Assembly (NCBI GenBank): GCA_051986435.1
Contig: JBPYFM010000155.1
Coordinates: forward strand, 1,548 to 65,547
From: Solirubrobacterales bacterium
GTDB taxonomy: Bacteria > Actinomycetota > Thermoleophilia > Solirubrobacterales > 70-9
Length of the DNA stretch: 64,000 nt
Direction of reading: 5' to 3'
Positions 1 through 64,000 of the stretch are shown here, piece after piece (the first letter of the stretch is position 1; every line of letters starts with the position of its first letter). The notes below the pieces were generated by a model that was not told the origin of the DNA, did no database searches, and saw only the letters and a program-made list of their open reading frames with translations. A program made the position numbers and the translations under genes.

Positions 1-371
1 CGGCACCGGGCGGCGACGGCTCGCTGGAGCCGACGCGCGCCTGGGCGCGCGAGCGGCTGGCCGAGCCGCTGACCGTCGAGGCGATGGCGCGCCACGCGAA
101 CGTCAGCCCGCGCACCTTCGCCCGCCGCTTCCGCGAGGAGACCGGGACCACCCCCCTGCAGTGGCTGCTGGCGCGGCGCGTGCTCGAGGCGCGGCGACTC
201 CTGGAGGAGTCCGACCTGCCGGTGGAGGAGGTCGCGACGACGGCGGGATTCGGCAACGCCGCCTCGCTGCGCGACCACTTCCGACGCGCCACCGCGACGA
301 CGCCGACCTCCTATCGTCGCACCTTCAAGGCGGTTGATCGCAAAGGCACACCTGATTCATACAAAGTCTAG
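1..371 (+). CDS. AraC/GlxA-family transcriptional regulator, C-terminal HTH part (5' end outside window)
   Basis: Frame 3 is open from nt 3. Translation ...LTVEAMARHANVSPRTFARRFREETGTTPLQWLLARRVLEARRLLEESDLPVEEVATTAGFGNAASLRDHFRR is the classic AraC dual helix-turn-helix signature. Confidence 0.8.
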   Translation, partial: APGGDGSLEPTRAWARERLAEPLTVEAMARHANVSPRTFARRFREETGTTPLQWLLARRVLEARRLLEESDLPVEEVATTAGFGNAASLRDHFRRATATTPTSYRRTFKAVDRKGTPDSYKV

Positions 372-467
372 TTGACTATTCGATGGGAAAACTGGGTAGC
401 GGGCGTGAAACTCCGTCTCGGACGAGCACTGCCGGCCTGATCGGCCGGGGGTGAGCGCCGAAAACGC

Positions 468-1079
468 ATGTTGCAGGCGTCCTACAGCCCGGTTGCAACC
501 GATGGGGGCAGTGCTCCCCATGTCACCCCCCGGTCTGGCCCGTCCTGGGACGCGCGGTTGCGAGGGCTGGTCATCGCCCTCGAGGCCCGCGTCCCAGGCG
601 CGGCCAGTCACGCCGAGCGGGTCGCGGCACAGAGCCGCCTCCTCGCCCGCCGGCTCGGCCTCAACGCGGGCGCCGTCCGTCGGATCGAGTCCGCGGCCCG
701 CGTCCACGACGTCGGCAAGATCATCGTCTCGCCCGAAATCATCCAGAAGCCGGGCCGCCTCGCCCGCTGTGAGCTCGCCGAGGTCCAGCGCCACGCCATC
801 TTCGGCGCCCGCCTCGTCGCCTGCCTCGACGACCCCGAGCTGACCGCGATCGTCCGCCACCACCACGAGCGCATCGACGGCAGCGGCTACCCCGACGGCC
901 TCCGCGGCGCCGAGATCCCCCTCGGCGCCCGCATCGTCGCCGTCGCCGACACCTTCGACGCCCTCACCTCCCCGCGCCCCTACCGCGAGACCTTCACCGC
1001 GGGCGCCGCGATCGAGGTCCTCGACGCCGAGGCCGGCCACACGCTCGATCCCGAAGTCGTCGCAGCGTTCGTCTCCTGA
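468..1079 (+). CDS. HD-GYP domain phosphohydrolase (putative c-di-GMP phosphodiesterase)
   Basis: Motifs HDVGKI ... HHERIDGSGYPDGL are diagnostic of HD-GYP. ATG start. Confidence 0.85.
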   Translation: MLQASYSPVATDGGSAPHVTPRSGPSWDARLRGLVIALEARVPGAASHAERVAAQSRLLARRLGLNAGAVRRIESAARVHDVGKIIVSPEIIQKPGRLARCELAEVQRHAIFGARLVACLDDPELTAIVRHHHERIDGSGYPDGLRGAEIPLGARIVAVADTFDALTSPRPYRETFTAGAAIEVLDAEAGHTLDPEVVAAFVS

Positions 1080-1106
1080 GGAACCTCCGCTACTCTGTCG
1101 GCTCCT

Positions 1107-2297
1107 TTGAGGCGCCTGCTCACCGCAGCCATCCTTCTGCTCGCCCTCGTGACGGGCGCCACGCTCCTCTCCCAGGGGTCGACCCCGCCCGCCGCGGCCG
1201 CTACCGCCCGCCTGCCGAAGGCGCCGAAGGGCTTCTTCGGGATCGTGCCGCAGACGCCGGTGACCGAAATGGACGCCAAGTACATGAAGGCCGGCGGCAT
1301 CGAAGCGATCCGCACGCCGCTGCTCTGGTCCGGCGTCCAGCCGACCAAGAAGGGCCCGTACAACTGGAGCGGCTTCGACCCGGTGGTGGAAGCGGCGGCC
1401 CAGCAAGGCCTCTCGGTCCTTCCCTTCATCGTCGCGACGCCGAACTGGGTGGCGAAGAAGTACACGACGCTGCCGATCGGGAGCGCCGCGCAGCGCAAGG
1501 CCTACGTGGCCTTCCTGAAGGCGGCGGTCAAACGCTACGGGCCGGGCGGCGAATTCTGGGTCGAACACTCGCCCAAGAAGATCCACGAAGAAAAGGTCAA
1601 AGAGGAAACGGGCCCGGTCTACGAACTCGAAGGCGCCCACAAGACCGTGATCACGAAGCCGATGCCGATCAAGACCTGGCAGGTCTGGAACGAGGCCAAC
1701 TTCTTCTACTTCGCCTATCCGGTCAACCCGATCGCCTACGCCAAGCTCCTGAAACTCTCGACGCCGGCGATCAAAAGCGCCGAGCCGGGCGCCAAGGTCA
1801 TCCTCACGGGGCTCTTCGGCCGCCCCAACGCGCGCGGGGTCCGGGGGATGGCGGCGGCCGAATTCCTGAAACGCCTCTACGCGGTGCCCGGGATCAAGAA
1901 GTACTTCGACGGGGTCGCGTTGCATCCGTACGCGATCAACTCCGGCCAGCTCGAAGAAATCGTCGAAGAACTGTACGAAGTCACGGTCGAAAACCACGAT
2001 CGCGTGCCGCTCTACATCACCGAGATGGGCTGGGGCTCGCAGAACGATTACCAGGTCAACGCCTTCGAGCACGGCGTCCGCGGCCAGGTCGAAGAACTGC
2101 AGAAGGCCTACCGCTACCTGCTGACGAACCGTGTCAAGCTCGACCTGAAACAGGTCTACTGGTTCTCCTGGAAAGACCTGCCCGAATCGTGCACCTTCTG
2201 CGACTCGGTCGGCCTCTTCCACTACGGGCCGAAGTTCAGGCCGAAGCCCGCCTGGCGCGCCTTCGTGCAGATCACCGGCGGCAGGCCGCGCCCGTAG
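1107..2297 (+). CDS. Secreted clan GH-A (TIM-barrel) glycoside-hydrolase-like protein, paralog 1 of 3
   Basis: TTG start followed by a signal peptide (MRRLLTAAILLLALVTGATLL). WQVWNEANFFYF is an acid/base NE-type motif and ITEMGWGS a nucleophile-type motif. Paralogous to the CDSs at 33681 and 57633. Confidence 0.7.
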   Translation: MRRLLTAAILLLALVTGATLLSQGSTPPAAAATARLPKAPKGFFGIVPQTPVTEMDAKYMKAGGIEAIRTPLLWSGVQPTKKGPYNWSGFDPVVEAAAQQGLSVLPFIVATPNWVAKKYTTLPIGSAAQRKAYVAFLKAAVKRYGPGGEFWVEHSPKKIHEEKVKEETGPVYELEGAHKTVITKPMPIKTWQVWNEANFFYFAYPVNPIAYAKLLKLSTPAIKSAEPGAKVILTGLFGRPNARGVRGMAAAEFLKRLYAVPGIKKYFDGVALHPYAINSGQLEEIVEELYEVTVENHDRVPLYITEMGWGSQNDYQVNAFEHGVRGQVEELQKAYRYLLTNRVKLDLKQVYWFSWKDLPESCTFCDSVGLFHYGPKFRPKPAWRAFVQITGGRPRP

Positions 2298-2306
2298 GGC
2301 CGGCGG

Positions 2307-2879
2307 CTAGCCGACGTCCCAGCTCCGCATCGTCACGCGCGGCTCGTCGACGCCCGCGGCGCGAGCGTCGATCGCGACCGCCGCGGCGTATCCGGCGTCG
2401 ATCTCGAGCTCCCAGGCGACCACCTCGGGCCCCGGCTCCCCTCCGAAGAGGCCGGCGCCGGTGCACTTGACCCGGGCCTCGTGGCGCGTCCAGGCCCGGT
2501 AGAAGGCGGGTTCGCGCTCGCCACCGCCCGCGGCGGCCACGGCCGCCGCGTCGGCAGGGGGCAGCCAGCGTTCTGCGAGCCGCACGAGGTTGCGGCGCGG
2601 GCGAAGCCGCTCGACGTCGACCCCGACCTCGACCCCGCCGGGGGTGATCGCCACCAGCGCCAAGTCCCCGGAGTGGGAGAGATTGAAGGAGAGCCGCTCC
2701 GTCGCCGCCGCGAGACGCGGCTTGCCGTCGGCGCCGACCCTCAGCTCGGCAGTGCCCACGTAGTCGGCCAGAATCGCGCCCAGCGCCCGCCGCGCGGCGC
2801 CCCGGCGATCGTCCCCGTCGAGCGCAACGCGCCAGATGTGGAGCTCGCCCGCCCCCGGTGGTTTGCGCCCGCTGCTCAT
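2307..2879 (-). CDS. 4'-phosphopantetheinyl transferase (Sfp type)
   Basis: FNLSHSGDLALVAIT, VGVDVE and WTRHEARVKCTGAG motifs. I prefer the ATG at 2879 over the TTG at 2906, which leaves only 22 nt to the divergent gene. Confidence 0.75.
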   Translation of the reverse strand: MSSGRKPPGAGELHIWRVALDGDDRRGAARRALGAILADYVGTAELRVGADGKPRLAAATERLSFNLSHSGDLALVAITPGGVEVGVDVERLRPRRNLVRLAERWLPPADAAAVAAAGGGEREPAFYRAWTRHEARVKCTGAGLFGGEPGPEVVAWELEIDAGYAAAVAIDARAAGVDEPRVTMRSWDVG

Positions 2880-2928
2880 CTCTAAGGGACCGTTAGGTCG
2901 CACCAAGTATCCAACGACCGTGAATAAG

Positions 2929-3702
2929 ATGCATGCGATGGAGTCATCCGCGGTGGCAGGGCCCGCCTGGCTGGTCCTGCCGACCTACAACGAGGCGGCC
3001 AACATCGCCGCCATCGTCGAGGCGGCGCGCGCCAACCTTCCCCTTGACGCGCGCATCCTGATCGTCGACGACAACTCACCGGACGGGACCGGCCAGATCG
3101 CCGATCGCCTCGCGGCTGCCGACCAGGGCGTGGAGGTCATGCACCGCGCCGGCAAGGAAGGCCTCGGTCCCGCCTACATCGCGGGTTTCCACCGCGCCAT
3201 CGACGGAGGCGCCGGGTTCGTCCTGCAGATGGACTCCGACTTCTCACACGATCCTGCGGACCTGCCCCGGCTGCTGCGGGCGGCCCAGGACGGCGCGGAC
3301 CTTGTAATCGGCTCCCGCTATGTCGCCGGAGGCGGGGTCACCGACTGGAGCCCGCTGCGCCGCGTGGTCAGTCGCGGCGGCAGTCTCTACGCGAGCCTCG
3401 TCCTGGGCGTCCGCCAGCGCGACCTCACGGGCGGCTTCAAGTGCTTCCGGCGCCGTGTGCTGGAGACGATCGACCTCGACGCGGTCGCCGCCAAGGGCTA
3501 CGTCTTCCAGGTCGAGACGACCTATCGGACGCTGAAGGCGGGATTTACGGTGCGCGAGGTGCCGATTCTCTTCCGCGACCGCCAGGTGGGCGAGTCGAAG
3601 ATGTCCGCAGCGATCGCCGCCGAGGCCACCTGGCAGGTGCCGTTGCTGCGGCGGCGCGTGCGCGACGGGGACCCGCGGACGACCGGCCGGCCGCGGCCAT
3701 GA
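2929..3702 (+). CDS. Polyprenol-phosphate sugar synthase, Ppm1/DPM1-like GT2 (mannose specificity not provable)
   Basis: LVLPTYNEAANI..ILIVDDNSPDGTGQIA..QMDSDFSHDP..GGFKCFRR..FRDRQVGESKMS. ATG at 2929, downstream of the divergent PPTase start. Confidence 0.85.
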   Translation: MHAMESSAVAGPAWLVLPTYNEAANIAAIVEAARANLPLDARILIVDDNSPDGTGQIADRLAAADQGVEVMHRAGKEGLGPAYIAGFHRAIDGGAGFVLQMDSDFSHDPADLPRLLRAAQDGADLVIGSRYVAGGGVTDWSPLRRVVSRGGSLYASLVLGVRQRDLTGGFKCFRRRVLETIDLDAVAAKGYVFQVETTYRTLKAGFTVREVPILFRDRQVGESKMSAAIAAEATWQVPLLRRRVRDGDPRTTGRPRP

Positions 3703-5642
3703 ACGGGGTGAACCTGGAAGGCCTCGCCGCGCGCGCGGCGACGATCGTCGCCGACCGGCGCGTGCGCCTCGGCCTCGCCCTGGTCGGCTTCGGCCTCGTC
3801 ACCGCGATCACCGCGCTGATCGCCCACCCGAAGATGTTCTTCGGCTTCCACGAATACGACGACGAGGGCTACATGCTCACCGCGCTCAAGTCCTTCGTGA
3901 ACCACGGCCACCTCTACGACCAGGTCTTCACCCAGTACGGCCCCTTCTACTACGAGCTCTGGGGTGGCATCTTCTCGATCTTCGGCATCCCGGTCACCCA
4001 CGACGCGGGCCGCAATGCCGTGACCGTGGTCTGGGTCCTTTCGAGCCTCCTCTTCGGGCTCGGCATCCTGAAGATCACCCGCAGCATCGTCCTCGGGCTC
4101 GGCACCCAGATCCTCACCTTCGCGGCGCTCGAAGTGCTGACCAACGAGCCGATGCACCCGGTCAGCCTCATCGCCCTCTTGCTGGCGACGATCGTCGCGA
4201 TCTCGGCGTTCGTCAGCGAGCGCGAATCGCCCTACGCGATGGCCCTGCTCGGCGCCGCGGTGGCGGCGCTGGTGCTGACCAAGATCAACGTCGGCGCCTT
4301 TGCGCTGATCTCGGTCGCGCTCGCGTGCGTGGTCAGCTACCAGGCGCTCTGGAGTCGGCGATGGCCGCGGATCGTGGTGGAGCTGCTGTTCCTCGCGGTG
4401 CCGATCGGATTGATGCTCGGCAAGTTCGGCGAAGGCTGGGCGCGCCACTACGCGTTGCACGTGTTCGCCGCCGCGCTGGCGGTGGTGATCGCGCTACGAG
4501 CCAACAAGCCGGCCCGGCGACCGGGCGGGGAGCTGCGTTGGCTGATCGGCGGCTTCCTCGTCCTCGCCATCGTCTCCTGCGTCGCGATCCTCGGCGCCGG
4601 GACCAGCGTGCATGGGCTGATCGACGGCGTGATTCGCCAGCCGCTGCGCCAGTCGGACGCCTTCACGATCCCGCTCCAACTCTCTCGCCGGCTCTACGCG
4701 ATGGACGTCATCGGGGTTGCCGCCGCGCTGGCGTACTTGTACGCGGCGCGCCGCCGCGGCACCGCCGCGCCGACCCCAGCCTGGCTCGCCGCCTGGTCGC
4801 TCTTCTCGATCGCGGTGGGCTTCACGATGGCCTTCTCGGTCACCGGTCAGATGCTGCCCTTCAACAGCAACGCCCTCTCCGGCTACCAGTTCACGCTGCT
4901 GCCCTTCGTCTGGGTCGCCCTGTTGGTCACCGCGCCGGAGGAGACGCCGCGGGCATCCTTCGCCCGTCTGCTACTGCCGCTGCTGGCCGTGCTGCAGGCG
5001 CTGCACGCGTTCCCGGTGGCGGGCAGCCAGACCCTGCTCGCCGTTGTGCTGATGATCCCGGTCGGGGCGCTCTGCGTCGCCAACGGGGTGCTCGGCCTGC
5101 GGCGCATCGTCGCCGCGCCCGACAGCCTGGCGCTCGGCGGCCTCGCCGTTCTCCTGGTCCTCGTCTTCGGCTGGTTCACCGTCAACGTGTACCTGCGCGA
5201 ACCTCTGAAGGCGGCGCGCGGCACCTATCACTCGAGCGCGCCGAACGCGCTGAACCTGCCGGGGTCCCACGACATCCACCTCGGCAGCGTCGAAGAAGCG
5301 GAAAAGTACGAAGACATCGCCGACACGATGCGCAAGGAATGCCGGGCGACGCAGATGGAGCCAGGGATGGACAGCTTCTACCTCTGGGCCGAACAGGAAC
5401 CGCCGTCGCTGACCGCGACCGGTTGGGAGACGCTGTTCGACGACGAAGCCCAGGAACAGGTGATCGAAGACATCGCGCCGATCGAAGGCCTTTGCCTCCT
5501 GCGCAACAAAGAACGCGCCGCGGGTTGGGGGCTGGGTGAAGGTCCCCTGGTCAAATACCTCGAACATGGCTTTACCTTGATTGGCAAGTGGGGCGAATAC
5601 GAACTGTTGCGCCGCGAAGGGCCGGCGAAGCCCGCGTCGTGA
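3699..5642 (+). CDS. Polytopic membrane protein, probable GT-C-type glycosyltransferase
   Basis: ATG overlaps the upstream stop (ATGA). There are more than 10 hydrophobic segments, an acidic first loop (FHEYDDEGYML) and a soluble C-terminal domain of about 130 aa. The upstream part of ORF 3441.. is an Arg-rich artefact. Confidence 0.65.
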   Translation: MNGVNLEGLAARAATIVADRRVRLGLALVGFGLVTAITALIAHPKMFFGFHEYDDEGYMLTALKSFVNHGHLYDQVFTQYGPFYYELWGGIFSIFGIPVTHDAGRNAVTVVWVLSSLLFGLGILKITRSIVLGLGTQILTFAALEVLTNEPMHPVSLIALLLATIVAISAFVSERESPYAMALLGAAVAALVLTKINVGAFALISVALACVVSYQALWSRRWPRIVVELLFLAVPIGLMLGKFGEGWARHYALHVFAAALAVVIALRANKPARRPGGELRWLIGGFLVLAIVSCVAILGAGTSVHGLIDGVIRQPLRQSDAFTIPLQLSRRLYAMDVIGVAAALAYLYAARRRGTAAPTPAWLAAWSLFSIAVGFTMAFSVTGQMLPFNSNALSGYQFTLLPFVWVALLVTAPEETPRASFARLLLPLLAVLQALHAFPVAGSQTLLAVVLMIPVGALCVANGVLGLRRIVAAPDSLALGGLAVLLVLVFGWFTVNVYLREPLKAARGTYHSSAPNALNLPGSHDIHLGSVEEAEKYEDIADTMRKECRATQMEPGMDSFYLWAEQEPPSLTATGWETLFDDEAQEQVIEDIAPIEGLCLLRNKERAAGWGLGEGPLVKYLEHGFTLIGKWGEYELLRREGPAKPAS

Positions 5643-6601
5643 CCACCTGGGTCATCACCCCGGTCTATTGGGACACGGCCTCGTTCCGGGTCCTGCGCGA
5701 GCGCCTGCTCGAGGTGCTCGCGGCGGAGTCCTCGAGCCGCGGACCGGTCCGTTTCGTCGCCATCGACGACACCGCCGGCCAGGATCCCGAGGTGCCGGGC
5801 CTCGAGCAACTCGGCGACGTCATCGTCCTGCAGCCACCCTTCAACCTCGGCCACCAGCGCGGCATCGTCTACGCCCTGCGCAAGATGCTGCCGCGCTTCG
5901 CCGACGACGACGCGGTGGTGACGATGGACGCCGACGGTGAGGACCGGCCGGAGGACCTGCCGCGCCTCCTCGCCGCCCTCGACGAAGGCGAGGCGCCCCA
6001 GCGCCACGTAGTCCTCGCCCTGCGCACCAAACGCCACGAGCCTCCCGCCTTCAAGGTCCTCTACCGCGGCTTCAAACTGCTCTTCCGCACGCTCACCGGG
6101 GCGACGGTCCGCACCGGCAACTACGCCGTCATGCCCGGTGGCCTCGCCAAGCGCGCCCTGCTCCACCCGACCTTCGACCTCGCCTACTCCTCCGCCATCC
6201 TGGCCCTGGACATGCCGGTCGCCTACGTCCCCTGCGAACGCGGTCGCCGCTACGAGGGCGAGTCGAAAATGACCTACGGCAAGCTCGCCATGCACGGCCT
6301 CCGCATGCTGATGCCGTTCACCGACCGCATCGCGATCCGCGCTCTTGCCGCCTTCGTCGTCTTCGGCCTGCTCGGCATCCTCCTCGCCGCCGTCGTGGTC
6401 TTCCTCAAGTACTTCACCAACTCCTCGATCCCCGGCTGGACCAGCTACGTCGTCCTCGGCGCCCTGATCGTCTCCCTCGTCGCCCTCGGCAACTTCGTCA
6501 GCCTCTTCGTCCTCTTCTCGCAGACGCGCGCGGTGTCGTTGGCGTCGATCGAGGAGCTCACCGAGGACGTGGAGTTGGATGACGGGGGGGAGAGCGCCTG
6601 A
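5639..6601 (+). CDS. GtrB/DPM1-like GT2, polyprenyl-phosphate sugar synthase with C-terminal TM hairpin
   Basis: GTG overlaps the upstream stop (GTGA). FVAIDDTAGQD, TMDADGEDRPEDLPRLL and GESKMTYGKLAMHGLRML, followed by two TM helices. Confidence 0.75.
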   Translation: MTTWVITPVYWDTASFRVLRERLLEVLAAESSSRGPVRFVAIDDTAGQDPEVPGLEQLGDVIVLQPPFNLGHQRGIVYALRKMLPRFADDDAVVTMDADGEDRPEDLPRLLAALDEGEAPQRHVVLALRTKRHEPPAFKVLYRGFKLLFRTLTGATVRTGNYAVMPGGLAKRALLHPTFDLAYSSAILALDMPVAYVPCERGRRYEGESKMTYGKLAMHGLRMLMPFTDRIAIRALAAFVVFGLLGILLAAVVVFLKYFTNSSIPGWTSYVVLGALIVSLVALGNFVSLFVLFSQTRAVSLASIEELTEDVELDDGGESA

Positions 6602-8370
6602 TGTTCAAGGAAACGGGCGAGCTGCTCGCCGGGTTCGTCGCCCACGGCATCCTGATCGGCCTGCCGGGGATCGCCGCGGTGCTCCTGGTGATGCGACGGG
6701 GGCTCAAATCGGTCCCGCTCCTGATCGGTGTGGGCCTGGTGGCTTCGGGGGGCCTTTCCTACGTCGCCTTCTGGGCTTACTACGGCAGCGAGTCCATCGG
6801 CACCACCTATGACTTCCTGGTCTTTGGCGCCTCGCTTCTGGCGATCGGCTTCTGCTGGCGCGAGGGTGGCCTGGACAAGGACATCCTGCGGGCGCTGCGC
6901 ACGCCGCTCCTCCTCTGGATCTTCGGCAGCGCCTTCGTCCTCTTCTTCGGCTTCCTTCACGGGGGCAACCACAACGCGATCACGTTCGCGGCGTACCGCT
7001 TCTCGGGCGAGCTCCCCTCGGACAATGACATCCCGCGCTATTTCACCGAATGGTTCGCGACCCACGGTCATCAGCATCCGCCCGAATACCCGGGCGAATG
7101 GCTGGTCAGCGATCGGCCGCCGCTCCAGATCGGCTACACGCTCGCCCAGCGTGGATTCTTCAACACCGCCCAAGGGCTCCACTACCAGATCCTCTGTGTG
7201 ATCGAGAACGCTCTCTGGATCCCGGCGATGTGGGCGGTCTTGGTCGCCGTCCCGCTGCGGAGGGTGACGCGGAGCCTCGCGATGCTCGTGGCGATGATCT
7301 CCGACATCGCGCTCGTGCATGGCTTCTTCGTCTGGCCGAAGCTGATCGCAGCGGCCTTTCTGCTCGCTGCGTTGGCGGTGATCCTCTCGCCTGAGTGGCG
7401 AAACAGCCGCCGTGATCTCCGGGTCGCCGCGTTGATCGGAGGTCTGCTCGCCCTCTCGATGCTTTCCCACGGGTCGAGCGTCTTCGGCGTCATCCCGCTG
7501 ATCATCTTCGCCGCGTTTCGGGGGATCCCGAACTGGCGCTGGCTCGCTGCCGCGGTGGCCGCCTTGCTCGTCTTCTACGTGCCTTGGAGCGCCTACCAGA
7601 AATACGCCGATCCACCCGGCAACCGTCTGCTCAAGTACCAGCTTGGCGGGGAGACGGAAGTCAACTCCGAAGGCACCCTGGAAGCGATCGAGAACGGCTA
7701 TTCGGAGGTCGGCCTCAGCGGGGCGATCGACCTGAAGGAGGAAAACTTCGAGGAAATGGTCGGCTGGCCGCGGACCAAGAACGAATGGAACGCGGCGATC
7801 ACGGCACTCGACGAAGGGAAACCAGGGATCGCCGTCGCGAAGCTTCGCTGGGACCGATTCTTCTGCCTCTTCCCGTTCCTTGGGTTCCTCCTGCTGGGGC
7901 CGATCGGGATGATCGTCGCCTGGCTCGTGAAGAAGAAAAGCGACCCCGGTGGCTGGCGCGAGCCGGACGAGTGGCGCTTTGCGCTCCTGTGCTTCGCCTT
8001 CTTCGCCATCGCCTGCGTCTCGTGGGGCCTGCTCCTCTTCGGTACCCCCGAGGCGCGGACGACGATCCACGTCGGCAGCCTCGCCGTCCCGTTGCTGGGC
8101 GCGGTCGGCTGCGTGGTCGGCCTGCGTTCGGTCTACAGGCGGCTGGGCGCGGTTCTGGCGATCTTCAACGTGCTCTTCGTGCTCGCGCTCTACGCGCCCT
8201 CCTTCGAACCACCTGAACCTGGCACCAGCTACTCGGTGCTGAACGGGCTGCTGACGCTGATCAGCCTCGGAGGGATCGCCTGGGTGCTGTTCCGCGGGCC
8301 GGTCCTGCCGCAACGACGTGCGGCGATGCCGGTCCGGCGGCACGACCCTGCCGTGCCCGCGCGCGGATGA
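6601..8370 (+). CDS. Polytopic membrane protein, GT-C-like (paralog of 17084..18988)
   Basis: TGATG overlap with the upstream gene. SDRPPLQIGY resembles the DKPPL-type loop of PMT_2/ArnT-like enzymes. FVWPKLIAAAFLLAALA matches FTWPKLLAAAFVLIGFL in the 17084 protein. Confidence 0.65.
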   Translation: MFKETGELLAGFVAHGILIGLPGIAAVLLVMRRGLKSVPLLIGVGLVASGGLSYVAFWAYYGSESIGTTYDFLVFGASLLAIGFCWREGGLDKDILRALRTPLLLWIFGSAFVLFFGFLHGGNHNAITFAAYRFSGELPSDNDIPRYFTEWFATHGHQHPPEYPGEWLVSDRPPLQIGYTLAQRGFFNTAQGLHYQILCVIENALWIPAMWAVLVAVPLRRVTRSLAMLVAMISDIALVHGFFVWPKLIAAAFLLAALAVILSPEWRNSRRDLRVAALIGGLLALSMLSHGSSVFGVIPLIIFAAFRGIPNWRWLAAAVAALLVFYVPWSAYQKYADPPGNRLLKYQLGGETEVNSEGTLEAIENGYSEVGLSGAIDLKEENFEEMVGWPRTKNEWNAAITALDEGKPGIAVAKLRWDRFFCLFPFLGFLLLGPIGMIVAWLVKKKSDPGGWREPDEWRFALLCFAFFAIACVSWGLLLFGTPEARTTIHVGSLAVPLLGAVGCVVGLRSVYRRLGAVLAIFNVLFVLALYAPSFEPPEPGTSYSVLNGLLTLISLGGIAWVLFRGPVLPQRRAAMPVRRHDPAVPARG

Positions 8371-9779
8371 ACGAGTCCGCTCGGAGTCGAACGATCTCGC
8401 GCCTTCGGCACCGGGTCGCCGCGGGGATGTTCCCGGCCCCGGGAGGCGGCGGGCCGCGCTTCTCGCTCAAGGAGGGGACCGCGCTCATCCTCGGCTTTCT
8501 GGTCCTTGCCACCATGCTCTCGGTCCTCCGCCTGGGGAACGACGCCTTCCGCACGGTCTGGGCGGAGGACGCCACCGTCTTCATGGAGTCGGCATTCGCG
8601 CACGGCTACTGGCATTCGATCTTCGAACCGTACGCGGGCTACCTGAACGTCGTGCCGCGGCTGATCGGCGGGTTCGGGACGGTGATCCCGCTGCAGGACG
8701 CCGCGGCCGTGATCGCATTCCTGTCGGCGCTCTGTGCCGCGCTCAGCGGGCTGACCGTCTGGTTCGGGAGCGCCGGACAGGTGCGCGACCCCTGGTTGCG
8801 CGGTGGGCTGACGATGGCCGTGGCACTGGCCGCGACCGCCGGCCAGGAGACCCTCGACTCGGCCGCCTACGTGCCCTGGTTCATGCTTGTCGGTGCGTTC
8901 TGGCTGCTCTTCCTGCGACCGAAGACCTGGTGGGGGGCAGGCCTGGCGGCCGGCTTCCTGGTGCTCACCGGGCTCAGCACGCCGGGCGTCTGGTTCTTCA
9001 TCCCGGTCGGGGCTCTGCGAATTTTCTCGCTCTCGCCGCGGCGGGAGCCGCGCACCGCTCTGGTCGCAGCCGGTTGGCTCGCCGGGGGGCTTGCCCAGAT
9101 CCCGGTCATCTTGTCTCAGGATCAGGGGACCACGATGTGGTCCCGTCACATCTGGACGGCCCTGGTCCAGCGCGTGATCGACGGCGGCATCTTCGGGCAG
9201 CGACTCGGGGGCGGGCTCTGGGACATCTTCGGCTGGGCCTGGTTGACCGTGCTTTGCATCGTCCTCGTGGCAGTGCTTGTGCTCGGCCTCCGTCGCGCGC
9301 CGGAGAGCACCCGTTGGTTCGTCCCATCGGCGATCTTCATCTCCTTCGGGATGTTCATGTTCTCGGCCTACCAGCGGTCGATCGGACCGAGCATCTTCTG
9401 GTCGCCGGGCACCTCCGGCGGTACGGCCAGCCGCTATGCCCTGGTGCCATCGATGCTCTTCTTGAGCGCCTTCGTGGTGCTGCTCGACGGCGCCTTTCGC
9501 GATCGGGTGGCCCGTGGCCCGCGCTCGAACTGGCCGGCCATCGCCGGCGCCGCCTTGATGCTGGTCGCCGTCGCCGTCTCCTTCGATATGACCTCATCGG
9601 CGCGAAGCATGCCCTACTGGTCTGAAGCCCTGCGCTCGGCTGCCGACAAGTGCATCACCAAGCACGAAGAGTTCGCCGGCATCGAAACCTCTCCGCCACC
9701 GTTCGGCGTCGTGGTCTCCTGTTACCAGGTCGAACAGTTCGCCTCCCCCGGGATCCGCGATTCGGCCTCGGGGGACTAG
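8367..9779 (+). CDS. Polytopic membrane protein of unknown function (possible GT-C-like)
   Basis: ATGA overlap with the upstream gene. Multiple TM segments and an early loop WAEDATVFMESAF..EPYAGYLNVVPRLIG. Confidence 0.6.
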   Translation: MNESARSRTISRLRHRVAAGMFPAPGGGGPRFSLKEGTALILGFLVLATMLSVLRLGNDAFRTVWAEDATVFMESAFAHGYWHSIFEPYAGYLNVVPRLIGGFGTVIPLQDAAAVIAFLSALCAALSGLTVWFGSAGQVRDPWLRGGLTMAVALAATAGQETLDSAAYVPWFMLVGAFWLLFLRPKTWWGAGLAAGFLVLTGLSTPGVWFFIPVGALRIFSLSPRREPRTALVAAGWLAGGLAQIPVILSQDQGTTMWSRHIWTALVQRVIDGGIFGQRLGGGLWDIFGWAWLTVLCIVLVAVLVLGLRRAPESTRWFVPSAIFISFGMFMFSAYQRSIGPSIFWSPGTSGGTASRYALVPSMLFLSAFVVLLDGAFRDRVARGPRSNWPAIAGAALMLVAVAVSFDMTSSARSMPYWSEALRSAADKCITKHEEFAGIETSPPPFGVVVSCYQVEQFASPGIRDSASGD

Positions 9780-9799
9780 AACTTGTACCGTCACGGGCC

Positions 9800-10891
9800 G
9801 TGACCAGGCTTCTGATCACCGGCGGGGCCGGCTTCGTCGGCTCCAATCTTGCCGTCGAGCTCGCCATGCGGCACCCAGACTGGGAGATCCTCGTTCTCGA
9901 CAATCTCTACCGGCGGGGCTCGGCGCTGAACCTTCCACGCTTGGAAGAGGCGGGCGTGGAGTTCGTCAAGGGGGACGTGCGCGAGCCCGACGACCTGGCA
10001 AAGGTGTCGAAGCTCGACGCGATCGTCGAGTGCTCGGCCGAGCCGTCGGTGATGAGCGGCGTCGATGGAGACACGGGCTACCTGGTCCACACGAACCTCA
10101 CCGGTGCCTACAACTGCCTCGAGCTGGCGCGACGGGACTCGGCCTTCTTCGTGTTCCTCTCGACCAGCCGCGTCTACCCGGTCGAGCTTCAGGTCGGGCT
10201 GCGGTTGGAGGAGGCGGCGACACGATTCGAGCTCGCGGCCGAGCAGCGTGTTCGCGGTGTCTCCCCGGCAGGGATCTCCGAGGAGTTCCCGTTGGAGGGG
10301 GCACGGACGCTCTACGGCGCCACCAAGCTGGCCGCCGAGTTACTGGTCGAGGAGTACCGGGCGTCGCTCGGAGTCCCGGCCGTGATCGACCGCTTCGGCG
10401 TCGTCGCCGGACCTTGGCAGATGGGCAAGGTGGACCAGGGGGTGTTCACCCACTGGATGCTTGCCCACTACTTCCGCAACCCGCTCTCCTATATCGGGTT
10501 CGGAGGACATGGCAAGCAGGTGCGGGACCTCCTTCACGTCCAGGATCTGGTCGACCTGGTCGAGCGCCAGCTGCTCGAGCCGAGCAAGTGGGATGGGCGA
10601 ACCGTGAACGCCGGTGGCGGCCGCGAGATCAGCCTCTCGCTGATGGAGACGACGGCGATCTGCCGGGAGCTGACGGGGAACGAGGTACCGATCACACCGG
10701 TCGCCGAGACCAGGCAGGGCGACGTGCCCATATATCTTTCCGACTGCGCACGGCTGTTCGAGCTTGATGAGTGGCGTCCCCGGCGGAGCGCCAAGCAGGT
10801 GCTCGCCGACATCCACGAGTGGATCGCCGCCGACGAGGACCGGATCGCCGAGGCGCTGGAAATCAAGGCCCCCGCGGGGGGGAAGGAGTAG
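9800..10891 (+). CDS. NAD-dependent nucleotide-sugar epimerase/dehydratase (extended SDR, CDP-paratose-2-epimerase-like)
   Basis: GTG start directly before [14 protein letters not shown]. Contains the YGATKLAAE (YxxxK) motif. The ORF upstream of 9800 overlaps the previous gene. Confidence 0.8.
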
Positions 10892-10895
10892 GACA

Positions 10896-11965
<1,070 letters not shown>

Positions 11966-11969
<4 letters not shown>

Positions 11970-12733
11970 GACTGTCGGTGGTGATGCCGGCCCAGAACGA
12001 GGAGGGGTCGGTCGGCGCCACGGTCGAAGGGCTGGTCTCGACCTTGGAGGGCGCCGAGATCGATTATGAGATCGTCGTCGTGAACGACGACTCCGAGGAC
12101 TCGACCGAAGCCGTCATCGCCGCGATCGGCGCGCAGAACCCGCGCGTCCGGGTCCACAAGTCCCACTACGAACGCGGTTTCGGCAACGCGATCCGGGCGG
12201 GCCTCGACGTCTTCGAGGGCGACGCGGTTGCGATCGTGATGGCCGATGCCTCCGACGACCCCCGTGACCTCGTCCGTTATCACCGCCTGCTCGAGGAGGG
12301 CTGGGACTGCGCCTTCGGCTCGCGCTTCATGCCGGGCGCCGAGATCCACGATTACCCGCCCCTCAAGCTCTTCATCAACCGGATGGCGAACCAGTTCATC
12401 CGCCTCCTCTTCCGGCACCGTTACAACGACACCACCAACGCCTTCAAGGCCTACAAGCGCGAGGTCATCGAGACCGTCCAGCCGCTCCTCTCCAAACACT
12501 TCAACCTCACCGTCGAGCTCCCCTTGAAGGCGATCGTCCGCGGCCACAGCTTCGCGGTCGTCCCCACCTCCTGGACCAACCGCACCGCCGGCGAGGCGAA
12601 GCTGAAGATGAAAGAGATGGGCAGCCGCTATCTCTTCATCGTGCTGTACGTCTGGCTTGAGAAAGTGCTGAGCCGGGGCGATTATCAGATCCGCGAACCG
12701 CGGACGGGGCGCGAGCCTTCGAGACAGCCTTAA
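11966..12733 (+). CDS. DPM1-like GT2 (polyprenyl-phosphate sugar synthase-like)
   Basis: ATGA overlap with the upstream gene. [40 protein letters not shown] and [10 protein letters not shown] motifs. Confidence 0.8.
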
Positions 12734-14340
12734 TCGCCGCCGCGCTTGAGGCGGCGTAGGGTTGCGCCGATCCATCGCAGCGGCGCGCCGAGCTTCCACG
12801 TGCGCGATCCCAACAGCACCGCCAGCCTTTGATGTGCGGCCGCGTTTTCGGCTTCGGCCCTTATTGCGCGCTCCTCGGCCTCTCTGGCACGCTGTTCGGC
12901 CATCTGCGCTCCTTCGGCCGCTCGTTCGGCAGCCCGCTCGGCCGCCCGGATCGCCGCGTCCACAGCGGGCCGGCGCAGTTCCTCGACCTCCGTCAGCCGC
13001 GCCGCGAGATCGACCCGCAGCCCGGCGGGCTCGACGGAGCGCGCTCGTAGGCGTCCGTCCAGCCGCGCGGCCTCGTCCGCCATGTCGGCCAGAAGCCCGC
13101 CGGCGAGGCGACTCAGCAGATCCGTTTCGGCGTCGGCGCGTCGGCGTCGGAATTCCTCGCCGCGGGCGGCAATCTTGTCACGCAGGTCGCCGCCGCCGTC
13201 GAGTATCGCGGTGGACACGGGATCCAGGTCGGAGCCCGGAGAAAGTGCGAATGAAGGAGGCAGCCCGAATGCTGCGAGAAGGCCGGCCGCCTTCTGCTCG
13301 TAGTAGGGGTTGTCGGCGAAGAAGACCGTCGGGATCCCGAGCAGGAGTGACGTGAGGGCGATGTGGTACGAGCAGCTGATCGTGGCCCGCGCGCCCTGCA
13401 GTTCCGGCAGGATCTCTTCGAGCGTGGAAGGACGGAGGACCCGAGGCTCCTCCACCTCGATTCCGCGGCGCACGGCCTCGGCCGCGAGCGCCGCCGTCCC
13501 CGGGCGCTCGTCGATACCACTGTCCATGTACGCGATCAGGGGCCGGAGCCGTACCGTGCGCCCGGTCCGCCGTCCGAGGTCCGTCACGAAGTCGAGCGTG
13601 TAGTCGCGCAGGTCGTCTGGTCGGCCGCTGACCCATTGGTGCCCGCCGAAATGGAGGTTGACGTCGAGTCTGCCCGGCGCCTCCGGCTCGTCCCCGTCCG
13701 AGGCGACGATCGGTATCGCGCCGAGGGCATCGTCGCCGGTGTCGACCACGGTCGCCCCTGACTCGAGGCTCGCGAATGCATCGGCTGACAGCGGGTCGCG
13801 TGCCCCGAGCAGCTCGAAGGAGCGCAGCATTGTCAGATCGTCCGGCGCCAGGCTCTCCAGCCAGCCCCGGTCTACCTGTAATCCGCTTGAGAGCCGCGTC
13901 ACGTGGTCGATGTCGGCCGCCCGCAGGAGATCTTCGGCAGTCCGCACCATCGCCAGCTTGCGGGCCCCCCAGGATGAGTTGAGGTAACCCCCGCCATACA
14001 GATAGATGCTGCCAACGGCAATGGTCGGCGGGACCGCAAGGGGCACCAGGTCATCTTTGCCTGCCTGCTCCGGATCGAAGAAGAGCGCATGCTCGGGGGG
14101 CCGCTGGAAGGTTGTCAGGAGCTTCTCGTGTCCCGCGAGATGTATCCGCTCCAGTACTGGCAGCACCAGCAGCCCGCGTCCGAGGGGCTCCAGAAGCCGG
14201 AGGCCTGCGTCGAGCTGGGCGATGTCCCCATAATTGCCGGAGCCGTCATAGCTGCCGACAAGGATCGCCACGGCCCGCGCTTCGGCAAGCGCCCTGCGGG
14301 TAGCCCGCGTTACGTACAGCGGCAGGTTGAGCGACGTCAC
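12730..14340 (-). CDS. Polysaccharide pyruvyl-transferase-like protein with C-terminal coiled coil
   Basis: GSYDGSGNYGDIAQ near the N-terminus and SCSYHIALTSLLLGIPTVFF (CsaB/PS_pyruv_trans-like). The last ~110 aa are an Ala/Glu/Arg-rich heptad-like region ending SRTWKLGAPLRWI. The GTG start overlaps the upstream stop. Confidence 0.65.
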   Translation of the reverse strand: MTSLNLPLYVTRATRRALAEARAVAILVGSYDGSGNYGDIAQLDAGLRLLEPLGRGLLVLPVLERIHLAGHEKLLTTFQRPPEHALFFDPEQAGKDDLVPLAVPPTIAVGSIYLYGGGYLNSSWGARKLAMVRTAEDLLRAADIDHVTRLSSGLQVDRGWLESLAPDDLTMLRSFELLGARDPLSADAFASLESGATVVDTGDDALGAIPIVASDGDEPEAPGRLDVNLHFGGHQWVSGRPDDLRDYTLDFVTDLGRRTGRTVRLRPLIAYMDSGIDERPGTAALAAEAVRRGIEVEEPRVLRPSTLEEILPELQGARATISCSYHIALTSLLLGIPTVFFADNPYYEQKAAGLLAAFGLPPSFALSPGSDLDPVSTAILDGGGDLRDKIAARGEEFRRRRADAETDLLSRLAGGLLADMADEAARLDGRLRARSVEPAGLRVDLAARLTEVEELRRPAVDAAIRAAERAAERAAEGAQMAEQRAREAEERAIRAEAENAAAHQRLAVLLGSRTWKLGAPLRWIGATLRRLKRGGD

Positions 14341-17021
14341 GCCGTGATTCTCTCGGTAGCGCTTGCCGGGTGCGTACCACCCGTGAGGTCCTCGATCAGG
14401 TCGGCGCCACTGCGGAGGCGCTCGACCAGCAACGTGACGCTGTCGCGGTCGGCCCCGCCCAAGCAGGTCAGGGTGTCGAAGCCCCCGACCGGTTGCTCGG
14501 CGGTCAGGGGTACCTCAGTGAGGACAAGGTGGGCTGCCAGGTCAGGTTCCCGGGCGCGAGCGACGGCGACGCGATCCACCAGCGCGTCCCACTCCGCACC
14601 GGCACTCGTCGGCGACAGCGCGAGCAGTGTGCGGCCGCCGTCCGCGCCGGCCCATGGCACGGTCGTGTCCAACTGGTCGAGGTGCCGGTACTGAAAGAAC
14701 CGCCAGTGCTTTGGCGAGTCGCATACGTGGGTCGTTCGCTCCGGGACCGCACAGAGGCAGTCGAGGATTTCGCCCAGCGGCTCTTGGCGGCCGATGATCG
14801 GCAGTGGTGCGGTGACGCTCGCGCCCTTCAGCTCGAGGTTCCGCTCGATCCAGACATCGCCGCCTGGCATACGCAGCGACGCCAGCGCGGCGGGTTTGGC
14901 GGCGATCGCGATTCGCTCTCCGCCGGCGTCGAGGGCAACCGTCCCATAGCTGTGCAGCTCGAGCTGGAGACGCAGAAGAACGCCTGCCAGCAGCCGCCGA
15001 TCACGCAGCAGGTCGACTTCTGTCGCGGTGGTCAGGACGAACGCGTCCGCTAGCTGCTCCTCATCGCAGAGTGCAGCCAGCGGTACCCGCCGTGGCTCCA
15101 GGTCGGCCGCGGCCATCAGCAGCGCGTCGGCACGATCGCAGCGTACGAGCGCGAAGCGCGGCGCTTCTGCATGCTCGCGACGGCAGAGCGATCCGGCCCT
15201 GTAGGCGTCCTCGTGACGTTGGCGGATATCGGCCTTGATCTGTTCCTCCCGGAGTTGGGCGCCTACCAACATCGAATCGGGCACGCGCCGATAGCGGAAG
15301 CCACAGCGGCCGGCACCGGCACCGGCGAACCCTGCCAACGACGCCCGCAGGAAAAACTCCCAGTCCTCGAACCCCTTGCGCATCGTCTCGTCGAACTCGA
15401 TCCCTGCCTCGAAGACGGTGCGTCGGACCAGAGTTCCCGTGTCGGACTGGTTGGTGAACAGCTGGCGATAGGGGAGGTGCGGTCCGAGCACGTTCCATCC
15501 ACCGTCGGTCGAGGCTCCGAACATCTCCAGGGCAGGCGAAGCCCATGCCAGTTTCGAATCGGCTTCCATCGGCTCCCACAAGGCGGCGATGGTCCGCGGC
15601 GAGAGCAGGTTGTCGGCGTCGAGGAAGAAGAAGGCCTCGACGTCTGGCCAGCGCCGGATCGCCTGGCGGATGCCGGCGTTCCGGGCCGCTGCGACGCCGG
15701 CGTTGGCCTGACGCAGGAAGTCGACCCGGTCGGGATTTGCATCGCCCAGAGCCCTGCCGATCCGTGCGGTCTCTGGGTCTGGACAGCCGTCATCCACGAT
15801 CGTCACACCGACGCCGAACGTGGCGTCTTGGGCCAACGCGGAGCCAACGGCTCCGGCCATGTAGTGCGCCTGTTTCCAGACGGGAACGATGACCGCGACC
15901 CGCACGGACGGAGCGGGGCCCTCGCCGTGGCGCCGACGGAATCCCCGCGACAGTCCTTCCCTGCGCTTGGCTCGCTGCACCGGGCCTTCGACGGCTCGCT
16001 CGAGGTCGACCCTTTCGGCCGCGCGGGCGACGTCGAGCACATCTTCCCAGAGGACTCGCTGGAACGGATCCGGGATCTCGATGTCTACGACGCGCTCAAG
16101 GTCGAGCTCCGAAGGCATCGTCTCGACTCGATCCCGCAGGCCGAAGGCCTCCAGCGTCACCATCGTCATCAGGCAGTCGTCGCAGCGACCGCAGTCGAAA
16201 GCCTCGCCGGAATTCCCCGCGCAGACCCGGAGCCATCGTCGCGCGGCGTGGTGTTCGGCCACCAGTCGGGTTCGCGCGACCCGGCTCAGGCCGCCGCCGG
16301 CGTCGGCGATCTCAAGGGCCTCGGTGCTCCAGAGCTGGTCCACCATCCAACCGGCCCCGGACCTCTCCTGGAGCTCATAGTCGGCGTCGCCGGTGATCAG
16401 GATCCGGTCGAAGAGCGGCTCGAAGAGGAAGGCGACCGCCACTGCGGCGCAGCCGCGGTAGGCCTCCCACGGGATCAGTTGGTCTGAGAGCCCCCGCAGA
16501 TTGGTGCGAACCACGTGGAGCGCGAGCCCGAGTTGCGACGCGGCATCGCGCACAAGCTCCGTGGGAACCGGGTCCAAGCCTTCGATAAGGATCAGGTCGG
16601 TCACCCCCGGTTCGGAGAGGACGGTCGCCCAGGAGTCGAGGCCGCCGTCGAAGAAGGCGGCGACACGGTTCTTCGGAGGCGTCGGCTCGACCACCCGCGT
16701 CAACGCGACCACCTCGATCTCATGCAACGGTCCGTCGATGAAGTCCCATCCGGTGGACCAGGCACGCTGGATCGCCTGGAACTCGCGCACTGAGCGCAGT
16801 ACGCGAGGGCTGATCGGTTCCTCCAGCCGCAAGGTGCCGCCCAGTCGCATCGCCGGCATGAGGCAGGCGGCGAGCGCCACCTCGGCCGCCGGGAGGGTCT
16901 GAGTCTCGGTCCTGAACCAGACACGCCGCGTTTCCGATGCGATGCGGGCCTCGAAGGAGATCTCCCCCGGCGCACGCTTGAGATTGGTTATCTCGTGTCG
17001 ATGTTCGGTCGCCGGCGACAA
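14337..17021 (-). CDS. Multidomain protein: QueC-like PP-loop domain + GT2 glycosyltransferase + C-terminal domain of unknown function
   Basis: aa 123-130 AAFFDGGLDS (SGGxDS-like). aa 267-283 C-x9-C-x2-C-x2-C (CGRCDDC). GT2 core VAVIVPVWKQ..VTIVDDGCPDPE..FLDADNLL..GFEDWEFFLR. The TTG start is uncertain. Confidence 0.7.
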   Translation of the reverse strand: MSPATEHRHEITNLKRAPGEISFEARIASETRRVWFRTETQTLPAAEVALAACLMPAMRLGGTLRLEEPISPRVLRSVREFQAIQRAWSTGWDFIDGPLHEIEVVALTRVVEPTPPKNRVAAFFDGGLDSWATVLSEPGVTDLILIEGLDPVPTELVRDAASQLGLALHVVRTNLRGLSDQLIPWEAYRGCAAVAVAFLFEPLFDRILITGDADYELQERSGAGWMVDQLWSTEALEIADAGGGLSRVARTRLVAEHHAARRWLRVCAGNSGEAFDCGRCDDCLMTMVTLEAFGLRDRVETMPSELDLERVVDIEIPDPFQRVLWEDVLDVARAAERVDLERAVEGPVQRAKRREGLSRGFRRRHGEGPAPSVRVAVIVPVWKQAHYMAGAVGSALAQDATFGVGVTIVDDGCPDPETARIGRALGDANPDRVDFLRQANAGVAAARNAGIRQAIRRWPDVEAFFFLDADNLLSPRTIAALWEPMEADSKLAWASPALEMFGASTDGGWNVLGPHLPYRQLFTNQSDTGTLVRRTVFEAGIEFDETMRKGFEDWEFFLRASLAGFAGAGAGRCGFRYRRVPDSMLVGAQLREEQIKADIRQRHEDAYRAGSLCRREHAEAPRFALVRCDRADALLMAAADLEPRRVPLAALCDEEQLADAFVLTTATEVDLLRDRRLLAGVLLRLQLELHSYGTVALDAGGERIAIAAKPAALASLRMPGGDVWIERNLELKGASVTAPLPIIGRQEPLGEILDCLCAVPERTTHVCDSPKHWRFFQYRHLDQLDTTVPWAGADGGRTLLALSPTSAGAEWDALVDRVAVARAREPDLAAHLVLTEVPLTAEQPVGGFDTLTCLGGADRDSVTLLVERLRSGADLIEDLTGGTHPASATERITA

Positions 17022-17083
17022 GGCTCAAGGGTCCCGGGCAAGGATCGTGTGATCGAAGTCATCCCGCGGACCTGAAACATAGT

Positions 17084-18988
17084 TCAGCGACGCGCGAACC
17101 CGAGCTCGTTCCCAGTTTCGTGCCAGACGATGAAGACGAGGAGCGCCGCCAGTACGACCATCGCGGCGATGGCGACGGCGTCGCTCAGCGTGTAGACGCT
17201 GCTCGTCAGGACGAGGCCGCGCGTTCCCCAGGTGAGCGCGACCATCACCGCGAAGACCTCGATCGCGCGGACGCAGAGCACCAACCGCACCGGCACCGAG
17301 CGCAGCCAGGGGAAGCCGCGCGCGGCCTGGTCGAGGGCCAGGACGGCCACCACGAGCAGCACCCAGTACTGGAGTCCTTCGCGCAGGAGGCCGGTGAGAT
17401 CGAAGCCCCAGTAGACGACGAAGAAGAGGAACGGGATCACGATCGTCACCAGGATCGGCCAGGTCCAGCGCTTGAGCGCCCGCCACAGGCCGGCCAGCAG
17501 CAAGGGATAGAAGAGGATGCCGAGGCCGAAGGCAAGGCTGGTCCAGTACTGGTCGAAGAAGTGGACGACCCCCGGGGACTGCCCACCCAGGCGGTTGTTC
17601 CATTCGGTGTGCGGGTGGAAGATCGGCGTGAACAGCGGCACCAGCGTTCCGGCCAGGCTGGCCCAGCGGAAGTCGAGCCACTGGCCCACCGTCGGGTGCG
17701 TGTTCCAGACCGAGGCCCAGCCGATGTATTCGAGGAAGCCGCTCTGCTGGAAGTGGGGACCGTTGTAGATTTTCCACGCCTCGACCAGGATCGCCGCTCC
17801 GATGCCGAGCAGGATCACGGTGAGCAGCTGCGGCCGGCGAAAGTCCGGCCATCGGAAGGCCGGGCGCTTCGGCGGCCAGAAAGCGTACGGCGCGATGCTG
17901 ACGAGGCCGACCAACGCGCTCGGGTGCATGAGGTAGCCGGCCGAGACCGACAGCCCGGCCCGGAACGGCTTGCGTTCGATCACCCAGAGGAAGCCGATCA
18001 GGACGAAGGCGGCGGCGAGCAGTTTGGGCCAGGTGAACATCAAGTCCTCGATCAGGAACGGCGTGCTCACCGCGAGCAGCAACGCCAAGCGCGCCGCTTT
18101 CGCGCCGCCGACCCTGCGGACAAGTTGCCAGAGTGCCAAGAAGGCGGAGCAGGTGAAGGTCATCATCGCGATCCGGAACGCCATGAAGCCCTGGCCGTCG
18201 AAGGGTTGCCAGGGGGCTTCCGACGACGTCAGTTCCGGACGACCGCCGCTCATCAGCACGATCGGGGCGCTGGCCATCCCCGGTATCGGGCCGCGACTGG
18301 AGAAGTCGTACGGAGCGAAGGTCTCGAGACCGATCGTCCCGTGCGGGTTTTCGCCGTGGACGAGCATGCGGACGACGAGGTAGGAGGTCTGGCTGTCGGG
18401 TCGGCCCTCGGGCTGCAGGGTACGCGCGATCGACCCTTCGAACATCTCGCCTTCGGGGCCGAGAGACCAGAGTGCGCGGGCGATCCCCAGCGCCAAGGCC
18501 AGCGACGTGAGGACGAGGGTGCGCTGCTCCTCGCGGTCGAAGATGTCCTCCTCGACGCTTGCGAGCACCCCGACGATCAGTCCCAGCGCCGGGCCTAGGA
18601 TCGCGAAGCTGATCGTCTTCACATCGACCGATCCCGCGAGGAGCCAGGCGGCGAGGACGGTCAGCGCCAGCAACGCCAGGCCTGGGATCGGCAGGAGCGC
18701 GAGGCTGATTCGCCGCCCTAAAGCCCTCCAGACGGTGCCGGGTCCGAGCAGCAGGGTGATGGCGAGCGCCGTCGTCGTCAGCACGCGCAAGACATCCACC
18801 GCCTCTTGGCGGTGGGTGGCGTGCGAGCCGAGGGAGGGGGGGTCGAAGATGCCGAGCAGACAACCGATCCCGGCCAGCCCGCAGAGGGCCACCATCGTCG
18901 CCTTCTCCGCCCTGGCGGGCCACAGGGCGGCCGGCCCTTCCACCCGCAGCGAGGTCACCAGGGCAGACGCGGCCTGCGTCGCACCCAT
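17084..18988 (-). CDS. Polytopic membrane protein, GT-C-like (paralog of 6601..8370)
   Basis: More than 12 hydrophobic segments and a shared WPKL[IL]AAAF motif. The start is uncertain: ATG at 18988 overlaps the upstream gene by 34 nt, and ATG at 18895 is the alternative. The longer ORF reaching 19339 overlaps the upstream GT2. Confidence 0.6.
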   Translation of the reverse strand: MGATQAASALVTSLRVEGPAALWPARAEKATMVALCGLAGIGCLLGIFDPPSLGSHATHRQEAVDVLRVLTTTALAITLLLGPGTVWRALGRRISLALLPIPGLALLALTVLAAWLLAGSVDVKTISFAILGPALGLIVGVLASVEEDIFDREEQRTLVLTSLALALGIARALWSLGPEGEMFEGSIARTLQPEGRPDSQTSYLVVRMLVHGENPHGTIGLETFAPYDFSSRGPIPGMASAPIVLMSGGRPELTSSEAPWQPFDGQGFMAFRIAMMTFTCSAFLALWQLVRRVGGAKAARLALLLAVSTPFLIEDLMFTWPKLLAAAFVLIGFLWVIERKPFRAGLSVSAGYLMHPSALVGLVSIAPYAFWPPKRPAFRWPDFRRPQLLTVILLGIGAAILVEAWKIYNGPHFQQSGFLEYIGWASVWNTHPTVGQWLDFRWASLAGTLVPLFTPIFHPHTEWNNRLGGQSPGVVHFFDQYWTSLAFGLGILFYPLLLAGLWRALKRWTWPILVTIVIPFLFFVVYWGFDLTGLLREGLQYWVLLVVAVLALDQAARGFPWLRSVPVRLVLCVRAIEVFAVMVALTWGTRGLVLTSSVYTLSDAVAIAAMVVLAALLVFIVWHETGNELGFARR

Positions 18989-20589
18989 GCGAAGGGCGAG
19001 CTCAGCCGCGGGATCCCGTATTTGATGTTCGGGTTGGAGAACGGATCGACCGCCGTGATCGGCAGCCAGCGACCACGCAACTGCTCCTTCTCCCAGTCCT
19101 CCACCTCGGTCGAGCGGCTCGAGGACTCGAAGTGGTAAAGAGTCGTGTCCGGGTCGTACACGATCCGCTTGCCTGCGGAAACGAGCTTCAGGCAGAAGTC
19201 CATGTCGTTGTAGTTGACCGGGAAGGTCGTGCTGAACCCGCCGACGCTTTCGAAGTCCTCGCGAGGGGTCATCATGCAGGCGCCGGTCACCGCAAGAAAG
19301 TTCTGCGCGACGAGCACGCTGTTCGAATATCCGTTCCACTGATTCGCGAAGCCGCGGTAGATGTGGCCGGGGTAACCGACGTTCTCGAACGCGATGCCGA
19401 CGTGCTGGAGTCGCCCGTCCTCCCAGATCAGCCGCGAACCGACGGCGCCGACCCCTGGCAGCCCCGCGTACATCGCCAGCCGCTCGATCCAGTTCGGGGT
19501 GACGACCTCCATGTCGTCGTTCAGCAGGAGCAGCAGCTCGCCGTCGCTTTGCACCGCGCCGCGGTTGATCTTCTTGGAGAAGTTGAAGGGCTCGTCGAAA
19601 TCGACCAAGCGGACCTTCGGGCCATGCCCGGCCAGTCGCGACCGCACCTCGGGGTCAACCGCCTCGTCGACGACGACCACGATCTCGTAATTCTTGTAGG
19701 TCGAGCGCTCGAGGATGCTCTCGACGCAGTGCTCGACCAAGACGACCTGCTCGTAGCGAACCTCGCGCACGGTTCCGGCCGTCGGGATGACGATGCTCAC
19801 CGAGGGTTCGCTCTCGAGCTTCGGCTCGAGGCGGTAGACGCCGGGATGCTCGGTGTCACGACTGGCGATTGCCGGGACCCCGGTGCGATCGCAGTGAGCC
19901 TGGATCGCTCGCGTCCCCGCTTCGAATGCCCACGGCTTCGCCTCCTCGCCGGCTCCCGCAGTCGAGGTCTCGAGCGTCCGCCAGTGGTAGAGAACGCGCG
20001 GCACGTGGACCACGCGCCGGGCCTTCTCGGTCACCCGCAGCACGAGGTCCCAGTCCTGCGAGCCTTCGAACTCGGGATCGAACCCGCCCACCTTTTCGAC
20101 CAGATCGCGTCGCATCACGCTCAGGTGACAGGTGTACATCTGCGTGCGCAGCCGCTCCGGCGACCAGTCGGGCTTGAAGAACGGGCCCTGATGCCTCCCC
20201 GCGCGGTCGATCTTGTCTTCGTCGGTGTAGATGTAGTCGACGTCTGGCGCCGCGTCGATCGCCTCGGCGACGAGCTCGAGGGCGTCCGGGTGCAACGCGT
20301 CGTCGTGATCGAGAAGCGCCACGAACTCGCCCTCGGCCATCCTGAGCGCGTCATTCGACGCGGCGACGATCCCACCGTTCTCGTCTCGCCGCTCGACCCG
20401 GATCCGCGGCTCGCGAGCCGCCGCGGCGGCGAGCATCTCGCCTACGTGAGGGCTGGGCGAGGCGTCGTCGACCAGACAAAGCTCCCAGTCGCCGCAGGAC
20501 TGACGTTCGACCGAGCGCAACATGGCCGCGAGCACATCGGGCGGCGTCTCGTAGATCGGCGTGACGATTGAGAACCGGGGCGTCGCCAC
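18955..20589 (-). CDS. Two-domain GT2 glycosyltransferase
   Basis: First GT2 domain: FSIVTPIYETPPDVL..CLVDDASP..LLDHDD. Second GT2 domain: VSIVIPTAGT..LLLLNDDMEV. GTG start 2 nt after the upstream stop. Confidence 0.8.
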   Translation of the reverse strand: MATPRFSIVTPIYETPPDVLAAMLRSVERQSCGDWELCLVDDASPSPHVGEMLAAAAAREPRIRVERRDENGGIVAASNDALRMAEGEFVALLDHDDALHPDALELVAEAIDAAPDVDYIYTDEDKIDRAGRHQGPFFKPDWSPERLRTQMYTCHLSVMRRDLVEKVGGFDPEFEGSQDWDLVLRVTEKARRVVHVPRVLYHWRTLETSTAGAGEEAKPWAFEAGTRAIQAHCDRTGVPAIASRDTEHPGVYRLEPKLESEPSVSIVIPTAGTVREVRYEQVVLVEHCVESILERSTYKNYEIVVVVDEAVDPEVRSRLAGHGPKVRLVDFDEPFNFSKKINRGAVQSDGELLLLLNDDMEVVTPNWIERLAMYAGLPGVGAVGSRLIWEDGRLQHVGIAFENVGYPGHIYRGFANQWNGYSNSVLVAQNFLAVTGACMMTPREDFESVGGFSTTFPVNYNDMDFCLKLVSAGKRIVYDPDTTLYHFESSSRSTEVEDWEKEQLRGRWLPITAVDPFSNPNIKYGIPRLSSPFAWVRRRPRLPW

Positions 20590-20591
20590 CC

Positions 20592-20840
20592 TTAGCCCCG
20601 TGACAGACGCCGGCGGACGGATCCCAGCATCTTCAACAGCGGCCCTGGAACCATCGAACGGATGCGGCCGACGAGATTCAGCAGGCGAGCGGTCCCAGCT
20701 TCCAGCGCCAGGACCTGGCCCTTCAGCGAGCCAAGTTCGGCGTCCTTGGCGATCAGGAGATCACGGAGGCGCAGGTTCTCCTCACGGAGGCGGGCCACCT
20801 CGTCGGTGGTCGACTGGTCCCCGGTCATCGGTTCGGCCAT
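20592..20840 (-). CDS. Small (82 aa) coiled-coil protein, unknown function
   Basis: ATG start and high third-position GC throughout. Heptad-like EVARLREENLRLRDLLIAKDAELGSLKGQVLALEAG. Packed between two genes of the operon. Confidence 0.5.
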   Translation of the reverse strand: MAEPMTGDQSTTDEVARLREENLRLRDLLIAKDAELGSLKGQVLALEAGTARLLNLVGRIRSMVPGPLLKMLGSVRRRLSRG

Positions 20841-20866
20841 CGGTCCGCGAGTCTATCCGCCGACCC

Positions 20867-21484
20867 CTACTGACCCCAGAGCACGATCAAGGTCGCGCCG
20901 TTGTCGGTGCGCGTCGTGCCCCTCGGTTGGAACCCAACGGCCGCGAAGTCCGCCAGCAGCACGGCCTCGGTGGCGTGCGTCGTCCAGTGGCGCTCTTCGC
21001 GTTCCTCGCGGTCGAGGCCGGACGTTCCGTCGGCGATCACGTACGAGGTCAGCGCGAACCGGCAATGGGCCCGTAGCGAGATCGCAATATCGGGTATCGA
21101 GGGCAGGTACTCGAGCAAGCCGAGGCAGATGGCGATGTCGAAATGACGGTCAGGGAGGCCCTTGACGACATCGAGTTGGATCGTGGTCGGAGTCTGGGGG
21201 TGAAGGTCGTAGGGGTGGTAGCTGTGATCGCTGTCCAGGGTCGCTCGCAGCAGTGACCGCATCCGTTCGTTCCCCGCACCGAAGTCGGCGATCGATACCG
21301 GCCGGCCGTCGGCTCTCTCCCAGGCGGAGCGGTTGCCGGCGAGGAGTTGGGCCGCGGCCGAGGCGCGCTCGTCCCACAGATCCTGTTCGCCGCAGTTGTA
21401 GCGACGCCGCGCGCGCCCGGCAGGGGTGAGCTTCGAAACAGCCGACAGGCGCCAACGGCCGCTCTTCTCATCGCGCTTGGACAT
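20867..21484 (-). CDS. Class I SAM-methyltransferase-like protein
   Basis: IADFGAGNERM and CLGLLEYLP motifs. ATG at 21484 lies 5 nt after the upstream stop; the longer ORF overlaps the upstream gene. Confidence 0.6.
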   Translation of the reverse strand: MSKRDEKSGRWRLSAVSKLTPAGRARRRYNCGEQDLWDERASAAAQLLAGNRSAWERADGRPVSIADFGAGNERMRSLLRATLDSDHSYHPYDLHPQTPTTIQLDVVKGLPDRHFDIAICLGLLEYLPSIPDIAISLRAHCRFALTSYVIADGTSGLDREEREERHWTTHATEAVLLADFAAVGFQPRGTTRTDNGATLIVLWGQ

Positions 21485-21489
21485 AGGGC

Positions 21490-22161
21490 TCAGACGGTGC
21501 CGATGACGGTGTAATTCTTCGGATGCCCGAGGTTGGTGATCTTTTTCCTTACGTCGGCGCGCGCCGAGATGGCGGAGAGGCGACGGGCGATCGGTGCGGC
21601 TTGCCGCCATCGTCTCGTACCGTCGAGGGCTCGGGCGAAGACGTCGAGCTGATAGCTCACGGTCCCTAGATATCCCTCCAGCCAGTCAATCTCCAGATCT
21701 CGGAATCCAGCCGCCTCGAAGAGGTGACGGAGTCCGAACTGCGTGTACCGGTAGAAGTCGTAGGGCTGCTCGTGCTCTTCGTAGAAGAGCGGCGCGCTGG
21801 CGAAGATTCGACCACCCGGCTTCAGCACCCGGCGCAGCTCGGTCAAGACGGCGATCGGCTCGGGCAGGTGCTCGAGGACCTGGCTCAAGAGGACGACGTC
21901 GTATCGGTCATCTTCGACTGGGATCGCGGCCAGATCGCAGACGTAGTGGTTGTAGCCGTAGTCCTTGCCGGGAACCGCCTCGAAATCGGCCGCCTCGTAC
22001 CCGACATGGTCAAAGTGGTGGCGGTAGAGCCCGTTCCCGGCGCCGGCATCGAGGACTCGACCACCGCTCGGCGTGGCGGCGCCCGCCGCCGCCACGAAAC
22101 GGTCCAGGTAGACGCGGCTCGAGTTCACCGGCCGCGAGTCTAGCGGCGGTTGATTCGTCAA
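21490..22161 (-). CDS. Class I SAM-dependent methyltransferase
   Basis: VLDAGAGNGLY, VLLSQVLEHLPEP and VLKPGGRIF motifs. The TTG start overlaps the upstream stop (TTGA). Confidence 0.85.
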   Translation of the reverse strand: MTNQPPLDSRPVNSSRVYLDRFVAAAGAATPSGGRVLDAGAGNGLYRHHFDHVGYEAADFEAVPGKDYGYNHYVCDLAAIPVEDDRYDVVLLSQVLEHLPEPIAVLTELRRVLKPGGRIFASAPLFYEEHEQPYDFYRYTQFGLRHLFEAAGFRDLEIDWLEGYLGTVSYQLDVFARALDGTRRWRQAAPIARRLSAISARADVRKKITNLGHPKNYTVIGTV

Positions 22162-24752
22162 TCCGGTCGCGGTACGTGACCGAGGCGGTAGGCCCAGGAG
22201 ATCGGGACGGGATGTTCGGCGAGGTCGCCGGTCACCGGGGCGAGCGCCCGTAGGAAGCCCAGATGGCGTGCCGGGCCATACCCGAGGCGGGTGGCGAGCT
22301 CAGGGTCGCGGGCGAGGAGCTGGTCGCCGTTGACGGGGTGCTCGGCTGCGAAGAGCGGGAGCATGCCCGGCCCCGAGCGATCGAACAGCCACGCATGTGG
22401 CTCACCCTGGGGCGAGGGTCCGGGGGTCGGGCGGCGCAGACGTCGTGCTGCAGTGGTGCCGCGGCGGGCCGCCACCTTGGCGCGGTCGGCGACGGGGCCG
22501 AGGTCACCCCAGGCCAGCGGTGCCATCGTCCAGCGAGCCGCTCGGGCGAGAGGTGGACGGGCAGCGGGCACGGATGGGCCCGTGAGGAGGACGCCGTCCT
22601 CGATCCAGATCGGAACCTTCCCGCCGAGGCTCGAGGCCGATGCCGCGCCGAGCTCGAAGGCGCCGTCTCCGGCTGGTACTTCCCCCAATGCAGAGCGGTG
22701 GCGCCGCGCAACTTGGTCCGCCGCGGTGACGAGCCCCACCACCCCGACTGGCCACTCGGCGAACGGCACGTCGCGGGGGCGTTGCGGAACCGGGTCGAGA
22801 AAGCCGAGATGTTCGATGATGTCGGCCTCGGCCACGAGTGGATCCTCGGGGAGGCCGATCACGATCGTCTCGCCGGTCTCCCGGAGGGTGGCGACGGAAA
22901 GCGAATCGAGACCGGGCAGCGGCGCCACCTCGAGCCAGCCGAGATCCTCGAAAGGGACCGTGCCGACAAACTCACGGTCACGGATCGCGCCGAGCAGGTG
23001 CTCGCGCACGCAGTCCGGGGGTGGGTCGAACGCGCCCGTCACGTGGGTCCCGTCCGTCCGGCGATGCCGGGCCACAAGGGTCGAGAAACGCGGCACCCAC
23101 GGTGGTCGGGCGGGCGGACCCGGGAGCGGTGCCGCGGCGCGCGGCGAGGGGAGCCAGACCGAATTCCCTCCTGGTTCCCGCGGCTGCGTCGAGAAGGGCA
23201 CCGGGACGGAGAGGTGGCGCCACTCGACCCGGGCGCCGGCGGCGCCGAGAAGCCAGACGAGCGACGCCACCGGTGCGGCGGGATCGCACCGCAGTCCCTG
23301 CGGCAGGTCCTTCTCCAGATCGCGACGCCAGACAACGGTGTGCGGGGCGAGGTCCGCGCCTTCGCCGGGATCGAGGGGCGCCGCGGGAAAGCGCCCGTCC
23401 GAGCCCGCATCGGCGAGCGCGATCGCGTCCGGCGGATCGACCGAGAGCGTGAAGCGTAGGACCAGCTTTTCGAACAATGCCGGGTCGGCGACGGCGAGCG
23501 CGGCCTCGTCGACCTCGGCGACCGCGACCAACGGCTCGTCGGCGAAATCCAGCGTCATCGCCAGGCCGACGCCGTCGCCGGGCGCCGGCGCTATCACCTC
23601 CAGGCCGGCCCTCGGAGCGCTCGGTCGGCTCCGCTCCGGAGTGGGCCGGTCACACGTCAACTCCTCGTACAGCGCGCCGTGGTCCGCCGCCATCTGTTGG
23701 ACCGAGAACTGCTTGAGTGCGCGCTCCCGCATGGCCGCCCCGCGCCTGGCCAGGTGGGCTCGGTCGCGCGCGTAGCGAGCCAGCGGCTCCACGTATCCGC
23801 CTACCGCGTCTCGCGGCTCGACCACCCCCTCCTCCTCGGCCCCGAGCATCTCTCGGATCGCCGGCAGCCCTGGAGTGACGATCGGCAGCCCCATCGCCAT
23901 CGCCTCGAACAGCACCACGGGGATGCCCTCGAAAGTGCTGGTCAGGAGCAGGACATCGTTGGCCGGATACAGGCTTCGCAGTCCTGGCGCCGGGCCGTGA
24001 AGGACGACCTCTTCCTCGAGCCGCAGCTCGGCGATCCGCTCCCTCACCTGGTTTTCGAGGTCGCCTTCGCCGATCACGTTGATGCGAAAGTCGACTCCCT
24101 CGTCGCGCAGCGCGGCCGCGACCTCGACCATCAGGAGTGGATCCTTCTGATCCACCAGACGGGCGGCGAAGAGGATCTGCAGGCGCTCGTCGGGGCGCTC
24201 GAGCGCGGGTTCGACGTGCGCCGGGTCGAACTCTCCGGCCGCGTCCGCTCCGGTGTAGATGACCTTGATCTTCTCCTCCGGCACACCGTATTCGCGCAGC
24301 GCCGCCGCGACGTGCTCGTTGGAGAGCGAGAAGCAGTCGACGTGGTCGCGGAGCCTGGTCGAGACGTACCTGACGTAGCCCGACCGGTCGGTCTCCTCGG
24401 CGTGCATCTGGACGACCACGGCGGGGGGCACCGGCAGCTCCGACAGGTCGGGCAGAAGGTCGAAGCCGAGCTTCGAGTTCATCAGGTGCACCGCCTGGAT
24501 CCCCCGCGTCCGGACGAAGTCCAGGATGAACGAGGGCATCGCATCTGCGGGCATGAGGTCGGGCAGGACCCAGAGCTCCTCCGCGTAGGGCTCGACCTCT
24601 TTCAGCAGCGGATTTCCGGAGGGCTGGGTGGTGATCAGGTAGGGCGCGAAGCGCTCGCGGTCGAGCCAGCGGAACCAGTCGATCGTGTTCTTGTCGCTGC
24701 CGCCGTAGCCGACCCACGGCGCCAGGTAGAGGACCGGCAGCCGTTCGCTCAT
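22158..24752 (-). CDS. GT4 (GT-B) glycosyltransferase fused to a ~490-aa C-terminal region of unknown function
   Basis: RLVDQKDPLLMVE..LLTSTFEGIPVVLFEAMAMGLPIV is an EX7E-type GT4 signature. The C-terminal modules are shared with 46034..49021. Confidence 0.8.
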   Translation of the reverse strand: MSERLPVLYLAPWVGYGGSDKNTIDWFRWLDRERFAPYLITTQPSGNPLLKEVEPYAEELWVLPDLMPADAMPSFILDFVRTRGIQAVHLMNSKLGFDLLPDLSELPVPPAVVVQMHAEETDRSGYVRYVSTRLRDHVDCFSLSNEHVAAALREYGVPEEKIKVIYTGADAAGEFDPAHVEPALERPDERLQILFAARLVDQKDPLLMVEVAAALRDEGVDFRINVIGEGDLENQVRERIAELRLEEEVVLHGPAPGLRSLYPANDVLLLTSTFEGIPVVLFEAMAMGLPIVTPGLPAIREMLGAEEEGVVEPRDAVGGYVEPLARYARDRAHLARRGAAMRERALKQFSVQQMAADHGALYEELTCDRPTPERSRPSAPRAGLEVIAPAPGDGVGLAMTLDFADEPLVAVAEVDEAALAVADPALFEKLVLRFTLSVDPPDAIALADAGSDGRFPAAPLDPGEGADLAPHTVVWRRDLEKDLPQGLRCDPAAPVASLVWLLGAAGARVEWRHLSVPVPFSTQPREPGGNSVWLPSPRAAAPLPGPPARPPWVPRFSTLVARHRRTDGTHVTGAFDPPPDCVREHLLGAIRDREFVGTVPFEDLGWLEVAPLPGLDSLSVATLRETGETIVIGLPEDPLVAEADIIEHLGFLDPVPQRPRDVPFAEWPVGVVGLVTAADQVARRHRSALGEVPAGDGAFELGAASASSLGGKVPIWIEDGVLLTGPSVPAARPPLARAARWTMAPLAWGDLGPVADRAKVAARRGTTAARRLRRPTPGPSPQGEPHAWLFDRSGPGMLPLFAAEHPVNGDQLLARDPELATRLGYGPARHLGFLRALAPVTGDLAEHPVPISWAYRLGHVPRPD

Positions 24753-25681
24753 GTCCGCGCCCGGGATCGTGAGGTCAACCAGCTGTGCGTGCGGTGGACG
24801 CCCTCTGCGAGCGGCGTCAGCTCGAGTTGGACGAGGTCATGCAGGGCGGTGGTGTCGAGGACGATCTGGTGCACTTCGAAGTCGCGCTCGGGATGGTGGA
24901 TCAGCTTCGCTTCACGGCCGACCTCCGCCTCGGCGAGGTGCAGCACGTCGAGCAGCGACGTTCCTACGCCTGCTCCGACGTTCAGCAGCGGTGGACCGTC
25001 CCGGCGGCCGAGAAGGTCGACGACCGCCGCGGCGACGTCGCCCGCGTAGATGTAGTCGCGGATCGTCGCGCCATCGCCGTAGAGGTCGATCGGCGCTCCC
25101 CGCTCGATCCGGTCGAGAAAGGTCACGACGGCACCCTGCCCTCGATCTGGTGCCTGGTGCTCGCCGTAGACGGTCGCGCAGCGGAGGATCCGCGAGTCCA
25201 GGCCGTCCCCGCGCCGGGCCGCTTCGATTTCCTTCTCGCAGGCCAGGTGGATGCGGCCGTAAGCCGAGATCGGCTCGGTCGGATCCCCCTCTCGTGCGGG
25301 CAGTCGCGCCGGGTCACCGTAGACGGTGCCACCGGAGGAGAGATAGACGAGCGACACGCCGGGGCGCTCGCGGAGCGCCGCGAGGACCGTCCTCAGCGGC
25401 CGCACCGTCAGCTCGCGATCCCGCTCCGGGTCACGCTCGGACGCCGAGGGCAGGAGCCCGCCGGCGCAATAGGCAACTCGCTCGACTCCGTCCAGCGCCT
25501 CGGCCAGCAGCTCGCCGTCGGCCGCGTCGCCGAGCCTCAGCTCGCCGGGCGGGATCGCCGCCGCGACGGATTCCGCCGGCTGCGAGCGGGTCAGCACGCG
25601 AAGGGACTCGCTGCGCTCGGCGAGCGCCGTCACCACGTGCGAACCGATGAAGCCACAGCCGATTACAAGGGTTCGCGCCAC
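24749..25681 (-). CDS. NAD-dependent epimerase/dehydratase family protein
   Basis: GTG at 25681 lies 4 nt after the wzm stop, followed by TLVIGCGFIGSHVV. ATGA overlap with the downstream gene. Confidence 0.8.
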   Translation of the reverse strand: MARTLVIGCGFIGSHVVTALAERSESLRVLTRSQPAESVAAAIPPGELRLGDAADGELLAEALDGVERVAYCAGGLLPSASERDPERDRELTVRPLRTVLAALRERPGVSLVYLSSGGTVYGDPARLPAREGDPTEPISAYGRIHLACEKEIEAARRGDGLDSRILRCATVYGEHQAPDRGQGAVVTFLDRIERGAPIDLYGDGATIRDYIYAGDVAAAVVDLLGRRDGPPLLNVGAGVGTSLLDVLHLAEAEVGREAKLIHHPERDFEVHQIVLDTTALHDLVQLELTPLAEGVHRTHSWLTSRSRART

Positions 25682-25685
25682 CGGA

Positions 25686-26543
25686 TCACAGATCCTCGGC
25701 GATCCGCGGCGCCTCACGGTTGAAGAGCCACGCCCCGAGCAGGCAGACGACGACGAAGACTACCGCCGCCGGCACCAGGCCGAGCCATCCCCCCGCCGCG
25801 TGCAGCGCGCTCGGAGCTTCGGATTCGTTGAGGATCCAGACCCGCACCTGGGTCATCACGACCGCCAACGGGTTGATCAGCATCAGGTGCTGGAAGGTGG
25901 CGCTTTCCTTGAATTCGATCGTGTAGAGGATCGGCGTCGCATAGAAGAGGACCTGGGCGACCACCGTCCAGATGATCGCGACGTCGCGGAAGCGGACGTA
26001 GAGCACCGAAAGGGCCATCCCGACCGCGGCGGTCAGCGCAAAGAGGAAGACGACGATCAGCGGGAAGAGCAGCCAAGTCCAGGTCGGGTCGACGCCGAAG
26101 GCGAAGAGGAATACCAGCACGATGATCAGGTTGAGGCCGAAGTTGAAGAGGCCCGTCACCACGGTCGAGAGCGGGATCACCAGCCGCGGGAACTGGGTCT
26201 TGCGGACCACGCCCTCCTGGGCGACGACGGAGGTGACCGCGTTGGTCGTCGATTCCTGGAAGAAGGTGAAGATGACGATCCCGAGCAGGAGCAGCACGGG
26301 GTAGTGCTCGACACCCTTGCTCGTCGCACGGAAGACTTGGGTGAAGACGAACAGCAGGACCCCGAACAGCATCAGCGGCCGGATCAGCGACCAGAGGTAG
26401 CCGAGCACCGTGCCGAAGTAGACGCGACGGAATTCGGTGACCGAGGTCAGCCAGAGCAGGTCGAAGAACCTCCGGCTGCCGCCGCCCAGCGCGGACGGCC
26501 CGCGCACCTCCTGCAGGGTCGCCGCCCCGTCGATATCGCTCAC
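25686..26543 (-). CDS. wzm: ABC-2 type polysaccharide export permease (Wzm/TagG-like)
   Basis: The GTG start overlaps the wzt stop (GTGA). About 6 TM segments. FFDLLWLTSVTEFRRVYFGTVLGYLWSLIRPL is typical of ABC-2 permeases. Confidence 0.85.
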   Translation of the reverse strand: MSDIDGAATLQEVRGPSALGGGSRRFFDLLWLTSVTEFRRVYFGTVLGYLWSLIRPLMLFGVLLFVFTQVFRATSKGVEHYPVLLLLGIVIFTFFQESTTNAVTSVVAQEGVVRKTQFPRLVIPLSTVVTGLFNFGLNLIIVLVFLFAFGVDPTWTWLLFPLIVVFLFALTAAVGMALSVLYVRFRDVAIIWTVVAQVLFYATPILYTIEFKESATFQHLMLINPLAVVMTQVRVWILNESEAPSALHAAGGWLGLVPAAVVFVVVCLLGAWLFNREAPRIAEDL

Positions 26544-27814
26544 GCCGGCGATCCGCCCTCGATCGTGGCCTCGGTCTCGTGTCCGAGCTGGATGATCCCG
26601 CGATCGTTGGGTCCGCCGAAGACGACGAAGTCGACGACGCTCGGGGCGTACATGGCAACCCCGCCTTCGAAGCTGCGGTTGACGCCCAGGTTGAGAAAGT
26701 AGTGACCGGCGGAGAGCGGATTCTCGATCGTCGAGGAGATCTTCATCTTCTGGCCGGCGCGCACCGGGCGGTCGTTCGTCTCGCCACCGATCGGCGCGGC
26801 GAACTCGAACACGCCGACCTTGTCGGCGTTGAGGAGGATGAAGCCGGCGTGCAGTCCTTCGCTGTCTTTGATCGCTTCGAGCTCGATCTCGATCCGGATC
26901 GGCTCGCGATGCTCGACCGCGCCGACGGTCTCGCCCGCGGCATTCTCGACCCGCGCGGCGAGCAGGCGGACGGAATCGCCCTCGACCAGCGGCCCGCCCT
27001 CGGCCCGGGCGGCAGCGCCTTCTTCCTCGAAGTTCAGCCGCAGGTAGCGCCGCCCGACCTCCCCTGGGTCGCCGATCTGCTGGATCCGGCCCCCCGCGAT
27101 CAGCATCGCGCGGTGGCAGTATTCCTCGACCGTCGACATCTCGTGGGTGACCAGCACGATCGTCTTGCCGGCCGCTTTCATGTTGTGGAAGGCGTCCGCG
27201 CACTTCTGCTGGAACGCGGCATCGCCGACTGCGAGCACCTCGTCGATCAGCAGGATGTCGGCGTCGACCTCGAGCATCAGCGAGAAGGCCAACCGAACCA
27301 GCATCCCCGAGGAGTAGTTCTTCAGCTTCAGGTCGACGAAGTCCTGAAGTTCGGCGAACTCGATCACCGCATCGAGACGCCGCCGCGTCTCCTGTGGCGT
27401 GAGGCCCATCATCACCCCGTTGAGGACGACGTTGTCGCGGGCCGTGAGGTCGACGTTGAAGCCGACGCCGAGCTCGATGAACGGGGCCAGCCGTCCGGCC
27501 ATGCGGATCGTGCCGGCATCGGCCCGGTAGATGCTGGCCAGCAACTTCAAGAGCGTGCTCTTGCCGGAGCCATTACGTCCGACGATCCCGAAGAACTCCC
27601 CTTGGTGGATTTCGAAGGAGATCCCGTCCAGCGCGTGCAGCACGCGGTAGTCCCGCTGCGAGAACGGGTGGACGACCCGCTCTTTCAGCGAATCGACCCG
27701 CTGAGTGGGGATGCGGAAAGCCTTGTGGAGGTTTTCGACCTGGATCGCCGGCAGCGCGTCCGCAACGGCTGCCCGGCCGGCGGCAGGACTGGTGATCGTC
27801 TTCTCTGGTGACAT
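26540..27814 (-). CDS. wzt: Polysaccharide export ABC ATPase (Wzt/TagH-like) with ~170-aa C-terminal extension
   Basis: Walker A GRNGSGKST, signature YSSGMLVRLAF and Walker B ILLIDEVLAVGD. The beta-rich C-terminal part resembles Wzt_C. Confidence 0.9.
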   Translation of the reverse strand: MSPEKTITSPAAGRAAVADALPAIQVENLHKAFRIPTQRVDSLKERVVHPFSQRDYRVLHALDGISFEIHQGEFFGIVGRNGSGKSTLLKLLASIYRADAGTIRMAGRLAPFIELGVGFNVDLTARDNVVLNGVMMGLTPQETRRRLDAVIEFAELQDFVDLKLKNYSSGMLVRLAFSLMLEVDADILLIDEVLAVGDAAFQQKCADAFHNMKAAGKTIVLVTHEMSTVEEYCHRAMLIAGGRIQQIGDPGEVGRRYLRLNFEEEGAAARAEGGPLVEGDSVRLLAARVENAAGETVGAVEHREPIRIEIELEAIKDSEGLHAGFILLNADKVGVFEFAAPIGGETNDRPVRAGQKMKISSTIENPLSAGHYFLNLGVNRSFEGGVAMYAPSVVDFVVFGGPNDRGIIQLGHETEATIEGGSPA

Positions 27815-27889
27815 CTTTACGCCCGAAACTTCAGCCTATCGTCGTACCGGGCCACCACCTGTGCCCGGGACCGTGGCAAGCTCCCGCCG

Positions 27890-28840
27890 GTGAGCGTGGC
27901 CGGCGACGTTGCGATCGTTATTCCGAGCTGGAATTCCGTCGACCTGCTGCCAAGCTGCCTCGATTCGCTCGCTGGCCAAGGCGAGGTCGAGGTGGTGGTG
28001 GTCGACAACGGCTCGACCGACGGCAGCGTGGAGCTGTTGCGGAGTCGCGGCATCGATCCCGTAACCCTTCCCGAGAATGTCGGTTTCGCAGCGGCGGTCA
28101 ACTTGGGCGTGGCCCGCACGGACGCGCCGTTCGTCATGCCTCTGAACGCCGACACGGAGCTCGAGCCCGGGGCCGTGTCGACCTTGGCCGCGGCACTCGA
28201 GGCCGATTCAGGTCTGGGTGGAGTCGCCCCACGCATCCTGCAGGTCGAAGGAGGCAAGCGCGATGTCGCGAACGCCCGTCTGTACAGCGCCGGTCAGGGG
28301 CTGACCGCCGACGGGCGAGCGATGGAGATCGGGGCAGGGGAGATCCAGTCGGTGGCTTCGAGCACGCCCCGACAGGTCTTCGGCGTCTGTGGGGCGGCCT
28401 GCTTGCTCCGTCGCGACCTGTTCGCCGATCTGGGCGGCTACGAGCCCTTCTATTTCGCCTTCTACGAGGACGTCGACCTGAACGTCCGCGCGCAGGTCGC
28501 CGGGTGGCGCTTCGCCTACGAGCCCCGGGCCGTTGTCTGGCACCTCGGCAACGCCTCATGGCAGGCTGGTGTGGCGCGCCCGAGCGCGTGGAACGCGCGC
28601 CTCGTCGCCCGCAACCGCCTGGTCACCCAGGCAAAGTTCATGCCTGCCACGGCCATGCCGCGCCTCGTCGCGGTCGAGGTCGGCTCCCTTGCCCGCGCGT
28701 CCCGGCAGGGTCGGCTTGGTGCGACCGCACGCGGCAAGGTCGAAGGCCTACGGCGGATGCGGTGGGCGCTGCGCGAGCGTCGCCGTCTGGCGGCGGATGG
28801 CGACCTCTGGCGGCCCCGCGCCTGGCTCGGGCGCGGATGA
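27890..28840 (+). CDS. GT2 glycosyltransferase, WbbL-like (putative rhamnosyltransferase)
   Basis: VAIVIPSWNSVDLL, VVVVDNGSTDGS and FYFAFYEDVDLN motifs. GTG start. Confidence 0.8.
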   Translation: MSVAGDVAIVIPSWNSVDLLPSCLDSLAGQGEVEVVVVDNGSTDGSVELLRSRGIDPVTLPENVGFAAAVNLGVARTDAPFVMPLNADTELEPGAVSTLAAALEADSGLGGVAPRILQVEGGKRDVANARLYSAGQGLTADGRAMEIGAGEIQSVASSTPRQVFGVCGAACLLRRDLFADLGGYEPFYFAFYEDVDLNVRAQVAGWRFAYEPRAVVWHLGNASWQAGVARPSAWNARLVARNRLVTQAKFMPATAMPRLVAVEVGSLARASRQGRLGATARGKVEGLRRMRWALRERRRLAADGDLWRPRAWLGRG

Positions 28841-28849
28841 TCGCCGTCC

Positions 28850-29779
28850 TCAGCCGTTTCGGCGCAGACGGAGGGCCAGCGCCTCTCGAGCACCGATGTC
28901 GAGGAGCGGGACCCCATCGACGTCGTGACGCTCGAGCCCGGCCGCGGCACGCCAACCGGCGACCCGACCCTTCAGTCCCGCGGTCGTGTGCTCCTTCAGC
29001 AGCTGGCCTGCGCAAAGGGCTCCCTCGCATCCGATCGCGCGGATCGCAAGGCGCGGGTCGGCGGTGATCCCGTAGCGCCTCAGCATGTAGCCCCGGCTCC
29101 AGCCGGTGCGCCGGTACTTCGCGGCGCTCCCCGCGCCGAGCGTCGCCGAGTAAGCGTGCAACGCCCGTGCATCAGGCGCGAGCCGGCAACTGCTGCCGCC
29201 GGCGGCGAGCCGCAGTGCCAGGTCGAGGTCCTCGTAATAGAGGAAGATCCGCTCGTCGAACCCGCCGACCCGCTCGAAGGCCTCCCGGCGGTAGAGCGCG
29301 GCGCCGCCGGTCGGGCCGAGTGGATCGGCCGCGGTCGCGGCCTTCTCGATCGGTAAGCCGTTCAGGTAGTCGAAGCCCATCAGGGTCCCGTCCGCGACCA
29401 CCCCCGCCGAGTCGATCAGGCGGGGGTTGCGCTCCTGGACCAGCACGCCCGCCACCGAGCCGATTCCACTGCCCACTTGATCGAGGAGGGCCTCGATGAA
29501 GCGCGGCTCGGCGTCGGCATCATTGTTGAACAGCACGATCGGATCGCGAGGATGCTCCGCGATCGCTCGGTTCAGCGCCGGACCGAATCCGTGGTTGGTC
29601 CCCAGTCGCAGCAGCCTGACATCAGGGAAGCGGTCGACGACCAACTGGTCGGAGCCGTCGCCGGATCCGTTGTCGACGACGACGACGTCGACCCCGCAGG
29701 TCTGCGCCAGCAGGCTTTCGACAGCCCGGCCGAGAAGCTCGCCGCCGTTGTAGTTGGGGATGTAGACCCCTGGTCGCAC
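28850..29779 (-). CDS. GT2 glycosyltransferase, WbbL-like (putative rhamnosyltransferase)
   Basis: VYIPNYNGGELL, VVVVDNGSGDGS and IFLYYEDLDLALR motifs. Confidence 0.8.
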   Translation of the reverse strand: MRPGVYIPNYNGGELLGRAVESLLAQTCGVDVVVVDNGSGDGSDQLVVDRFPDVRLLRLGTNHGFGPALNRAIAEHPRDPIVLFNNDADAEPRFIEALLDQVGSGIGSVAGVLVQERNPRLIDSAGVVADGTLMGFDYLNGLPIEKAATAADPLGPTGGAALYRREAFERVGGFDERIFLYYEDLDLALRLAAGGSSCRLAPDARALHAYSATLGAGSAAKYRRTGWSRGYMLRRYGITADPRLAIRAIGCEGALCAGQLLKEHTTAGLKGRVAGWRAAAGLERHDVDGVPLLDIGAREALALRLRRNG

Positions 29780-29797
29780 GGCGCGAGCCGGCGCCGA

Positions 29798-30781
29798 TCA
29801 GCGACGCCCGCCGAGGCGTGCCTTGGCGGCGCGAAGCGGCTCGGTCACTCGCCAACTGGATGACGACTTGACCCGGCGCAGCTCTCTCGCGGTCGAGTCG
29901 AGATCGCTTTCCAGTCGGCGGACTTGCGACCGCAGGCGCTGCACTTCGGCTGCCAGTTCGGGCGAGGTGGTCGGCTGTGGCGACGCGCCCGACTTGCGCA
30001 GGACGACCACGATCTCGATGCCGCGGCGGGCCAGCGCTTCGATCTCGAACGAGTCGTCGAACCGTTCCTGGCAGTACAGCAGCAGGCGCATGAAAGAGGC
30101 CTCGGTCCAGCTGTGGGTGTGGATCGAGAAGTCCTCGTCTTCGAGCTCGCGGGCGACTTCCTCGGCCCGCGCCGGCCAGGCCGGATCCTCGTGATACTCC
30201 TCGTTGGCGACGACCAGGTTCGCCCATTCGTCGTAGTGAGCGCGCCGTGATACCTCGGCTCCTTCCTCGTGGTCGCGAATCATGTGCTCCAGCGACGTGG
30301 GCTCACGGCGAAAATCGAACGTGTAACGCTGGTCTGGGACGGCATAGAAGAGGACGCCTCCAGGCTTCAGCTTCCCCAGGTGGACGCCGATCGTCCCGAT
30401 CGGATCGCCGGTGTGCTCGAGAAAGTGGTTGGCGATGATGAAGTCCTGGGATCTCTCCGGGATCGACTCGAGCTTTTCCCCGTCGTCGAGGATGTCGACC
30501 TCGCTCAGGTCCTGGTCCTGGAGCTCCGGGTACTCCTCGCGCAGCTCGGCGAGAGGCATTCTGTCGACGGTCTTCGCCTCGGCGCCAGCCGGCAGTTTCA
30601 GCGGCCAATTGAGCGCTCCGATCTCGAGCCCTTTGCCCGTCAGAAAGCGGTCGGCCAATTCGGTTCGGGCCTCGAAGTAGAGCGGAGGCGGATCGGCAGG
30701 CCTGGATGCCTCCGTCTCGGCTCTGGTCTCAGGACTGTCCACGCCCGCAGAGTACCCGGTCGCCGCACCGCTCCTTCTCAT
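29798..30781 (-). CDS. SAM-dependent methyltransferase with C-terminal coiled-coil tail
   Basis: GLEIGAL, FIIANHFLEHTGDP and LKPGGVLFYAVPD motifs. Tail AAEVQRLRSQVRRLESDLDSTARELRRVKSSSSWRVTEPLRAAK. The start is uncertain (an alternative GTG at 30742 gives a 62-nt divergent spacer). Confidence 0.75.
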   Translation of the reverse strand: MRRSGAATGYSAGVDSPETRAETEASRPADPPPLYFEARTELADRFLTGKGLEIGALNWPLKLPAGAEAKTVDRMPLAELREEYPELQDQDLSEVDILDDGEKLESIPERSQDFIIANHFLEHTGDPIGTIGVHLGKLKPGGVLFYAVPDQRYTFDFRREPTSLEHMIRDHEEGAEVSRRAHYDEWANLVVANEEYHEDPAWPARAEEVARELEDEDFSIHTHSWTEASFMRLLLYCQERFDDSFEIEALARRGIEIVVVLRKSGASPQPTTSPELAAEVQRLRSQVRRLESDLDSTARELRRVKSSSSWRVTEPLRAAKARLGGRR

Positions 30782-30804
30782 ACGGGGTAGGGTTCCAGCG
30801 TCCG

Positions 30805-31884
30805 ATGGAGCCCCTGAAGGGACTGATCCTCTCCGGCGGCGCCGGCACTCGCCTGCGCCCGATCACGCACACCTCCGCCAAGCAGTTGGTGCCGGTGGCG
30901 AACAAGCCCGTGCTCTTCTACGGCATCGAGGCGCTGGTCGACGCCGGGGTGAAGGAGATCGGGATCATCATCGCGCCGGAGACCGGCGGGGAGATCCGCG
31001 AGGCGGCCGGCGACGGGTCGCAGTTCGGGGCGAGCATCACCTACATCGAGCAGGACAAACCCGCCGGGCTGGCCCACGCGGTGTTGACCGCGGAGGACTT
31101 CATCGGCGGCTCGCCGTTCGTCATGTACCTGGGCGACAACCTGCTGAGCCACGGTCTGCGCGGACTGGTGTCGACCTTCGCCGAGGACGACCCCGACGCG
31201 CTGATCTTGCTGACCCCGGTAGACGACCCGCAGTCCTACGGGGTGGCGGAGCTCACGCCGGAGGGTGGGATCGTCCGGCTGATCGAGAAGCCGAAAGACC
31301 CGCCGTCGAACCTGGCGCTGGTCGGGGTCTACCTCTTCAGCCCGCTGATCTTCGACGCCGCCCGGCGCCTCGAGCCCTCCTGGCGGGGCGAGCTCGAGAT
31401 CACCGAGGCGATCCAGACCCTGATCGACGACGGGCGCCGCGTCCAGTCGGAGGTGGTGCGCGGCTGGTGGAAGGACACCGGCCAGCTCGCCGACATGCTG
31501 GAGGCCAACCGGCTCGTGCTGGAGGAGGTCGAGGAGTCGATCGAGGGCGACGTCGACGACCACTCGCGGGTCGAAGGTCGCGTCGTCGTCTCCTCCGGCG
31601 CCAAGATCGTCCGCTCGATCGTCCGCGGCCCCGCCGTGATCGGCCCGGGCGCCACCGTCGAAGACGCCTTCATCGGCCCCTACACCTCGATCGGCGACGA
31701 GGTCGCCGTGCGCCGCTGCGAGGTCGAGCACTCGATCGTCCTCGCCAACTCGGTGGTCGAGGACCTCGGCACCCGCATGGAGGCGAGCCTCCTCGGCCGC
31801 AACGTGAAATTGACCCGCAGCGAAGGCCTGCCGAAAACGCTCCGCCTGTTGGTCGGCGACAACTCGATCATCGAAATCCTCTGA
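30805..31884 (+). CDS. rmlA: Glucose-1-phosphate thymidylyltransferase, long form with C-terminal left-handed beta-helix
   Basis: MEPLKGLILSGGAGTRLRPITHTSAKQLVPVANKP. Same locus as rmlB, rmlC and rmlD. Confidence 0.8.
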   Translation: MEPLKGLILSGGAGTRLRPITHTSAKQLVPVANKPVLFYGIEALVDAGVKEIGIIIAPETGGEIREAAGDGSQFGASITYIEQDKPAGLAHAVLTAEDFIGGSPFVMYLGDNLLSHGLRGLVSTFAEDDPDALILLTPVDDPQSYGVAELTPEGGIVRLIEKPKDPPSNLALVGVYLFSPLIFDAARRLEPSWRGELEITEAIQTLIDDGRRVQSEVVRGWWKDTGQLADMLEANRLVLEEVEESIEGDVDDHSRVEGRVVVSSGAKIVRSIVRGPAVIGPGATVEDAFIGPYTSIGDEVAVRRCEVEHSIVLANSVVEDLGTRMEASLLGRNVKLTRSEGLPKTLRLLVGDNSIIEIL

Positions 31885-31901
31885 CGGACCCGGCCAGGTC
31901 G

Positions 31902-33599
31902 ATGACCTCCGTCAGCCGGTGGAATTGGCGCGCTCATTGGCACTGGGCGATCCCGGCTGTCGTGATTGCGGTACTCGCCTCGCCGCTCCTCAGCGACCGC
32001 ACCTTCGCCTCGGACTGGGGCAACCACCTCTGGTTGATCCACGCGCAGAGCGAAAACATCTCCCACCTGGGGCTGCCGAGCTACTACCTGCAGTCCGACC
32101 TCGGGGCCTTCTATCCCTATTACGCCTTCTATGGCGGCACCCTCTACTCGGTCATCGGCTACGGGGCCTGGCTGATCGGCGCCAACGCGGCGACGGTGAT
32201 CGCCCTCTTTCTCGCGCTCTGTGCCTCCTACCTGGCGTGGACCTGGCTTGCCGCGCAGGCGGGAATCCGGGGCTGGCTGATGCAGATCCCCGGCCTGCTC
32301 GCCGTCACCGCGCCCTACACGATCAGCAACAACTTCGGCCGCGGGGGGATCCCGGAGACGATCGGCTGCTCGATGATCGCCCTGGTCGCCGCCAGCGGCA
32401 TCGCGATCTTCCGCGCCGAGCGGCTGAAGGTCGGGCCGGCGGCCGCCTTCGTCGTCAGCCTCGTCTTCCTCAGCGGCTCCCACGTGCTCACGACTGCGTG
32501 GGGGGTGACGTTCCTCGTCCTGGTCGGGGCGATCCTGGTCGCTGCCGACTGGCGCACCGCGCGCGCCCACGTCAAGCGTGGCCTGCGGCTCCTCTGGCTC
32601 GCCGTCCTCGCCTTCGGGATCAACGCCTGGATCCTGATCCCGGAGCTACTCCTGAACGGCAAGCTGGCCGAAAACGAACCGGACGCCCTCGGTCAGCTCG
32701 AATACACCAGCCACAGCCAGCTGTTCAGCCTCTTCCGCGACGGAGCCCACCTGAACCCCGGCATCCACGGCGACATCAACGCCCAGCTGCCGCTGCTGAT
32801 GGCCTTCTGGACGATCGCCTTCGGCCTCTTCTTCTGGCGCTACCTGACCCCGTCGCGGCGATGGCTGGCGATCGGCCTCTCGGCGCTCACCGGCTTCCTC
32901 CTGTTCCTGATCATGCACTCGACCTCGATCTGGCACCTGCCGACCTTCCTCACCTACATCCAGTTCCCGTACCGGCTGATGACCTACGTCGACCTCGCGA
33001 TGGTCGGGGTGACGACGCTGGCGATCGCGGCGATGCAGCGCTCGGGGACCACCTCGCGGGTGCCGGCGGGCCTGCTCGCCCTCGTCGCCGCGATCAGCTT
33101 CTACGCGGCTGTCGTCCAGAACCACCAGGTGCGCTCGTGGCTTCCGGGCGGCCGCGATGCCGCCGTCGCGTCGGCGTCGACGCCGCCGGAAACGTGGTAC
33201 GCGTTCGTGCAGTTCGGGGACGCGTCCGAGCCGCTCGGCGAACCGAGCCTGCCCGGCGAAATCCACGTGCCCGTCGACGAAGGCATCAAGAAGAGCTACA
33301 CGGTCACGATCCCTCCGGGGCCCGAAGGCACGATCCTCACCAACGTCGTCACCGGCCCCTACTTCGTGAAGATCACCGGCGCCGAAGCCGTCGCCCGCAA
33401 CGAAAACAGCGACCAGATCGTCCGCGTGCCGGCCTCGGACAAGCCCCGCGAGATCACCTTCGCCACCCATTGGGGCACCGAAGTGACGGCCGGCATCTGG
33501 ATCACCGTCATCTCGCTGGTGGTCGGGGCGATCGCCTTGATCTGGGGGCTCGCCGGCCTCCCTTGGCGCTCCTACCTGCGCCGCGGGCGCTCGACCTGA
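31902..33599 (+). CDS. Polytopic membrane protein of unknown function (possible GT-C-like)
   Basis: ATG at 31902. About 12 TM segments, an extracytoplasmic domain (aa ~430-530) and a final TM. The ORF part upstream of 31902 overlaps rmlA. Confidence 0.6.
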   Translation: MTSVSRWNWRAHWHWAIPAVVIAVLASPLLSDRTFASDWGNHLWLIHAQSENISHLGLPSYYLQSDLGAFYPYYAFYGGTLYSVIGYGAWLIGANAATVIALFLALCASYLAWTWLAAQAGIRGWLMQIPGLLAVTAPYTISNNFGRGGIPETIGCSMIALVAASGIAIFRAERLKVGPAAAFVVSLVFLSGSHVLTTAWGVTFLVLVGAILVAADWRTARAHVKRGLRLLWLAVLAFGINAWILIPELLLNGKLAENEPDALGQLEYTSHSQLFSLFRDGAHLNPGIHGDINAQLPLLMAFWTIAFGLFFWRYLTPSRRWLAIGLSALTGFLLFLIMHSTSIWHLPTFLTYIQFPYRLMTYVDLAMVGVTTLAIAAMQRSGTTSRVPAGLLALVAAISFYAAVVQNHQVRSWLPGGRDAAVASASTPPETWYAFVQFGDASEPLGEPSLPGEIHVPVDEGIKKSYTVTIPPGPEGTILTNVVTGPYFVKITGAEAVARNENSDQIVRVPASDKPREITFATHWGTEVTAGIWITVISLVVGAIALIWGLAGLPWRSYLRRGRST

Positions 33600-33680
33600 C
33601 GCCGCACCTTTCGGGCGTCTCGCCTGTTGTGGCCTCGAATGAGGCAGCCCGTTCACGCCGCTCGGCAACATGAGGTGCCG

Positions 33681-35081
33681 ATGCGACCCGCCCCTCTTCA
33701 CCGGCGACTACTCATCGCGGCGCTGCTCGCGCTCGCCATCCTCCTGGCGACGTCCGCCTCCGCCTCGGCCCTCACCTACGGGCTGAACTGGGACGGCAAT
33801 AACTCCTCGTCGACCGAACTCCTCGACGCGGTCCAGAAGTCGGGGGCGACCGTGTACCACCAGCCGCTCGAATACAACGGGCCGAGTGGGGACTGGACGA
33901 ACAACGACTCGCTGGTCGAAGAAGCGTGGCGGCGGGGGCTGACGATTCTGCCGACGCTGCAGAACGGTACGCAATTCCCTCTGCCGGGCGAACCCGGGCT
34001 GGCGGAATGGGGAGCGTGGCTGCGGGAAGCGGTCGAACGGTACGGCGTCAACGGCAGCTTCTGGGAAGGGAAGGTGAACCCGACGCCGATCACGGCCTGG
34101 GAAGTGTGGAACGAGCCAAACATCAGCGGGGAAGATCCGCGACCCGACGAAGCCGCGAGCTACGGGGCCTTCCTCGCCTACTCCGCCGAACAGATCCAGG
34201 CGGCGTCCCAGGGGAAGGCGGGAGGGCCGACCAACGTCCTCTTCGGCGCGATCAACACTCAGGTGGGCGAAAGCTATGAAGCCTTTCTCGCGGGCGCGGC
34301 GGCCACCGGCGGGCTGGGGCCGGACGTGACCGGGGTGGCGATCCATCCCTACTCGTTCGCGGGCGGCGCGTCGGGCATGGCGGCGGACATCAGCGGCGTG
34401 CGCGGCTACCTCGACACGCTGCCGGAAGGGAGCGGCAAGTCGCTCTGGATCACCGAGGTCGGCTGGCCAACCCATGGCCACGTGCCAAGTGGGGAAACCG
34501 TCGACCCGTCGGAGGCGGCGACGCTCCTGAGCGAATCCCTCGAGTGGATCGAGGCGAACGCGGAAGCGGAGAATATCCAACTGGTCGCCTGGTACAACGT
34601 GCGCGACTTCGGCGGCTCCACCTGGGACGGCTACGCGGGGTTGCAGGCCGAAGACGGCGCCTACGAGCCCGCCTGGTACGCCTTCCAGGAACAGACCGGC
34701 GCCGAACGCTCCGGGGACCACTGGGCCGCCTTCCAGGCCACCACCGGGACGCTCTGGATCTACTCGACCGCCGAGGGCTATCAGGACACCGGCCTGCCGA
34801 TGCTCCCCGGATTGAGCCCGACCGTCGTCGCGCAGCCAGGCGGCGGCGCGCTCGTCTCCTTCCAGGGACCCGACGGCGAACCGACCACCTACTCGACCAG
34901 GACCGGCACCACTGTCGCCGGCCTCGCCGCCGAATCCGATCCCCCGCACCAGAACTTCCTTGTCACCGCCTTCAAGGCCTACATCGGCGCCGTCTGGCCG
35001 GCCTCCGGCGCCGACGGCGCCTTCGGCACCACTGCCCACCTCGCCCCCGGCACCACGCCGAGCGTCTCCACCGTCCCGTGA
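33681..35081 (+). CDS. Secreted clan GH-A glycoside-hydrolase-like protein, paralog 2 of 3, with extra C-terminal domain
   Basis: GAGG-type RBS, then an ATG at 33681. Signal peptide ending ASASA. WEVWNEPNI and ITEVGWPTHG motifs. Confidence 0.7.
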   Translation: MRPAPLHRRLLIAALLALAILLATSASASALTYGLNWDGNNSSSTELLDAVQKSGATVYHQPLEYNGPSGDWTNNDSLVEEAWRRGLTILPTLQNGTQFPLPGEPGLAEWGAWLREAVERYGVNGSFWEGKVNPTPITAWEVWNEPNISGEDPRPDEAASYGAFLAYSAEQIQAASQGKAGGPTNVLFGAINTQVGESYEAFLAGAAATGGLGPDVTGVAIHPYSFAGGASGMAADISGVRGYLDTLPEGSGKSLWITEVGWPTHGHVPSGETVDPSEAATLLSESLEWIEANAEAENIQLVAWYNVRDFGGSTWDGYAGLQAEDGAYEPAWYAFQEQTGAERSGDHWAAFQATTGTLWIYSTAEGYQDTGLPMLPGLSPTVVAQPGGGALVSFQGPDGEPTTYSTRTGTTVAGLAAESDPPHQNFLVTAFKAYIGAVWPASGADGAFGTTAHLAPGTTPSVSTVP

Positions 35082-35086
35082 CCCGT

Positions 35087-35135
35087 GTTGATGGGCCGAA
35101 AACTCCACTATGTCTGGAGTTTTCGGCCCGTCAAC
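35087..35135. repeat. 49-nt palindromic repeat, copy 1 (21-bp arms); probable bidirectional hairpin terminator / REP-like element
   Basis: GTTGATGGGCCGAAAACTCCA-ctatgtc-TGGAGTTTTCGGCCCGTCAAC. It lies 6 nt after the stop of 33681..35081. Other copies are at 45101 and 58792. Confidence 0.8.
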
Positions 35136-35214
35136 ACCGCCGCATGACGGCGCACCTTTCGGGGCAATAGCCTGTTCGGGCCTTGGAGATGACGACGAGA
35201 GCGGGGATGGGCCG

Positions 35215-36060
35215 ATGAAGGTTCTGGTCGCGGGTGCCGAAGGGCAGCTCGGGCGCGACATGGTGCTCGCCGCGGGGAACGCGGGGCACGATGTGGTCGG
35301 GTTCGGGCGGGCCGAGATGGACGTCACCGACGTGGACATGGTGCGGCGGCGGCTCGATCTCGAGCGGCCCGACATGGTCATCAACTGCACCGCCTGGACC
35401 GATGTGGACGGGGCGGAGACCGCGGAGGACGCTGCTTTTGCGGTGAACGGGACCGGGGCGGGGAACGTCGCCGCGGGCGCCCGGGAGGTCGGCGCGGCGG
35501 TGGTGTTCGTCTCCACCGATTACGTCTTCGACGGGCAGAAGGGAGAGCCGTACGTCGAGTCCGACCAGCCCGCGCCGCTCTCGGCCTACGGGCGCACCAA
35601 GCTCGCCGGTGAGGAGGCGACCGCGGCGGCCAACAAGCGTCACTTCATCGTGCGCTCGGCGGGACTCTTCGGTATCAACGGCGGCAACTTCGTCGACACG
35701 ATGCTGCGGCTCGCCGAATCGACGAACGAGGTCCTGGTGGTCCGCGACCAGGTCACCTCGCCGACCTACACCTGGCACCTCGCCTACGGCCTGACGCGGC
35801 TGATCGAGGGGATCGAGTACGGCATCCACCACATGGCCGCCGCCGGCAGGTGCTCCTGGTACGAATTCGCGCGCGAGATCTTCGAGCAGGCGAAGACCGA
35901 AACGAAAGTGCTCTCCGGGACGACCGAGATGCTCGGCCGGCCCGCGCCCCGCCCCGCCTACTCCGCGTTGCAGAGCCAGCGCGAGCACGCGATCCGGCTG
36001 CCGTCCTGGCACGATGGCCTGGCCGGATACCTCGCCCAGCGCGAGTCCGAGACGAACTAG
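35215..36060 (+). CDS. rmlD: dTDP-4-dehydrorhamnose reductase
   Basis: MKVLVAGAEGQLGRDMV, VFVSTDYVFDG and LSAYGRTKLAGE motifs. Confidence 0.9.
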   Translation: MKVLVAGAEGQLGRDMVLAAGNAGHDVVGFGRAEMDVTDVDMVRRRLDLERPDMVINCTAWTDVDGAETAEDAAFAVNGTGAGNVAAGAREVGAAVVFVSTDYVFDGQKGEPYVESDQPAPLSAYGRTKLAGEEATAAANKRHFIVRSAGLFGINGGNFVDTMLRLAESTNEVLVVRDQVTSPTYTWHLAYGLTRLIEGIEYGIHHMAAAGRCSWYEFAREIFEQAKTETKVLSGTTEMLGRPAPRPAYSALQSQREHAIRLPSWHDGLAGYLAQRESETN

Positions 36061-36092
36061 ACCGTTATAGCGACGGAGGAACAACGCATCCC

Positions 36093-37076
36093 ATGAAGCT
36101 CCTGGTCACCGGCGCCGCCGGATTCATCGGCTCCACCTACGTCCGCATCGCCGGGCAGGAGCACGACATCGTCGTGCTCGACAAGCTGACCTACGCCGGC
36201 CGCCCCGAGAACCTGCCCGAGGGCACGCAGCTGATCGAGGGGGCGATCGAGGATCCCGCGATCGTGCGCGAAGCGATGCAGGGCGTCGACGCGGTCGTGA
36301 ACTTTGCCGCCGAGTCCCACGTCGACCGCTCGATCGACGACCAGGACGCCTTCGCCCGCACCCACGTGATCGGCACCGGCACGCTGCTCGACGCGGTCCG
36401 CGAGCTCGGCGTCCAGCGCTACGTCCAGGTCTCCACCGACGAGGTCTACGGCTCGATCGACTCCGGCTCCTTCACCGAGACCTCGCCGCTCGACCCCTCC
36501 TCGCCCTACTCGGCGACCAAGGCGGCGGGCGACCTGCTCGTCGGCGCCCACGTCCACACCTACAACCTCGATGCCTCGATCGTCCGCGGCTCCAACAACT
36601 ACGGCCCGCGCCAGTACCCGGAGAAGCTGATCCCGCTGATGGTGCTGAACGCCCTCCACGGCGACTCGCTCCCGGTCTACGGCGACGGCAAGCAGGTCCG
36701 CAACTGGCTCTACGTCGAGGACTTCTGCCGCGGCATCCACACGGTGCTCGCCAAAGGCAAGGCGGGGGAGGCCTACAACGTCGGCGGCCCGGACGAGTGC
36801 GAGAACATCGAGGTCGTCAAGCGCGTCATCGAGCTGGTCGACGGCGACGAGTCGCTGATCGAATACGTCACCGACCGCCCCGGCCACGACCGCCGCTACT
36901 CGCTCTCCTCGGAGAAGCTGAAGCGCGAGCTCGGCTGGGAGGCCCAGGTCCACTTCGACGAGGGGATCGAGAAAACCGTCGCCTGGTACCGCGAAAACGA
37001 GGACTGGTGGGGCCCGATCCGCTCCGGCGAGTACCGCGAGTACTACGAACGGCAGTACGGCAAGGCCCTCGGGTAG
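36093..37076 (+). CDS. rmlB: dTDP-glucose 4,6-dehydratase
   Basis: MKLLVTGAAGFIGS, FAAESHVDRSI, VSTDEVYG and YSATKAAGDLL motifs. Confidence 0.9.
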   Translation: MKLLVTGAAGFIGSTYVRIAGQEHDIVVLDKLTYAGRPENLPEGTQLIEGAIEDPAIVREAMQGVDAVVNFAAESHVDRSIDDQDAFARTHVIGTGTLLDAVRELGVQRYVQVSTDEVYGSIDSGSFTETSPLDPSSPYSATKAAGDLLVGAHVHTYNLDASIVRGSNNYGPRQYPEKLIPLMVLNALHGDSLPVYGDGKQVRNWLYVEDFCRGIHTVLAKGKAGEAYNVGGPDECENIEVVKRVIELVDGDESLIEYVTDRPGHDRRYSLSSEKLKRELGWEAQVHFDEGIEKTVAWYRENEDWWGPIRSGEYREYYERQYGKALG

Positions 37077-37624
37077 TGGCGACGCGCGGGGAGACGAAGC
37101 TCGACGGCGTCGTCCTCGTCGAGCCGCAGGTGCACGGCGACGAGCGCGGCTTCATGGTCGAGACCTACGCCCGCGACGAATGGGGCGGGCTCGGGGTCGA
37201 CGTCGACTTCGTCCAGCACAACCACTCGCGCTCGAGGAAGGGGACCCTCCGCGGCATCCACTTCCAGACCTCCCCGGGGCAGGCGAAGCTGGTGCGCTGC
37301 GCGCGGGGCGCGATCGTCGACGTCGCGGTCGACCTGCGCAAGGGCTCGCCGACCTATGGCCAGTGGGAGGCGCACGTGCTCGACGACGAGAAGCACCATC
37401 AGCTCTTCGTGCCGGTCGGCTTCGGCCACGGGTTCGCCGTGCTCAGCGATCTGGCGGACGTCTGCTACCTGGTGTCCTCCGTCTACGACCCCGCCACCGA
37501 GGCGGGCATCGCCTGGGACGACCCGGACGTGGGGGTCGACTGGCAGGTCGAGGAGCCGCTGCTGTCGGAGCGGGACAAGACGGCTCCGAGGCTGGCCGAG
37601 ATCGGGGATTCACTTCCCTGGTGA
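37076..37624 (+). CDS. rmlC: dTDP-4-dehydrorhamnose 3,5-epimerase
   Basis: The GTG overlaps the rmlB stop by 1 nt. HGDERGFMVETY, LRGIHFQ and KLVRCARGAIVDVAVDLR motifs. Confidence 0.9.
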   Translation: MATRGETKLDGVVLVEPQVHGDERGFMVETYARDEWGGLGVDVDFVQHNHSRSRKGTLRGIHFQTSPGQAKLVRCARGAIVDVAVDLRKGSPTYGQWEAHVLDDEKHHQLFVPVGFGHGFAVLSDLADVCYLVSSVYDPATEAGIAWDDPDVGVDWQVEEPLLSERDKTAPRLAEIGDSLPW

Positions 37625-37642
37625 CGTAGGCTGCCGCCGCAG

Positions 37643-39277
37643 GTGGTCTCGCGGCGGGACATGAGGATCACGCTGGCGGCGATGACGCTGGCCAGCTCGA
37701 TGATCCTCGTCGACCAGACGGCGGTGCCGTTGGCGGCGCCGCATGCGATCTCGGGGCTGCACGCGCAGATCTCGCAGTCGCAGTGGCTGATGACGGCGAA
37801 CATCCTGCCGCTGGCGGCGCTGATGGTGTTCGGGGGGCGGCTCGGGGACCTGTTCGGGATGCGGCGGGTGTTCCTGGTCGGGGCGGTGGTGTTCGCGCAG
37901 GCGACGACGGCGATGGGCGCGTCGCAGGACATCGCCTGGGCGATCGGGGCGCGGGCGGTGCAGGGGGCGGGGGCGGCGCTGATGATGCCGACCGCTTTGG
38001 CGATCGTCAGCGCCGTGTATCCGGACGAGGAGAAGGGGGCGGCGCTGGGGATCCTGGCGGGGGCTTCGGCGTTCTTCGCCGCGCTCGGGCCGGTGCTCGG
38101 GGGCGTGCTGACGGCGATCGACTGGCGTCTGGTGTTCTTCGTGAACGTGCCGCTGGCGGTGGTCGCGATCGCGCTCACGCTGCGGGCGACGCCGCGGCTC
38201 GAGCCCGACCCCGACGCCTCGCGCGACCTCGACCTCCCCGGCGTCGTCGCCTTCGCGCTTGCCGTCGGCACGATCGTCTTCGGCCTCAGCCAGGGCCCCG
38301 AGGAAGGGTGGGGCGACGCCTCGACGCTGGTGCCGATCGCGGTCGGGATCGTCCTCGTCCCGGTCTTCCTGGCGATCGAGCGGCGGACGCGCAAGCCGAT
38401 GATCGACTTCGCGCTCTTCCGCCACGAGAACTTCCTCGCCTCGAACCTGAGCCAGCTCCTGGCCGGGATGATCGAGCTCGGCCTCGGCTTCCTGACGCCG
38501 TTCTTCCTGCTGCTGGTGGTGGGCGTCTCGCCGACCGCGGCCGGGGTCGCGCTGATCCCGGCGACGATCCCGGTGATCCTCGCCGGGCAGCTGGCGGGCA
38601 AGGCCTTCGACCGCTTCGGCGGGCGCCTGCCGCTGGTCGCCGGCTTCCTCGTGCTCGCCGCCTCCGGGATCGTCCTCGCGGTCTCGGTCTCGAGCGAATC
38701 GGCGGTCGCGCTGATCCCGGGGCTCCTGCTGCAGGGGCTCGGCCTCGGCATCGTGCTCACCGTCAACGATCCGACCGGGCTGACCGCGGTCCCGGAGAAG
38801 GACGCGGGGGAGGGGGCGGGCATGATCAACACGTCCGAGCAGCTCGGCGGCGCGCTCGGGATCGCGGCGCTCTCGGCGGTCGAGCTCGGCATCAACTTCC
38901 ACACGCTCGACTCGAGGCTCGCCGCCCAGGGCGTCCATCCGACCCCGCGGCAGTTCGAAGAAGCGCGCAACGTGATCGTCGAAGCCGAGCAGAAGGGCCT
39001 CGACCACCTCCCGCACACCGAAGTCCTCGACATCATCAAGCCGGACGTGATCGCCTCCCACGTCCACGCCTTCGAAGTGCCCTTCTACGCCTCCGCCGGG
39101 ATCGCCGTCGCGGGCGCGCTGGCGAGCCTCCTCCTCGTCCGCCGTCGCGACCGGGTGCGGGAGAAGGCGGCGGGCGTCTTCACCCGCCGCTCCCGGTGGA
39201 TCTTCGCGACCAGCGGGCGCTCGCCCGCGATCACTCGCCGGCCGCCGCCGCGCGCCCCGGAATCGGCGAGCGGCTGA
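37643..39277 (+). CDS. MFS transporter, DHA2 (EmrB/QacA, 14-TMS) family
   Basis: LVDQTAVPLAAPHAI, GGRLGDLFGMRRVFLVG, and about 14 hydrophobic segments. An alternative ATG start lies at 37661. Confidence 0.85.
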   Translation: MVSRRDMRITLAAMTLASSMILVDQTAVPLAAPHAISGLHAQISQSQWLMTANILPLAALMVFGGRLGDLFGMRRVFLVGAVVFAQATTAMGASQDIAWAIGARAVQGAGAALMMPTALAIVSAVYPDEEKGAALGILAGASAFFAALGPVLGGVLTAIDWRLVFFVNVPLAVVAIALTLRATPRLEPDPDASRDLDLPGVVAFALAVGTIVFGLSQGPEEGWGDASTLVPIAVGIVLVPVFLAIERRTRKPMIDFALFRHENFLASNLSQLLAGMIELGLGFLTPFFLLLVVGVSPTAAGVALIPATIPVILAGQLAGKAFDRFGGRLPLVAGFLVLAASGIVLAVSVSSESAVALIPGLLLQGLGLGIVLTVNDPTGLTAVPEKDAGEGAGMINTSEQLGGALGIAALSAVELGINFHTLDSRLAAQGVHPTPRQFEEARNVIVEAEQKGLDHLPHTEVLDIIKPDVIASHVHAFEVPFYASAGIAVAGALASLLLVRRRDRVREKAAGVFTRRSRWIFATSGRSPAITRRPPPRAPESASG

Positions 39278-40667
39278 CCCGCAGGCCCGGCCGCATCACG
39301 GCCAGGACGACGGCCAGCGCCGCCGCCACGAGCCCCGCCGAGACGGCGATCGTGGTCGGCACGCCTTCGGCCAGGGCGGCCGCCCCGGAGCCTTCGCTCG
39401 CCGCCGCGAAGACGGTGACGAGGACGCCGATCCCGATCGTCGAGCCGAGCTGCTGGAAGACGTTGACGAGGCCCGAGGCCGCGCCCGCGTCGTGGTTGTC
39501 GACGCCGGCGATCGCCGCCTGGGTCAGCGGCGTGAAGGCGAGGCCCATGCCGACGCCGATGAACGCCATCGGGATCGCGATCCCGGTCCAGTAATCGGTG
39601 GTGGTCGAGATCCGGCTCAGCCAGATGAGCCCGGCCAAGGCGAGCACCAGGCCGCCGATCAGGGTGAGCTGCGGACCGACGCGCCCGAGCAGGCGCGGCA
39701 CCACTTTCACCATCGCGAAGATGGAGAGCGTGACCGGCAGGAAGGCGAGGCCGGCCTTCAGCGCGCTGAAGCCCTCGGCGCCCTGCAGGAACTGGGTCAG
39801 GTAGAAGAACATCCCGAACATCGCGCCGACCATCAGCAGGCGCGCCGCGTAGGCGCCCACCCGCTCGCGGCTGGCGAAGAGGCGCAGCGGCGTGATCGGC
39901 TGCCGGGCGCGTTTCTCGATCGCGACGAAGGCGGCGAGCATCAGCGCGGCGACGGCGAAGGAGCCGAGCGCGACCGCGTCGCCCCAGCTCGTTTCGGCGG
40001 CGCGGACGAGGCCGTAGACGAGGGCGCTCATGCCGAGCGTCGAGGTGAGGGCGCCGGCGAGGTCGAACTCACCGGTGTGACGCTCGGTCTCCGGCAGGTA
40101 GGCGGGCGCCAGCGAGATCAGGACGGCGCCGATCGGGACGTTGATGAAGAGGCTCCAGCGCCAGGAGATCCAGCTCGTCAGCATGCCGCCGAGGACGAGG
40201 CCGATCGAGGCGCCGGCGCTGGCGACGGCGGAGTAGAGGGCGATCGCGCGGGTGCGCTCGGAGCCCTCCGGGAAGCTGATCGTGAGCAGGGCCAGGGTCG
40301 AGGACGCGGCGATCGCGGCGCCGACGCCCTGCAGGGCGCGGGCGGCGAGCAGCCAGGTCTCCGACTGCGCGAGGCCGCCGAGCATCGAGGCGCCGGTGAA
40401 GAGCGCGATGCCGCCGATGAAGACCTGGCGCCGGCCGAGGAGGTCGCCCATCCGGGCGCCGAGCAGCAGCAGCCCGCCGAAGGCGAGCGCGTAGATGTTC
40501 TGGACCCAGGAGAGGGAGGCGGGGGAGAAGCCGAGGTCGGTGCGGATGTCGGGGAGCGCGGTGATCACGACCGACGCGTCGAGGACGACCATCAGATAAC
40601 AGCCGAGGATGATCGCCAGCACCATCGCCGGGTTCGTCGCGGCCCGCCTCTGGAGAAGGGAATTCAT
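39231..40667 (-). CDS. MFS drug-efflux-type transporter, DHA2 family
   Basis: VVLDASVVITALPDI..LSWVQNIYALAFGGLLLLGARMGDLLGRR. Divergent from a TetR gene. Confidence 0.85.
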   Translation of the reverse strand: MNSLLQRRAATNPAMVLAIILGCYLMVVLDASVVITALPDIRTDLGFSPASLSWVQNIYALAFGGLLLLGARMGDLLGRRQVFIGGIALFTGASMLGGLAQSETWLLAARALQGVGAAIAASSTLALLTISFPEGSERTRAIALYSAVASAGASIGLVLGGMLTSWISWRWSLFINVPIGAVLISLAPAYLPETERHTGEFDLAGALTSTLGMSALVYGLVRAAETSWGDAVALGSFAVAALMLAAFVAIEKRARQPITPLRLFASRERVGAYAARLLMVGAMFGMFFYLTQFLQGAEGFSALKAGLAFLPVTLSIFAMVKVVPRLLGRVGPQLTLIGGLVLALAGLIWLSRISTTTDYWTGIAIPMAFIGVGMGLAFTPLTQAAIAGVDNHDAGAASGLVNVFQQLGSTIGIGVLVTVFAAASEGSGAAALAEGVPTTIAVSAGLVAAALAVVLAVMRPGLRVSRSPIPGRAAAAGE

Positions 40668-40728
40668 GCGGGGAAGTCCTTTGGAAGAAGTGCGGGGGTG
40701 TTAAAATGGAGTCATCCTCCGGGTAAAT

Positions 40729-40743
40729 CGGAGGGCGCCTCCG
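40729..40743. promoter_or_regulatory. Putative TetR operator 1: CGGAGG-gcg-CCTCCG
   Basis: Perfect 6+3+6 palindrome in the MFS/TetR divergent spacer. It lies 33 bp centre-to-centre from operator 2. Confidence 0.5.
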
Positions 40744-40755
40744 CTTCTTGAGAGC

Positions 40756-40785
40756 ACTATACGGAGGCAACCTCCGCTTTGTCAA
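40756..40785 (-). promoter_or_regulatory. Sigma-70-type promoter for the MFS gene: TTGACA-N18-TATAGT on the minus strand
   Basis: The minus strand reads TTGACA at 40785-40780 and TATAGT at 40761-40756. The spacer is filled exactly by palindrome 40762-40776. Confidence 0.55.
40762..40776. promoter_or_regulatory. Putative TetR operator 2: CGGAGG-caa-CCTCCG
   Basis: Same half-sites as operator 1. Sits between the -35 and -10 elements of the predicted MFS promoter. Confidence 0.5.
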
Positions 40786-40807
40786 GCCCTGGCGTGAGGA
40801 TCCAGAG

Positions 40808-41401
40808 ATGGCTGCGACCCCCGACACGACGACTCCCGACCTGACCGCCCTCGCGGCCCGGCCGAAGCGCGCCGACGCGCGCCGCAACTACGACAAGCTG
40901 GTCGCCGCCGCCCGCGAGGCGTTCGCCGAGGAGGGCTCCGGTGCCACCCTCGAGGAGATCTCCAAGCGCGCCGGGGTCGGCATCGGTACCCTCTACCGCC
41001 ACTTCCCGCGGCGCGAGGACCTGCTCGAGGCCACCTATCTCGGCGGCGTCGAAGAGATCTGCGCGGCAGCTGCCAAGTACGAGGACCTCCCCCCCTGGGA
41101 GGCCCTCACCGGCTGGCTCGGTGAGTTCGTCTCCTTCGCCGCCACCAAGCGCGCCCTGGCCGAGGAGATGTTCACCTACCTCGACCGCGACGCCCCCGTC
41201 TTCAAAGGCTGCGGCGGCGCCATCTGGAGCGCCGGCGAACCCCTCCTCAAGCGCGCCCAGGACGCGGGCGAGGTCCGCGCCGACGTCGACATCTCCGACG
41301 TCACCAAGATGATCAGCGGCATCGCCGGCCTCCGCCGCACCGAGCCCGAGCAGATCGAACGCCTCGTCGCGATCGCCCTCGACGGCCTGCGCCCCGCCTG
41401 A
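40808..41401 (+). CDS. TetR-family transcriptional regulator
   Basis: GAGGA RBS, then an ATG at 40808. RRNYDKLVAAAREAFAEEGSGATLEEISKRAGVGIGTLYRHF is the TetR N-terminal HTH. Confidence 0.85.
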   Translation: MAATPDTTTPDLTALAARPKRADARRNYDKLVAAAREAFAEEGSGATLEEISKRAGVGIGTLYRHFPRREDLLEATYLGGVEEICAAAAKYEDLPPWEALTGWLGEFVSFAATKRALAEEMFTYLDRDAPVFKGCGGAIWSAGEPLLKRAQDAGEVRADVDISDVTKMISGIAGLRRTEPEQIERLVAIALDGLRPA

Positions 41402-41435
41402 GTCGCCTCACCCGCCGCCGGTAGCCTGCGGCCGC

Positions 41436-43304
41436 ATGACGGCGGCGGCCAAACGGGTCCCTGTGCCGGTCTGGGGCGGGCTGGTGGTTGCGCTGCTCGG
41501 CTGGCAGGTCGGCTTCCAGACGCCGGGGGCGGGGCTCGATCCGAGCTGGAACGCCGGGCTGGCGATGGCCGTGCACCAAGGGCTGCGGTTCGGCAAGGAA
41601 GTGGTCTTCACCTACGGGCCGCTGGGTTTCCTGAACTCGCGGATCGCTTGGTTCAGCGGTTTGAGCGTGCTGAGCTTCATCTACGCGGCGGCGCTTTACG
41701 TCCTCTTCTGCGTCGGCCTGGTGTGGGCCTTGCGGCGGGCACTGCCGCTGCTTCTGGCGACGGTGGTCGCCTTCGTCGCCGTCGCCTGGCTACCTGTGCC
41801 GCTGCTCGAGGTCGGTTTGCTGACCGCCGTCTTCGCCTGCTTCTGGCTGCTCGAAGCTGAGCGCTCGGAGCGGGAGCTCTGGGCCTTCGCCCTGGGCGCG
41901 GCGACCTTCGCCGCCCCCGCCGCGCTGGTCAAACTCTCGACCGGGCCGTTGGTAGCCGTCGTCCTCCTGGTGGCACTGATCGGGGCGCGCGCCGGACGCA
42001 GGCGGTTCGTGGCCTACCTGGTCGTCTTTTTCGCCTGGACCCTGCTCTTGTGGCTGGCGACCGGCCAGAGTCTCGGCGACGTTCCCGCCTTCGTCGGGCA
42101 CACGATCGAGATTTCGAGCGGCTACAGCTCGGCGATGTTGCGCTCGACCACGGTCGCGCCCTGGAAGGTGACGGCGGCGGTTATCGCCGCGATCGGCTCC
42201 GGCCTGGCGCTGGTCGCCGCTGCCTGGTTCTGGGGCGGGCGCGACCGGGCGACGCGATGGGCCGGGACGGTGATCGCCGCGCTCGTCTCCTTCGCGATCT
42301 ACAAGGAGGGCATCGTCCGCATCGACGCCGGCCACCTCACCGTGCTCTTCGCGAATGCCGCCGTGGTCTGGGTCGCGGTCGGCCTCGGCGGGCGGCACCG
42401 GGCGCTGATGCTCGCGGGGGCGGCGATCGTCTTCGCGATCAGCCTGCCGGTACGCCCGGCCGGCCTGTCGACCAACTTCGACCCGGTGTCCAACGTCCGC
42501 GACGCGGTCGAAAACACGCGCACCCTCTTCAGTCCCGGCCGCAGGGCGACGTTGATCGGCTTCGGCCACGCGGCGATGGAAGCGGAGTACGGACTCGCAC
42601 CGCAAGGCCTGGCGGCGGTCGGCGGCCACACCGTCGCGGTCGAACCGTGGGAGATCGGGGCCGCCTGGGCCTACGAACTCGACTGGCAGCCGCTTCCGGT
42701 CTTCCAGAACTACAGCGCCTACACGCCGCGGCTCGACCGGTTGAACGCCGAAGCCGTCGAAGACCCGGACGGCCCTGAACGGCTGCTGCGCCACAACCCG
42801 CTGGTGGTGCAGCCGGAATTCCCGGGTGCCGACCTCGACGACCGCTTCCCCGGCTGGGATCCGCCCGAACAGGCGCGCGCCGTCCTCTGCAACTTCGCGC
42901 CGCTCTGGGAAGACGAACGTTGGCAGGTGCTCGGCCGGGTAGGGGACCGCTGCGGTGCGGAACGGGCGATCGGATCCGTGAGCGCGGCGGCGGGCGAAGC
43001 GGTGGACGTGCCGGCGCCCGGGCCCGGCGAAGTCGTCTTCGCGCGGGTCCACGGCGCGGGAGTGTCGGGCCTCGAACGCGTGCAGACCTTCCTCTTCCAC
43101 GCTGCCTCCCGCCACGCGGTGGTCAACGGCGAAACGCGCTACCGGCTCGTCCCGGAAACGGCGGGTGACGGGCTGCTGCTGCGTGCGGCCCCCGGCATCG
43201 TCCCGTCCGGCCCGTTCGACCCGGTGCCGGAAGCGCGCACCCTCGCGGTCGAAGGCGGAGCCGACCGCATCACCTACGACTTCTACGCGTTGCAGGTCCG
43301 ATGA
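41436..43304 (+). CDS. Polytopic membrane protein with large C-terminal extracytoplasmic domain, unknown function
   Basis: About 10 N-terminal TM segments and the motif DPSWNAGLAMAVHQGLRFGKEVVFTYGPLGFL, then a soluble region of about 270 aa. Confidence 0.6.
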   Translation: MTAAAKRVPVPVWGGLVVALLGWQVGFQTPGAGLDPSWNAGLAMAVHQGLRFGKEVVFTYGPLGFLNSRIAWFSGLSVLSFIYAAALYVLFCVGLVWALRRALPLLLATVVAFVAVAWLPVPLLEVGLLTAVFACFWLLEAERSERELWAFALGAATFAAPAALVKLSTGPLVAVVLLVALIGARAGRRRFVAYLVVFFAWTLLLWLATGQSLGDVPAFVGHTIEISSGYSSAMLRSTTVAPWKVTAAVIAAIGSGLALVAAAWFWGGRDRATRWAGTVIAALVSFAIYKEGIVRIDAGHLTVLFANAAVVWVAVGLGGRHRALMLAGAAIVFAISLPVRPAGLSTNFDPVSNVRDAVENTRTLFSPGRRATLIGFGHAAMEAEYGLAPQGLAAVGGHTVAVEPWEIGAAWAYELDWQPLPVFQNYSAYTPRLDRLNAEAVEDPDGPERLLRHNPLVVQPEFPGADLDDRFPGWDPPEQARAVLCNFAPLWEDERWQVLGRVGDRCGAERAIGSVSAAAGEAVDVPAPGPGEVVFARVHGAGVSGLERVQTFLFHAASRHAVVNGETRYRLVPETAGDGLLLRAAPGIVPSGPFDPVPEARTLAVEGGADRITYDFYALQVR

Positions 43305-44236
43305 GGGCGCCGAGCAGCCACCCGGTCGCGATCGTCGTGCTGCTCGTCTTCGCGGTGCTGGCGGGCGCGGTCGCGATCGGCTCGATCTGGGCGAACCAGC
43401 AGTTGCTTTCGACCGGCAGTTGGGTCTCGGTGAGCGGCCGCCTCCTGGAAAGCAAGGACGTGCGCCACCGGGTGGCGGAGTTCCTCGGCGAAGAACTCGT
43501 CGCCGACACGGAAGCGCAGCTGGACGCCGCCGGCCAGGAAGGCGTGGCCGAACTGGTGGTGCCGCGGTTGCGCGCGCAGCAGATCCAGCTGGCCGAACGG
43601 GTGATGAAGACGCGGCAGTTCAAGGCGATCTGGCTGCAGGCGAACCGCGCCGGCCACAAGGCGCTCCTGCGGGTGCTCGACGAAGAAGGCAACGCCGCCG
43701 AAAACGGGGCGGTCGTCGTCAACCTGACCCCGGCGCTGCGCCAGCTCGCCGTCGTGCTCGAAGAAGAAGGGCTGGCGGAAGAGCTCGGGGCATCGAACCT
43801 CGCCGGGCTGGTCGAACCGGGCGCGGCGCGGATCAAGATCTTGGAAGCCGAAGAGCTGAGCCAGGCCCAGGACGTCGTGCGGGTGATCCGCCACCTGACC
43901 GCGCCGGCGGTGATCGTGACGCTCGTCCTCTACGCCATCGCCCTCTATCTCGGGCGCCGCCGGCTGGCACGCACCCTGGTCGGCGTCGGGGTCGCGTTCG
44001 CCGCCACCGGTGGCCTGGCCCTGCTCGCCCGCGCCCTCGTCGGGCACGAGATCGTCGACCAGCTCGTCGCCCGCGACCGTGACCGCGAAGCCGCCGATGC
44101 GGCCTGGCAGATCGCCACCTCGAAGATCGCCGACCTGGCGGGGATCGCGATCGGCCTCGGCGCGGTGATCGTCCTGCTCGTCGCCGCGGTCGCGATCTTC
44201 CGCAAGGCCGCGGAGCAGCGGGCGGTGGTCGAATGA
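43301..44236 (+). CDS. Membrane protein, unknown function
   Basis: ATGA overlap with the upstream gene. N-terminal TM, a helical region of about 170 aa, then 3 C-terminal TM segments. Confidence 0.55.
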   Translation: MRAPSSHPVAIVVLLVFAVLAGAVAIGSIWANQQLLSTGSWVSVSGRLLESKDVRHRVAEFLGEELVADTEAQLDAAGQEGVAELVVPRLRAQQIQLAERVMKTRQFKAIWLQANRAGHKALLRVLDEEGNAAENGAVVVNLTPALRQLAVVLEEEGLAEELGASNLAGLVEPGAARIKILEAEELSQAQDVVRVIRHLTAPAVIVTLVLYAIALYLGRRRLARTLVGVGVAFAATGGLALLARALVGHEIVDQLVARDRDREAADAAWQIATSKIADLAGIAIGLGAVIVLLVAAVAIFRKAAEQRAVVE

Positions 44237-45105
44237 GCCTCGGCGGCATCGAGGCGGGCGGCACGCAGTGGAACTGCGCGATCGGCGACGGCGAGAGCGC
44301 CGACCCGGCGCGGATCGAGACCTTCCCGACCATGACGCCGGCCGAGACGATCGCCCGCGCGGTCGAGTTCTTCGCCGCCGAGCCCGACCTCGAGGCGCTC
44401 GGCGTGGGCCTCTTCGGCCCGGTCGAGGTGCGCCGCGACTCGCCTCGCTGGGGGACGATCCTGACTACGCCGAAGCCGGGCTGGGAAGGCGTCGACGTGG
44501 CGGGCGCGCTCGCCGACGCCCTCCAGGTGCCGATCGCGCTCGACACCGACGTCAACGCCGCCGCGCTCGGCGAGTGGCGCCACGGCGCCGCCCAGGGCCT
44601 CGAGACCTTCGTCTACGTCACGGTCGGCACCGGGATCGGCGGCGGGGTCTTCGCCAACGGGCGTCCGCTCCACGGCCTGCTCCACCCGGAGGTCGGCCAC
44701 ATGAGGGTCCCGCATGATCGTGCCCGCGATCCCTTCGAGGGCTGTTGTCCCTTCCACGGCGACTGTCTCGAGGGCCTCGCCTCGGGGACCGCGATGCGCG
44801 AGCGCTGGGGCCGACCCGGCGAGGAGCTGACCGACCCCGAGGCCTGGGACCTCGAGGCCGAGTACTTGGCCCTCTGCCTCGCCAACGTCGTCATGGTCCT
44901 GTCGGCCGAACGCATCGTCCTCGGCGGCGGCGTCGGCCGCGCCCCCGGCCTGATCGAGCGCGTCCGCACCCGCCTCCAGGAGGCCGTCGGCGGCTACATC
45001 GACGCCCCGGCCCTCCGAGACCCGGCCACCTACCTGGTCCCGCCTGCCCTCGGCCCCCACAGCGGCGTCATCGGCGCCCTCCACCTCGCCAGAACCGCGT
45101 GTTGA
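44233..45105 (+). CDS. ROK-family sugar kinase (fructokinase/glucokinase-like)
   Basis: GGIEAGGTQW, VTVGTGIGGG, and the Zn motif HPEVGHMRV..CPFHGDCLEG. ATGA overlap with the upstream gene. Confidence 0.85.
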   Translation: MSLGGIEAGGTQWNCAIGDGESADPARIETFPTMTPAETIARAVEFFAAEPDLEALGVGLFGPVEVRRDSPRWGTILTTPKPGWEGVDVAGALADALQVPIALDTDVNAAALGEWRHGAAQGLETFVYVTVGTGIGGGVFANGRPLHGLLHPEVGHMRVPHDRARDPFEGCCPFHGDCLEGLASGTAMRERWGRPGEELTDPEAWDLEAEYLALCLANVVMVLSAERIVLGGGVGRAPGLIERVRTRLQEAVGGYIDAPALRDPATYLVPPALGPHSGVIGALHLARTAC

Positions 45106-45149
45106 TGGGCCGAAAACCGCTCTATATCAGCGGTTTTCGGCCCATCAAC
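45101..45149. repeat. 49-nt palindromic repeat, copy 2; probable bidirectional terminator between convergent genes
   Basis: GTTGATGGGCCGAAAACCGCT-ctatatc-AGCGGTTTTCGGCCCATCAAC. The ROK kinase stop codon (45103-45105) lies inside the left arm. Confidence 0.8.
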
Positions 45150-45153
45150 GTCG

Positions 45154-46023
45154 TCAGCCGCGGCCGCGGAGGGCGGTGATCGTGAGGCTCACGGCGAGCT
45201 TGGCACCGATGCCCAGGTAGACGGCCGCGTTAAGGAGGGGGTTCGCCTCGGGGGCGTCGAAGCGGCGGTAGAAGCGGCCCATGCCGCGGTGAAAGGCGAT
45301 CTCCTGCTTCGGGGCGCGGCGGCGGGCGCTCGAGCCGCCCTTCACGTGCAGGGCGACCGCACCCGGCTCGTAGAAGACCTTCCAGCCCGCGTCCCAGAAG
45401 CGGTGGCACCAGTCGAGATCCTCCATGTAGAGCCAGTAGCCCTCGTCGAGCAGGCCCACCTGGACGATAGCCTCCGCCCGGCAGAGCATGAACGCCCCGT
45501 TGACCGCGTCGACCTCGCCCGGCTCGTCCTCGCCGAGGTGCGTCGCCCGGTACTGGGAGAGCGAGGTGCCCGCGCCCTCGCCTCGCCCGATCCCGGTGAA
45601 GTGAGCCAGCGCCGCGAGCGGGGTGGGAAAGGAGCGCTTCGCGGCGTGGTCGAGCTCACCGTCCTCGCGCACCAGCTTCGCCCCCACCATCCCGATCGCG
45701 GGGTCGGCGGCGAGCCGGGCGAGGCAGGTGTCGAGCGTCCCGTCGTAGACCTCGGTGTCGGGATTGAGGAGCAGGACCGCGTCCGCCGTGCTCTCCCGCA
45801 GCACCAGGTTGTTGGCCGCGGAGAAGCCGATGTTCCCCCGCCGCTCGAGTCGGAACTCGGGGAATTCCCGCGCGACCATGTCCGGCGTCCCGTCGGGGCT
45901 GCCGCTGTCGACGACCGTGACGGTCATCGCCGCGCTCCGCGGCGGATGGTTCCGGAGGCTCGCCAGACAGCGCCGCAGGAGACCTTCGGCGCCGTGGCTG
46001 ACGACGACGACCTCGAGGTCCAC
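45154..46023 (-). CDS. GT2 glycosyltransferase, WbbL-like
   Basis: The GTG at 46023 is preceded by GAGG. LEVVVVSHGAEGLL, VTVVDSGSPDGT and YWLYMEDLDWCHR motifs. Confidence 0.8.
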   Translation of the reverse strand: MDLEVVVVSHGAEGLLRRCLASLRNHPPRSAAMTVTVVDSGSPDGTPDMVAREFPEFRLERRGNIGFSAANNLVLRESTADAVLLLNPDTEVYDGTLDTCLARLAADPAIGMVGAKLVREDGELDHAAKRSFPTPLAALAHFTGIGRGEGAGTSLSQYRATHLGEDEPGEVDAVNGAFMLCRAEAIVQVGLLDEGYWLYMEDLDWCHRFWDAGWKVFYEPGAVALHVKGGSSARRRAPKQEIAFHRGMGRFYRRFDAPEANPLLNAAVYLGIGAKLAVSLTITALRGRG

Positions 46024-46033
46024 CCGACAGACC

Positions 46034-49021
46034 TCAGTCGAGATCGACCGGACGCTCGGTCGGAAGGTGGGCCCAGCCAAGCGTTCCGTCGATGAGGTAA
46101 CCGCGGGCCAATGCGACTTCCGGTCGAGCGGTGACGAGTTGATCGCCGGTCACCGGGTGGGTGGTGCTGAAAAGCGGGAAGTACTCGCGCGCTCCCGCGG
46201 TGCGGAGCCAGCCGATGACCTCGCCGGCGTCCTCGCTCAGGCCGCGCACGCCGCGAGCAGCAAGGTGGATTGCTCGGGTTGCGACGCCTCCCTGCTCCAC
46301 GCCGCCGACGATCCAGCCGGCGATACGCTTTGGATTGCGACTGACCCGTCCCGGGACGGCCAAGTCGCTGACGAGCCGGCCGTCAGAGCGCAGTCGCACC
46401 GCCACGAGACCCTTGCCGCCGCGAGGGTAGAGGCCGCCGAGAAACGTGCCGTCAGCGCCGACTGCATAACGGTGCCGGCGGCCCGCCGACGGTTCGACAC
46501 GGCGCAGATCGATTGCTTTCCACGGCCCGAGGTGATGCGGCTTCTCCTGTGGATTCAGGGGCAACGGCTCGACCCAGCCGAGCTCGGCGACCGGCTCCGC
46601 GACTTCGAAGAGTGGGTCGCGCTCACCGGCGACGAGCACCACTTCTCCGGTGTCTGGCATCCTCCGCAGCTCGAGTCGGTCGAGCAGCGGCAGTGGTTCT
46701 TGATCGATGTATCCAAGCGGATGGCGATCGTCGCCGAGTGTGCCTTGCTCGTCGGTCAGGGAGAAATTGTGGTCGGCGTAGACCAGGCGGCGCAGCCCTG
46801 GCGCCGCGTCGCGGTGGATCGCGCCGAGGATGAACTCGAGCAGGTAGCCCGGGGGCGACCCTAGGTGGTTGGCGACCATTCGGTGAGAGCCGTCGGTAGA
46901 TATGTGCCGGCAGAGGAAGTTGGTCGCCGGCGGCGTCCATCCCTCCTCGTCCGACCATCGGTGTGGGCTGTGGCGCTCCTGCTCGGACAGGCGCGGAGGT
47001 TGGTGGGCGATCAGGTCGCGGGTGGCGAATTCAGAGCGGTCGAGGATGGGATCGAAATCGAGTCGGACCGACGCCTCTTCCGACGCTGGTCCCGACGATC
47101 GTGCCTCCCCTGGAGCCCGGCGCCACTCGATGTCTTTGACCGGCTGCAGCTCGAGCAAGAGGTCGCTGAGCAGCTCACCGTCGCCGGAGAGCGAGAGGCG
47201 CGGCAATTTGTAGGCGGCGCGGCGTTCCAGCGCGAAGCCGACCGGCCGCGACCGCTGCCGTTCCTCTTCCCCCAACAGTGCGAAGGAGGGCCGGTCAGAT
47301 CCGGGTGATATGGCAAGGGCAACCGCATGGGTGGTGACGCGCGTGTTGAACATGGTTATCAGCCTTTCGACGAACGTCGGATCGGCCAGCGCGGCAGCGG
47401 CGGCGGGCGCCAAGACACAGAGCCAGCGCCCGCAGGCTGCGTCGAGGGCAGTCTGCAACCAGGCGGTAGGCGTGTTCCCGGGGCCGCCGACCGTGCGCAC
47501 CCGCGAGTCGAAAGGCGAGCTCGCCAGGAGCTCGAAATCGAGACAGGTTTGCGAGTTGATCCCGGCCAGATCCTTGGTTCGCCACGGCTCCTCGCCGTCG
47601 AGCAGGATCACTGAGACGGCCGGTGCCCATTCCATCTTGATCTGGGTCGAGGCGTCGTACAGAGCGGCGTGGCGTTTCCGCACGAGGTCGTGGAACTGAT
47701 GCGGGCCATAGTCGATTGCGTTCACGCGGCTGAAGCCGAGCCGGCGGTAGAGGAAGGTGGGTCCGGCGGCATGGATTCCGTGGACCCCGCGAGCGCCGAG
47801 TTGCAGGACCAGGTCCCAGTCCTCGTGGCCGACGACGATCTCCTCGGGATAACTGACGCCGCCATCGCCGAAGACGCGCCTATCGAACATGGCGGGTGCC
47901 GGACAGTAGTTCTCCTGCATCAGCAGCCACAAGTTGTAGGCGGGCATTCGCACGAAGTCGTCCCGGTTGCCGAAATGGCGCACGTGCGGGTAGACGAACC
48001 CGACGTCTTCGGGTGCGGCTTCAAGCTGGGAGACCATCAACTCGACGGCTTCGGGCAGGAGGCGGTCGTCCGCGTCGATCGGCAATACGTAGCTGGTGTC
48101 GAGCACCTCCAAAGCCCGGTTCCGCGCTGCACTTGGGCCGCGATTCTCACCCTGGCGCAGCACATCGATGGTCGGGTCGTCGTCGAGGGCGTCGAGCGCA
48201 GCGATCGTCTCAGGGTCGTCGGAGCCGTCGTCGACGACCACCACGCGAGCGGGAGCCATGGTTTGCGCCTTGATCGATTCAATGCATTCGTCGAGGAAGA
48301 TCCCGTGGCGAAAGCAGGGCACGATGATCCCGACGCTGCGCTTCGGGGGCGGCATGCGCGGCAATCGGATCGGGCCGGTGTCCAGGTCCTCCGGCTCGTT
48401 CTCGTCACCGTCCTGGTCGGCCCCGAAAAGCTCGTCGGCACGCCACCGACTGCTTGCGGGGCGGGCGCCGAGCAGTCGCTCGTAGAGAGCGGCGTGGGCC
48501 GCGGCCACGGTCTCGCCGGGTGGAATGACCTCGATTCGACTCGGAGGGATAAATTCGGCGCTGAGCGAGTCCTTCACGGTCTCGCCACCGACCGAGAACG
48601 CGTCGACGAGATTGCCGTAGCGACGACCCACGTACCGTTCGTAGCCGTTCTCGCCCTCTCTCACGACCGGCATTCGGGCAACGACCACGGGGGGCTCGGC
48701 CAGGCAAGCGATGTCGGGAAGCAGATCGAAGCCCAGGCGCGATTCGAAGATGTGAACGATCCCGACTCGGCGACTCTCGATGAACGTGAGTAGGAATCCC
48801 GGCATCGATCCACCCGGCATGACGTCAGGCAGATCCCAGAACTCGTCGACCTTGGCTTCGCTCCCACGCACGCCGCGATTCTCCGCCGGTTGGGTCGTGA
48901 TCAGATGGGCCGGCCGGCCACCTCGGTGGAGTCCATCGAGCAAGGCGACAATCTCCTCTCCCTTCGCGTCGGGTTCGACCTGCGACGCGATCAGGAGGAC
49001 GGGCGTGGCGACCTTGGGCAT
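46034..49021 (-). CDS. Giant chimeric glycosyltransferase: GT-B N-terminal half + GT2 domain + ~520-aa C-terminal region shared with 22158..24752
   Basis: The N-terminal ~215 aa align with the N-terminus of the 22158 protein. GT2 core VGIIVPCFRHG..VVVVDDGSDDPE..IDADDRLL..GHEDWDLVLQL. I prefer the ATG at 49021 over 49078. Confidence 0.75.
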   Translation of the reverse strand: MPKVATPVLLIASQVEPDAKGEEIVALLDGLHRGGRPAHLITTQPAENRGVRGSEAKVDEFWDLPDVMPGGSMPGFLLTFIESRRVGIVHIFESRLGFDLLPDIACLAEPPVVVARMPVVREGENGYERYVGRRYGNLVDAFSVGGETVKDSLSAEFIPPSRIEVIPPGETVAAAHAALYERLLGARPASSRWRADELFGADQDGDENEPEDLDTGPIRLPRMPPPKRSVGIIVPCFRHGIFLDECIESIKAQTMAPARVVVVDDGSDDPETIAALDALDDDPTIDVLRQGENRGPSAARNRALEVLDTSYVLPIDADDRLLPEAVELMVSQLEAAPEDVGFVYPHVRHFGNRDDFVRMPAYNLWLLMQENYCPAPAMFDRRVFGDGGVSYPEEIVVGHEDWDLVLQLGARGVHGIHAAGPTFLYRRLGFSRVNAIDYGPHQFHDLVRKRHAALYDASTQIKMEWAPAVSVILLDGEEPWRTKDLAGINSQTCLDFELLASSPFDSRVRTVGGPGNTPTAWLQTALDAACGRWLCVLAPAAAAALADPTFVERLITMFNTRVTTHAVALAISPGSDRPSFALLGEEERQRSRPVGFALERRAAYKLPRLSLSGDGELLSDLLLELQPVKDIEWRRAPGEARSSGPASEEASVRLDFDPILDRSEFATRDLIAHQPPRLSEQERHSPHRWSDEEGWTPPATNFLCRHISTDGSHRMVANHLGSPPGYLLEFILGAIHRDAAPGLRRLVYADHNFSLTDEQGTLGDDRHPLGYIDQEPLPLLDRLELRRMPDTGEVVLVAGERDPLFEVAEPVAELGWVEPLPLNPQEKPHHLGPWKAIDLRRVEPSAGRRHRYAVGADGTFLGGLYPRGGKGLVAVRLRSDGRLVSDLAVPGRVSRNPKRIAGWIVGGVEQGGVATRAIHLAARGVRGLSEDAGEVIGWLRTAGAREYFPLFSTTHPVTGDQLVTARPEVALARGYLIDGTLGWAHLPTERPVDLD

Positions 49022-49083
49022 CGGGCGATGATATGAATCCGCTCCCGGTCGGGGACCTGCAGGGGCGCCGCCGGACATTTCCT

Positions 49084-49800
49084 ATGCATAAAGGTCGCAA
49101 GGTCAGCGTCGTATTCCCCGCCTACAACGAGGAGGAGGGCATCGGCCATGCCGTCGAGACGTTCGGCGCACTGGACGTCGTCGACGAGGTCGTGGTCGTC
49201 AACAACAACTCGCATGACCGCACGGCCGAGCTGGCAGAAGCCGCCGGCGCCCGCGTCGTGCTGGAGACCAAGCAGGGATATGGCAATGCCCTGCAGCGTG
49301 GGCTCGCCGAGGCGCAGGGCGACCTGATCGTGATGGCCGAGCCCGATGGCACCTTCTTCGCGCCCGACGTCCACAAGCTGCTGGCCTACGCCGACGACGC
49401 CGAGATGGTGCTCGGAACGAGGACGACCCGGGAACTGATCTTCGGCGGGGCCAACATGGGTCCACTCCTGCGTTGGGGGAACTGGGCGCTGGCTAAGCTG
49501 CAGCAGCTGCTCTTCAATACTTCGTCCCTGAGCGATTGCGGCTGCACGATGCGCCTGATCCACCGCGACGCCCTGTACCGGTTTCTCGATCGGTTGACTG
49601 TCGGTTCCTCTCATTTCCTCCCGGAGATGGTCATCCTGGCCCACGAGACCAACACCTCGATCCTCGAGGTGCCCGTGACCTATCGCGAACGTCGCGGCTC
49701 GTCGAAGATCACCGGCGATCCGCGTGGGATGGTCGAGGTGGGACTGAGGATGTTCCAGCTCATCCTCACCTACCGCTTCACCGGTCACGCGCCGCGCTGA
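49084..49800 (+). CDS. DPM1-like GT2 (polyprenyl-phosphate sugar synthase-like)
   Basis: VSVVFPAYNEEEGIGHAV, VVVVNNNSHDRT, IVMAEPDGTF and YRERRGSSKI motifs. Confidence 0.8.
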   Translation: MHKGRKVSVVFPAYNEEEGIGHAVETFGALDVVDEVVVVNNNSHDRTAELAEAAGARVVLETKQGYGNALQRGLAEAQGDLIVMAEPDGTFFAPDVHKLLAYADDAEMVLGTRTTRELIFGGANMGPLLRWGNWALAKLQQLLFNTSSLSDCGCTMRLIHRDALYRFLDRLTVGSSHFLPEMVILAHETNTSILEVPVTYRERRGSSKITGDPRGMVEVGLRMFQLILTYRFTGHAPR

Positions 49801-49832
49801 GCGGCCCGAGCGCCGGTGGAGGCCGGAGGGCC

Positions 49833-50564
49833 TCAGACCCTCACGATCGCCACGTTGTGCGCGGCTATGCGGTTCAGCAGCGGCACGCGCTCAAGCACGG
49901 ACTCGATCCGGCCGACTGCAGGCACCGCCCATGCCGGGGTGAAGTCGGGCATGAACGTCATCCGTCGCAACGTGACCTGGCGGGCAGGGGTGCGCCTCAG
50001 CTCATCCATGATCAGCGAGGCCGGGACGAGAACCTCGTCGCCTTGGTCCTGCGGTAGTCGGGCCATGAGGAATTTCCAATAAGGATTGTTCGGGTTGTGG
50101 TCCCAGACCACCGAGGTGCCGCCTGGTCTCGTGACGCGAACGATCTCACGCAGGGTGGCGCGGACCAGCTCGGGATCAATCAGGTGGTGTAGCACCGCGA
50201 AGGTGACGACGAGGTCGAAGCTGTCGTCGTCGAAGGGCATGTCGCCGCTCGACCCCTCGACCACGTCCAGGCCGCGCTCGCGGGCCTCCTCGAGCATGCC
50301 GGCCGAGATGTCGATGCCTTTCAGCTCGTAACCCGCGCTTGGCATCGAGGAGAGGAAGCGCCCGGTGCCGCAGCCGACGTCGAGCACTTTCCCGCTCGGC
50401 ACCAGAGCCCGGGATAAGGCGACCCGGCGCGCGGTCAGATGCGCCATCACATGGTCGGGAAGGCTGTCGTCGTACTCCGTCGCGACGTCGTTGAAATGAT
50501 GATCCTGTCGTTGCACCCGGCCCACCCTACCCAAGCCGCCGGTGTCGTCCTCACCCAATAGCAT
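49833..50564 (-). CDS. Class I SAM-dependent methyltransferase
   Basis: VLDVGCGTGRFL, VVTFAVLHHL and TRPGGTSVVWD motifs. The start is uncertain; the ATG at 50564 lies only 7 nt from the divergent gene start. Confidence 0.75.
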   Translation of the reverse strand: MLLGEDDTGGLGRVGRVQRQDHHFNDVATEYDDSLPDHVMAHLTARRVALSRALVPSGKVLDVGCGTGRFLSSMPSAGYELKGIDISAGMLEEARERGLDVVEGSSGDMPFDDDSFDLVVTFAVLHHLIDPELVRATLREIVRVTRPGGTSVVWDHNPNNPYWKFLMARLPQDQGDEVLVPASLIMDELRRTPARQVTLRRMTFMPDFTPAWAVPAVGRIESVLERVPLLNRIAAHNVAIVRV

Positions 50565-50571
50565 CCGGTCG

Positions 50572-51585
50572 ATGGCGCGGAGTCTTGTCACCGGCGGGGC
50601 CGGTTTTATGGGCGCACACCTCGTGCGCGAACTGTTGGCGAAGGGAGACGAGGTTGTCGCGCTCGACGACCTCAGCGGTGGATTCCGGTCCAACGTCGAT
50701 CCCGAAGCTCGCTTCGTCGAGGCTTCCGTCGGCGACGCCGAGATGATGGACAGCCTGTTCGCGGCCGAACGGTTCGATCACGTCTACCACCTCGGCGCGT
50801 ACGCGGCCGAGGGACTCAGCCACTTCATCAAGCGCTTCAACTACGCCAACAACGTGATCGGGTCGGTGACCCTGATCAACGCCGCCGTCAACCACGGAGT
50901 CGACTGCTTCGTCTTCACCTCGTCGATCGCCGTCTACGGAGCTGGCCAGACGCCGATGGTGGAGTCGATGACGCCGCAGCCGGAGGACTCATACGGGATC
51001 GCGAAGCGGGCGGTGGAGCTCGAGCTGTTTTCCTCGCATGAGATGTTCGATCTCGACTTCGTCATCTTTCGTCCGCACAACGTCTACGGCGAGTTGCAGA
51101 ACATCGGCGACCGGTACCGAAACGTGCTCGGGATCTTCATCAACCAGATCATGCGCGATGAACCGCTTTCGATCTTCGGTGACGGCAAGCAGACCCGTGC
51201 CTTCACCTATGTCTCCGACGTAGTTCGCCCGATCGCCGCCGCTCCGGCCACCGACGGTGCCCGTGGCGAGATCTTCAACGTCGGCGCCGATCAGCCATGG
51301 TCGGTGAACGACCTTGCCGATCTGGTGCGCAGGGAGATGGGGGTGCCGGATCACCCCATCGTCCATCACGATGCACGCAACGAGGTGTTGGACGCCTTCT
51401 CCGACCACTCGAAGCTGGCTGGCGTCTTCGGTCACTCGGACCCCGTCCCACTGCAGGAGGGCCTACGACGGATGTGCGAGTGGGCACGCGCCGTGGGGCC
51501 GCGGGAGACCAAACCTTTCACCGGGATCGAGATCGAGAAGAACCTGCCGCCCAGCTGGCGGGCGGCCGCCTCCGATCGAGTTTAG
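50572..51585 (+). CDS. NAD-dependent epimerase/dehydratase (UDP-hexose 4-epimerase-like)
   Basis: MARSLVTGGAGFMGAHLV, TSSIAVYG and YGIAKRAVE motifs. Confidence 0.85.
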   Translation: MARSLVTGGAGFMGAHLVRELLAKGDEVVALDDLSGGFRSNVDPEARFVEASVGDAEMMDSLFAAERFDHVYHLGAYAAEGLSHFIKRFNYANNVIGSVTLINAAVNHGVDCFVFTSSIAVYGAGQTPMVESMTPQPEDSYGIAKRAVELELFSSHEMFDLDFVIFRPHNVYGELQNIGDRYRNVLGIFINQIMRDEPLSIFGDGKQTRAFTYVSDVVRPIAAAPATDGARGEIFNVGADQPWSVNDLADLVRREMGVPDHPIVHHDARNEVLDAFSDHSKLAGVFGHSDPVPLQEGLRRMCEWARAVGPRETKPFTGIEIEKNLPPSWRAAASDRV

Positions 51586-53357
51586 TCGCAGCTCCTGGTG
51601 CGATAGGCCACCGAGGCGGTGGCGAACGTTTCCCGTTTGAGGAAGCAGGTGTTCAGCAATTCTTCGGTGATCGGCCCGACTGGCGGTCCGAAGGAATCGC
51701 GGGCGAAGGCGGTGATGCGTGGGTCTTCCCGGATCCTCTGCGCCTCGAGTTCATCCCCGCGGGCGAACCCTTCTTCGCCCCAGATCACGTACGAGTCGAG
51801 GTAGAAGTCGAGGTCCTTGGGCCCGATCACGATGTCGTCGGGTTTGGTCGCCGCGTTGATGTCGTTGTAGAGGGCGACGAATTCCTTCGTGTCAGGCGTG
51901 GGATAGAGAGGCGAGGTGTCGGCCCGGTAGCTATGGATCGACTGGGCTACGAAGAGGATCGCGAGCACGACGACGACACCCGCGCCGAACCCCCGCCTTC
52001 CGCCGAGCAACCAGGCCAGGCCCATCGCCGCCCCGGAAATGGCGGCGATCCCAAGCTCGTGACCCCAGGTGCCATAGTGGACGTCGAATTCGGCCAGATG
52101 CGTGATCTGGTCGCCGATCAGCGCGGCGGCGACCACCCCGAGCCCGATCGCCACCGGCCAGATCACCCAGCGTCTTTGGTCGGGAGTCGGGCGCCGCAGC
52201 AGCATCCAGGTGATCGGCAGGATCAGCGCCACGAGCGCCGGAAAGCAGTACTTGCCCTGGAACGTGCCGTCGGTGGGGGAAAGCACGACATAGGTCACCA
52301 GAACCCCCAGCGCGAAGAGGTAGGGCAGGTCAAGCGGCCGTAGCTTCCAGTCCCGGACGAAGTGGCGGAGCAGGTCGACGAGATACACCGCCGCCAGGAT
52401 CACCAGGGCGAGGCCGAACCAGCGCAGGTGCCAATGGACCGCGTGCGCGACTACCCACCATTCCGAGAACAGGCGGTTGCTCTTCTGTTCGAAGGTGACT
52501 TCGAAGGTGTACGAGAAGGGGATGCTCGTGGCCCAGCACCAGAGCGCGTAGGTGCCGAAGAAGAGGCCGGCCCCCGCACCGATGAAGGCGGCCGCCTCGA
52601 CGAGCGAGCGCCATATCGGTCGCCGGCTCAATACCCACCAGACACCGAGGACGCCGACGAGGACGATAGCCGTCGTCAGCTTGGTCCAGCAGACCAGCGC
52701 GATGACCAGTGCCAGCGCCGCGACCTGCCAGGGACCAAGCGCCTCCCTTCGCTTGGCCAGCCGGATCGCGGTCCACATGGCCAATAACAGGATCGGTGCG
52801 TAAGCCTGCGTGTCGATGTCGAGGAAGGTGCTGCCCTGGATCCCGAAGGGATTGATCAGCAGCAGGATCGCCGCCACCCCGCCGATCACCTGCCAGCGCT
52901 TGGTGACCTCGCGAGCGATCAGCACGATCAGGACCGCCGACAGCAGCAACCCCACGATGCCGACGATGCGTTGTCGGTAGGGCGAGTTGGTGCCGAGGAA
53001 GGCCATCGAGGTCGCCGCCGTGTAGAGGTAGAGAGGCGGGTGCCAGGCGCCCACAAGCGGGTTCGTTTCCCGCTTCCATTCCGTGTCGAGGCGGATGACG
53101 TGGCTCTTGTCGGCATCGAGAACCGGCTTACCGGTTTCGTAGATCGCCTTCGCCATGACCGGCCATTCGCTCTCCTCGATCCGGAGCGGCTGTTTGGCGA
53201 AGTGCGCTGCGTTGACCAGATAGAAGGCAAGCGCGATCGCACCTGCCACGTAGAGCCAGCGCGGTGCTCCCTTCCAGCGGCCGCCGAAGAAGCGCAGGCC
53301 GGCGAGCAGGGTCGTGCGAGAGTCGTCCATCGGGTCGCGCGGCAGTCTAGGCGGCAA
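51582..53357 (-). CDS. ArnT/PMT_2-like GT-C glycosyltransferase
   Basis: RIEESEWPVMAKAIYETGKP, VGAWHPPLYLY and about 12 TM segments. Start is either the TTG at 53357 or the ATG at 53330. Confidence 0.7.
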   Translation of the reverse strand: MPPRLPRDPMDDSRTTLLAGLRFFGGRWKGAPRWLYVAGAIALAFYLVNAAHFAKQPLRIEESEWPVMAKAIYETGKPVLDADKSHVIRLDTEWKRETNPLVGAWHPPLYLYTAATSMAFLGTNSPYRQRIVGIVGLLLSAVLIVLIAREVTKRWQVIGGVAAILLLINPFGIQGSTFLDIDTQAYAPILLLAMWTAIRLAKRREALGPWQVAALALVIALVCWTKLTTAIVLVGVLGVWWVLSRRPIWRSLVEAAAFIGAGAGLFFGTYALWCWATSIPFSYTFEVTFEQKSNRLFSEWWVVAHAVHWHLRWFGLALVILAAVYLVDLLRHFVRDWKLRPLDLPYLFALGVLVTYVVLSPTDGTFQGKYCFPALVALILPITWMLLRRPTPDQRRWVIWPVAIGLGVVAAALIGDQITHLAEFDVHYGTWGHELGIAAISGAAMGLAWLLGGRRGFGAGVVVVLAILFVAQSIHSYRADTSPLYPTPDTKEFVALYNDINAATKPDDIVIGPKDLDFYLDSYVIWGEEGFARGDELEAQRIREDPRITAFARDSFGPPVGPITEELLNTCFLKRETFATASVAYRTRSCD

Positions 53358-53367
53358 ACCCGCGGAG

Positions 53368-54873
53368 CTAGTACGCGCCTTCGCCGCGCATGATCGCGCG
53401 CGGGGTCCGCATCAGGATCTGCAGGTCGGTCAGGAGCGAGAGGTTGTCGAGGTAATCGCGCTCCATCGCCAGGCGCTCCTCGAAGGTGAGGTCGCCGCGG
53501 CCGTAGACCTGCATCGGGCCGGTGAGGCCGGGCTTGATCGTGAGGCGGCCGCGTTGGCGCTCGTCGTAGAGGGCGACGATCGCCTCCTCCTCGGGCCGCG
53601 GGCCGACGAGGGACATCTCGCCGCGCAGGACGTTGAAGAGCTGCGGCAGCTCGTCGATCGAGGTCCGCCGCAGGAGCTTGCCGACGCGGGTGACGCGGGG
53701 GTCGTCGGGGATCTTGAAGGCGGGCTCGGAGAGCTTCGAGAGGTCGATCAGCTCGCCGAGGCGCTCCTCGGCGTCGGCGACCATGGTGCGGAACTTCAGC
53801 ATCGTGAAGGGCACGCCGTCCTTGCCGGCGCGCCGCTGGCGGAAGAAGACGGGGCGGCCGGAGTCGATCAGCGTCGCGATCGCCGCACAGAGGAGGAGCG
53901 GCGAGAGCCCGATCAGCAGGAGGCCGGAGACGAAGATGTCCATCGCCCGCTTCATCGCCTGGGTCGAGCGCGGCGGGTCGGAGAAGCGGAAGTCGAGCAC
54001 CGGCAACTCGGCGAGGCGGTTCAGCTCGATCCCCGGGCCGAGCAGGCCGTAGTGCTGCGGCAGGAACGTGAGCGCCAGGCCGGCCTTCTTGCACTCCTCG
54101 ATCAGCCGCTCGGCGGCCGGCTCCGACATCTGCTCTTCGGTGACGACGACGCGCTCGATCCCGGTCACCTCGGCGACCTCGGAGATGTCGGCGAGGGTGC
54201 CGAGGCGGGGCAGCTCGGCCGAGTCCTCCTCGCGCGAGGAGGAGAGGTAGCCGACCAGGTGCAGGCGCGTCTCCGGGTGGGTGACGACGCGGCGGGCGAC
54301 GGTGTCGACGGTGGCGGGCGGGCCGATGACCAGGCCGAGGGCGACCGGCGTCGCCCGGTGCCAGACCCAGCGCAGCAGGCCGCGCAGGACGAAGCTGCCG
54401 ATCAGGGTGCAGATGCCGACCCCGATCGCGCTCATCGGCGAGAGCGGGCCGACCGGGCTGATCGCCAGCAGGCCGTCGATCACCAGGGTCCCGAGGACGG
54501 TCGCCGAGACCAGCGAGGGCACCTCGTCGAGGGTCGAGTGGCGGATCCGGCGGTGGTCGTGGTCGTAGAGGCCGTGGAGCTTGACCACGAGGATCCAGCT
54601 CGGGCTGAAGAGGACCGCCCAGAAGAGGTCGGCGAGGTCGGTGGACGAGGTCGCCGCGGTGACGACCAGCAGGGCGCCGATCAGCGCCGTCCAGTCGCCC
54701 AGGGCGAGGAGTCGACGCAGGAGCGCGCCGCGCCGCCGCGAGCCCTCCGGGCCGCTCAGCCCGAGCCGGTCGGCGGCGGCCCGATACGGGATCGCGGTCG
54801 CGCGCCGCTCGGCCTCCTCGGCGGCGGCCCGGCGTTCGGCGGCGATCTTCTCGGTGTCCGGCGTTCGGGTCAT
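53368..54873 (-). CDS. Polyprenyl-phosphate hexose-1-phosphate transferase (WbaP/WsaP-type initiating enzyme)
   Basis: KRAMDIFVSGLLLIGLSPLLL, GRPVFFRQRRAGKDGVPFTMLKFRTM and DELPQLFNVLRGEMSLVGPRP (Bac_transf). The ATG overlaps the upstream stop (ATGA). Confidence 0.9.
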   Translation of the reverse strand: MTRTPDTEKIAAERRAAAEEAERRATAIPYRAAADRLGLSGPEGSRRRGALLRRLLALGDWTALIGALLVVTAATSSTDLADLFWAVLFSPSWILVVKLHGLYDHDHRRIRHSTLDEVPSLVSATVLGTLVIDGLLAISPVGPLSPMSAIGVGICTLIGSFVLRGLLRWVWHRATPVALGLVIGPPATVDTVARRVVTHPETRLHLVGYLSSSREEDSAELPRLGTLADISEVAEVTGIERVVVTEEQMSEPAAERLIEECKKAGLALTFLPQHYGLLGPGIELNRLAELPVLDFRFSDPPRSTQAMKRAMDIFVSGLLLIGLSPLLLCAAIATLIDSGRPVFFRQRRAGKDGVPFTMLKFRTMVADAEERLGELIDLSKLSEPAFKIPDDPRVTRVGKLLRRTSIDELPQLFNVLRGEMSLVGPRPEEEAIVALYDERQRGRLTIKPGLTGPMQVYGRGDLTFEERLAMERDYLDNLSLLTDLQILMRTPRAIMRGEGAY

Positions 54874-56753
54874 CCGCAACTTTCAAACCCTTCGGTGAGG
54901 CAAGTTTCGAGTGGGTTGAGGCGTTTTGCTTCGTTCAGGTCGTTCTGGGCGGCTTCGTTCTGACCTGCCTGATGCTCCGCTTTCGCCCGCAGGTACCAGA
55001 GCGTCCAGTTGTGGTCCTCGCGGTCGATCGCTTGGCCGAAGCGGTGGATCGCTTCCGGATATTCGCCCTGCGCCTGCGCCAGGAGGCCGAGCTGGAGGTA
55101 TGGCGTCGCCGCCCACGGCTCGATCGAGCGGGCGGTGTCGGCGTGGTTGACCGCGCTTTCGAAGTCTTCTTCGTGCACCGCGGCGGTCGACTGGCTGATC
55201 TCGTGGTCGATCAGGAGCGGGCCGGTGAGCGCGAGCATGGTCAACCAGGCTATGGCCAAACCGGCGATCGTGAGGCCGAAACGCCGACTTTCGGCGTCCG
55301 TCTCGACCTCGACCCCTTCCCGCGCGCGGGCCGCGGCGCGGGCGCGCCAGAGCTGGCCGCAGCGGGCCGCGACGAGGATCCCGGTCGACATGAAGAAGAC
55401 CGAGCCGATCACTGCCAGTTGCCAGAACCAGTCGTAGGCGACGCCGACGGCGAAGGCGAGGCTGACGCCGAGGAGGATCGCGTAGAGCTCCCGCTCGCGG
55501 CCGCCGGCGGCGCGCCAGGCCGCATATCCGGTCCAGAGCAGGAAGAGGACCAGCCCCAATATCAGGAGCCCGCCGACGATCCCCAGCTCGCCCAGCGCCT
55601 GCAGGTAGAGCGAGTGCGCCTGGGTGTTCGTCATCGCGATCGGACGCAGCTGGTCCCAGGCGAACTGGTAGGTGCCGGCACCCTGGCCGACGATCGGCTT
55701 TTCGTCGAAGGATTCGAGCGCGACTTCCCAGAACTGGATGCGGCCGCGGCTCGAGGCTTCGGCGAGGCCCGAGGGCGTGGTGAGGTCGGTGCTGGTGAAC
55801 TTGTCCCAGGCGGTCTCGCCGTAGAGGATCCCGGCGACGATCGCGAGCACGAGGGCGACGATCGCGATCCCGCCCAGCACGCGGCGGTCGCGGGAGACGG
55901 CGAGGGCGCGCTCGACCGCCGGCGGGTTGCGCCGCTCGAGCCGCCGCATCGCCCAGATCGCGAGCACGGTCACCGCGATCCCGGCGAGCAGGATCGCTCC
56001 CGCTTTCAGCCCCTGCCCGACGATCGGGGCGAAGTTGTAGTTGTTCGACAGTTCCGGATAGGAGTGGATCGCGACGATAGCCGGCACCGTCAGCACGGCG
56101 GCGATGAGCAGCGTCGCCAGGTACCAGAGGCGGTCGCGGGAGAGGACGATCAGCGTGCCCGCGGCGAGGATCAGCGTGAGGATGCCCCCCCTCGAATGGG
56201 TGAAGTAGAGCGCGAGCAGGACCGCGGGCAGCGCGCCGACCGAGAACCAACGCAGGGCGCGGCTCAGCGACCGACGGCTCATCCAGACGCAGAGGCCGGC
56301 GGCAAAGGAGAAGAGGATCGCGTTGCCGTTCCAGTAGCCGAGGGGGTACTGGAGCCTGGTCCCTTTCGATTCGTCGAAGGAAAGCGCGAAAACGTGCGGC
56401 AGGAGGCGGGTGGCCAGGGCCAGGATCGCCACCAAGGCCAAAGCGATTGCGATGCCTTCACCGAAACGTTGGCGCCGTTGGTTGGTTTGGGCGAGGAGGA
56501 ACGCGGCAAGGAACACGCCGAGGTACATCAGGACGCGATCCGCCTCGGCGACGCTCAACTCGACAGAACCGGACCAGAGAGATGAGATTGCAGACCAAAT
56601 TGCAAAGCCCAAGAGGAGGCCCGATGCCCAGTAGAACGGCTTCGCGAGCAGTGACCTCCCGGCCACGCCAAGCACCAGCAGGCCCACGACCAGCAGCCAG
56701 ACGACCAGTCCGGCGATATGCCGGGAGCTCAGCGAGAAGCCTCCGCCGGTCAT
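54870..56753 (-). CDS. O-antigen-ligase-like (Wzy_C) polytopic membrane protein with C-terminal TPR repeats
   Basis: FTHSRGGILTLILAAG lies in a large loop region (Wzy_C-like). The C-terminal YLQLGLLAQAQGEYPEAIHRFGQAI..AKAEHQAGQNEAAQNDLNEAKRLNP is TPR-like. The start is uncertain (56753 versus 56900, which would overlap the divergent gene). Confidence 0.65.
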   Translation of the reverse strand: MTGGGFSLSSRHIAGLVVWLLVVGLLVLGVAGRSLLAKPFYWASGLLLGFAIWSAISSLWSGSVELSVAEADRVLMYLGVFLAAFLLAQTNQRRQRFGEGIAIALALVAILALATRLLPHVFALSFDESKGTRLQYPLGYWNGNAILFSFAAGLCVWMSRRSLSRALRWFSVGALPAVLLALYFTHSRGGILTLILAAGTLIVLSRDRLWYLATLLIAAVLTVPAIVAIHSYPELSNNYNFAPIVGQGLKAGAILLAGIAVTVLAIWAMRRLERRNPPAVERALAVSRDRRVLGGIAIVALVLAIVAGILYGETAWDKFTSTDLTTPSGLAEASSRGRIQFWEVALESFDEKPIVGQGAGTYQFAWDQLRPIAMTNTQAHSLYLQALGELGIVGGLLILGLVLFLLWTGYAAWRAAGGRERELYAILLGVSLAFAVGVAYDWFWQLAVIGSVFFMSTGILVAARCGQLWRARAAARAREGVEVETDAESRRFGLTIAGLAIAWLTMLALTGPLLIDHEISQSTAAVHEEDFESAVNHADTARSIEPWAATPYLQLGLLAQAQGEYPEAIHRFGQAIDREDHNWTLWYLRAKAEHQAGQNEAAQNDLNEAKRLNPLETCLTEGFESCG

Positions 56754-56818
56754 CGCCAGAGCCCCGATCAGGGCGATCGGACCGAGGAACGCCGCCGATT
56801 CCTCTAACCTTGCGCGGA

Positions 56819-57442
56819 ATGCAAGGTGCCCCCCACCGCCAGGCCCGTAGCTCGGCCCGCTCCTTCTTCTTGCTTCCGTCAGTGCTTGCTCTGCTGGCAT
56901 TGGCTCTATTTCCCGTGAGCGCTTTCGCGGGGAACTCGGGCGAAACCGTCTACGAAACCGAAATTCCCTCGGTGACGAGTGAACCCTCCACGGGGGGGAA
57001 CCACGCGGGCAAGTCGCCTACCCATCACAGCAGCCATAACACCGGCAACGGTGAATCGGGTCGGGCGACCGGCTCCAACGCCGAAGTCGGCGGGGGCGCG
57101 GAAGGGTCCGAAGGGAAGTCGGCAGGGCATAAGAAGGAAGGGTCCTCTTCGCAGGAAGAAGAAGGCAATCCTTCCACGGCCGGTGGCGGCGGTGGCAACA
57201 AGCCGAACGGCGGCGGTGGAGGCAAGGGGCCGGAAGGCTCGATCTCCGAATCGAAGGAACTCGGCGGAACCCAGCCGGGCGCCAACGCTTCGCACAGCAG
57301 CGGCGGCTCCTCGCCGGTCGTGCCCATCCTGATCGCGGTCGCGGTCCTCGCGGCGATCTCGATCGGCGTGGTGCTCTACCGCCAGCGTAAGTCGGGCCCG
57401 GGTGGCTCCGACGGACGCGTCTCCTCGTCCAACGCGAGCTAG
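56819..57442 (+). CDS. Secreted, C-terminally TM-anchored Ser/Gly/Glu-rich low-complexity protein
   Basis: Signal peptide MQGAPHRQARSSARSFFLLPSVLALLALALFPVSAFA. About 130 aa of disordered S/G/E/N/T-rich sequence, then the TM PVVPILIAVAVLAAISIGVVLY followed by RQRK. Confidence 0.55.
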   Translation: MQGAPHRQARSSARSFFLLPSVLALLALALFPVSAFAGNSGETVYETEIPSVTSEPSTGGNHAGKSPTHHSSHNTGNGESGRATGSNAEVGGGAEGSEGKSAGHKKEGSSSQEEEGNPSTAGGGGGNKPNGGGGGKGPEGSISESKELGGTQPGANASHSSGGSSPVVPILIAVAVLAAISIGVVLYRQRKSGPGGSDGRVSSSNAS

Positions 57443-57605
57443 AGTGCCGTGCCAGGCGATGTTCGCCCACTCTGGCTTGCCCTCGCCGCGCCCGGCGGCG
57501 TCCTCGACCGCTCGACGTGGCTCCGCCACGCCTTCGGGTCTGCGTCCTTGCCGGCCAAGGCGACTGCTGCGCCGGACCCGGGCAAACCTCACCCGGCACG
57601 GCACT
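57443..57605 (+). other. Possible structured 5' leader or small element bounded by an 11-bp perfect inverted repeat
   Basis: AGTGCCGTGCC (57443-57453) pairs with GGCACGGCACT (57595-57605). Internal short hairpins include GGCGAtgtTCGCC, CGTGGctccgCCACG and CCTTGccggcCAAGG. Confidence 0.3.
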
Positions 57606-57632
57606 AGTCCACAACCCCACATGGAGGGATCG

Positions 57633-58781
57633 ATGCTTAAAGCCAGCAGGAAGGCGCGCGCCCTGACGGCCGCGTTGGCCGTCGTCCTCGCGCTCGGCGC
57701 CTTCGCCGCGAGCGCCGCGGCCGTGCCCGCCAACTTCTTCGGCGTGGTGCCGCAGTCGTCGCTCAGCCAGGAACAGTTCAACACGCTCAAGCAGGGCGGC
57801 GTGAAGGAGATGCGCGTGGCGCTGATCTGGGGCGCGGTCCAGCCGACCCGGGGCGGCACCCCCAACTGGGGCGAATTCGACGCGACCGTCGAACGCGCCG
57901 CGAAGAGCGGGATCGAACTGCTGCCGTTCATCGTCGGCACGCCGACCTGGGCGGTGCCCAGCGTGAAGGTCCCCGGCGCGCCCGGGGCGCTCGCCCCCGC
58001 CCGCCTGCCGGTGGCCGGCACCGCGGGCAAGGCCTGGTCGACGTTCCTCAAAGCCGCCGTCGCCCGGTACGGGACCAACGGCAGCTTCTGGAGCGAAAAC
58101 CCGACCCTTCCGGCGAAGCCGATCAAGGCCTGGCAGATCTGGAACGAGCCGAACTTCAAGTACTTCGTCGCCCACCCGAACCCGGCCGAATACGGCAAGC
58201 TCGTGAAAGCCTCCTCGGCGGCGATCAAATCGGTCGACCCGACCGCGCAGGTCGTCCTCGGCGGCCTCTTCGCGAAGCCGGCGGGTGCCCGGTACCTGAA
58301 GGGCAGGAAGGTCATCCACGCGACCAGCCCCAACTACTTCGGCTCGTACTTCCTCGAACAGATGTACAAGACGAACCCGGGGATCAAGTCCCGCTTCCAG
58401 GGCGTCGCGCTGCACCCCTACGTGGCGCGGTACCGGCAGCTGCCGCCGGAGATCGAAGAACTCCGCGGGGTGATGACGCGGTCCGGCGACGCCGCCAAGG
58501 GCCTCTGGATCACCGAGCTCGGTTGGAGCTCCGAACCGCCGCAGGGCCCGTCCAACGTGTTCGCGGTCGGCGCCTCCGGCCAGGCGCGGGAACTGAAAGG
58601 CGCCTTCAGCCTGATGAAAGCCGACGCGGCGAAATTCCGCCTCCGCCACGTCTACTGGTTCTCGGTCGACGATGCCCCGGAAACGTGCAACTTCTGCAAC
58701 GGCTCCGGCCTGTTCAGGAAGGGCTTCGTGCCGAAGAAGTCCTGGACCGAATTCACGAAGTTCACCGGCGGCACCCCCTAG
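57633..58781 (+). CDS. Secreted clan GH-A glycoside-hydrolase-like protein, paralog 3 of 3
   Basis: GGAGGG RBS, then an ATG at 57633. Signal peptide ending ASAAA. WQIWNEPNFKYF, ITELGWSS and C-terminal ETCNFCNGSGLF motifs. Confidence 0.7.
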   Translation: MLKASRKARALTAALAVVLALGAFAASAAAVPANFFGVVPQSSLSQEQFNTLKQGGVKEMRVALIWGAVQPTRGGTPNWGEFDATVERAAKSGIELLPFIVGTPTWAVPSVKVPGAPGALAPARLPVAGTAGKAWSTFLKAAVARYGTNGSFWSENPTLPAKPIKAWQIWNEPNFKYFVAHPNPAEYGKLVKASSAAIKSVDPTAQVVLGGLFAKPAGARYLKGRKVIHATSPNYFGSYFLEQMYKTNPGIKSRFQGVALHPYVARYRQLPPEIEELRGVMTRSGDAAKGLWITELGWSSEPPQGPSNVFAVGASGQARELKGAFSLMKADAAKFRLRHVYWFSVDDAPETCNFCNGSGLFRKGFVPKKSWTEFTKFTGGTP

Positions 58782-58791
58782 CCGCTCGGGT

Positions 58792-58840
58792 GTTGACGGG
58801 CCGAAAACCGCTCTATATCAGCGGTTTTCGGCCCGTCAAC
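58792..58840. repeat. 49-nt palindromic repeat, copy 3; probable terminator
   Basis: GTTGACGGGCCGAAAACCGCT-ctatatc-AGCGGTTTTCGGCCCGTCAAC. It lies 11 nt after the stop of 57633..58781 and 32 nt before the lhr start. Confidence 0.8.
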
Positions 58841-58871
58841 ATGTGGGGGCCGGCGAAGGCCGGCACAAGAG

Positions 58872-61800
58872 GTGCGTAAGATCGATGGGTTGGCGACCAA
58901 GTCGAAACCACGCACCGACTCTGACCCGCTGGCCCCGTTCTCGGCGGCCACGCGGCGCTGGTTCGAAGCCTCCTTCGAGGGGCCGACCGCTGCCCAGGCG
59001 GGCGGCTGGGCGGCGATCTCGGGTGGCGACAACGCGCTGATCTGCGCGCCGACCGGCTCCGGCAAGACGCTCGCGTCCTTCCTCTGGGGCATCGACAAGC
59101 TCGCCCGGGAGCCGGAGCTCGGCACCGGCGTCAAGCTCGTCTACATCTCGCCCCTGAAAGCGCTCTCCTACGACATCGAGCGCAACCTCCGCGCGCCGCT
59201 GCGCGGCATCGGCGCCGACATCTCCGTCGGGCTGCGCACCGGCGACACCTCCCAGAAAGACCGCCGGGCGATGGCGAAAACGCCGCCCGACATCCTCATC
59301 ACCACCCCCGAGTCGCTCTACCTGATGATGAGCTCCTCGGTCCGGGAGATTCTCACCGGCGTCGAGGCGGTGATCGTCGACGAGATCCATGCGGTGGCGC
59401 AGACCAAGCGGGGGAGCCACCTTTCGCTGACCTTGGAGCGGTTGGATCATCTGGTGAGGACTTCGGCGGCGGCGGACACCGAGGGGGACTCGCCGGAACA
59501 ACAGCCGGGAGGTTCCGGCGAGTCCCCCTCGGTGTTCGCGTCCGGGGGCATTCAGAGGATCGGCTTGTCAGCGACGCAGAGGCCTTTGGAGCGGATTGCT
59601 CAGTTCCTGGTGGGGCCTGGGCGCGAGTGCAAGATCGTCGATGCGGGGACGCGGAAAGACCTCGATCTGGAGATCGTGGTGCCGGTCGAGGACATGGCCG
59701 ATCCGGGGGCGCCCGCCTATCCGAGTGAGAACGGGAACGCGCAGCCTTCGGAAATCGAGCCGAGCGCGCACGTGCGCTCGATCTGGCCGGCGATCTACCC
59801 GGAGCTGCTGCGGCTGGTCCAGGAGCACACCTCGACGATCATCTTCGTCAACAACCGGCGGGCGTCGGAGCGCCTGGCGAAGCGGCTGAACGAGCTCGCC
59901 AACGGCGAAGGGGAGCAGGAGCTGCCGGCCACGGAGCATGCTGGGCACGGCGGATCCCCCGGGGACGACTCGCCGGAACAACAGCGGGGAGGTTCCGTCG
60001 AGTCATCCCCGGGGGATCCGCTGCGGTACGTGGAAATTGCACGGGCGCACCATGGGTCGCTCTCGCACGAGGAGCGCATCCTTGTGGAGGAGATGCTGAA
60101 GTCGGGGGAGCTTCCGTGCCTCGTCGCTACTTCGTCGCTGGAGCTCGGCATCGACATGGGGGCGGTGGACCTCGTGATCCAGGTCGAGTCGCCGAAGTCG
60201 GTGACCCGGGGGCTGCAGCGGATCGGGCGCGCCGGGCACGGCATCGGCGAGACCTCCAAAGGCCGGATCTTCCCCAAATACCGCGGCGACCTGCTGGAGT
60301 GCGCGGTGGTCGCGCGGCGCATGCGCGAGGGGGAGATCGAGGAGACGACGATCCCGCAGAACCCGCTCGACGTGCTCGCCCAGCACCTGGTCTCGATGGC
60401 GGCGCTGGACGAGTGGCAGGTCGACGACGTCGAGAAGGTCGTCACCGCCACCGAGTCGTTCCACGACCTCTCGCGCGAGCAGCTCGAGAACGTGCTCGAC
60501 ATGCTCGACGGGCGCTACCCGTCGGACCGCTTCGCCGAGCTGCGCCCGCGGATCGTCTGGGACCGCATGGAGGGGACGATCCACGGCCGCAAAGGCGCCC
60601 GCCAGCTGGTCGTCACCAACGCCGGCACGATTCCCGACCGCGGCCTCTACGGCGTCCACCTGCCCGACGGCCGGCGGGTCGGCGAGCTCGACGAGGAGAT
60701 GGTCTACGAGGCGCGGGCCGGGCAGACCTTCCTGCTCGGCGCCTCGACCTGGCGGATCGAGGAAATCACCCGCGACCGGGTGATCGTCACGCCCGCGCCC
60801 GGCGCGCCCGGGGCGGTGCCGTTCTGGCGCGGGGACGGGGTCGGGCGCCCGGCGGAGCTCGGCCGCGCGATCGGCGAGTTCGCCCGCGAGGCGGTCTCGC
60901 GCGAGCCCACCGCCTTGGCGAAGGAGTACGACCTCGACCAGCGCGCCGCCAACAACCTCGTCTGCTACCTGCGCGAACAGCAGGACGCGACCCGCGTCGT
61001 CCCCTCCGACCAGACGATCGTGGTCGAGCGCTTCCGCGACGAGATCGGCGACTGGCGCCTCTGCGTCCTCTCCCCGTACGGCGGGCGCGTGCACGCCGCC
61101 TGGGGGCTCGCGCTGGCGGCGAAGATCCGCAACGAGCGCGATCTCGAGGCCGACGCGATCTGGTCCGACGACGGCATCGTCATCCACCTGCCCGACGCCG
61201 ACGAGCCGCCGCCCGCCGACCTGGTGCTGGTCGACCCGGCGGAGCTCGAAGACCTGGTCGTGGGGGAGCTCTCCGGCTCGGCACTCTTCGGCGCGCGTTT
61301 CCGCGAGAACGCGTCACGATCGCTCCTGATCCCGCGCGCCTACCCGGGCAAACGCACGCCGCTCTGGCAGCAGCGGCTGAAATCGCAATCTCTCCTCGAA
61401 GTCGCGCGTGACTTTCCACGTTTCCCCGTGGTCCTGGAGACCTACCGAGAGTGCCTGCAGGACGTGCTCGACCTGCCCGCGCTCGTCGACCTGCTGGAAA
61501 AGCTCCACGCCCGGTCGCTCTCGCTGGTCGAGGTGGAGACGCCGACCGCCTCGCCGTTCGCCTCGTCGCTCCTCTTCGACTACGTCGCCACCTATATGTA
61601 TGAGGGGGACACGCCGAACGCCGAGCGGCGCGCGGCGGCGCTGGCGCTCGACCGCGACCTGCTGCGCGAGCTGCTCGGCCAGGAGGAGCTGCGCGAGCTG
61701 ATCGACCCGGAGGCCTTGGAGGAGGTCGAAGCCCAGCTCCAGCACCGCACCGAGGCGGGACAGGCGGGCGACCGCGACGCGCTGCAACAGATCCTCCGCA

Positions 61801-63494
61801 ACCTCGGCGACCTGACCACCGAGGAGGCGGCCGAGCGCGTCGAAGCGCCCTACTCGGCCGAGTCGATGCTGGCGAAGCTGGCCGGCGAGCGGCGGATCGC
61901 GAAGGTGCGGATCGCGGGCGAGGAGCGCTGGATCGCGAGCGAGGACGCGGGGCTCTACCGCGACGCGCTCGGCGTGCCGCCGCCGCCCGGACTGCCGGAG
62001 ACCTTCCTCGCCGACTACCCCGACGCGATGCGGGCGCTGGTCCGCCGTTACGCCCGCACCCACGGCCCGTTCCCGACCGGGCAGCTGTCCCACCGCTACG
62101 GGGTCGACCCCGGCCCGGCGCTGCGCGAGCTGGAGAACGAAGGGGCGCTGGTCCGCGGCGAGCTCCTCCCCGGCGGCACCGAGCGCGAGTGGTGCGACTC
62201 CGACGTCCTCCGCCGCGTGCGGCGCGCCTCGCTCGCGCGTCTGCGCAAGGAGGTCGAGGCGGCCGACCGCACCGAGCTCGCCCGGTTCCTGCCGAGCTGG
62301 CAGAACGTCGACGCCTTCCGCCCCGCCGGCGCCGGCCCCGACCGCCTGCGCGAGGCGCTGGTGCCGCTGCAGGGAGTCGCGCTCACCCCGAAAGTCTGGG
62401 AGACCGATGTGCTGCCGCGCCGCCTCGGCGCCTACTCGCAGAACTGGCTCGACCAGCTCTGCACCAGCGGCGAGCTGATCTGGATCGGCGCCGGCGCCCT
62501 GGGGCGCAGCGACGGCCGCGTCGCGCTCTACTTCCGCGAGGACGTCCGCCTCGCCGGCCCGCCGCCCGCCAACGGCAGGCTGGAGGTCCCGCAGGGCGAG
62601 GTCCACGACGCGATCCGCGAGCGCCTCGCCGCCGGCCCGTCCTTCTGGCTCGACCTCGTCGCCGACATCGACCACCCCGCGGAGGACCTCCACAACGCGC
62701 TCTGGGACCTCGCCTGGGGCGGCGAGGTGACCAACGACGCCTTCGCGCCGCTGCGGGCGCCGCGCCTGCGCGCCGTGCCCCAGACCGAACGGGCGGGGCG
62801 CCGCTTCGCTCGCCGCCGCTCGACCGCGGGCGCCGCCGTCCAGGGTCGCTGGTCCCTGACCGCGCCGATCTTCGCCGGCGCCCCCGGCCCCGGCGCGCGC
62901 CTCCGCGCCCAGGCCGAGCTGATGATGGAGCGCTACGGGATCGTCACCCGCGAGACGGTCCTCGCCGAGGGCGTCCCCGGCGGCTTCTCCACGCTCTACT
63001 CGGAGCTCGGCAACCTCGAGCTCCTCGGCACCGCGCGCCGCGGCTACTTCGTCGAGGGGCTCGGCGGGGCCCAGTTCGCGCTCCCCGGCGCGGTCGAGCG
63101 GCTGCGCTCCCTCCCCGAAGCCCAAGGCGAGTACATGGTCCTGGCGGCGACCGACCCCGCCAACCCCTACGGGGCGTCGCTGCCCTGGCCGAAGCTCGAG
63201 GGCGGCCGGCGCCCCGGCCGCACCCCCGGCGCCTACCTGCTGCTGCGCGACGGCGAGCCCGAGGTCTTCGTCGAGCGCGGCGGCCGCGGCCTGCTGCGCC
63301 TGCGCTCGATGGACGAAGAGGAGCTCGGCGCCGCGATGCAGGCGCTCGCCGACGCCGTCGGCGCCGGCCAGCTCCCCAGGCTGGCGATCGAGAAACTCGA
63401 CGGCGAGGCCGTGATCGGCTCCGGGCACGAGGAGGCCCTGATCGGCGCCGGCTTCAGCCGCGGCCCCCGCAAACTGACCGCCTCCGCGCGATAG
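58872..63494 (+). CDS. lhr: Lhr-type large ATP-dependent DEAH-box helicase
   Basis: ICAPTGSGKTLA (motif I), VIVDEIHAV (motif II), IGLSAT, ARAHHGSLSHEER and VATSSLELGIDMG motifs. The 1540-aa length is typical of long Lhr. Confidence 0.9.
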   Translation: MRKIDGLATKSKPRTDSDPLAPFSAATRRWFEASFEGPTAAQAGGWAAISGGDNALICAPTGSGKTLASFLWGIDKLAREPELGTGVKLVYISPLKALSYDIERNLRAPLRGIGADISVGLRTGDTSQKDRRAMAKTPPDILITTPESLYLMMSSSVREILTGVEAVIVDEIHAVAQTKRGSHLSLTLERLDHLVRTSAAADTEGDSPEQQPGGSGESPSVFASGGIQRIGLSATQRPLERIAQFLVGPGRECKIVDAGTRKDLDLEIVVPVEDMADPGAPAYPSENGNAQPSEIEPSAHVRSIWPAIYPELLRLVQEHTSTIIFVNNRRASERLAKRLNELANGEGEQELPATEHAGHGGSPGDDSPEQQRGGSVESSPGDPLRYVEIARAHHGSLSHEERILVEEMLKSGELPCLVATSSLELGIDMGAVDLVIQVESPKSVTRGLQRIGRAGHGIGETSKGRIFPKYRGDLLECAVVARRMREGEIEETTIPQNPLDVLAQHLVSMAALDEWQVDDVEKVVTATESFHDLSREQLENVLDMLDGRYPSDRFAELRPRIVWDRMEGTIHGRKGARQLVVTNAGTIPDRGLYGVHLPDGRRVGELDEEMVYEARAGQTFLLGASTWRIEEITRDRVIVTPAPGAPGAVPFWRGDGVGRPAELGRAIGEFAREAVSREPTALAKEYDLDQRAANNLVCYLREQQDATRVVPSDQTIVVERFRDEIGDWRLCVLSPYGGRVHAAWGLALAAKIRNERDLEADAIWSDDGIVIHLPDADEPPPADLVLVDPAELEDLVVGELSGSALFGARFRENASRSLLIPRAYPGKRTPLWQQRLKSQSLLEVARDFPRFPVVLETYRECLQDVLDLPALVDLLEKLHARSLSLVEVETPTASPFASSLLFDYVATYMYEGDTPNAERRAAALALDRDLLRELLGQEELRELIDPEALEEVEAQLQHRTEAGQAGDRDALQQILRNLGDLTTEEAAERVEAPYSAESMLAKLAGERRIAKVRIAGEERWIASEDAGLYRDALGVPPPPGLPETFLADYPDAMRALVRRYARTHGPFPTGQLSHRYGVDPGPALRELENEGALVRGELLPGGTEREWCDSDVLRRVRRASLARLRKEVEAADRTELARFLPSWQNVDAFRPAGAGPDRLREALVPLQGVALTPKVWETDVLPRRLGAYSQNWLDQLCTSGELIWIGAGALGRSDGRVALYFREDVRLAGPPPANGRLEVPQGEVHDAIRERLAAGPSFWLDLVADIDHPAEDLHNALWDLAWGGEVTNDAFAPLRAPRLRAVPQTERAGRRFARRRSTAGAAVQGRWSLTAPIFAGAPGPGARLRAQAELMMERYGIVTRETVLAEGVPGGFSTLYSELGNLELLGTARRGYFVEGLGGAQFALPGAVERLRSLPEAQGEYMVLAATDPANPYGASLPWPKLEGGRRPGRTPGAYLLLRDGEPEVFVERGGRGLLRLRSMDEEELGAAMQALADAVGAGQLPRLAIEKLDGEAVIGSGHEEALIGAGFSRGPRKLTASAR
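59476..59535. repeat. 60-nt perfect palindrome (24-bp arms, 12-nt loop) inside the lhr coding sequence, copy A
   Basis: ACACCGAGGGGGACTCGCCGGAAC-aacagccgggag-GTTCCGGCGAGTCCCCCTCGGTGT. It is translated as part of ..DTEGDSPEQQPGGSGESPSV.. Confidence 0.85.
59950..60021. repeat. 72-nt near-perfect palindrome (30-nt arms, 28/30 paired, same 12-nt loop class) inside the lhr coding sequence, copy B
   Basis: GCGGATCCCCCGGGGACGACTCGCCGGAAC-aacagcggggag-GTTCCGTCGAGTCATCCCCGGGGGATCCGC. The 38-nt core is 36/38 identical to copy A. Confidence 0.85.
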
Positions 63495-63557
63495 GTCCCC
63501 CATATGGGTCGTGTGTCCGCTCCGCAACATGTTCGCCACGGCCCGTTGCCATAATCG

Positions 63558-64000
63558 ATGAGGGTGCCTGAGACCACGGAGCAGACCGCGATCGAGCTGC
63601 TGAGGAGCGTCCCGCTCTTCGCCGACCTCGAGGAAGGAGAGCTGGAACGCTTCTCCCACGTCGCCGTGCCGCGATCCTTCCCGGCCGGCACGCGCGTCTT
63701 CCACGAGGGCGACAGCTCCGACGCCTGCTACATCGTCAGCGAAGGGAGCTTCCGCGTCACCCGCGAACACTCGGACGGGCGGGCGATCACGCTGGCGACT
63801 CTCGGGCCGGGGGAGATCTTCGGCGAGCTGGCGATGCTCGACGGCGACACCCGCTCCGCCTCGGCCGAGTCGATCACCGACGGGACGCTGCTGGCGCTGC
63901 CGGCCAACGACGTGCGCAGCCTCCTCGCCCGCAACCCGGAGATCGCGCTGAAGCTGGTCGCCGGCCTCGTGCGCCGCCTGCGCGCCGCCAACATGCGCCT
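63558..64000 (+). CDS. Crp/Fnr-family regulator, cNMP-binding domain (3' end outside window)
   Basis: My own translation from the ATG at 63558: MRVPETTEQTAIELLRSVPLFADLEEGELERFSHVAVPRSFPAGTRVFHEGDSSDACYIVSEGSFRV..GPGEIFGELAMLDGDTRSASA.. The frame stays open to the window edge. Confidence 0.8.
   Translation, partial: MRVPETTEQTAIELLRSVPLFADLEEGELERFSHVAVPRSFPAGTRVFHEGDSSDACYIVSEGSFRVTREHSDGRAITLATLGPGEIFGELAMLDGDTRSASAESITDGTLLALPANDVRSLLARNPEIALKLVAGLVRRLRAANMR

Follow-up and report, generated by a model that had tools for sequence, protein, structure and literature searches.

The window, the 64-kb stretch of DNA analyzed here, makes up nearly all of a 66-kb contig from an uncultured soil Solirubrobacterales bacterium (Thermoleophilia) and carries a composite cell-surface glycan island at 1107–58781. 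The genes of this ~57 kb island serve to assemble, cap, decorate and export a surface polymer that contains rhamnose; an O-antigen-ligase-like enzyme probably passes this polymer to a protein or to some other acceptor that is not the cell wall. A first-pass annotation had read the DNA from 2929 to 58781 as one rhamnan locus following the logic of S-layer/protein O-glycosylation (slg) clusters, and this interpretation is partly supported.

Gene content and limits of the island

Because the window is ~68% GC, genes were called using GC3 frame analysis, and every call was scanned against Pfam and NCBIfam (paired bit values are score / cut-off). The scan confirmed that the gene inventory noted earlier is real: ~37 glycan-related genes are contiguous, and the island's gene calls include ~11 GT2s and one GT4. 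This contiguity and the proximity of rmlC to the PGT gene in 21 of 23 relatives put the clustering beyond chance. The close homologues all came from Solirubrobacterales MAGs, in agreement with the suspected actinobacterial origin. The description "one locus" is too strong: a left GT-C module stands alone in related locus L079, the Wzy_C cassette lacks adjacent rml/ABC genes in locus L002, and genes matching no glycan family lie mid-window. The island is a composite of a core, the separable GT-C module, strain-specific low-GC3 inserts and this 7.5 kb interruption. The interruption (37643–45105, mixed strands; Pfam) contains two MFS genes (MFS1 and MFS2), TetR, ROK and two membrane proteins of no assigned family (mem622 and mem311), none of which matched a glycan-biosynthesis family. 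Paralogues of mem622 occur within glycan slots elsewhere.

Both borders are marked by hydrolases. GHa (1107–2297, +) is a secreted or anchored clan GH-A glycoside hydrolase with an N-terminal TM segment, a weak GH42 Pfam match and the catalytic motifs NEA/NEP and ITEMGW, and its position is kept in L078, L079 and L080. GHc (57621–58781, +) is a PslG-like (GH39-like) anchored hydrolase with NEP and ITELGW motifs, its best PDB matches being PslG (5bx9 and 4zn2, E 2e-8), and lies beside an Lhr helicase gene in an arrangement conserved in relatives. The two are paralogues with 40% identity (GHc compared as 57402–58781). GHa is PslG-like as well, and functionally the island more likely starts on the left at 1107 than at 2929.

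To the right of GHa is an ACPS-type 4'-phosphopantetheinyl transferase (2307–2906, −; PF01648, 42.5 bits), whose position between GHa and the GT-C gene is kept in L078 and L080. Next to it are PPGT2a (2929–3702, +; PF00535, 110 bits), a small GT2 resembling polyprenyl-phosphate sugar synthases that is missing from L078, and mem647 (3699–5642, +). No Pfam or NCBIfam match was found for mem647, but its AF2 model (pLDDT 83.6, pTM 0.89) has a GT-C fold: the top 20 PDB matches in Foldseek were all GT-C enzymes (DPY19, STT3, ArnT, AglB, AftA, PglB), each with probability 1.0. Residues D54-D55-E56 following its TM1 are invariant, and its gene neighbors include small, polyprenyl-phosphate sugar synthase-like GT2s. 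GT2x (5639–6601, +; PF00535, 37 bits; weak ArnC match) has two C-terminal TM helices in a GtrB/ArnC-like topology. The polytopic proteins mem589 (6601–8370, +; 12–14 TM helices) and mem470 (8367–9779, +; ~8 TM helices) matched no family, the comparison of mem470 with GT87 giving only E 0.6; they are fused as a single 1069-aa ORF in L080, and their homologues recur in variable slots of relatives. SDR1 and SDR2 (9800–11969, +; PF01370, 117 and 122 bits) are NAD-dependent sugar-nucleotide epimerases/dehydratases for which every NCBIfam equivalog fell under cut-off. They are followed by PPGT2b (11966–12733, +; PF00535, 78 bits), a second synthase-like GT2 with 29% identity to PPGT2a. The best NCBIfam families were AglJ, Dol-P-hexose transferase and ArnC for both proteins, plus PpgS for PPGT2a (all under cut-off) and PgfS for PPGT2b.

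Conserved core and variable decoration genes

Synteny was compared across ~40 species-level relatives. The conserved core order is wzm-wzt-GT2a-GT2b-MT2-rmlADBC-(MFS)-GT2c-PGT-Wzy_C/TPR-small protein-GHc, which matches slg gene logic. The slg-type gene set is no chance feature of this window: it is a conserved neighborhood across the clade. The distance between rmlC and the PGT gene in the PGT-Wzy_C cassette is 2.5–9.4 kb in 21 of 23 evaluable related genomes; several relatives have MFS1 alone between rmlC and GT2c, and in L075 rmlC directly abuts the GT2c-PGT-Wzy_C cassette. In the more distant relative L002, rml and ABC genes are missing within 10 kb of this cassette, indicating that the two halves can work apart.

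All four dTDP-rhamnose genes named in the first-pass annotation scored above curated NCBIfam equivalog cut-offs: a long-form rmlA (30805–31884, +; TIGR01208, 484 / 320), rmlD (35215–36060, +; TIGR01214, 303 / 224), rmlB (36093–37076, +; TIGR01181, 419.5 / 365) and rmlC (37076–37624, +; TIGR01221, 217 / 156). The content of the slot between rmlA and rmlD (31962–35081) varies among relatives; here it holds mem545 (31962–33599, +), a polytopic protein with weak YfhO likeness (E 0.008), and GHb (33675–35081, +), a third GH-A paralogue with NEP and ITEVGW motifs. The exporter assignment also stood. wzm (25686–26543, −; ABC2_membrane, 55.9 bits) and the long wzt (26540–27643, −; ABC_tran plus Wzt_C, 45.2 / 30.4) are kept in relatives, and the best PDB matches of Wzt (8dku/7k2t; E 5e-54, residues 3–326) are the Aquifex O-antigen Wzt in full length, carbohydrate-binding domain included. 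Each of the two proteins has a match to the mycobacterial galactan exporter RfbE/RfbD as well.

At least three WbbL-like GT2s with a YEDxDL motif had been claimed. Two have it exactly, GT2a (27890–28840, +; PF00535; YEDVDL) and GT2b (28850–29779, −; PF00535; YEDLDL), both kept in most relatives, but the third, GT2c (45154–46023, −; PF00535), has only the variant MEDLDW. Against the TIGR01556 rhamnosyltransferase model GT2a and GT2b scored 25 and 35 bits, and all three motif proteins fell at 25–35 bits, far under the cut-off of 200. The term "rhamnan" goes further than the genes do, which comprise a dTDP-rhamnose supply and WbbL-like GT2s that are sub-threshold as rhamnosyltransferases. Among the four reported methyltransferases, three pass Pfam thresholds: MT1 (21490–22161, −; Methyltransf_23, 67 bits), MT2 (29798–30658, −; Methyltransf_23, 30.1 / 27) and MT3 (49833–50591). 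The remaining one, MT0 (20867–21490, −), is a weak SAM methyltransferase match at 18.9 bits, below cut-off. MT2 is found in many related loci and is a candidate chain-capping enzyme.

The pyruvyl-transferase-like protein (12730–14340, −; GC3 0.80) is above the PF04230 cut-off (37.8 / 25.3), but the match is partial, covering only profile positions 119–277, and no PDB or NCBIfam match was found. GT847 (14337–16880, −) is a multidomain protein whose central GT2 domain (PF00535, 47.7 bits) is flanked by regions with no Pfam match, and mem634 (17084–18988, −; ~13 TM helices) is polytopic with no Pfam/NCBIfam family match. GT2x2 (18955–20589, −) has two PF00535/PF13641 stretches, the architecture of a bifunctional polymerase, and its N-terminal domain is nearest chondroitin synthase K4CP (2z87, E 4e-21). 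In GT4_864 (22158–24752, −), a GT4 (GT-B) domain (PF00534, 79 bits) precedes a 490-aa C-terminal region with no Pfam match; GT995 shares both the N-terminal and the C-terminal region of this protein. SDR3 (24749–25681, −; PF01370, 123 bits) is a sugar-nucleotide epimerase/reductase. GT995 itself lies with PPGT2c, MT3, SDR4 and mem591 (weak GtrII match, E 0.03) in a window-specific insert (46034–53357, mixed strands; Pfam and NCBIfam; GC3 0.80–0.86) that is absent between GT2c and PGT in L001, L002 and the other 24 PGT-carrying related loci.

The PGT-Wzy_C cassette and a candidate acceptor

The island's initiator, PGT (53368–54879, −), is a large polyprenyl-phosphate hexose-1-phosphate transferase of the WbaP/WcaJ family (PF02397 Bac_transf, 213 bits; TIGR03025, 349.5 / 295.6). 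In NCBIfam it fits the "exopolysaccharide biosynthesis" PGT family best. The WbaP- and WcaJ-specific cut-offs are not reached, so the earlier label "WbaP-type" is valid at the family level only. GT2c always accompanies PGT, adjoining it in relatives with 78–92% identity.

The adjacent Wzy_C-TPR (54870–56900, −) is a 676-aa membrane protein of the O-antigen ligase family, and its assignment as ligase-like held up (PF04932, 64.1 / 31.7, followed by a C-terminal TPR). It has >2000 homologues; among 120 listed, most are 675–678 aa and the shorter ones are N-terminally truncated calls. Invariant residues of the large loop are R387, R419 and H429; a cysteine pair, C667 and C675, is conserved as well. 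Applying the positive-inside rule to the conserved sequence predicts that the catalytic loop and TPR lie outside the membrane, a location that the cysteine pair fits. The AF2 model was poor save for the TPR domain, the membrane domain being unusable, and a profile of the membrane domain found no relative in the PDB. The Wzy_C domain is common to WaaL ligases, Wzy polymerases and O-OTases and cannot by itself separate them (PMC12645811). Protein O-glycosylation as such was not borne out at the domain level: PglL_A and Wzy_C_2 are absent by Pfam. The S-layer link likewise found no counterpart, there being no S-layer gene in the window. A C-terminal TPR has been reported for the O-OTases WsfB and PglL, and WsaA supplies one in trans for WsaB (PMC2943079); the protein here carries its TPR in cis, like WsfB and PglL and unlike WsaB. 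We infer that it acts as a ligase rather than a polymerase.

Beside it lies a gene for a small secreted Ser/Thr/Gly-rich type I membrane protein (56816–57442, +; P0241, 207 aa as called on the window's own contig), with a signal peptide, ~120 aa of low complexity and an invariant TM anchor. The family comprises 451 clusters, of which the 150 listed are all short (86–469 aa, mostly 160–290 aa), and in 17 related loci the protein sits between Wzy_C and GHc. Its predicted disordered stalk would be on the same side of the membrane as the catalytic loop and TPR. Genes for O-OTases of the TfpO, TfpM and PglS classes adjoin those of their substrates (PMC12645811). The small protein is a candidate glycan acceptor, a proposal that is new here.

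Proposed pathway and its alternatives

The slg-like gene set claimed earlier was recovered: a PHPT-family initiator, Wzm/Wzt with a binding domain, rmlABCD, WbbL-like GT2s, a methyltransferase and Wzy_C. Pairing of a WbaP-type initiator with an ABC transporter is unusual and documented for slg clusters (PMC2943079), and at ~57 kb the island is indeed larger and more decorated than those described in that review. Among the window's gene calls, the Pfam/NCBIfam scan found no match for LCP, Wzx/MOP or GtrA, and no chain-length regulator to serve a Wzy pathway. The reported absence of Wzx and LCP thus stands for these calls, but six polytopic proteins have no family assignment, mem647 having proved to be a GT-C enzyme, so a divergent Wzy or flippase may be among the six.

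Transfer to a putative protein or lipid acceptor rather than to peptidoglycan, as first proposed, is consistent with the lack of an LCP in the window and in five related loci whose syntenic flanks were annotated with Pfam. An arabinogalactan- or Rha-CWPS-type wall polysaccharide is nonetheless an alternative, if a less likely one: an LCP encoded elsewhere would attach the GT-C-decorated, ABC-exported chain to peptidoglycan, and the PGT-GT2c-Wzy_C-small protein-GH cassette would be a separate neighbor. Rha-CWPS loci have rml genes, three rhamnosyltransferases, an ABC transporter and GT-A/GT-C side-chain modules, with initiator and LCP usually outside (PMC9574508). The galactan exporter match, the GT-C enzyme, the two-domain GT2 and the L002 cassette all suit such a polymer, and the genome may encode an LCP or a WecA-type initiator at another site. 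However, no WecA/TagO-type initiator was found in the 64 kb or the syntenic flanks, the island's sole initiator is PGT, next to Wzy_C, and the co-occurrence of rml/ABC and PGT/Wzy_C in 21 of 23 clade genomes, abutting in L075, argues against separate systems.

The two machineries of the core, ABC exporter and PGT-Wzy_C pair, could also reflect a dual-chain assembly as in the lactococcal cell-wall polysaccharide (PMC9574508), in which PGT would start a second lipid-linked oligosaccharide that Wzy_C-TPR polymerizes or ligates onto an ABC-exported rhamnose backbone, a sugar acceptor of the kind WaaL-type enzymes use. This appears improbable, as the island has no Wzx-family flippase and no initiator dedicated to the ABC branch, and the lactococcal joining enzyme is a GT-C rather than a Wzy_C protein (PMC9574508). 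Least probable is a secreted or loosely bound exopolysaccharide or capsule with Wzy_C as polymerase, since the three PslG-like GH-A hydrolases in and around the island, which could process the product as in Psl biosynthesis, and the top NCBIfam family of PGT are outweighed by the lack of Wzx, a PCP/tyrosine kinase or an outer export component in the island, and by capping methyltransferases and a Wzt binding domain that point to a defined-length, ABC-exported chain.

We tentatively favor an ABC-dependent, lipid-linked glycan ligated by Wzy_C-TPR to a non-peptidoglycan acceptor, and infer the following order of steps, along with any sugars other than rhamnose. PGT would place a hexose-1-phosphate on undecaprenyl phosphate, GT2c, GT2a and GT2b would add L-rhamnose supplied by RmlABCD, and the strain-specific multidomain enzymes GT2x2, GT4_864, GT847 and GT995 would extend the chain. 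The SAM methyltransferases, and perhaps the pyruvyl-transferase-like protein, would modify or cap it. The Wzt C-terminal domain would recognize the finished chain for export by Wzm/Wzt, and outside the membrane GT-C enzymes such as mem647 would add side sugars from polyprenyl-phosphate donors made by the small GT2s. Wzy_C-TPR would then lift the glycan off its lipid carrier and attach it en bloc to the acceptor, most likely a protein, for which the neighboring Ser/Thr/Gly-rich membrane protein is the best candidate, and the PslG-like hydrolases would trim or release the polymer.

Gene content of the island

Because the G+C content of the window is ~68%, raw lists of open reading frames were rich in antisense artefacts. 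Genes were called from third-position GC (GC3), and all of the resulting ~48 genes were scanned against Pfam and NCBIfam. The contig is 66,094 bp long, and the window covers nearly all of it. Close homologues of the Wzy_C protein, the GT-C protein and the MFS gene used as a synteny anchor all come from uncultured Solirubrobacterales (Thermoleophilia, Actinomycetota).

The scans bore out much of the first-pass annotation. The gene rmlA in its long form (30805-31884(+)) and rmlD, rmlB and rmlC (35215-37624(+)) all exceed their NCBIfam equivalog cut-offs. The proposed exporter genes were likewise recognized, wzm (25686-26543(-)) by ABC2_membrane and the long wzt (26540-27643(-)) by ABC_tran and Wzt_C. 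The Wzt_C domain scored 45.2 against a Pfam cut-off of 30.4, and ~320 residues of Wzt align with the full-length Aquifex O-antigen Wzt, a structure with a carbohydrate-binding domain (PDB 8dku/7k2t). The Wzy_C protein (54870-56900(-)), here called Wzy_C-TPR, has 676 residues, matches PF04932 at 64 bits (cut-off 31.7) and carries C-terminal TPR matches in Pfam. Other assignments had to be narrowed. The initiating glycosylphosphotransferase (PGT, 53368-54879(-)), proposed to be of the WbaP type, holds its place at the family level (Bac_transf, 213 bits) but misses the WbaP- and WcaJ-specific cut-offs; its score against TIGR03025 is 349.5 (cut-off 295.6). At least three GT2s with a YEDxDL motif had been reported. 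The exact motif is present in two WbbL-like GT2s, whereas the third has MEDLDW, and all three score 25-35 bits against the TIGR01556 rhamnosyltransferase model, whose cut-off is 200. Three of the four methyltransferases originally listed exceed Pfam thresholds while the fourth is weak, and the pyruvyl-transferase-like protein passes its Pfam threshold with only part of the profile matched. No PDB relative was found for the latter, and domain scans of its unassigned half, as well as those of the proteins GT4_864, GT995 and GT847, were negative.

The reported absences also held. Pfam and NCBIfam detected no LCP ligase among the window's gene calls, and none was found in five annotated syntenic flanks of relatives. 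No MOP or Polysacc_synt match was obtained for the gene calls, in line with the reported lack of Wzx; six polytopic proteins without a family leave a small doubt. The same calls gave no Pfam or NCBIfam match to a Wzz/PCP chain-length regulator, and a TagO/GacO-type GlcNAc-1-P initiator is absent from the window and from the annotated flanks of relatives. For a GtrA-family flippase there was neither a Pfam match nor a small multi-TM open reading frame in the intergenic gaps of the window. Pfam scans of the 64 kb revealed no S-layer-like gene, and tRNA and Rfam scans of the window returned no match. A WaaL O-antigen ligase acts on a lipid A-core acceptor in a diderm envelope; LPS genes were not found in the window.

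Conservation of the locus among relatives

Synteny was scanned in species-representative genomes using the MFS gene MFS1 (37643-39277(+)) as the anchor, and every window protein was mapped onto 76 loci. Gene order is conserved in the clade whose anchor is at least 70% identical. The left part of this order reads wzm - wzt - GT2a - GT2b - (MT2) - rmlA - variable slot - rmlD - rmlB - rmlC, where GT2a and GT2b encode WbbL-like GT2s and MT2 a methyltransferase. After rmlC come MFS1, an optional set (MFS2, TetR, mem622, mem311, ROK), the third WbbL-like gene GT2c, PGT, Wzy_C, a small open reading frame, the GH-A hydrolase gene GHc and Lhr. Both rmlC and PGT are present, 2.5-9.4 kb apart, in 21 of the 23 loci with sufficient flank (the distance in the window is 15.7 kb), and in one locus, L075, GT2c directly abuts rmlC. 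The clade order, this co-presence and the abutment together argue that the two halves, rml/ABC and PGT/Wzy_C, form a maintained neighbourhood. In two Pfam-annotated relatives a minimal cassette, Lhr - hydrolase - small ORF - Wzy_C - PGT - GT2, lies beside MFS/TetR/ROK genes, and no rml or ABC gene lies within 10 kb of the Wzy_C cassette in the more distant locus L002.

The idea that the MFS/TetR/ROK block splits two unrelated loci was dropped, as the 76-locus scan shows the rml/ABC and PGT/Wzy_C genes kept together. MFS1 itself encodes a 14-TM transporter. In most genomes of the clade the gene has rmlC on one side and the GT2c-PGT-Wzy_C cassette on the other; its contexts in more distant relatives are unrelated. 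Inside the same 'housekeeping' interruption is mem622 (41436-43304(+)), whose product has ~8 TM helices and a 280-residue soluble C-terminal domain. Paralogues 33-39% identical to it occur in or beside the glycan block of relatives (L004 1105, L033 1436, L052 4564, L058 523), in L004 and L033 between GT2a and GT2b, so the interruption may not be wholly foreign to the glycan. L001 carries a Gp49/HTH toxin-antitoxin-like pair (16639-17379) between its mem311 and TetR orthologues that the window does not have.

The island is nevertheless modular. The insert at 46034-53357 is missing from L001, L002 and 24 other related loci that carry PGT. GC3 is 0.80-0.86 for the insert genes and for several genes of the 12.7-22 kb stretch, and 0.93-0.98 for core genes. 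Strain-specific genes of low GC3 lie at 12730-16880, 21490-22161 and 46034-53357, and their composition is consistent with horizontally exchanged cassettes of the serotype type. The left module, GHa - PPTase - mem647 - GT2x - mem589 - mem470 - SDR1 - SDR2 - PPGT2b, combines a GH-A hydrolase, a phosphopantetheinyl transferase, polytopic membrane proteins (mem), GT2s and sugar-nucleotide epimerases (SDR), and it recurs in L078 and L080. In L079 (8027-19194) it stands alone on a 2.85-Mb contig, as a GT2, a GH-A hydrolase, a GT-C, a GT2, two membrane proteins, two SDRs and a GT2 followed by unrelated genes, and is thus a separable unit. The ACPS-type 4'-phosphopantetheinyl transferase gene (2307-2906(-) in the window, 9360-9932 in L078, 9369-9941 in L080) remains flanked by the genes of the border hydrolase and the GT-C, with no carrier protein or obvious substrate nearby. 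The genes mem589 and mem470 (6601-9779 in the window) correspond to a single fused reading frame of 1069 residues in L080 (12885-16094), which suggests a joint function for their products.

Decoration enzymes, Wzy_C-TPR and its small neighbour

Several gene products point to decoration of the glycan. The best NCBIfam matches of the small polyprenyl-phosphate sugar synthase-like GT2s PPGT2a, PPGT2b and PPGT2c were AglJ, Dol-P-hexose transferase, PpgS, ArnC and PgfS, all below cut-off, and GT2x, a GT2 with two C-terminal TM helices, had a weak match to ArnC as its sole NCBIfam hit. No Pfam or NCBIfam family was assigned to seven polytopic membrane proteins, mem647 being among them before modelling. 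In an alignment of 32 homologues, mem647 has an invariant D-D-E directly after its first helix. Its AF2 model (pLDDT 83.6, pTM 0.89) found GT-C enzymes in all of its best 20 PDB matches (DPY19, STT3/OST, ArnT, AglB, AftA, PglB). As modelled, mem647 is a GT-C transferase, flanked by PPGT2a and GT2x. Gram-positive wall polymers receive extracytoplasmic side chains through just such a pairing of a GT-C with a lipid-sugar synthase (PMC9574508). Three-component extracytoplasmic glycosylation combines a GT-A Pren-P-sugar synthase, a GtrA flippase and a GT-C. The flippase CflA of L. lactis is encoded away from its locus (PMC9574508), and by analogy a GtrA flippase for the island may sit elsewhere. 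For the other membrane proteins, Pfam at E <= 5 and NCBIfam gave no more than weak hints, of GT87 (E 0.6), YfhO (0.008) and GtrII (0.03), and hhalign comparisons among the membrane proteins, mem647 and Wzy_C gave nothing significant, the best pair being mem589-mem634 at 50% probability. The island further encodes three paralogous, N-terminally anchored GH-A hydrolases (1107-2297, 33675-35081 and 57621-58781) with intact NEP and TE-G-W catalytic motifs, two of which bracket it. Among solved structures, PslG, the endoglycosidase of the Psl exopolysaccharide, is the closest relative of GHc.

Ligases, polymerases and O-oligosaccharyltransferases (O-OTases) all carry a Wzy_C domain (PMC12645811). 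At E <= 0.001, Wzy_C-TPR matched PF04932 and TPR families only, with PglL_A and Wzy_C_2 absent; the TfpM model, whose cut-off is 600, gave it 23.5 bits. Alignments showed R387, R419 and H429 of its large loop (370-440) to be invariant and a C-terminal cysteine pair to be conserved. The positive-inside rule and the conserved Arg-rich loops would put both this loop and the TPR domain on the outside of the membrane. The AF2 model had a mean pLDDT of 57 (35 homologues, 61-91% identical), Foldseek matched its TPR domain only, and it says nothing on ligase versus polymerase. PDB searches at E <= 10, by phmmer with the full protein and with a membrane-domain profile, gave TPR matches or none.

Divergent from Wzy_C is a small gene (56816-57442(+)) encoding 207 residues, called as P0241 on the same contig. 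The protein consists of a conserved signal peptide, a short conserved YE-E motif, a low-complexity stretch of ~120 residues, and an almost invariant TM anchor followed by a short cytoplasmic tail. The low-complexity part is variable, with 14-34% Ser+Thr, 10-29% Gly and mostly <=8% hydrophobic residues. At this position, 17 related loci likewise encode such a protein. The family comprises 451 clusters at 50% identity, and all 150 of those listed are short, mostly 160-290 residues. It has no Pfam family and no NCBIfam family or sorting-signal match. A 'CobN' label attached to such proteins in one source looks like a low-complexity artefact. The 5' ends of the small gene and of the annotated Wzy_C gene overlap on opposite strands (56816-56900), where GC3 is ambiguous for both; in some relatives Wzy_C is called 37-49 residues shorter.

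Kinship with known pathways and a proposed route

In slg clusters a WbaP-like initiator is unexpectedly paired with Wzm/Wzt, alongside rmlABCD and rhamnosyltransferases, a methyl cap is read by Wzt, and the Wzy_C transferase has its TPR in cis or in trans (PMC2943079). In common with such clusters in Geobacillus stearothermophilus NRS 2004/3a and Paenibacillus alvei, the island pairs a WbaP-family initiator with Wzm/Wzt and includes rmlABCD, a number of GTs that resemble rhamnosyltransferases, a putative methyl-capping enzyme, a C-terminal domain on Wzt, and the gene of a Wzy_C-domain candidate transferase next to that of a candidate protein substrate (PMC2943079). Its TPR is in cis like that of WsfB, whereas slg WsaA provides TPR in trans (PMC2943079). 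The match to the NRS 2004/3a slg cluster originally claimed stands for the core gene logic, as judged by inventory and synteny, but does not extend to an S-layer gene: the neighbour of Wzy_C here is a disordered membrane-anchored protein of 207 residues rather than an S-layer structural gene. The host also differs, a high-GC actinobacterium as opposed to a Firmicute, and the methyltransferases MT1, MT2 and MT3 are stand-alone enzymes, unlike the GT-fused WsaE. MT2 belongs to the conserved core, with MT1 and MT3 encoded in addition; these enzymes would probably cap the chain. The locus is indeed larger and more decorated than the slg clusters described in PMC2943079, as had been proposed. It spans ~57 kb (1107-58781) and adds the GT-C module, three hydrolases of the GH-A clan, four GT2s that resemble polyprenyl-phosphate sugar synthases, and a 7.5-kb stretch of genes for MFS, TetR, ROK and unassigned membrane proteins.

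Because the core reproduces this documented logic, we favour a sequence of lipid-linked assembly, ABC export and Wzy_C transfer. PGT would start assembly on the lipid, the lipid-linked glycan would be rhamnosylated, and strain-specific enzymes would elongate the chain. Once capped, it would be exported by the ABC transporter and decorated by the GT-C enzyme outside the membrane, and Wzy_C-TPR would finally move the glycan en bloc to an acceptor. That Wzy_C-TPR serves the island as a ligase is, judged from its genes, a tentative reading with slightly less than an even chance of being right.

Other fates of the glycan must be considered. With the Rha-CWPS of streptococci, lactococci and enterococci the island shares rml genes, an ABC exporter, ~3 GT2s with a sub-threshold likeness to rhamnosyltransferases, extracytoplasmic GT-A plus GT-C decoration and a hypervariable decoration region (PMC9574508). 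Synthesis of those polymers is initiated by a TagO/GacO GlcNAc-1-P transferase, and an LCP ligase completes it (PMC9574508). The island instead has a PHPT-family initiator and Wzy_C-TPR, with no LCP and no GtrA flippase in the window. Mycobacterial arabinogalactan is assembled by WbbL, GlfT2, a Wzm/Wzt pair (RfbD/RfbE), Emb/Aft GT-C enzymes and Lcp1. That system belongs to the same phylum, and the likeness extends to WbbL-like GT2s, a two-domain GT2, and a GT-C enzyme whose structural matches include AftA. A wall polysaccharide joined by an LCP encoded elsewhere, following arabinogalactan or Rha-CWPS logic, draws on the resemblance of the exporter to RfbD/RfbE and on the presence of a GT-C enzyme; unlike arabinogalactan loci, the island is without WecA, UDP-galactopyranose mutase and LCP and has PGT and Wzy_C in their place. 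We consider this alternative rather unlikely. A dual-chain assembly in the lactococcal style appears improbable, and a released exopolysaccharide more improbable still. A Wzx/Wzy pathway is unlikely because the window has neither a flippase nor a chain-length regulator.

For en bloc transfer by Wzy_C-TPR, we lean toward a protein acceptor because of the TPR domain, because no LCP is encoded in the island or the five annotated flanks, and because substrate-specific O-OTases tend to be encoded next to their substrates (PMC12645811). With TfpO/PilO, TfpM and PglS, a Wzy_C-family enzyme likewise adjoins a single protein substrate gene, and transfer proceeds en bloc from a lipid carrier at the membrane's outer face, as proposed here (PMC12645811); those enzymes are, however, proteobacterial and act on pilins, whereas the present host belongs to the Actinomycetota. 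In the actinobacterium Actinomyces oris, the dedicated small surface protein GspA, encoded beside the transferase LcpA, receives a large glycan (PMC7831098). That system uses an LCP enzyme and a sortase-anchored GspA (PMC7831098), where the island has Wzy_C-TPR as candidate transferase and a candidate acceptor with its own C-terminal TM anchor. Within the ligase model, the acceptor that most readily suggests itself is the small mucin-like protein, although we hold this identification to be doubtful. The corresponding full reading, equally speculative, is that Wzy_C-TPR is a substrate-dedicated O-oligosaccharyltransferase. The polysaccharide that it moves would contain rhamnose, carry a methyl cap and be exported by the ABC transporter, and its target would be the Ser/Thr-rich stalk of the 207-residue type I membrane protein. 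The product may then be a membrane-anchored bacterial 'proteoglycan' in the role of the lipoteichoic acids or lipoglycans of other monoderms, and the second, GT-C-based module may decorate its glycan extracellularly.

A literature search on Solirubrobacter, Conexibacter and Thermoleophilia glycans returned no characterized Thermoleophilia envelope glycan and no paper on such a locus. Every component family is already known. What is new is the occurrence of this gene combination in Thermoleophilia, the conserved association of Wzy_C-TPR with a disordered membrane protein dedicated to it and, on the strength of the model, the previously unannotated GT-C family of mem647. Annotation gains this family and the small protein family mislabelled 'CobN'. 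The lineage keeps together O-antigen-like ABC export, an slg-like PHPT initiator with Wzy_C-TPR, and mycobacteria-like GT-C decoration. If the ligase reading is true, en bloc glycan transfer mediated by Wzy_C would extend to the Actinomycetota, which would point to an LCP-independent way of anchoring surface polymers. Should the small protein prove to be the acceptor, it would represent a new kind of membrane-anchored glycoconjugate, made by an enzyme-substrate pair compact enough for a heterologous-expression test.

Follow-up and report, generated by a model that had tools for sequence, protein, structure and literature searches.

Two hairpins within the lhr gene

The window, that is, the whole stretch of 64,000 nt analysed here, carries on its forward strand the gene lhr (58872..63494), which was assigned from its ORF, motifs and Pfam and PDB matches and encodes a large superfamily-2 helicase of 1540 aa. 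The protein comprises the Pfam domains DEAD, Helicase_C, WHD_Lhr and DEAD_assoc, matches the structures PDB 5V9X and 7LHL (E = 4e-146) and has its best relatives among Solirubrobacterales Lhr proteins, with at most 88% identity. The ORF (GC3 0.94) runs unbroken through two long palindromes, copies A and B, which both lie in frame, as proposed in a preliminary description of this DNA. Its further structural claims were borne out by our analysis: copy A has perfect 24-nt inverted arms (59476-59499 and 59512-59535), copy B pairs at 28 of 30 positions (arms 59950-59979 and 59992-60021, 93% complementary), and the 38-nt cores of the two copies are identical at 36 of 38 positions. The arms are separated in both copies by a 12-nt loop (59500-59511 and 59980-59991). 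Pairing in copy A reaches 28 nt with one mismatch and 33 nt at 91% (59467-59499 and 59512-59544), and the two copies are 85% identical over 54 nt. The peptides and their placement are likewise as described, with copy A read as ..GDSPEQQPGGSGESP.. between DEIH and IGLSAT and copy B as ..DDSPEQQRGGSVESSPG.. preceding ARAHHGS.

The delimitation had to be revised in part: the two palindromes exist, but the proposed bounds of 60 and 72 nt are replaced by a family-wide unit of 66 nt (27+12+27), since pairing across the family ends after stem position 27. Based on inverted-repeat search, covariance model and folding, the canonical unit of copy A spans 59473..59538 on the forward strand (left arm 59473-59499, loop 59500-59511 with the sequence AACAGCCGGGAG, right arm 59512-59538), with pairing that extends outwards to 59467-59544. 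Its loop differs by one change from that of the family, its translation is ..TEGDSPEQQPGGSGESPSV.. (approximately Lhr residues 201-222), and it scores 82.1 bits in the covariance model (E = 2e-17). By the same three lines of evidence, copy B occupies 59953..60018 on the forward strand (left arm 59953-59979, loop 59980-59991, right arm 59992-60018). Its loop, AACAGCGGGGAG, is the family consensus, its outward pairing extends to 59950-60021 with stem mismatches at positions 7 and 14, and it is translated as ..GSPGDDSPEQQRGGSVESSPGD.. (approximately Lhr residues 361-382; 79.6 bits, E = 9e-17). Folding of the RNA, which had been suggested as a check, yielded -70.1 kcal/mol for copy A (z = -10.6) and -59.9 kcal/mol for copy B (z = -8.2) relative to shuffled controls; the DNA folding energies of -40.2 and -34.2, respectively, are also far beyond shuffled controls.

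Presence and absence of inserts in Lhr orthologues

Site A is located in the linker that follows the helix of motif II and is absent from the solved Lhr of M. smegmatis (5V9X), while site B lies in the linker between the two RecA-like domains. In the AF2 model, the insert of copy A forms a low-confidence coil with helix 179-203 and strand 228-233 on either side, and that of copy B is a coil with pLDDT < 50 over residues 350-383. An alignment of 120 Lhr orthologues, as recommended in the preliminary description, revealed a site A linker of at most 12 aa in 57 proteins and of at least 25 aa in 36, and a QQRGG-type peptide was found at this site in 10 of the 120. Site B is also filled in some orthologues and empty in others, in which there is a short linker (HEDTGEPLEQ) or none. 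Presence and absence at both sites were observed even among relatives that are 85-90% identical, and the ancestral, non-palindromic linker that had been named as a contrary outcome was not seen among the orthologues. Filled Lhr sites for which DNA was retrieved carry hairpins of the same family, and the hairpins of relatives retain the loop core GCGGGGAGG; protein alignments revealed altered loops (KHRGG, QRRGG, NSLGG) in some Lhr inserts. Moreover, unrelated hairpin types occupy both sites in other species. Many of the MAG contigs that bear lhr terminate within the gene.

A hairpin family of the Solirubrobacterales

A scan of one genome per species, using a search pattern with the fixed loop AACAGC[G/C]GGGAG, revealed at least 119 copies in at least 86 Solirubrobacterales genomes, distributed over about 31 or more loci that are both genic and intergenic; the core asked about in the preliminary description thus does occur elsewhere. 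The pattern overlooks variant copies. All matches listed come from Solirubrobacterales/Thermoleophilia MAGs, many of them from the Microflora Danica metagenomes, with up to three copies per genome among these matches, and a second copy inside one 8-kb locus is rare. The element recurs in over 80 assemblies that are independent and stem from different projects, complete chromosomes among them (e.g. OY970074.1 and OY970392.1), with several copies per chromosome. Copy number per genome seems to be in the tens rather than the hundreds. No copies were detected in the viral contigs or in the plasmids searched, and together these searches provide no sign of a phage or plasmid vehicle. Rfam 15 in permissive mode returned no family, only generic matches of hairpins to miRNA-precursor models (at most 36 bits against thresholds of 53-268), and we found no description of such elements in Thermoleophilia in the literature. 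The hairpin family has apparently not been described before. We refer to it as the AACAGCGGGGAG-loop element, a name coined in this analysis, and consider it likely, with a probability of roughly 75%, that the two lhr palindromes are members of this clade-restricted family of hairpin repeats.

Stem pairing and its probable maintenance by compensatory changes

Each unit consists of two 27-nt arms and a 12-nt loop (66 nt, 22 codons), and 118 copies could be aligned without gaps. The search pattern itself accounts in part for the lack of variation in the loop and at stem positions 3, 4, 9 and 10. Stem positions 11-27, which the pattern leaves unfixed, are Watson-Crick paired in 81-99% of the copies (at least 90% at all positions except position 12) and show three to four pair types per position; beyond the unit, the paired share drops to 59% (position 28) and then to about 40%. 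Overall, 93.9% of the cells are paired, compared to 74.0% in shuffles and 44-57% with a slid register, and we counted 628 double-sided changes versus 157 expected, a value reached by none of 500 shuffles. Within each orthologous cluster, stem position 7 is free to vary while the adjacent positions remain paired, which disfavours a blanket templated correction from arm to arm as the source of the palindromy. G-U wobble pairs are not enriched relative to A-C mismatches in the stems.

The loop was retained in four of five Lhr inserts that were found by protein homology alone, including L001, L002 and L003. It contains an SD-like GGGGAGG; a role of the loop GGAGG as the Shine-Dalgarno sequence of a downstream gene is unlikely, since it lies at least 27 nt from the end of the element and is thus too distant. 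The copies of a genome tend to agree in whether they carry GGAAC, a variant next to the loop (p = 0.008). At least four of the six possible combinations of frame and orientation are translated, giving peptides with QQRGG, NSGE, LPAV or PPRCC. This use of several frames and orientations indicates that the palindromy belongs to the DNA and is not a by-product of an amino-acid repeat.

Copies within genes and at gene ends

Locations were called with a codon log-odds model and stop-codon mapping, tblastn against Lhr, and Pfam. A classifier of coding versus intergenic copies based on GC3 periodicity was discarded because it mislabelled several known lhr copies. About 12 of the 31 loci (around 40%) are genic and in frame. 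Lhr is the commonest host in our sample (22 retrieved copies in addition to the two in the window), and the other hosts are CysRS, PrmA, a radical-SAM/PqqD protein, FO synthase, a PabB/TrpE-like enzyme, CofE, ComEC and BirA. These other hosts are unrelated enzymes, and the helicase host pointed out in the preliminary description therefore probably reflects no more than permissive loops. In every genic case the host ORF stays in frame and the frame used is without a stop codon. The inserts, of about 22 residues, sit in surface or inter-domain linkers or loops, and wherever two Pfam domains bracket an insert, it falls between them. Judged by their open frame, genic inserts are translated as about 22 disordered residues, DSPEQQPGGSGESPSVFASGGIQR being an example of the predicted peptides.

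The non-genic loci adjoin the 3′ ends of genes or operon junctions. Copies at gene ends can contribute the final codons along with the stop codon, the latter for example in trpB, and most intergenic copies directly abut stop codons. The loop is on the sense strand of the upstream gene at about 10 loci compared to two with the opposite arrangement. A T-rich tail, the T-tract of intrinsic terminators, was found in only 2 of 117 copies. The housekeeping genes with hairpins include lhr, cysS, prmA, trpBA, recO, dnaK-grpE and gatB.

Turnover and search for a mobility system

Identity of the outer arms is 0.65 between copies at the same site in different genomes, 0.60 between different loci of the same genome and 0.56 for unrelated pairs. 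Recent transposition with near-identical copies per genome was therefore rejected, as the within-genome identity is only 0.60 and below that of orthologous copies. Both orientations were found at the PrmA site and at the recO-HD junction. No transposase gene was detected beside any copy among the neighbours of the approximately 31 loci, and searches for a RAYT or other transposase revealed only housekeeping genes, both in the interval that separates the two inverted copies of L060 and at 18 further loci, where about 30 neighbouring genes were inspected. There was also no indication of a target-site duplication: direct repeats flanking the element are at most 0-3 nt long in 103 of 117 copies, with a slack of 3 nt at each boundary, and none is visible when filled and empty Lhr sites are compared. 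The terminal tags GTAG and CGTC occur near an end in 4 and 12 of 117 copies, respectively, at no fixed position. Since an enzyme, a target-site duplication and a donor element were all not found, we infer mobility from the distribution of the copies alone, and presence or absence at one site could reflect repeated precise loss instead of gain. Taken together, these data point to an old, low-copy and mostly vertically inherited element, in which the constraint acts on the hairpin and not on its peptide. The family looks old and structurally constrained, unlike an actively proliferating selfish repeat.

Discussion

Our comparative analysis supports the reading of the preliminary description, namely a coding-tolerated palindromic element similar to the Rickettsia palindromic elements (RPEs), and neither of the two contrary outcomes named there was observed. 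A DNA-based process of the copy-and-paste or insertion type may have dispersed the element, and this spread would now be rare. Most copies would be inherited vertically at each site, with occasional loss, gain, replacement by other hairpin types, or a flip. The nucleic-acid hairpin, and not the peptide, would be what is conserved, as suggested by the compensatory stem changes, the free position 7 and the constant loop. Such a pattern of conservation suggests that something still recognises the elements. The recogniser would most likely be a protein that reads the loop on the folded DNA or RNA hairpin, and this recognition would serve either the element, for mobility, or the host, for RNA processing or stability. 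Long persistence, compensatory change, low copy number and the sense-strand bias are explained by a host function no less well than by selfish DNA.

It is possible, although we hold this only tentatively, that the hairpins are host-functional, cis-acting RNA or DNA structures with a protein-binding loop, which form a regulon-like set of sites for processing, stability, pausing or non-canonical termination. In that case the hairpins of Lhr would have a regulatory and not a parasitic role, and a mobile origin would still be compatible. With 27 bp, the stems have a sufficient length for RNase III. Across species, orthologous sites show compensatory evolution with pairing at about 94%, in line with such a function, and the free stem position 7 argues against simple arm-to-arm conversion. 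Further support comes from the conserved SD-like loop, which is also present in pattern-independent copies and retained in relatives, from the low copy number among housekeeping neighbours with no mobility genes found, and from the intergenic copies that abut stop codons with the loop mostly on the sense strand of the upstream gene. However, many close relatives with the same genes have empty sites, unrelated hairpin types are present at the same sites in other species, and the occurrence of both orientations at one site would alter the RNA loop. Moreover, G-U pairs do not exceed A-C mismatches, although an excess might be expected of an RNA helix, the missing T-tract (2/117) excludes a classic intrinsic terminator, and there is no Rfam family. 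The more specific version, in which a factor specific to Solirubrobacterales uses about 30 protein-recognised stem-loops for mRNA processing, pausing or stabilisation, is more doubtful still. If it were true, these stem-loops, in each of which the SD-like loop is invariant and a mismatch is tolerated 7 bp from it, would represent a regulatory RNA or DNA structure that is embedded in, and translated through, the coding sequence of housekeeping genes and has been kept for a very long time by compensatory evolution.

A REPIN-RAYT system of the kind known from Pseudomonas and Enterobacteria, in which the hairpin would be a REP doublet whose mobility depends on recognition of its folded form by a HUH/Y1 transposase (RAYT) encoded by a single-copy gene, appears improbable. 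Like REPs and REPINs, the element is a GC-rich hairpin repeat of similar overall size, which is often located between co-directional genes of operons and conserved in structure more than in sequence (PMC3116915; PMC3733652; 10.1101/2022.05.22.493013). Vertical inheritance and long persistence have also been stressed for REPINs (10.1101/2022.05.22.493013; PMC3116915), and the genome-specific variant next to the loop could mirror co-evolution with a recognition protein. In REPIN systems, however, the RAYT gene is flanked by REPs, and a RAYT-adjacent cluster would therefore be expected among the loci, whereas no Y1/HUH or RAYT-like gene was present among the flanking genes of the approximately 31 loci. 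The GTAG/CGTC terminal tag (PMC3733652) is lacking, about 40% of the loci are genic whereas REPs are extragenic, the loop and not the arms is the most conserved part, and the copies apparently number tens instead of hundreds per genome.

An event internal to lhr, by which one of the copies A and B arose from the other through intragenic duplication or gene conversion in an ancestral variable linker and a repetitive peptide gave rise to the palindromy, would agree with the rarer GGAAC...GTTCC variant and the 36/38 core that A and B have in common. It would also agree with their status as the sole family copies in the window according to the covariance model and the inverted-repeat search; no third match to the 38-nt core was found in the 64 kb at up to 3 mismatches, with shuffles expecting 0.00. 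This origin is refuted by the copies outside lhr: the 66-nt unit is found at about 30 other loci, in unrelated genes and intergenic DNA, its translation varies in frame and orientation, A and B diverge in their outer arms beyond the core, and the GGAAC variant is also present in non-lhr copies of related genomes. An assembly or sequencing artefact, such as palindromes from chimeric fold-back reads, is practically ruled out by the recurrence of the structure in more than 80 independent assemblies, including complete chromosomes, with host frames that are always intact and site-specific sequence divergence, and the contigs that end within lhr offer nothing specific in its favour.

Among known systems, the closest analogue of the clade-restricted hairpin family would be the RPEs. 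Both are dispersed palindromic repeat families restricted to one clade, with many copies that lie in frame in unrelated housekeeping genes, are read as an extra peptide and have no known associated transposase. In both, inserts are found where the protein fold tolerates them, as illustrated by the Lhr inserts, which are coil, and by site A, which is missing from the solved homologue. RPEs have been described as in-frame palindromic repeats of about 100-150 bp (Ogata et al. 2000, 2002, as cited in PMC10969869), compared to the 66 nt of the AACAGCGGGGAG-loop element, which moreover forms just one near-perfect stem of 27 bp that covaries extensively and is capped by a conserved apical loop. It resides in a high-GC, free-living soil actinobacterial order and not in AT-rich, obligate intracellular alphaproteobacteria, it is read in several frames and both orientations and hence has no single conserved peptide, and many of its copies overlap genes at their 3′ end, where they can provide the stop codon. 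Given the composition, a sequence relationship to RPE-1 to RPE-10 is very unlikely, and size and host also set the family apart.

Occasional in-frame fusions are known from ERIC, BOX, Correia and Anabaena MITEs (PMC10969869, PMC2229807). Like MITEs, the element is small, non-autonomous and present both between and within genes, and its two 27-nt inverted arms with a 12-nt spacer correspond to terminal inverted repeats. However, it is far shorter, no target-site duplication or parent insertion sequence was found in the neighbourhoods examined, and its pairing is maintained over the long term by compensation, whereas typical MITEs decay.

GC-rich, hairpin-forming mobile inserts in protein-coding genes also characterise a further group of elements. 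Examples are T4 gene 60 and the 'byp' elements of Magnusiomyces mitochondria, where the ribosome bypasses a hairpin inserted into the coding sequence. Here, every genic copy preserves the frame and can be read through without meeting a stop codon, which argues for translation and not for bypass.

Palindromes in protein-coding genes have been described as a peculiarity of Rickettsia, and the present family represents a clear second system in free-living, high-GC and poorly studied soil Actinomycetota. Compared with RPEs, its anatomy is simpler and more sharply defined, with a single 27-bp stem, a single conserved loop and a single free stem position. Species comparison gives an unusually clean signal, as orthologous copies from dozens of species stay paired through compensatory change while their peptides differ. 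This makes it testable whether such elements persist for their own sake or for that of the host, how hairpins of -60 to -70 kcal/mol in essential genes are dealt with by ribosomes, RNase III and the replication machinery, and how mobile hairpins give rise to new protein linker sequence. On the practical side, the inserts lead to inflated and fragmented gene models and alignments in Solirubrobacterales MAGs and could also act as lineage markers.

Hairpins in the lhr gene

Both hairpins of the window lie in frame, as the preliminary description had claimed, within an intact 1540-aa ORF (58872-63494, + strand) that contains the Lhr motifs. The closest relatives of this ORF in a protein search are Lhr helicases from Solirubrobacterales MAGs (at most 88% identity); among solved structures, M. 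smegmatis Lhr (5V9X, 7LHL) matches it with E = 4e-146. The arms and cores first described were reproduced: copy A is a perfect 24-nt inverted repeat (59476-59499 / 59512-59535) whose pairing reaches 28 nt with one mismatch and 33 nt at 91%, copy B has 30-nt arms paired at 93% (59950-59979 / 59992-60021), and their 38-nt cores differ at two positions. The loops are 12 nt long in both copies (AACAGCCGGGAG in A, AACAGCGGGGAG in B). Allowing up to three mismatches, no further core match was found in the 64-kb window (0.00 expected by chance), where copies A and B alone reach family-level scores under a covariance model (82.1 and 79.6 bits). Single-strand folding predicts one long stem for each, at -70.1 and -59.9 kcal/mol as RNA (z = -10.6 and -8.2) and -40.2 and -34.2 as DNA.

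The linkers holding the two copies were compared in an alignment of 120 Lhr fragments taken from the protein-search hits. Site A is bounded by ..LERLDHLV and QRIGLSAT, and its linker measures 4 to 61 residues among these fragments, with at most 12 residues in 57 orthologues and at least 25 in 36. Ten orthologues carry the peptide type of the window, for example ASAEQQRGGSGESSPD and GSADQQRGGSGDPSPD, and others carry different inserts (SSPDNSLGGSGEDSPD; AGDPPPPAVAKASSGVVPPTAPPA). The pattern is similar at site B, between ATEHAGH and VEIARAHHGS, with HEDTGEPLEQ as a short baseline, the window peptide type in three orthologues (P0002, P0011, P0052) and further inserts of at least three types. Occupancy varies among relatives 85-90% identical to the window Lhr. 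In the DNA of five Lhr orthologues, filled sites are hairpins of a common design with a common loop (site A in loci L001 and L002, site B in L003), and no palindrome was present at the empty sites (site A in L123 and L003, site B in L124 and L123). The site-A linker of several species consists essentially of the 66-nt unit. Alignment with the M. smegmatis structure is interrupted precisely at site A, between ..LDQLLDTPA and QRIGLSAT, which leaves two blocks; at site B that protein has its own unaligned linker of similar length. In an AlphaFold2 model covering residues 1-576 (mean pLDDT 71), insert A is coil flanked by helix 179-203 and strand 228-233, and insert B lies within coil with pLDDT below 50 across residues 350-383. 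The Lhr palindromes are thus insertions and not an ancestral linker.

In other species the same linkers hold other hairpin or insert types (L001 11072-11133; L002 11077-11158, which is site B), with other-type peptides in orthologues P0044-P0050 and P0060 at site A and P0045, P0046, P0049 and P0055 at site B. One type, a 35-nt-arm hairpin with loop CTCCACATCTTT, scores 66 bits in antisense orientation under the covariance model and is therefore a diverged relative of the family; further types encode AGDPPPPAVAKASSG.. or GGTSPEEALATGRGGGSP... The two linkers look like hotspots for several element families. A third clade-specific segment, ..DMADPGAPAYPSENGNAQPSEIEPSAHVRS.. (about 59690-59780, residues about 274-302), has no equivalent in the M. 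smegmatis protein and is modelled by AlphaFold2 as coil at low confidence; it is not palindromic and is kept among Solirubrobacterales orthologues. Each of the five MAG contigs that were retrieved through the identity of their Lhr protein (L001, L002, L003, L123, L124) stops within lhr, which may reflect only selection bias, as all listed protein-search matches were shorter than 1000 aa, or else short-read assemblies broken by repeats inside the gene.

A hairpin family in Solirubrobacterales

A search pattern, TCNNCNGANNAACAGCSGGGAGNNTCNNNNGA, was built from the loop and the few stem positions conserved in orthologues. It matched at least 119 stretches in a one-genome-per-species scan, where less than one chance occurrence is expected; the matches listed lie without exception in Solirubrobacterales/Thermoleophilia MAGs, as many as three of them in one genome. 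Viral contigs and plasmids contained no copy of the pattern, and no Rfam family matched the hairpin.

Arms of the family are typically 26-30 nt long. The gap-free alignment of 118 copies shows 81-99% Watson-Crick pairing at stem positions 11-27, which the pattern leaves free (at least 90% except at position 12); each of these positions has three or four pair types. Pairing drops to 59% at position 28 and then to about 40%, so that the natural unit is 27+12+27 = 66 nt, or 22 codons. Paired cells amount to 93.9%, compared with 74.0% after shuffling and 44-57% in slid registers; double-sided stem changes number 628 against 157 in shuffles, and the covariation score of 0.546 (0.151 shuffled) was reached by none of 500 shuffles. 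Invariance of the loop and of stem positions 3, 4, 9 and 10 in this alignment follows from the pattern itself; that the loop is conserved is supported independently by the Lhr copies ascertained through protein. Some Lhr orthologue peptides imply altered loops, and the covariance model also finds relatives retaining just ..GCGGGGAGG.

Genomic locations

Locations were assigned by codon log-odds with stop-codon mapping, tblastn with Lhr, host-ORF extraction and Pfam, replacing a first coding-versus-intergenic classifier that proved unreliable. Flank clustering, used to collapse orthologues, reduced 124 copies to 32 clusters representing about 31 loci, of which about 12 are genic and in frame. 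These comprise the Lhr sites (22 copies plus the window), cysteinyl-tRNA synthetase (14 copies, where the insert separates the catalytic and DALR domains), PrmA (13 antisense and 3 sense copies), a radical-SAM/PqqD protein, FO synthase, a PabB/TrpE-like enzyme, CofE, ComEC, BirA and a membrane protein. Since the copies are read in at least four of the six frame/orientation combinations (..QQRGG.., ..NSGE.., ..LPAV.., ..PPRCC..), they share no one conserved peptide. The host frame is intact in every genic copy, which argues for translation and against bypassing.

Non-genic loci are gene ends, with the stop codon of the upstream gene 0-14 nt before the element or within its left arm. In the largest such cluster, the trpB-trpA junction of 16 species, the element encodes the last residues of TrpB and its TGA. 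Other loci lie between recO and an HD hydrolase, an epimerase and an MBL hydrolase, or dnaK and grpE, after gatB, and upstream of a RarA-like ATPase (neighbours were named mostly through Pfam, the remainder by reading flanking translations). At about 10 loci the element comes after a gene of the same direction and has its loop on that gene's sense strand; 2 loci are antisense, 2 convergent and 3 divergent. A T-tract follows the hairpin in only 2 of 117 copies.

At the trpB-trpA junction (L031 6594-6663, L046 862-929 and 14 orthologous loci) the left arm reads ..GTGACTCG.. or ..ATGACTCG.., and trpA starts a few bases past the right arm. Hexamers that look like a -10 box or include a start codon are conserved directly 3' of the right arm in several orthologous intergenic clusters (L007, L032, L035, ..CTCCTTATGATCG; L012, L036, L052, ..CCCTCATACT; L023, L044, L055, ..CCCATAGGCT), and the hairpin may adjoin promoters or start codons of downstream genes.

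Evolution of the copies

Outer-arm identity (positions 11-27) is highest between copies at the same site in different genomes (0.649, n = 338). Different loci of one genome reach 0.596 (n = 38) and unrelated pairs 0.557, a difference with p = 0.04; copies are therefore mainly inherited at their site. Same-site copies have diverged by about 35%, each still being about 94% paired, which is the pattern of compensatory evolution and not of a recent burst. At stem position 7 just 30% of copies are paired, and this position varies freely inside each orthologous cluster (GG, GC, CT, TC, CG and others) while its neighbours stay paired. Since blanket arm-to-arm templated correction would remove this mismatch, pairing elsewhere looks position-specifically constrained. 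G-T wobbles are not enriched among stem mismatches, which leaves the data neutral on whether RNA or DNA is the relevant form.

A loop-proximal variant, GGAAC..GTTCC, occurs in 12 of 117 copies at lhr, cysS and prmA sites, where other lineages have GGAGC. It is concordant within genomes (p = 0.008; both copies in each of the window, DAIQOT01 and DATJWW01), and this may point to concerted change or to co-evolution with a putative reader. Both orientations occur at the PrmA site (L008, L029, L030 and others versus L017, L096, L103; RRS-LPAV-AP versus RRS-NSGE-AP) and at the recO-HD junction (the L007 cluster versus L094 and L119). The unchanged arm register suggests that the 12-nt loop can flip between inverted arms; independent insertions are also consistent with the two orientations.

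Second copies were rare in 1.0 Mb of fetched DNA, indicating low copy number. One MAG locus, L016, holds three members within 2.3 kb (2222-2300, 3367-3445, 4460-4539), two of them a 13-nt-loop variant missed by the search pattern, so local density can far exceed a pattern-based census.

Origin and relation to known elements

The best explanation of these data is an old, clade-specific hairpin element that would have inserted at many loci and persisted where it is harmless, in protein linkers, where it would be translated as disordered residues, and at gene ends. The earlier proposal of a palindrome tolerated in coding sequence, like Rickettsia palindromic elements (RPEs), is supported: the core recurs at about 31 loci and the Lhr linker is not ancestral, and neither of the two results named beforehand as refuting the proposal was obtained.

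The nucleic-acid structure and the loop are still under constraint, which implies a putative trans-acting reader. This constraint may serve mobility of the element; that it serves a host function in processing, stability or pausing seems rather unlikely. We found no consistent GTAG/CGTC tag or target-site duplication in 117 copies, and no transposase, HUH protein or integrase among the neighbouring genes examined. A REPIN-RAYT system is possible, but its defining features were missing in what could be tested.

A literature search returned no description of such hairpin elements in Thermoleophilia. The nearest described phenomena are RPEs, treated in PMC10969869 on the basis of Ogata 2000 and 2002, along with REPINs (PMC3116915) and in-frame MITEs (PMC2229807). 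From all of these the 66-nt family differs in size and host clade, in having one long stem whose loop is conserved, in pairing kept long-term via compensatory change, and in often overlapping stop codons.

A second palindrome family

An unrelated palindrome family has three copies in the window (35085-35137, 45101-45149, 58791-58841), with 21-23-nt arms (GTTGAYGGGCCGAAAAC..) and a 7-nt loop, CTATATC or CTATGTC. They score 24-30 bits under the covariance model, as generic hairpins only. The copies directly follow or overlap stop codons of + strand genes (ORF ends 35081, 45105 and 58781), and the lhr start codon comes about 30 nt downstream of the third.
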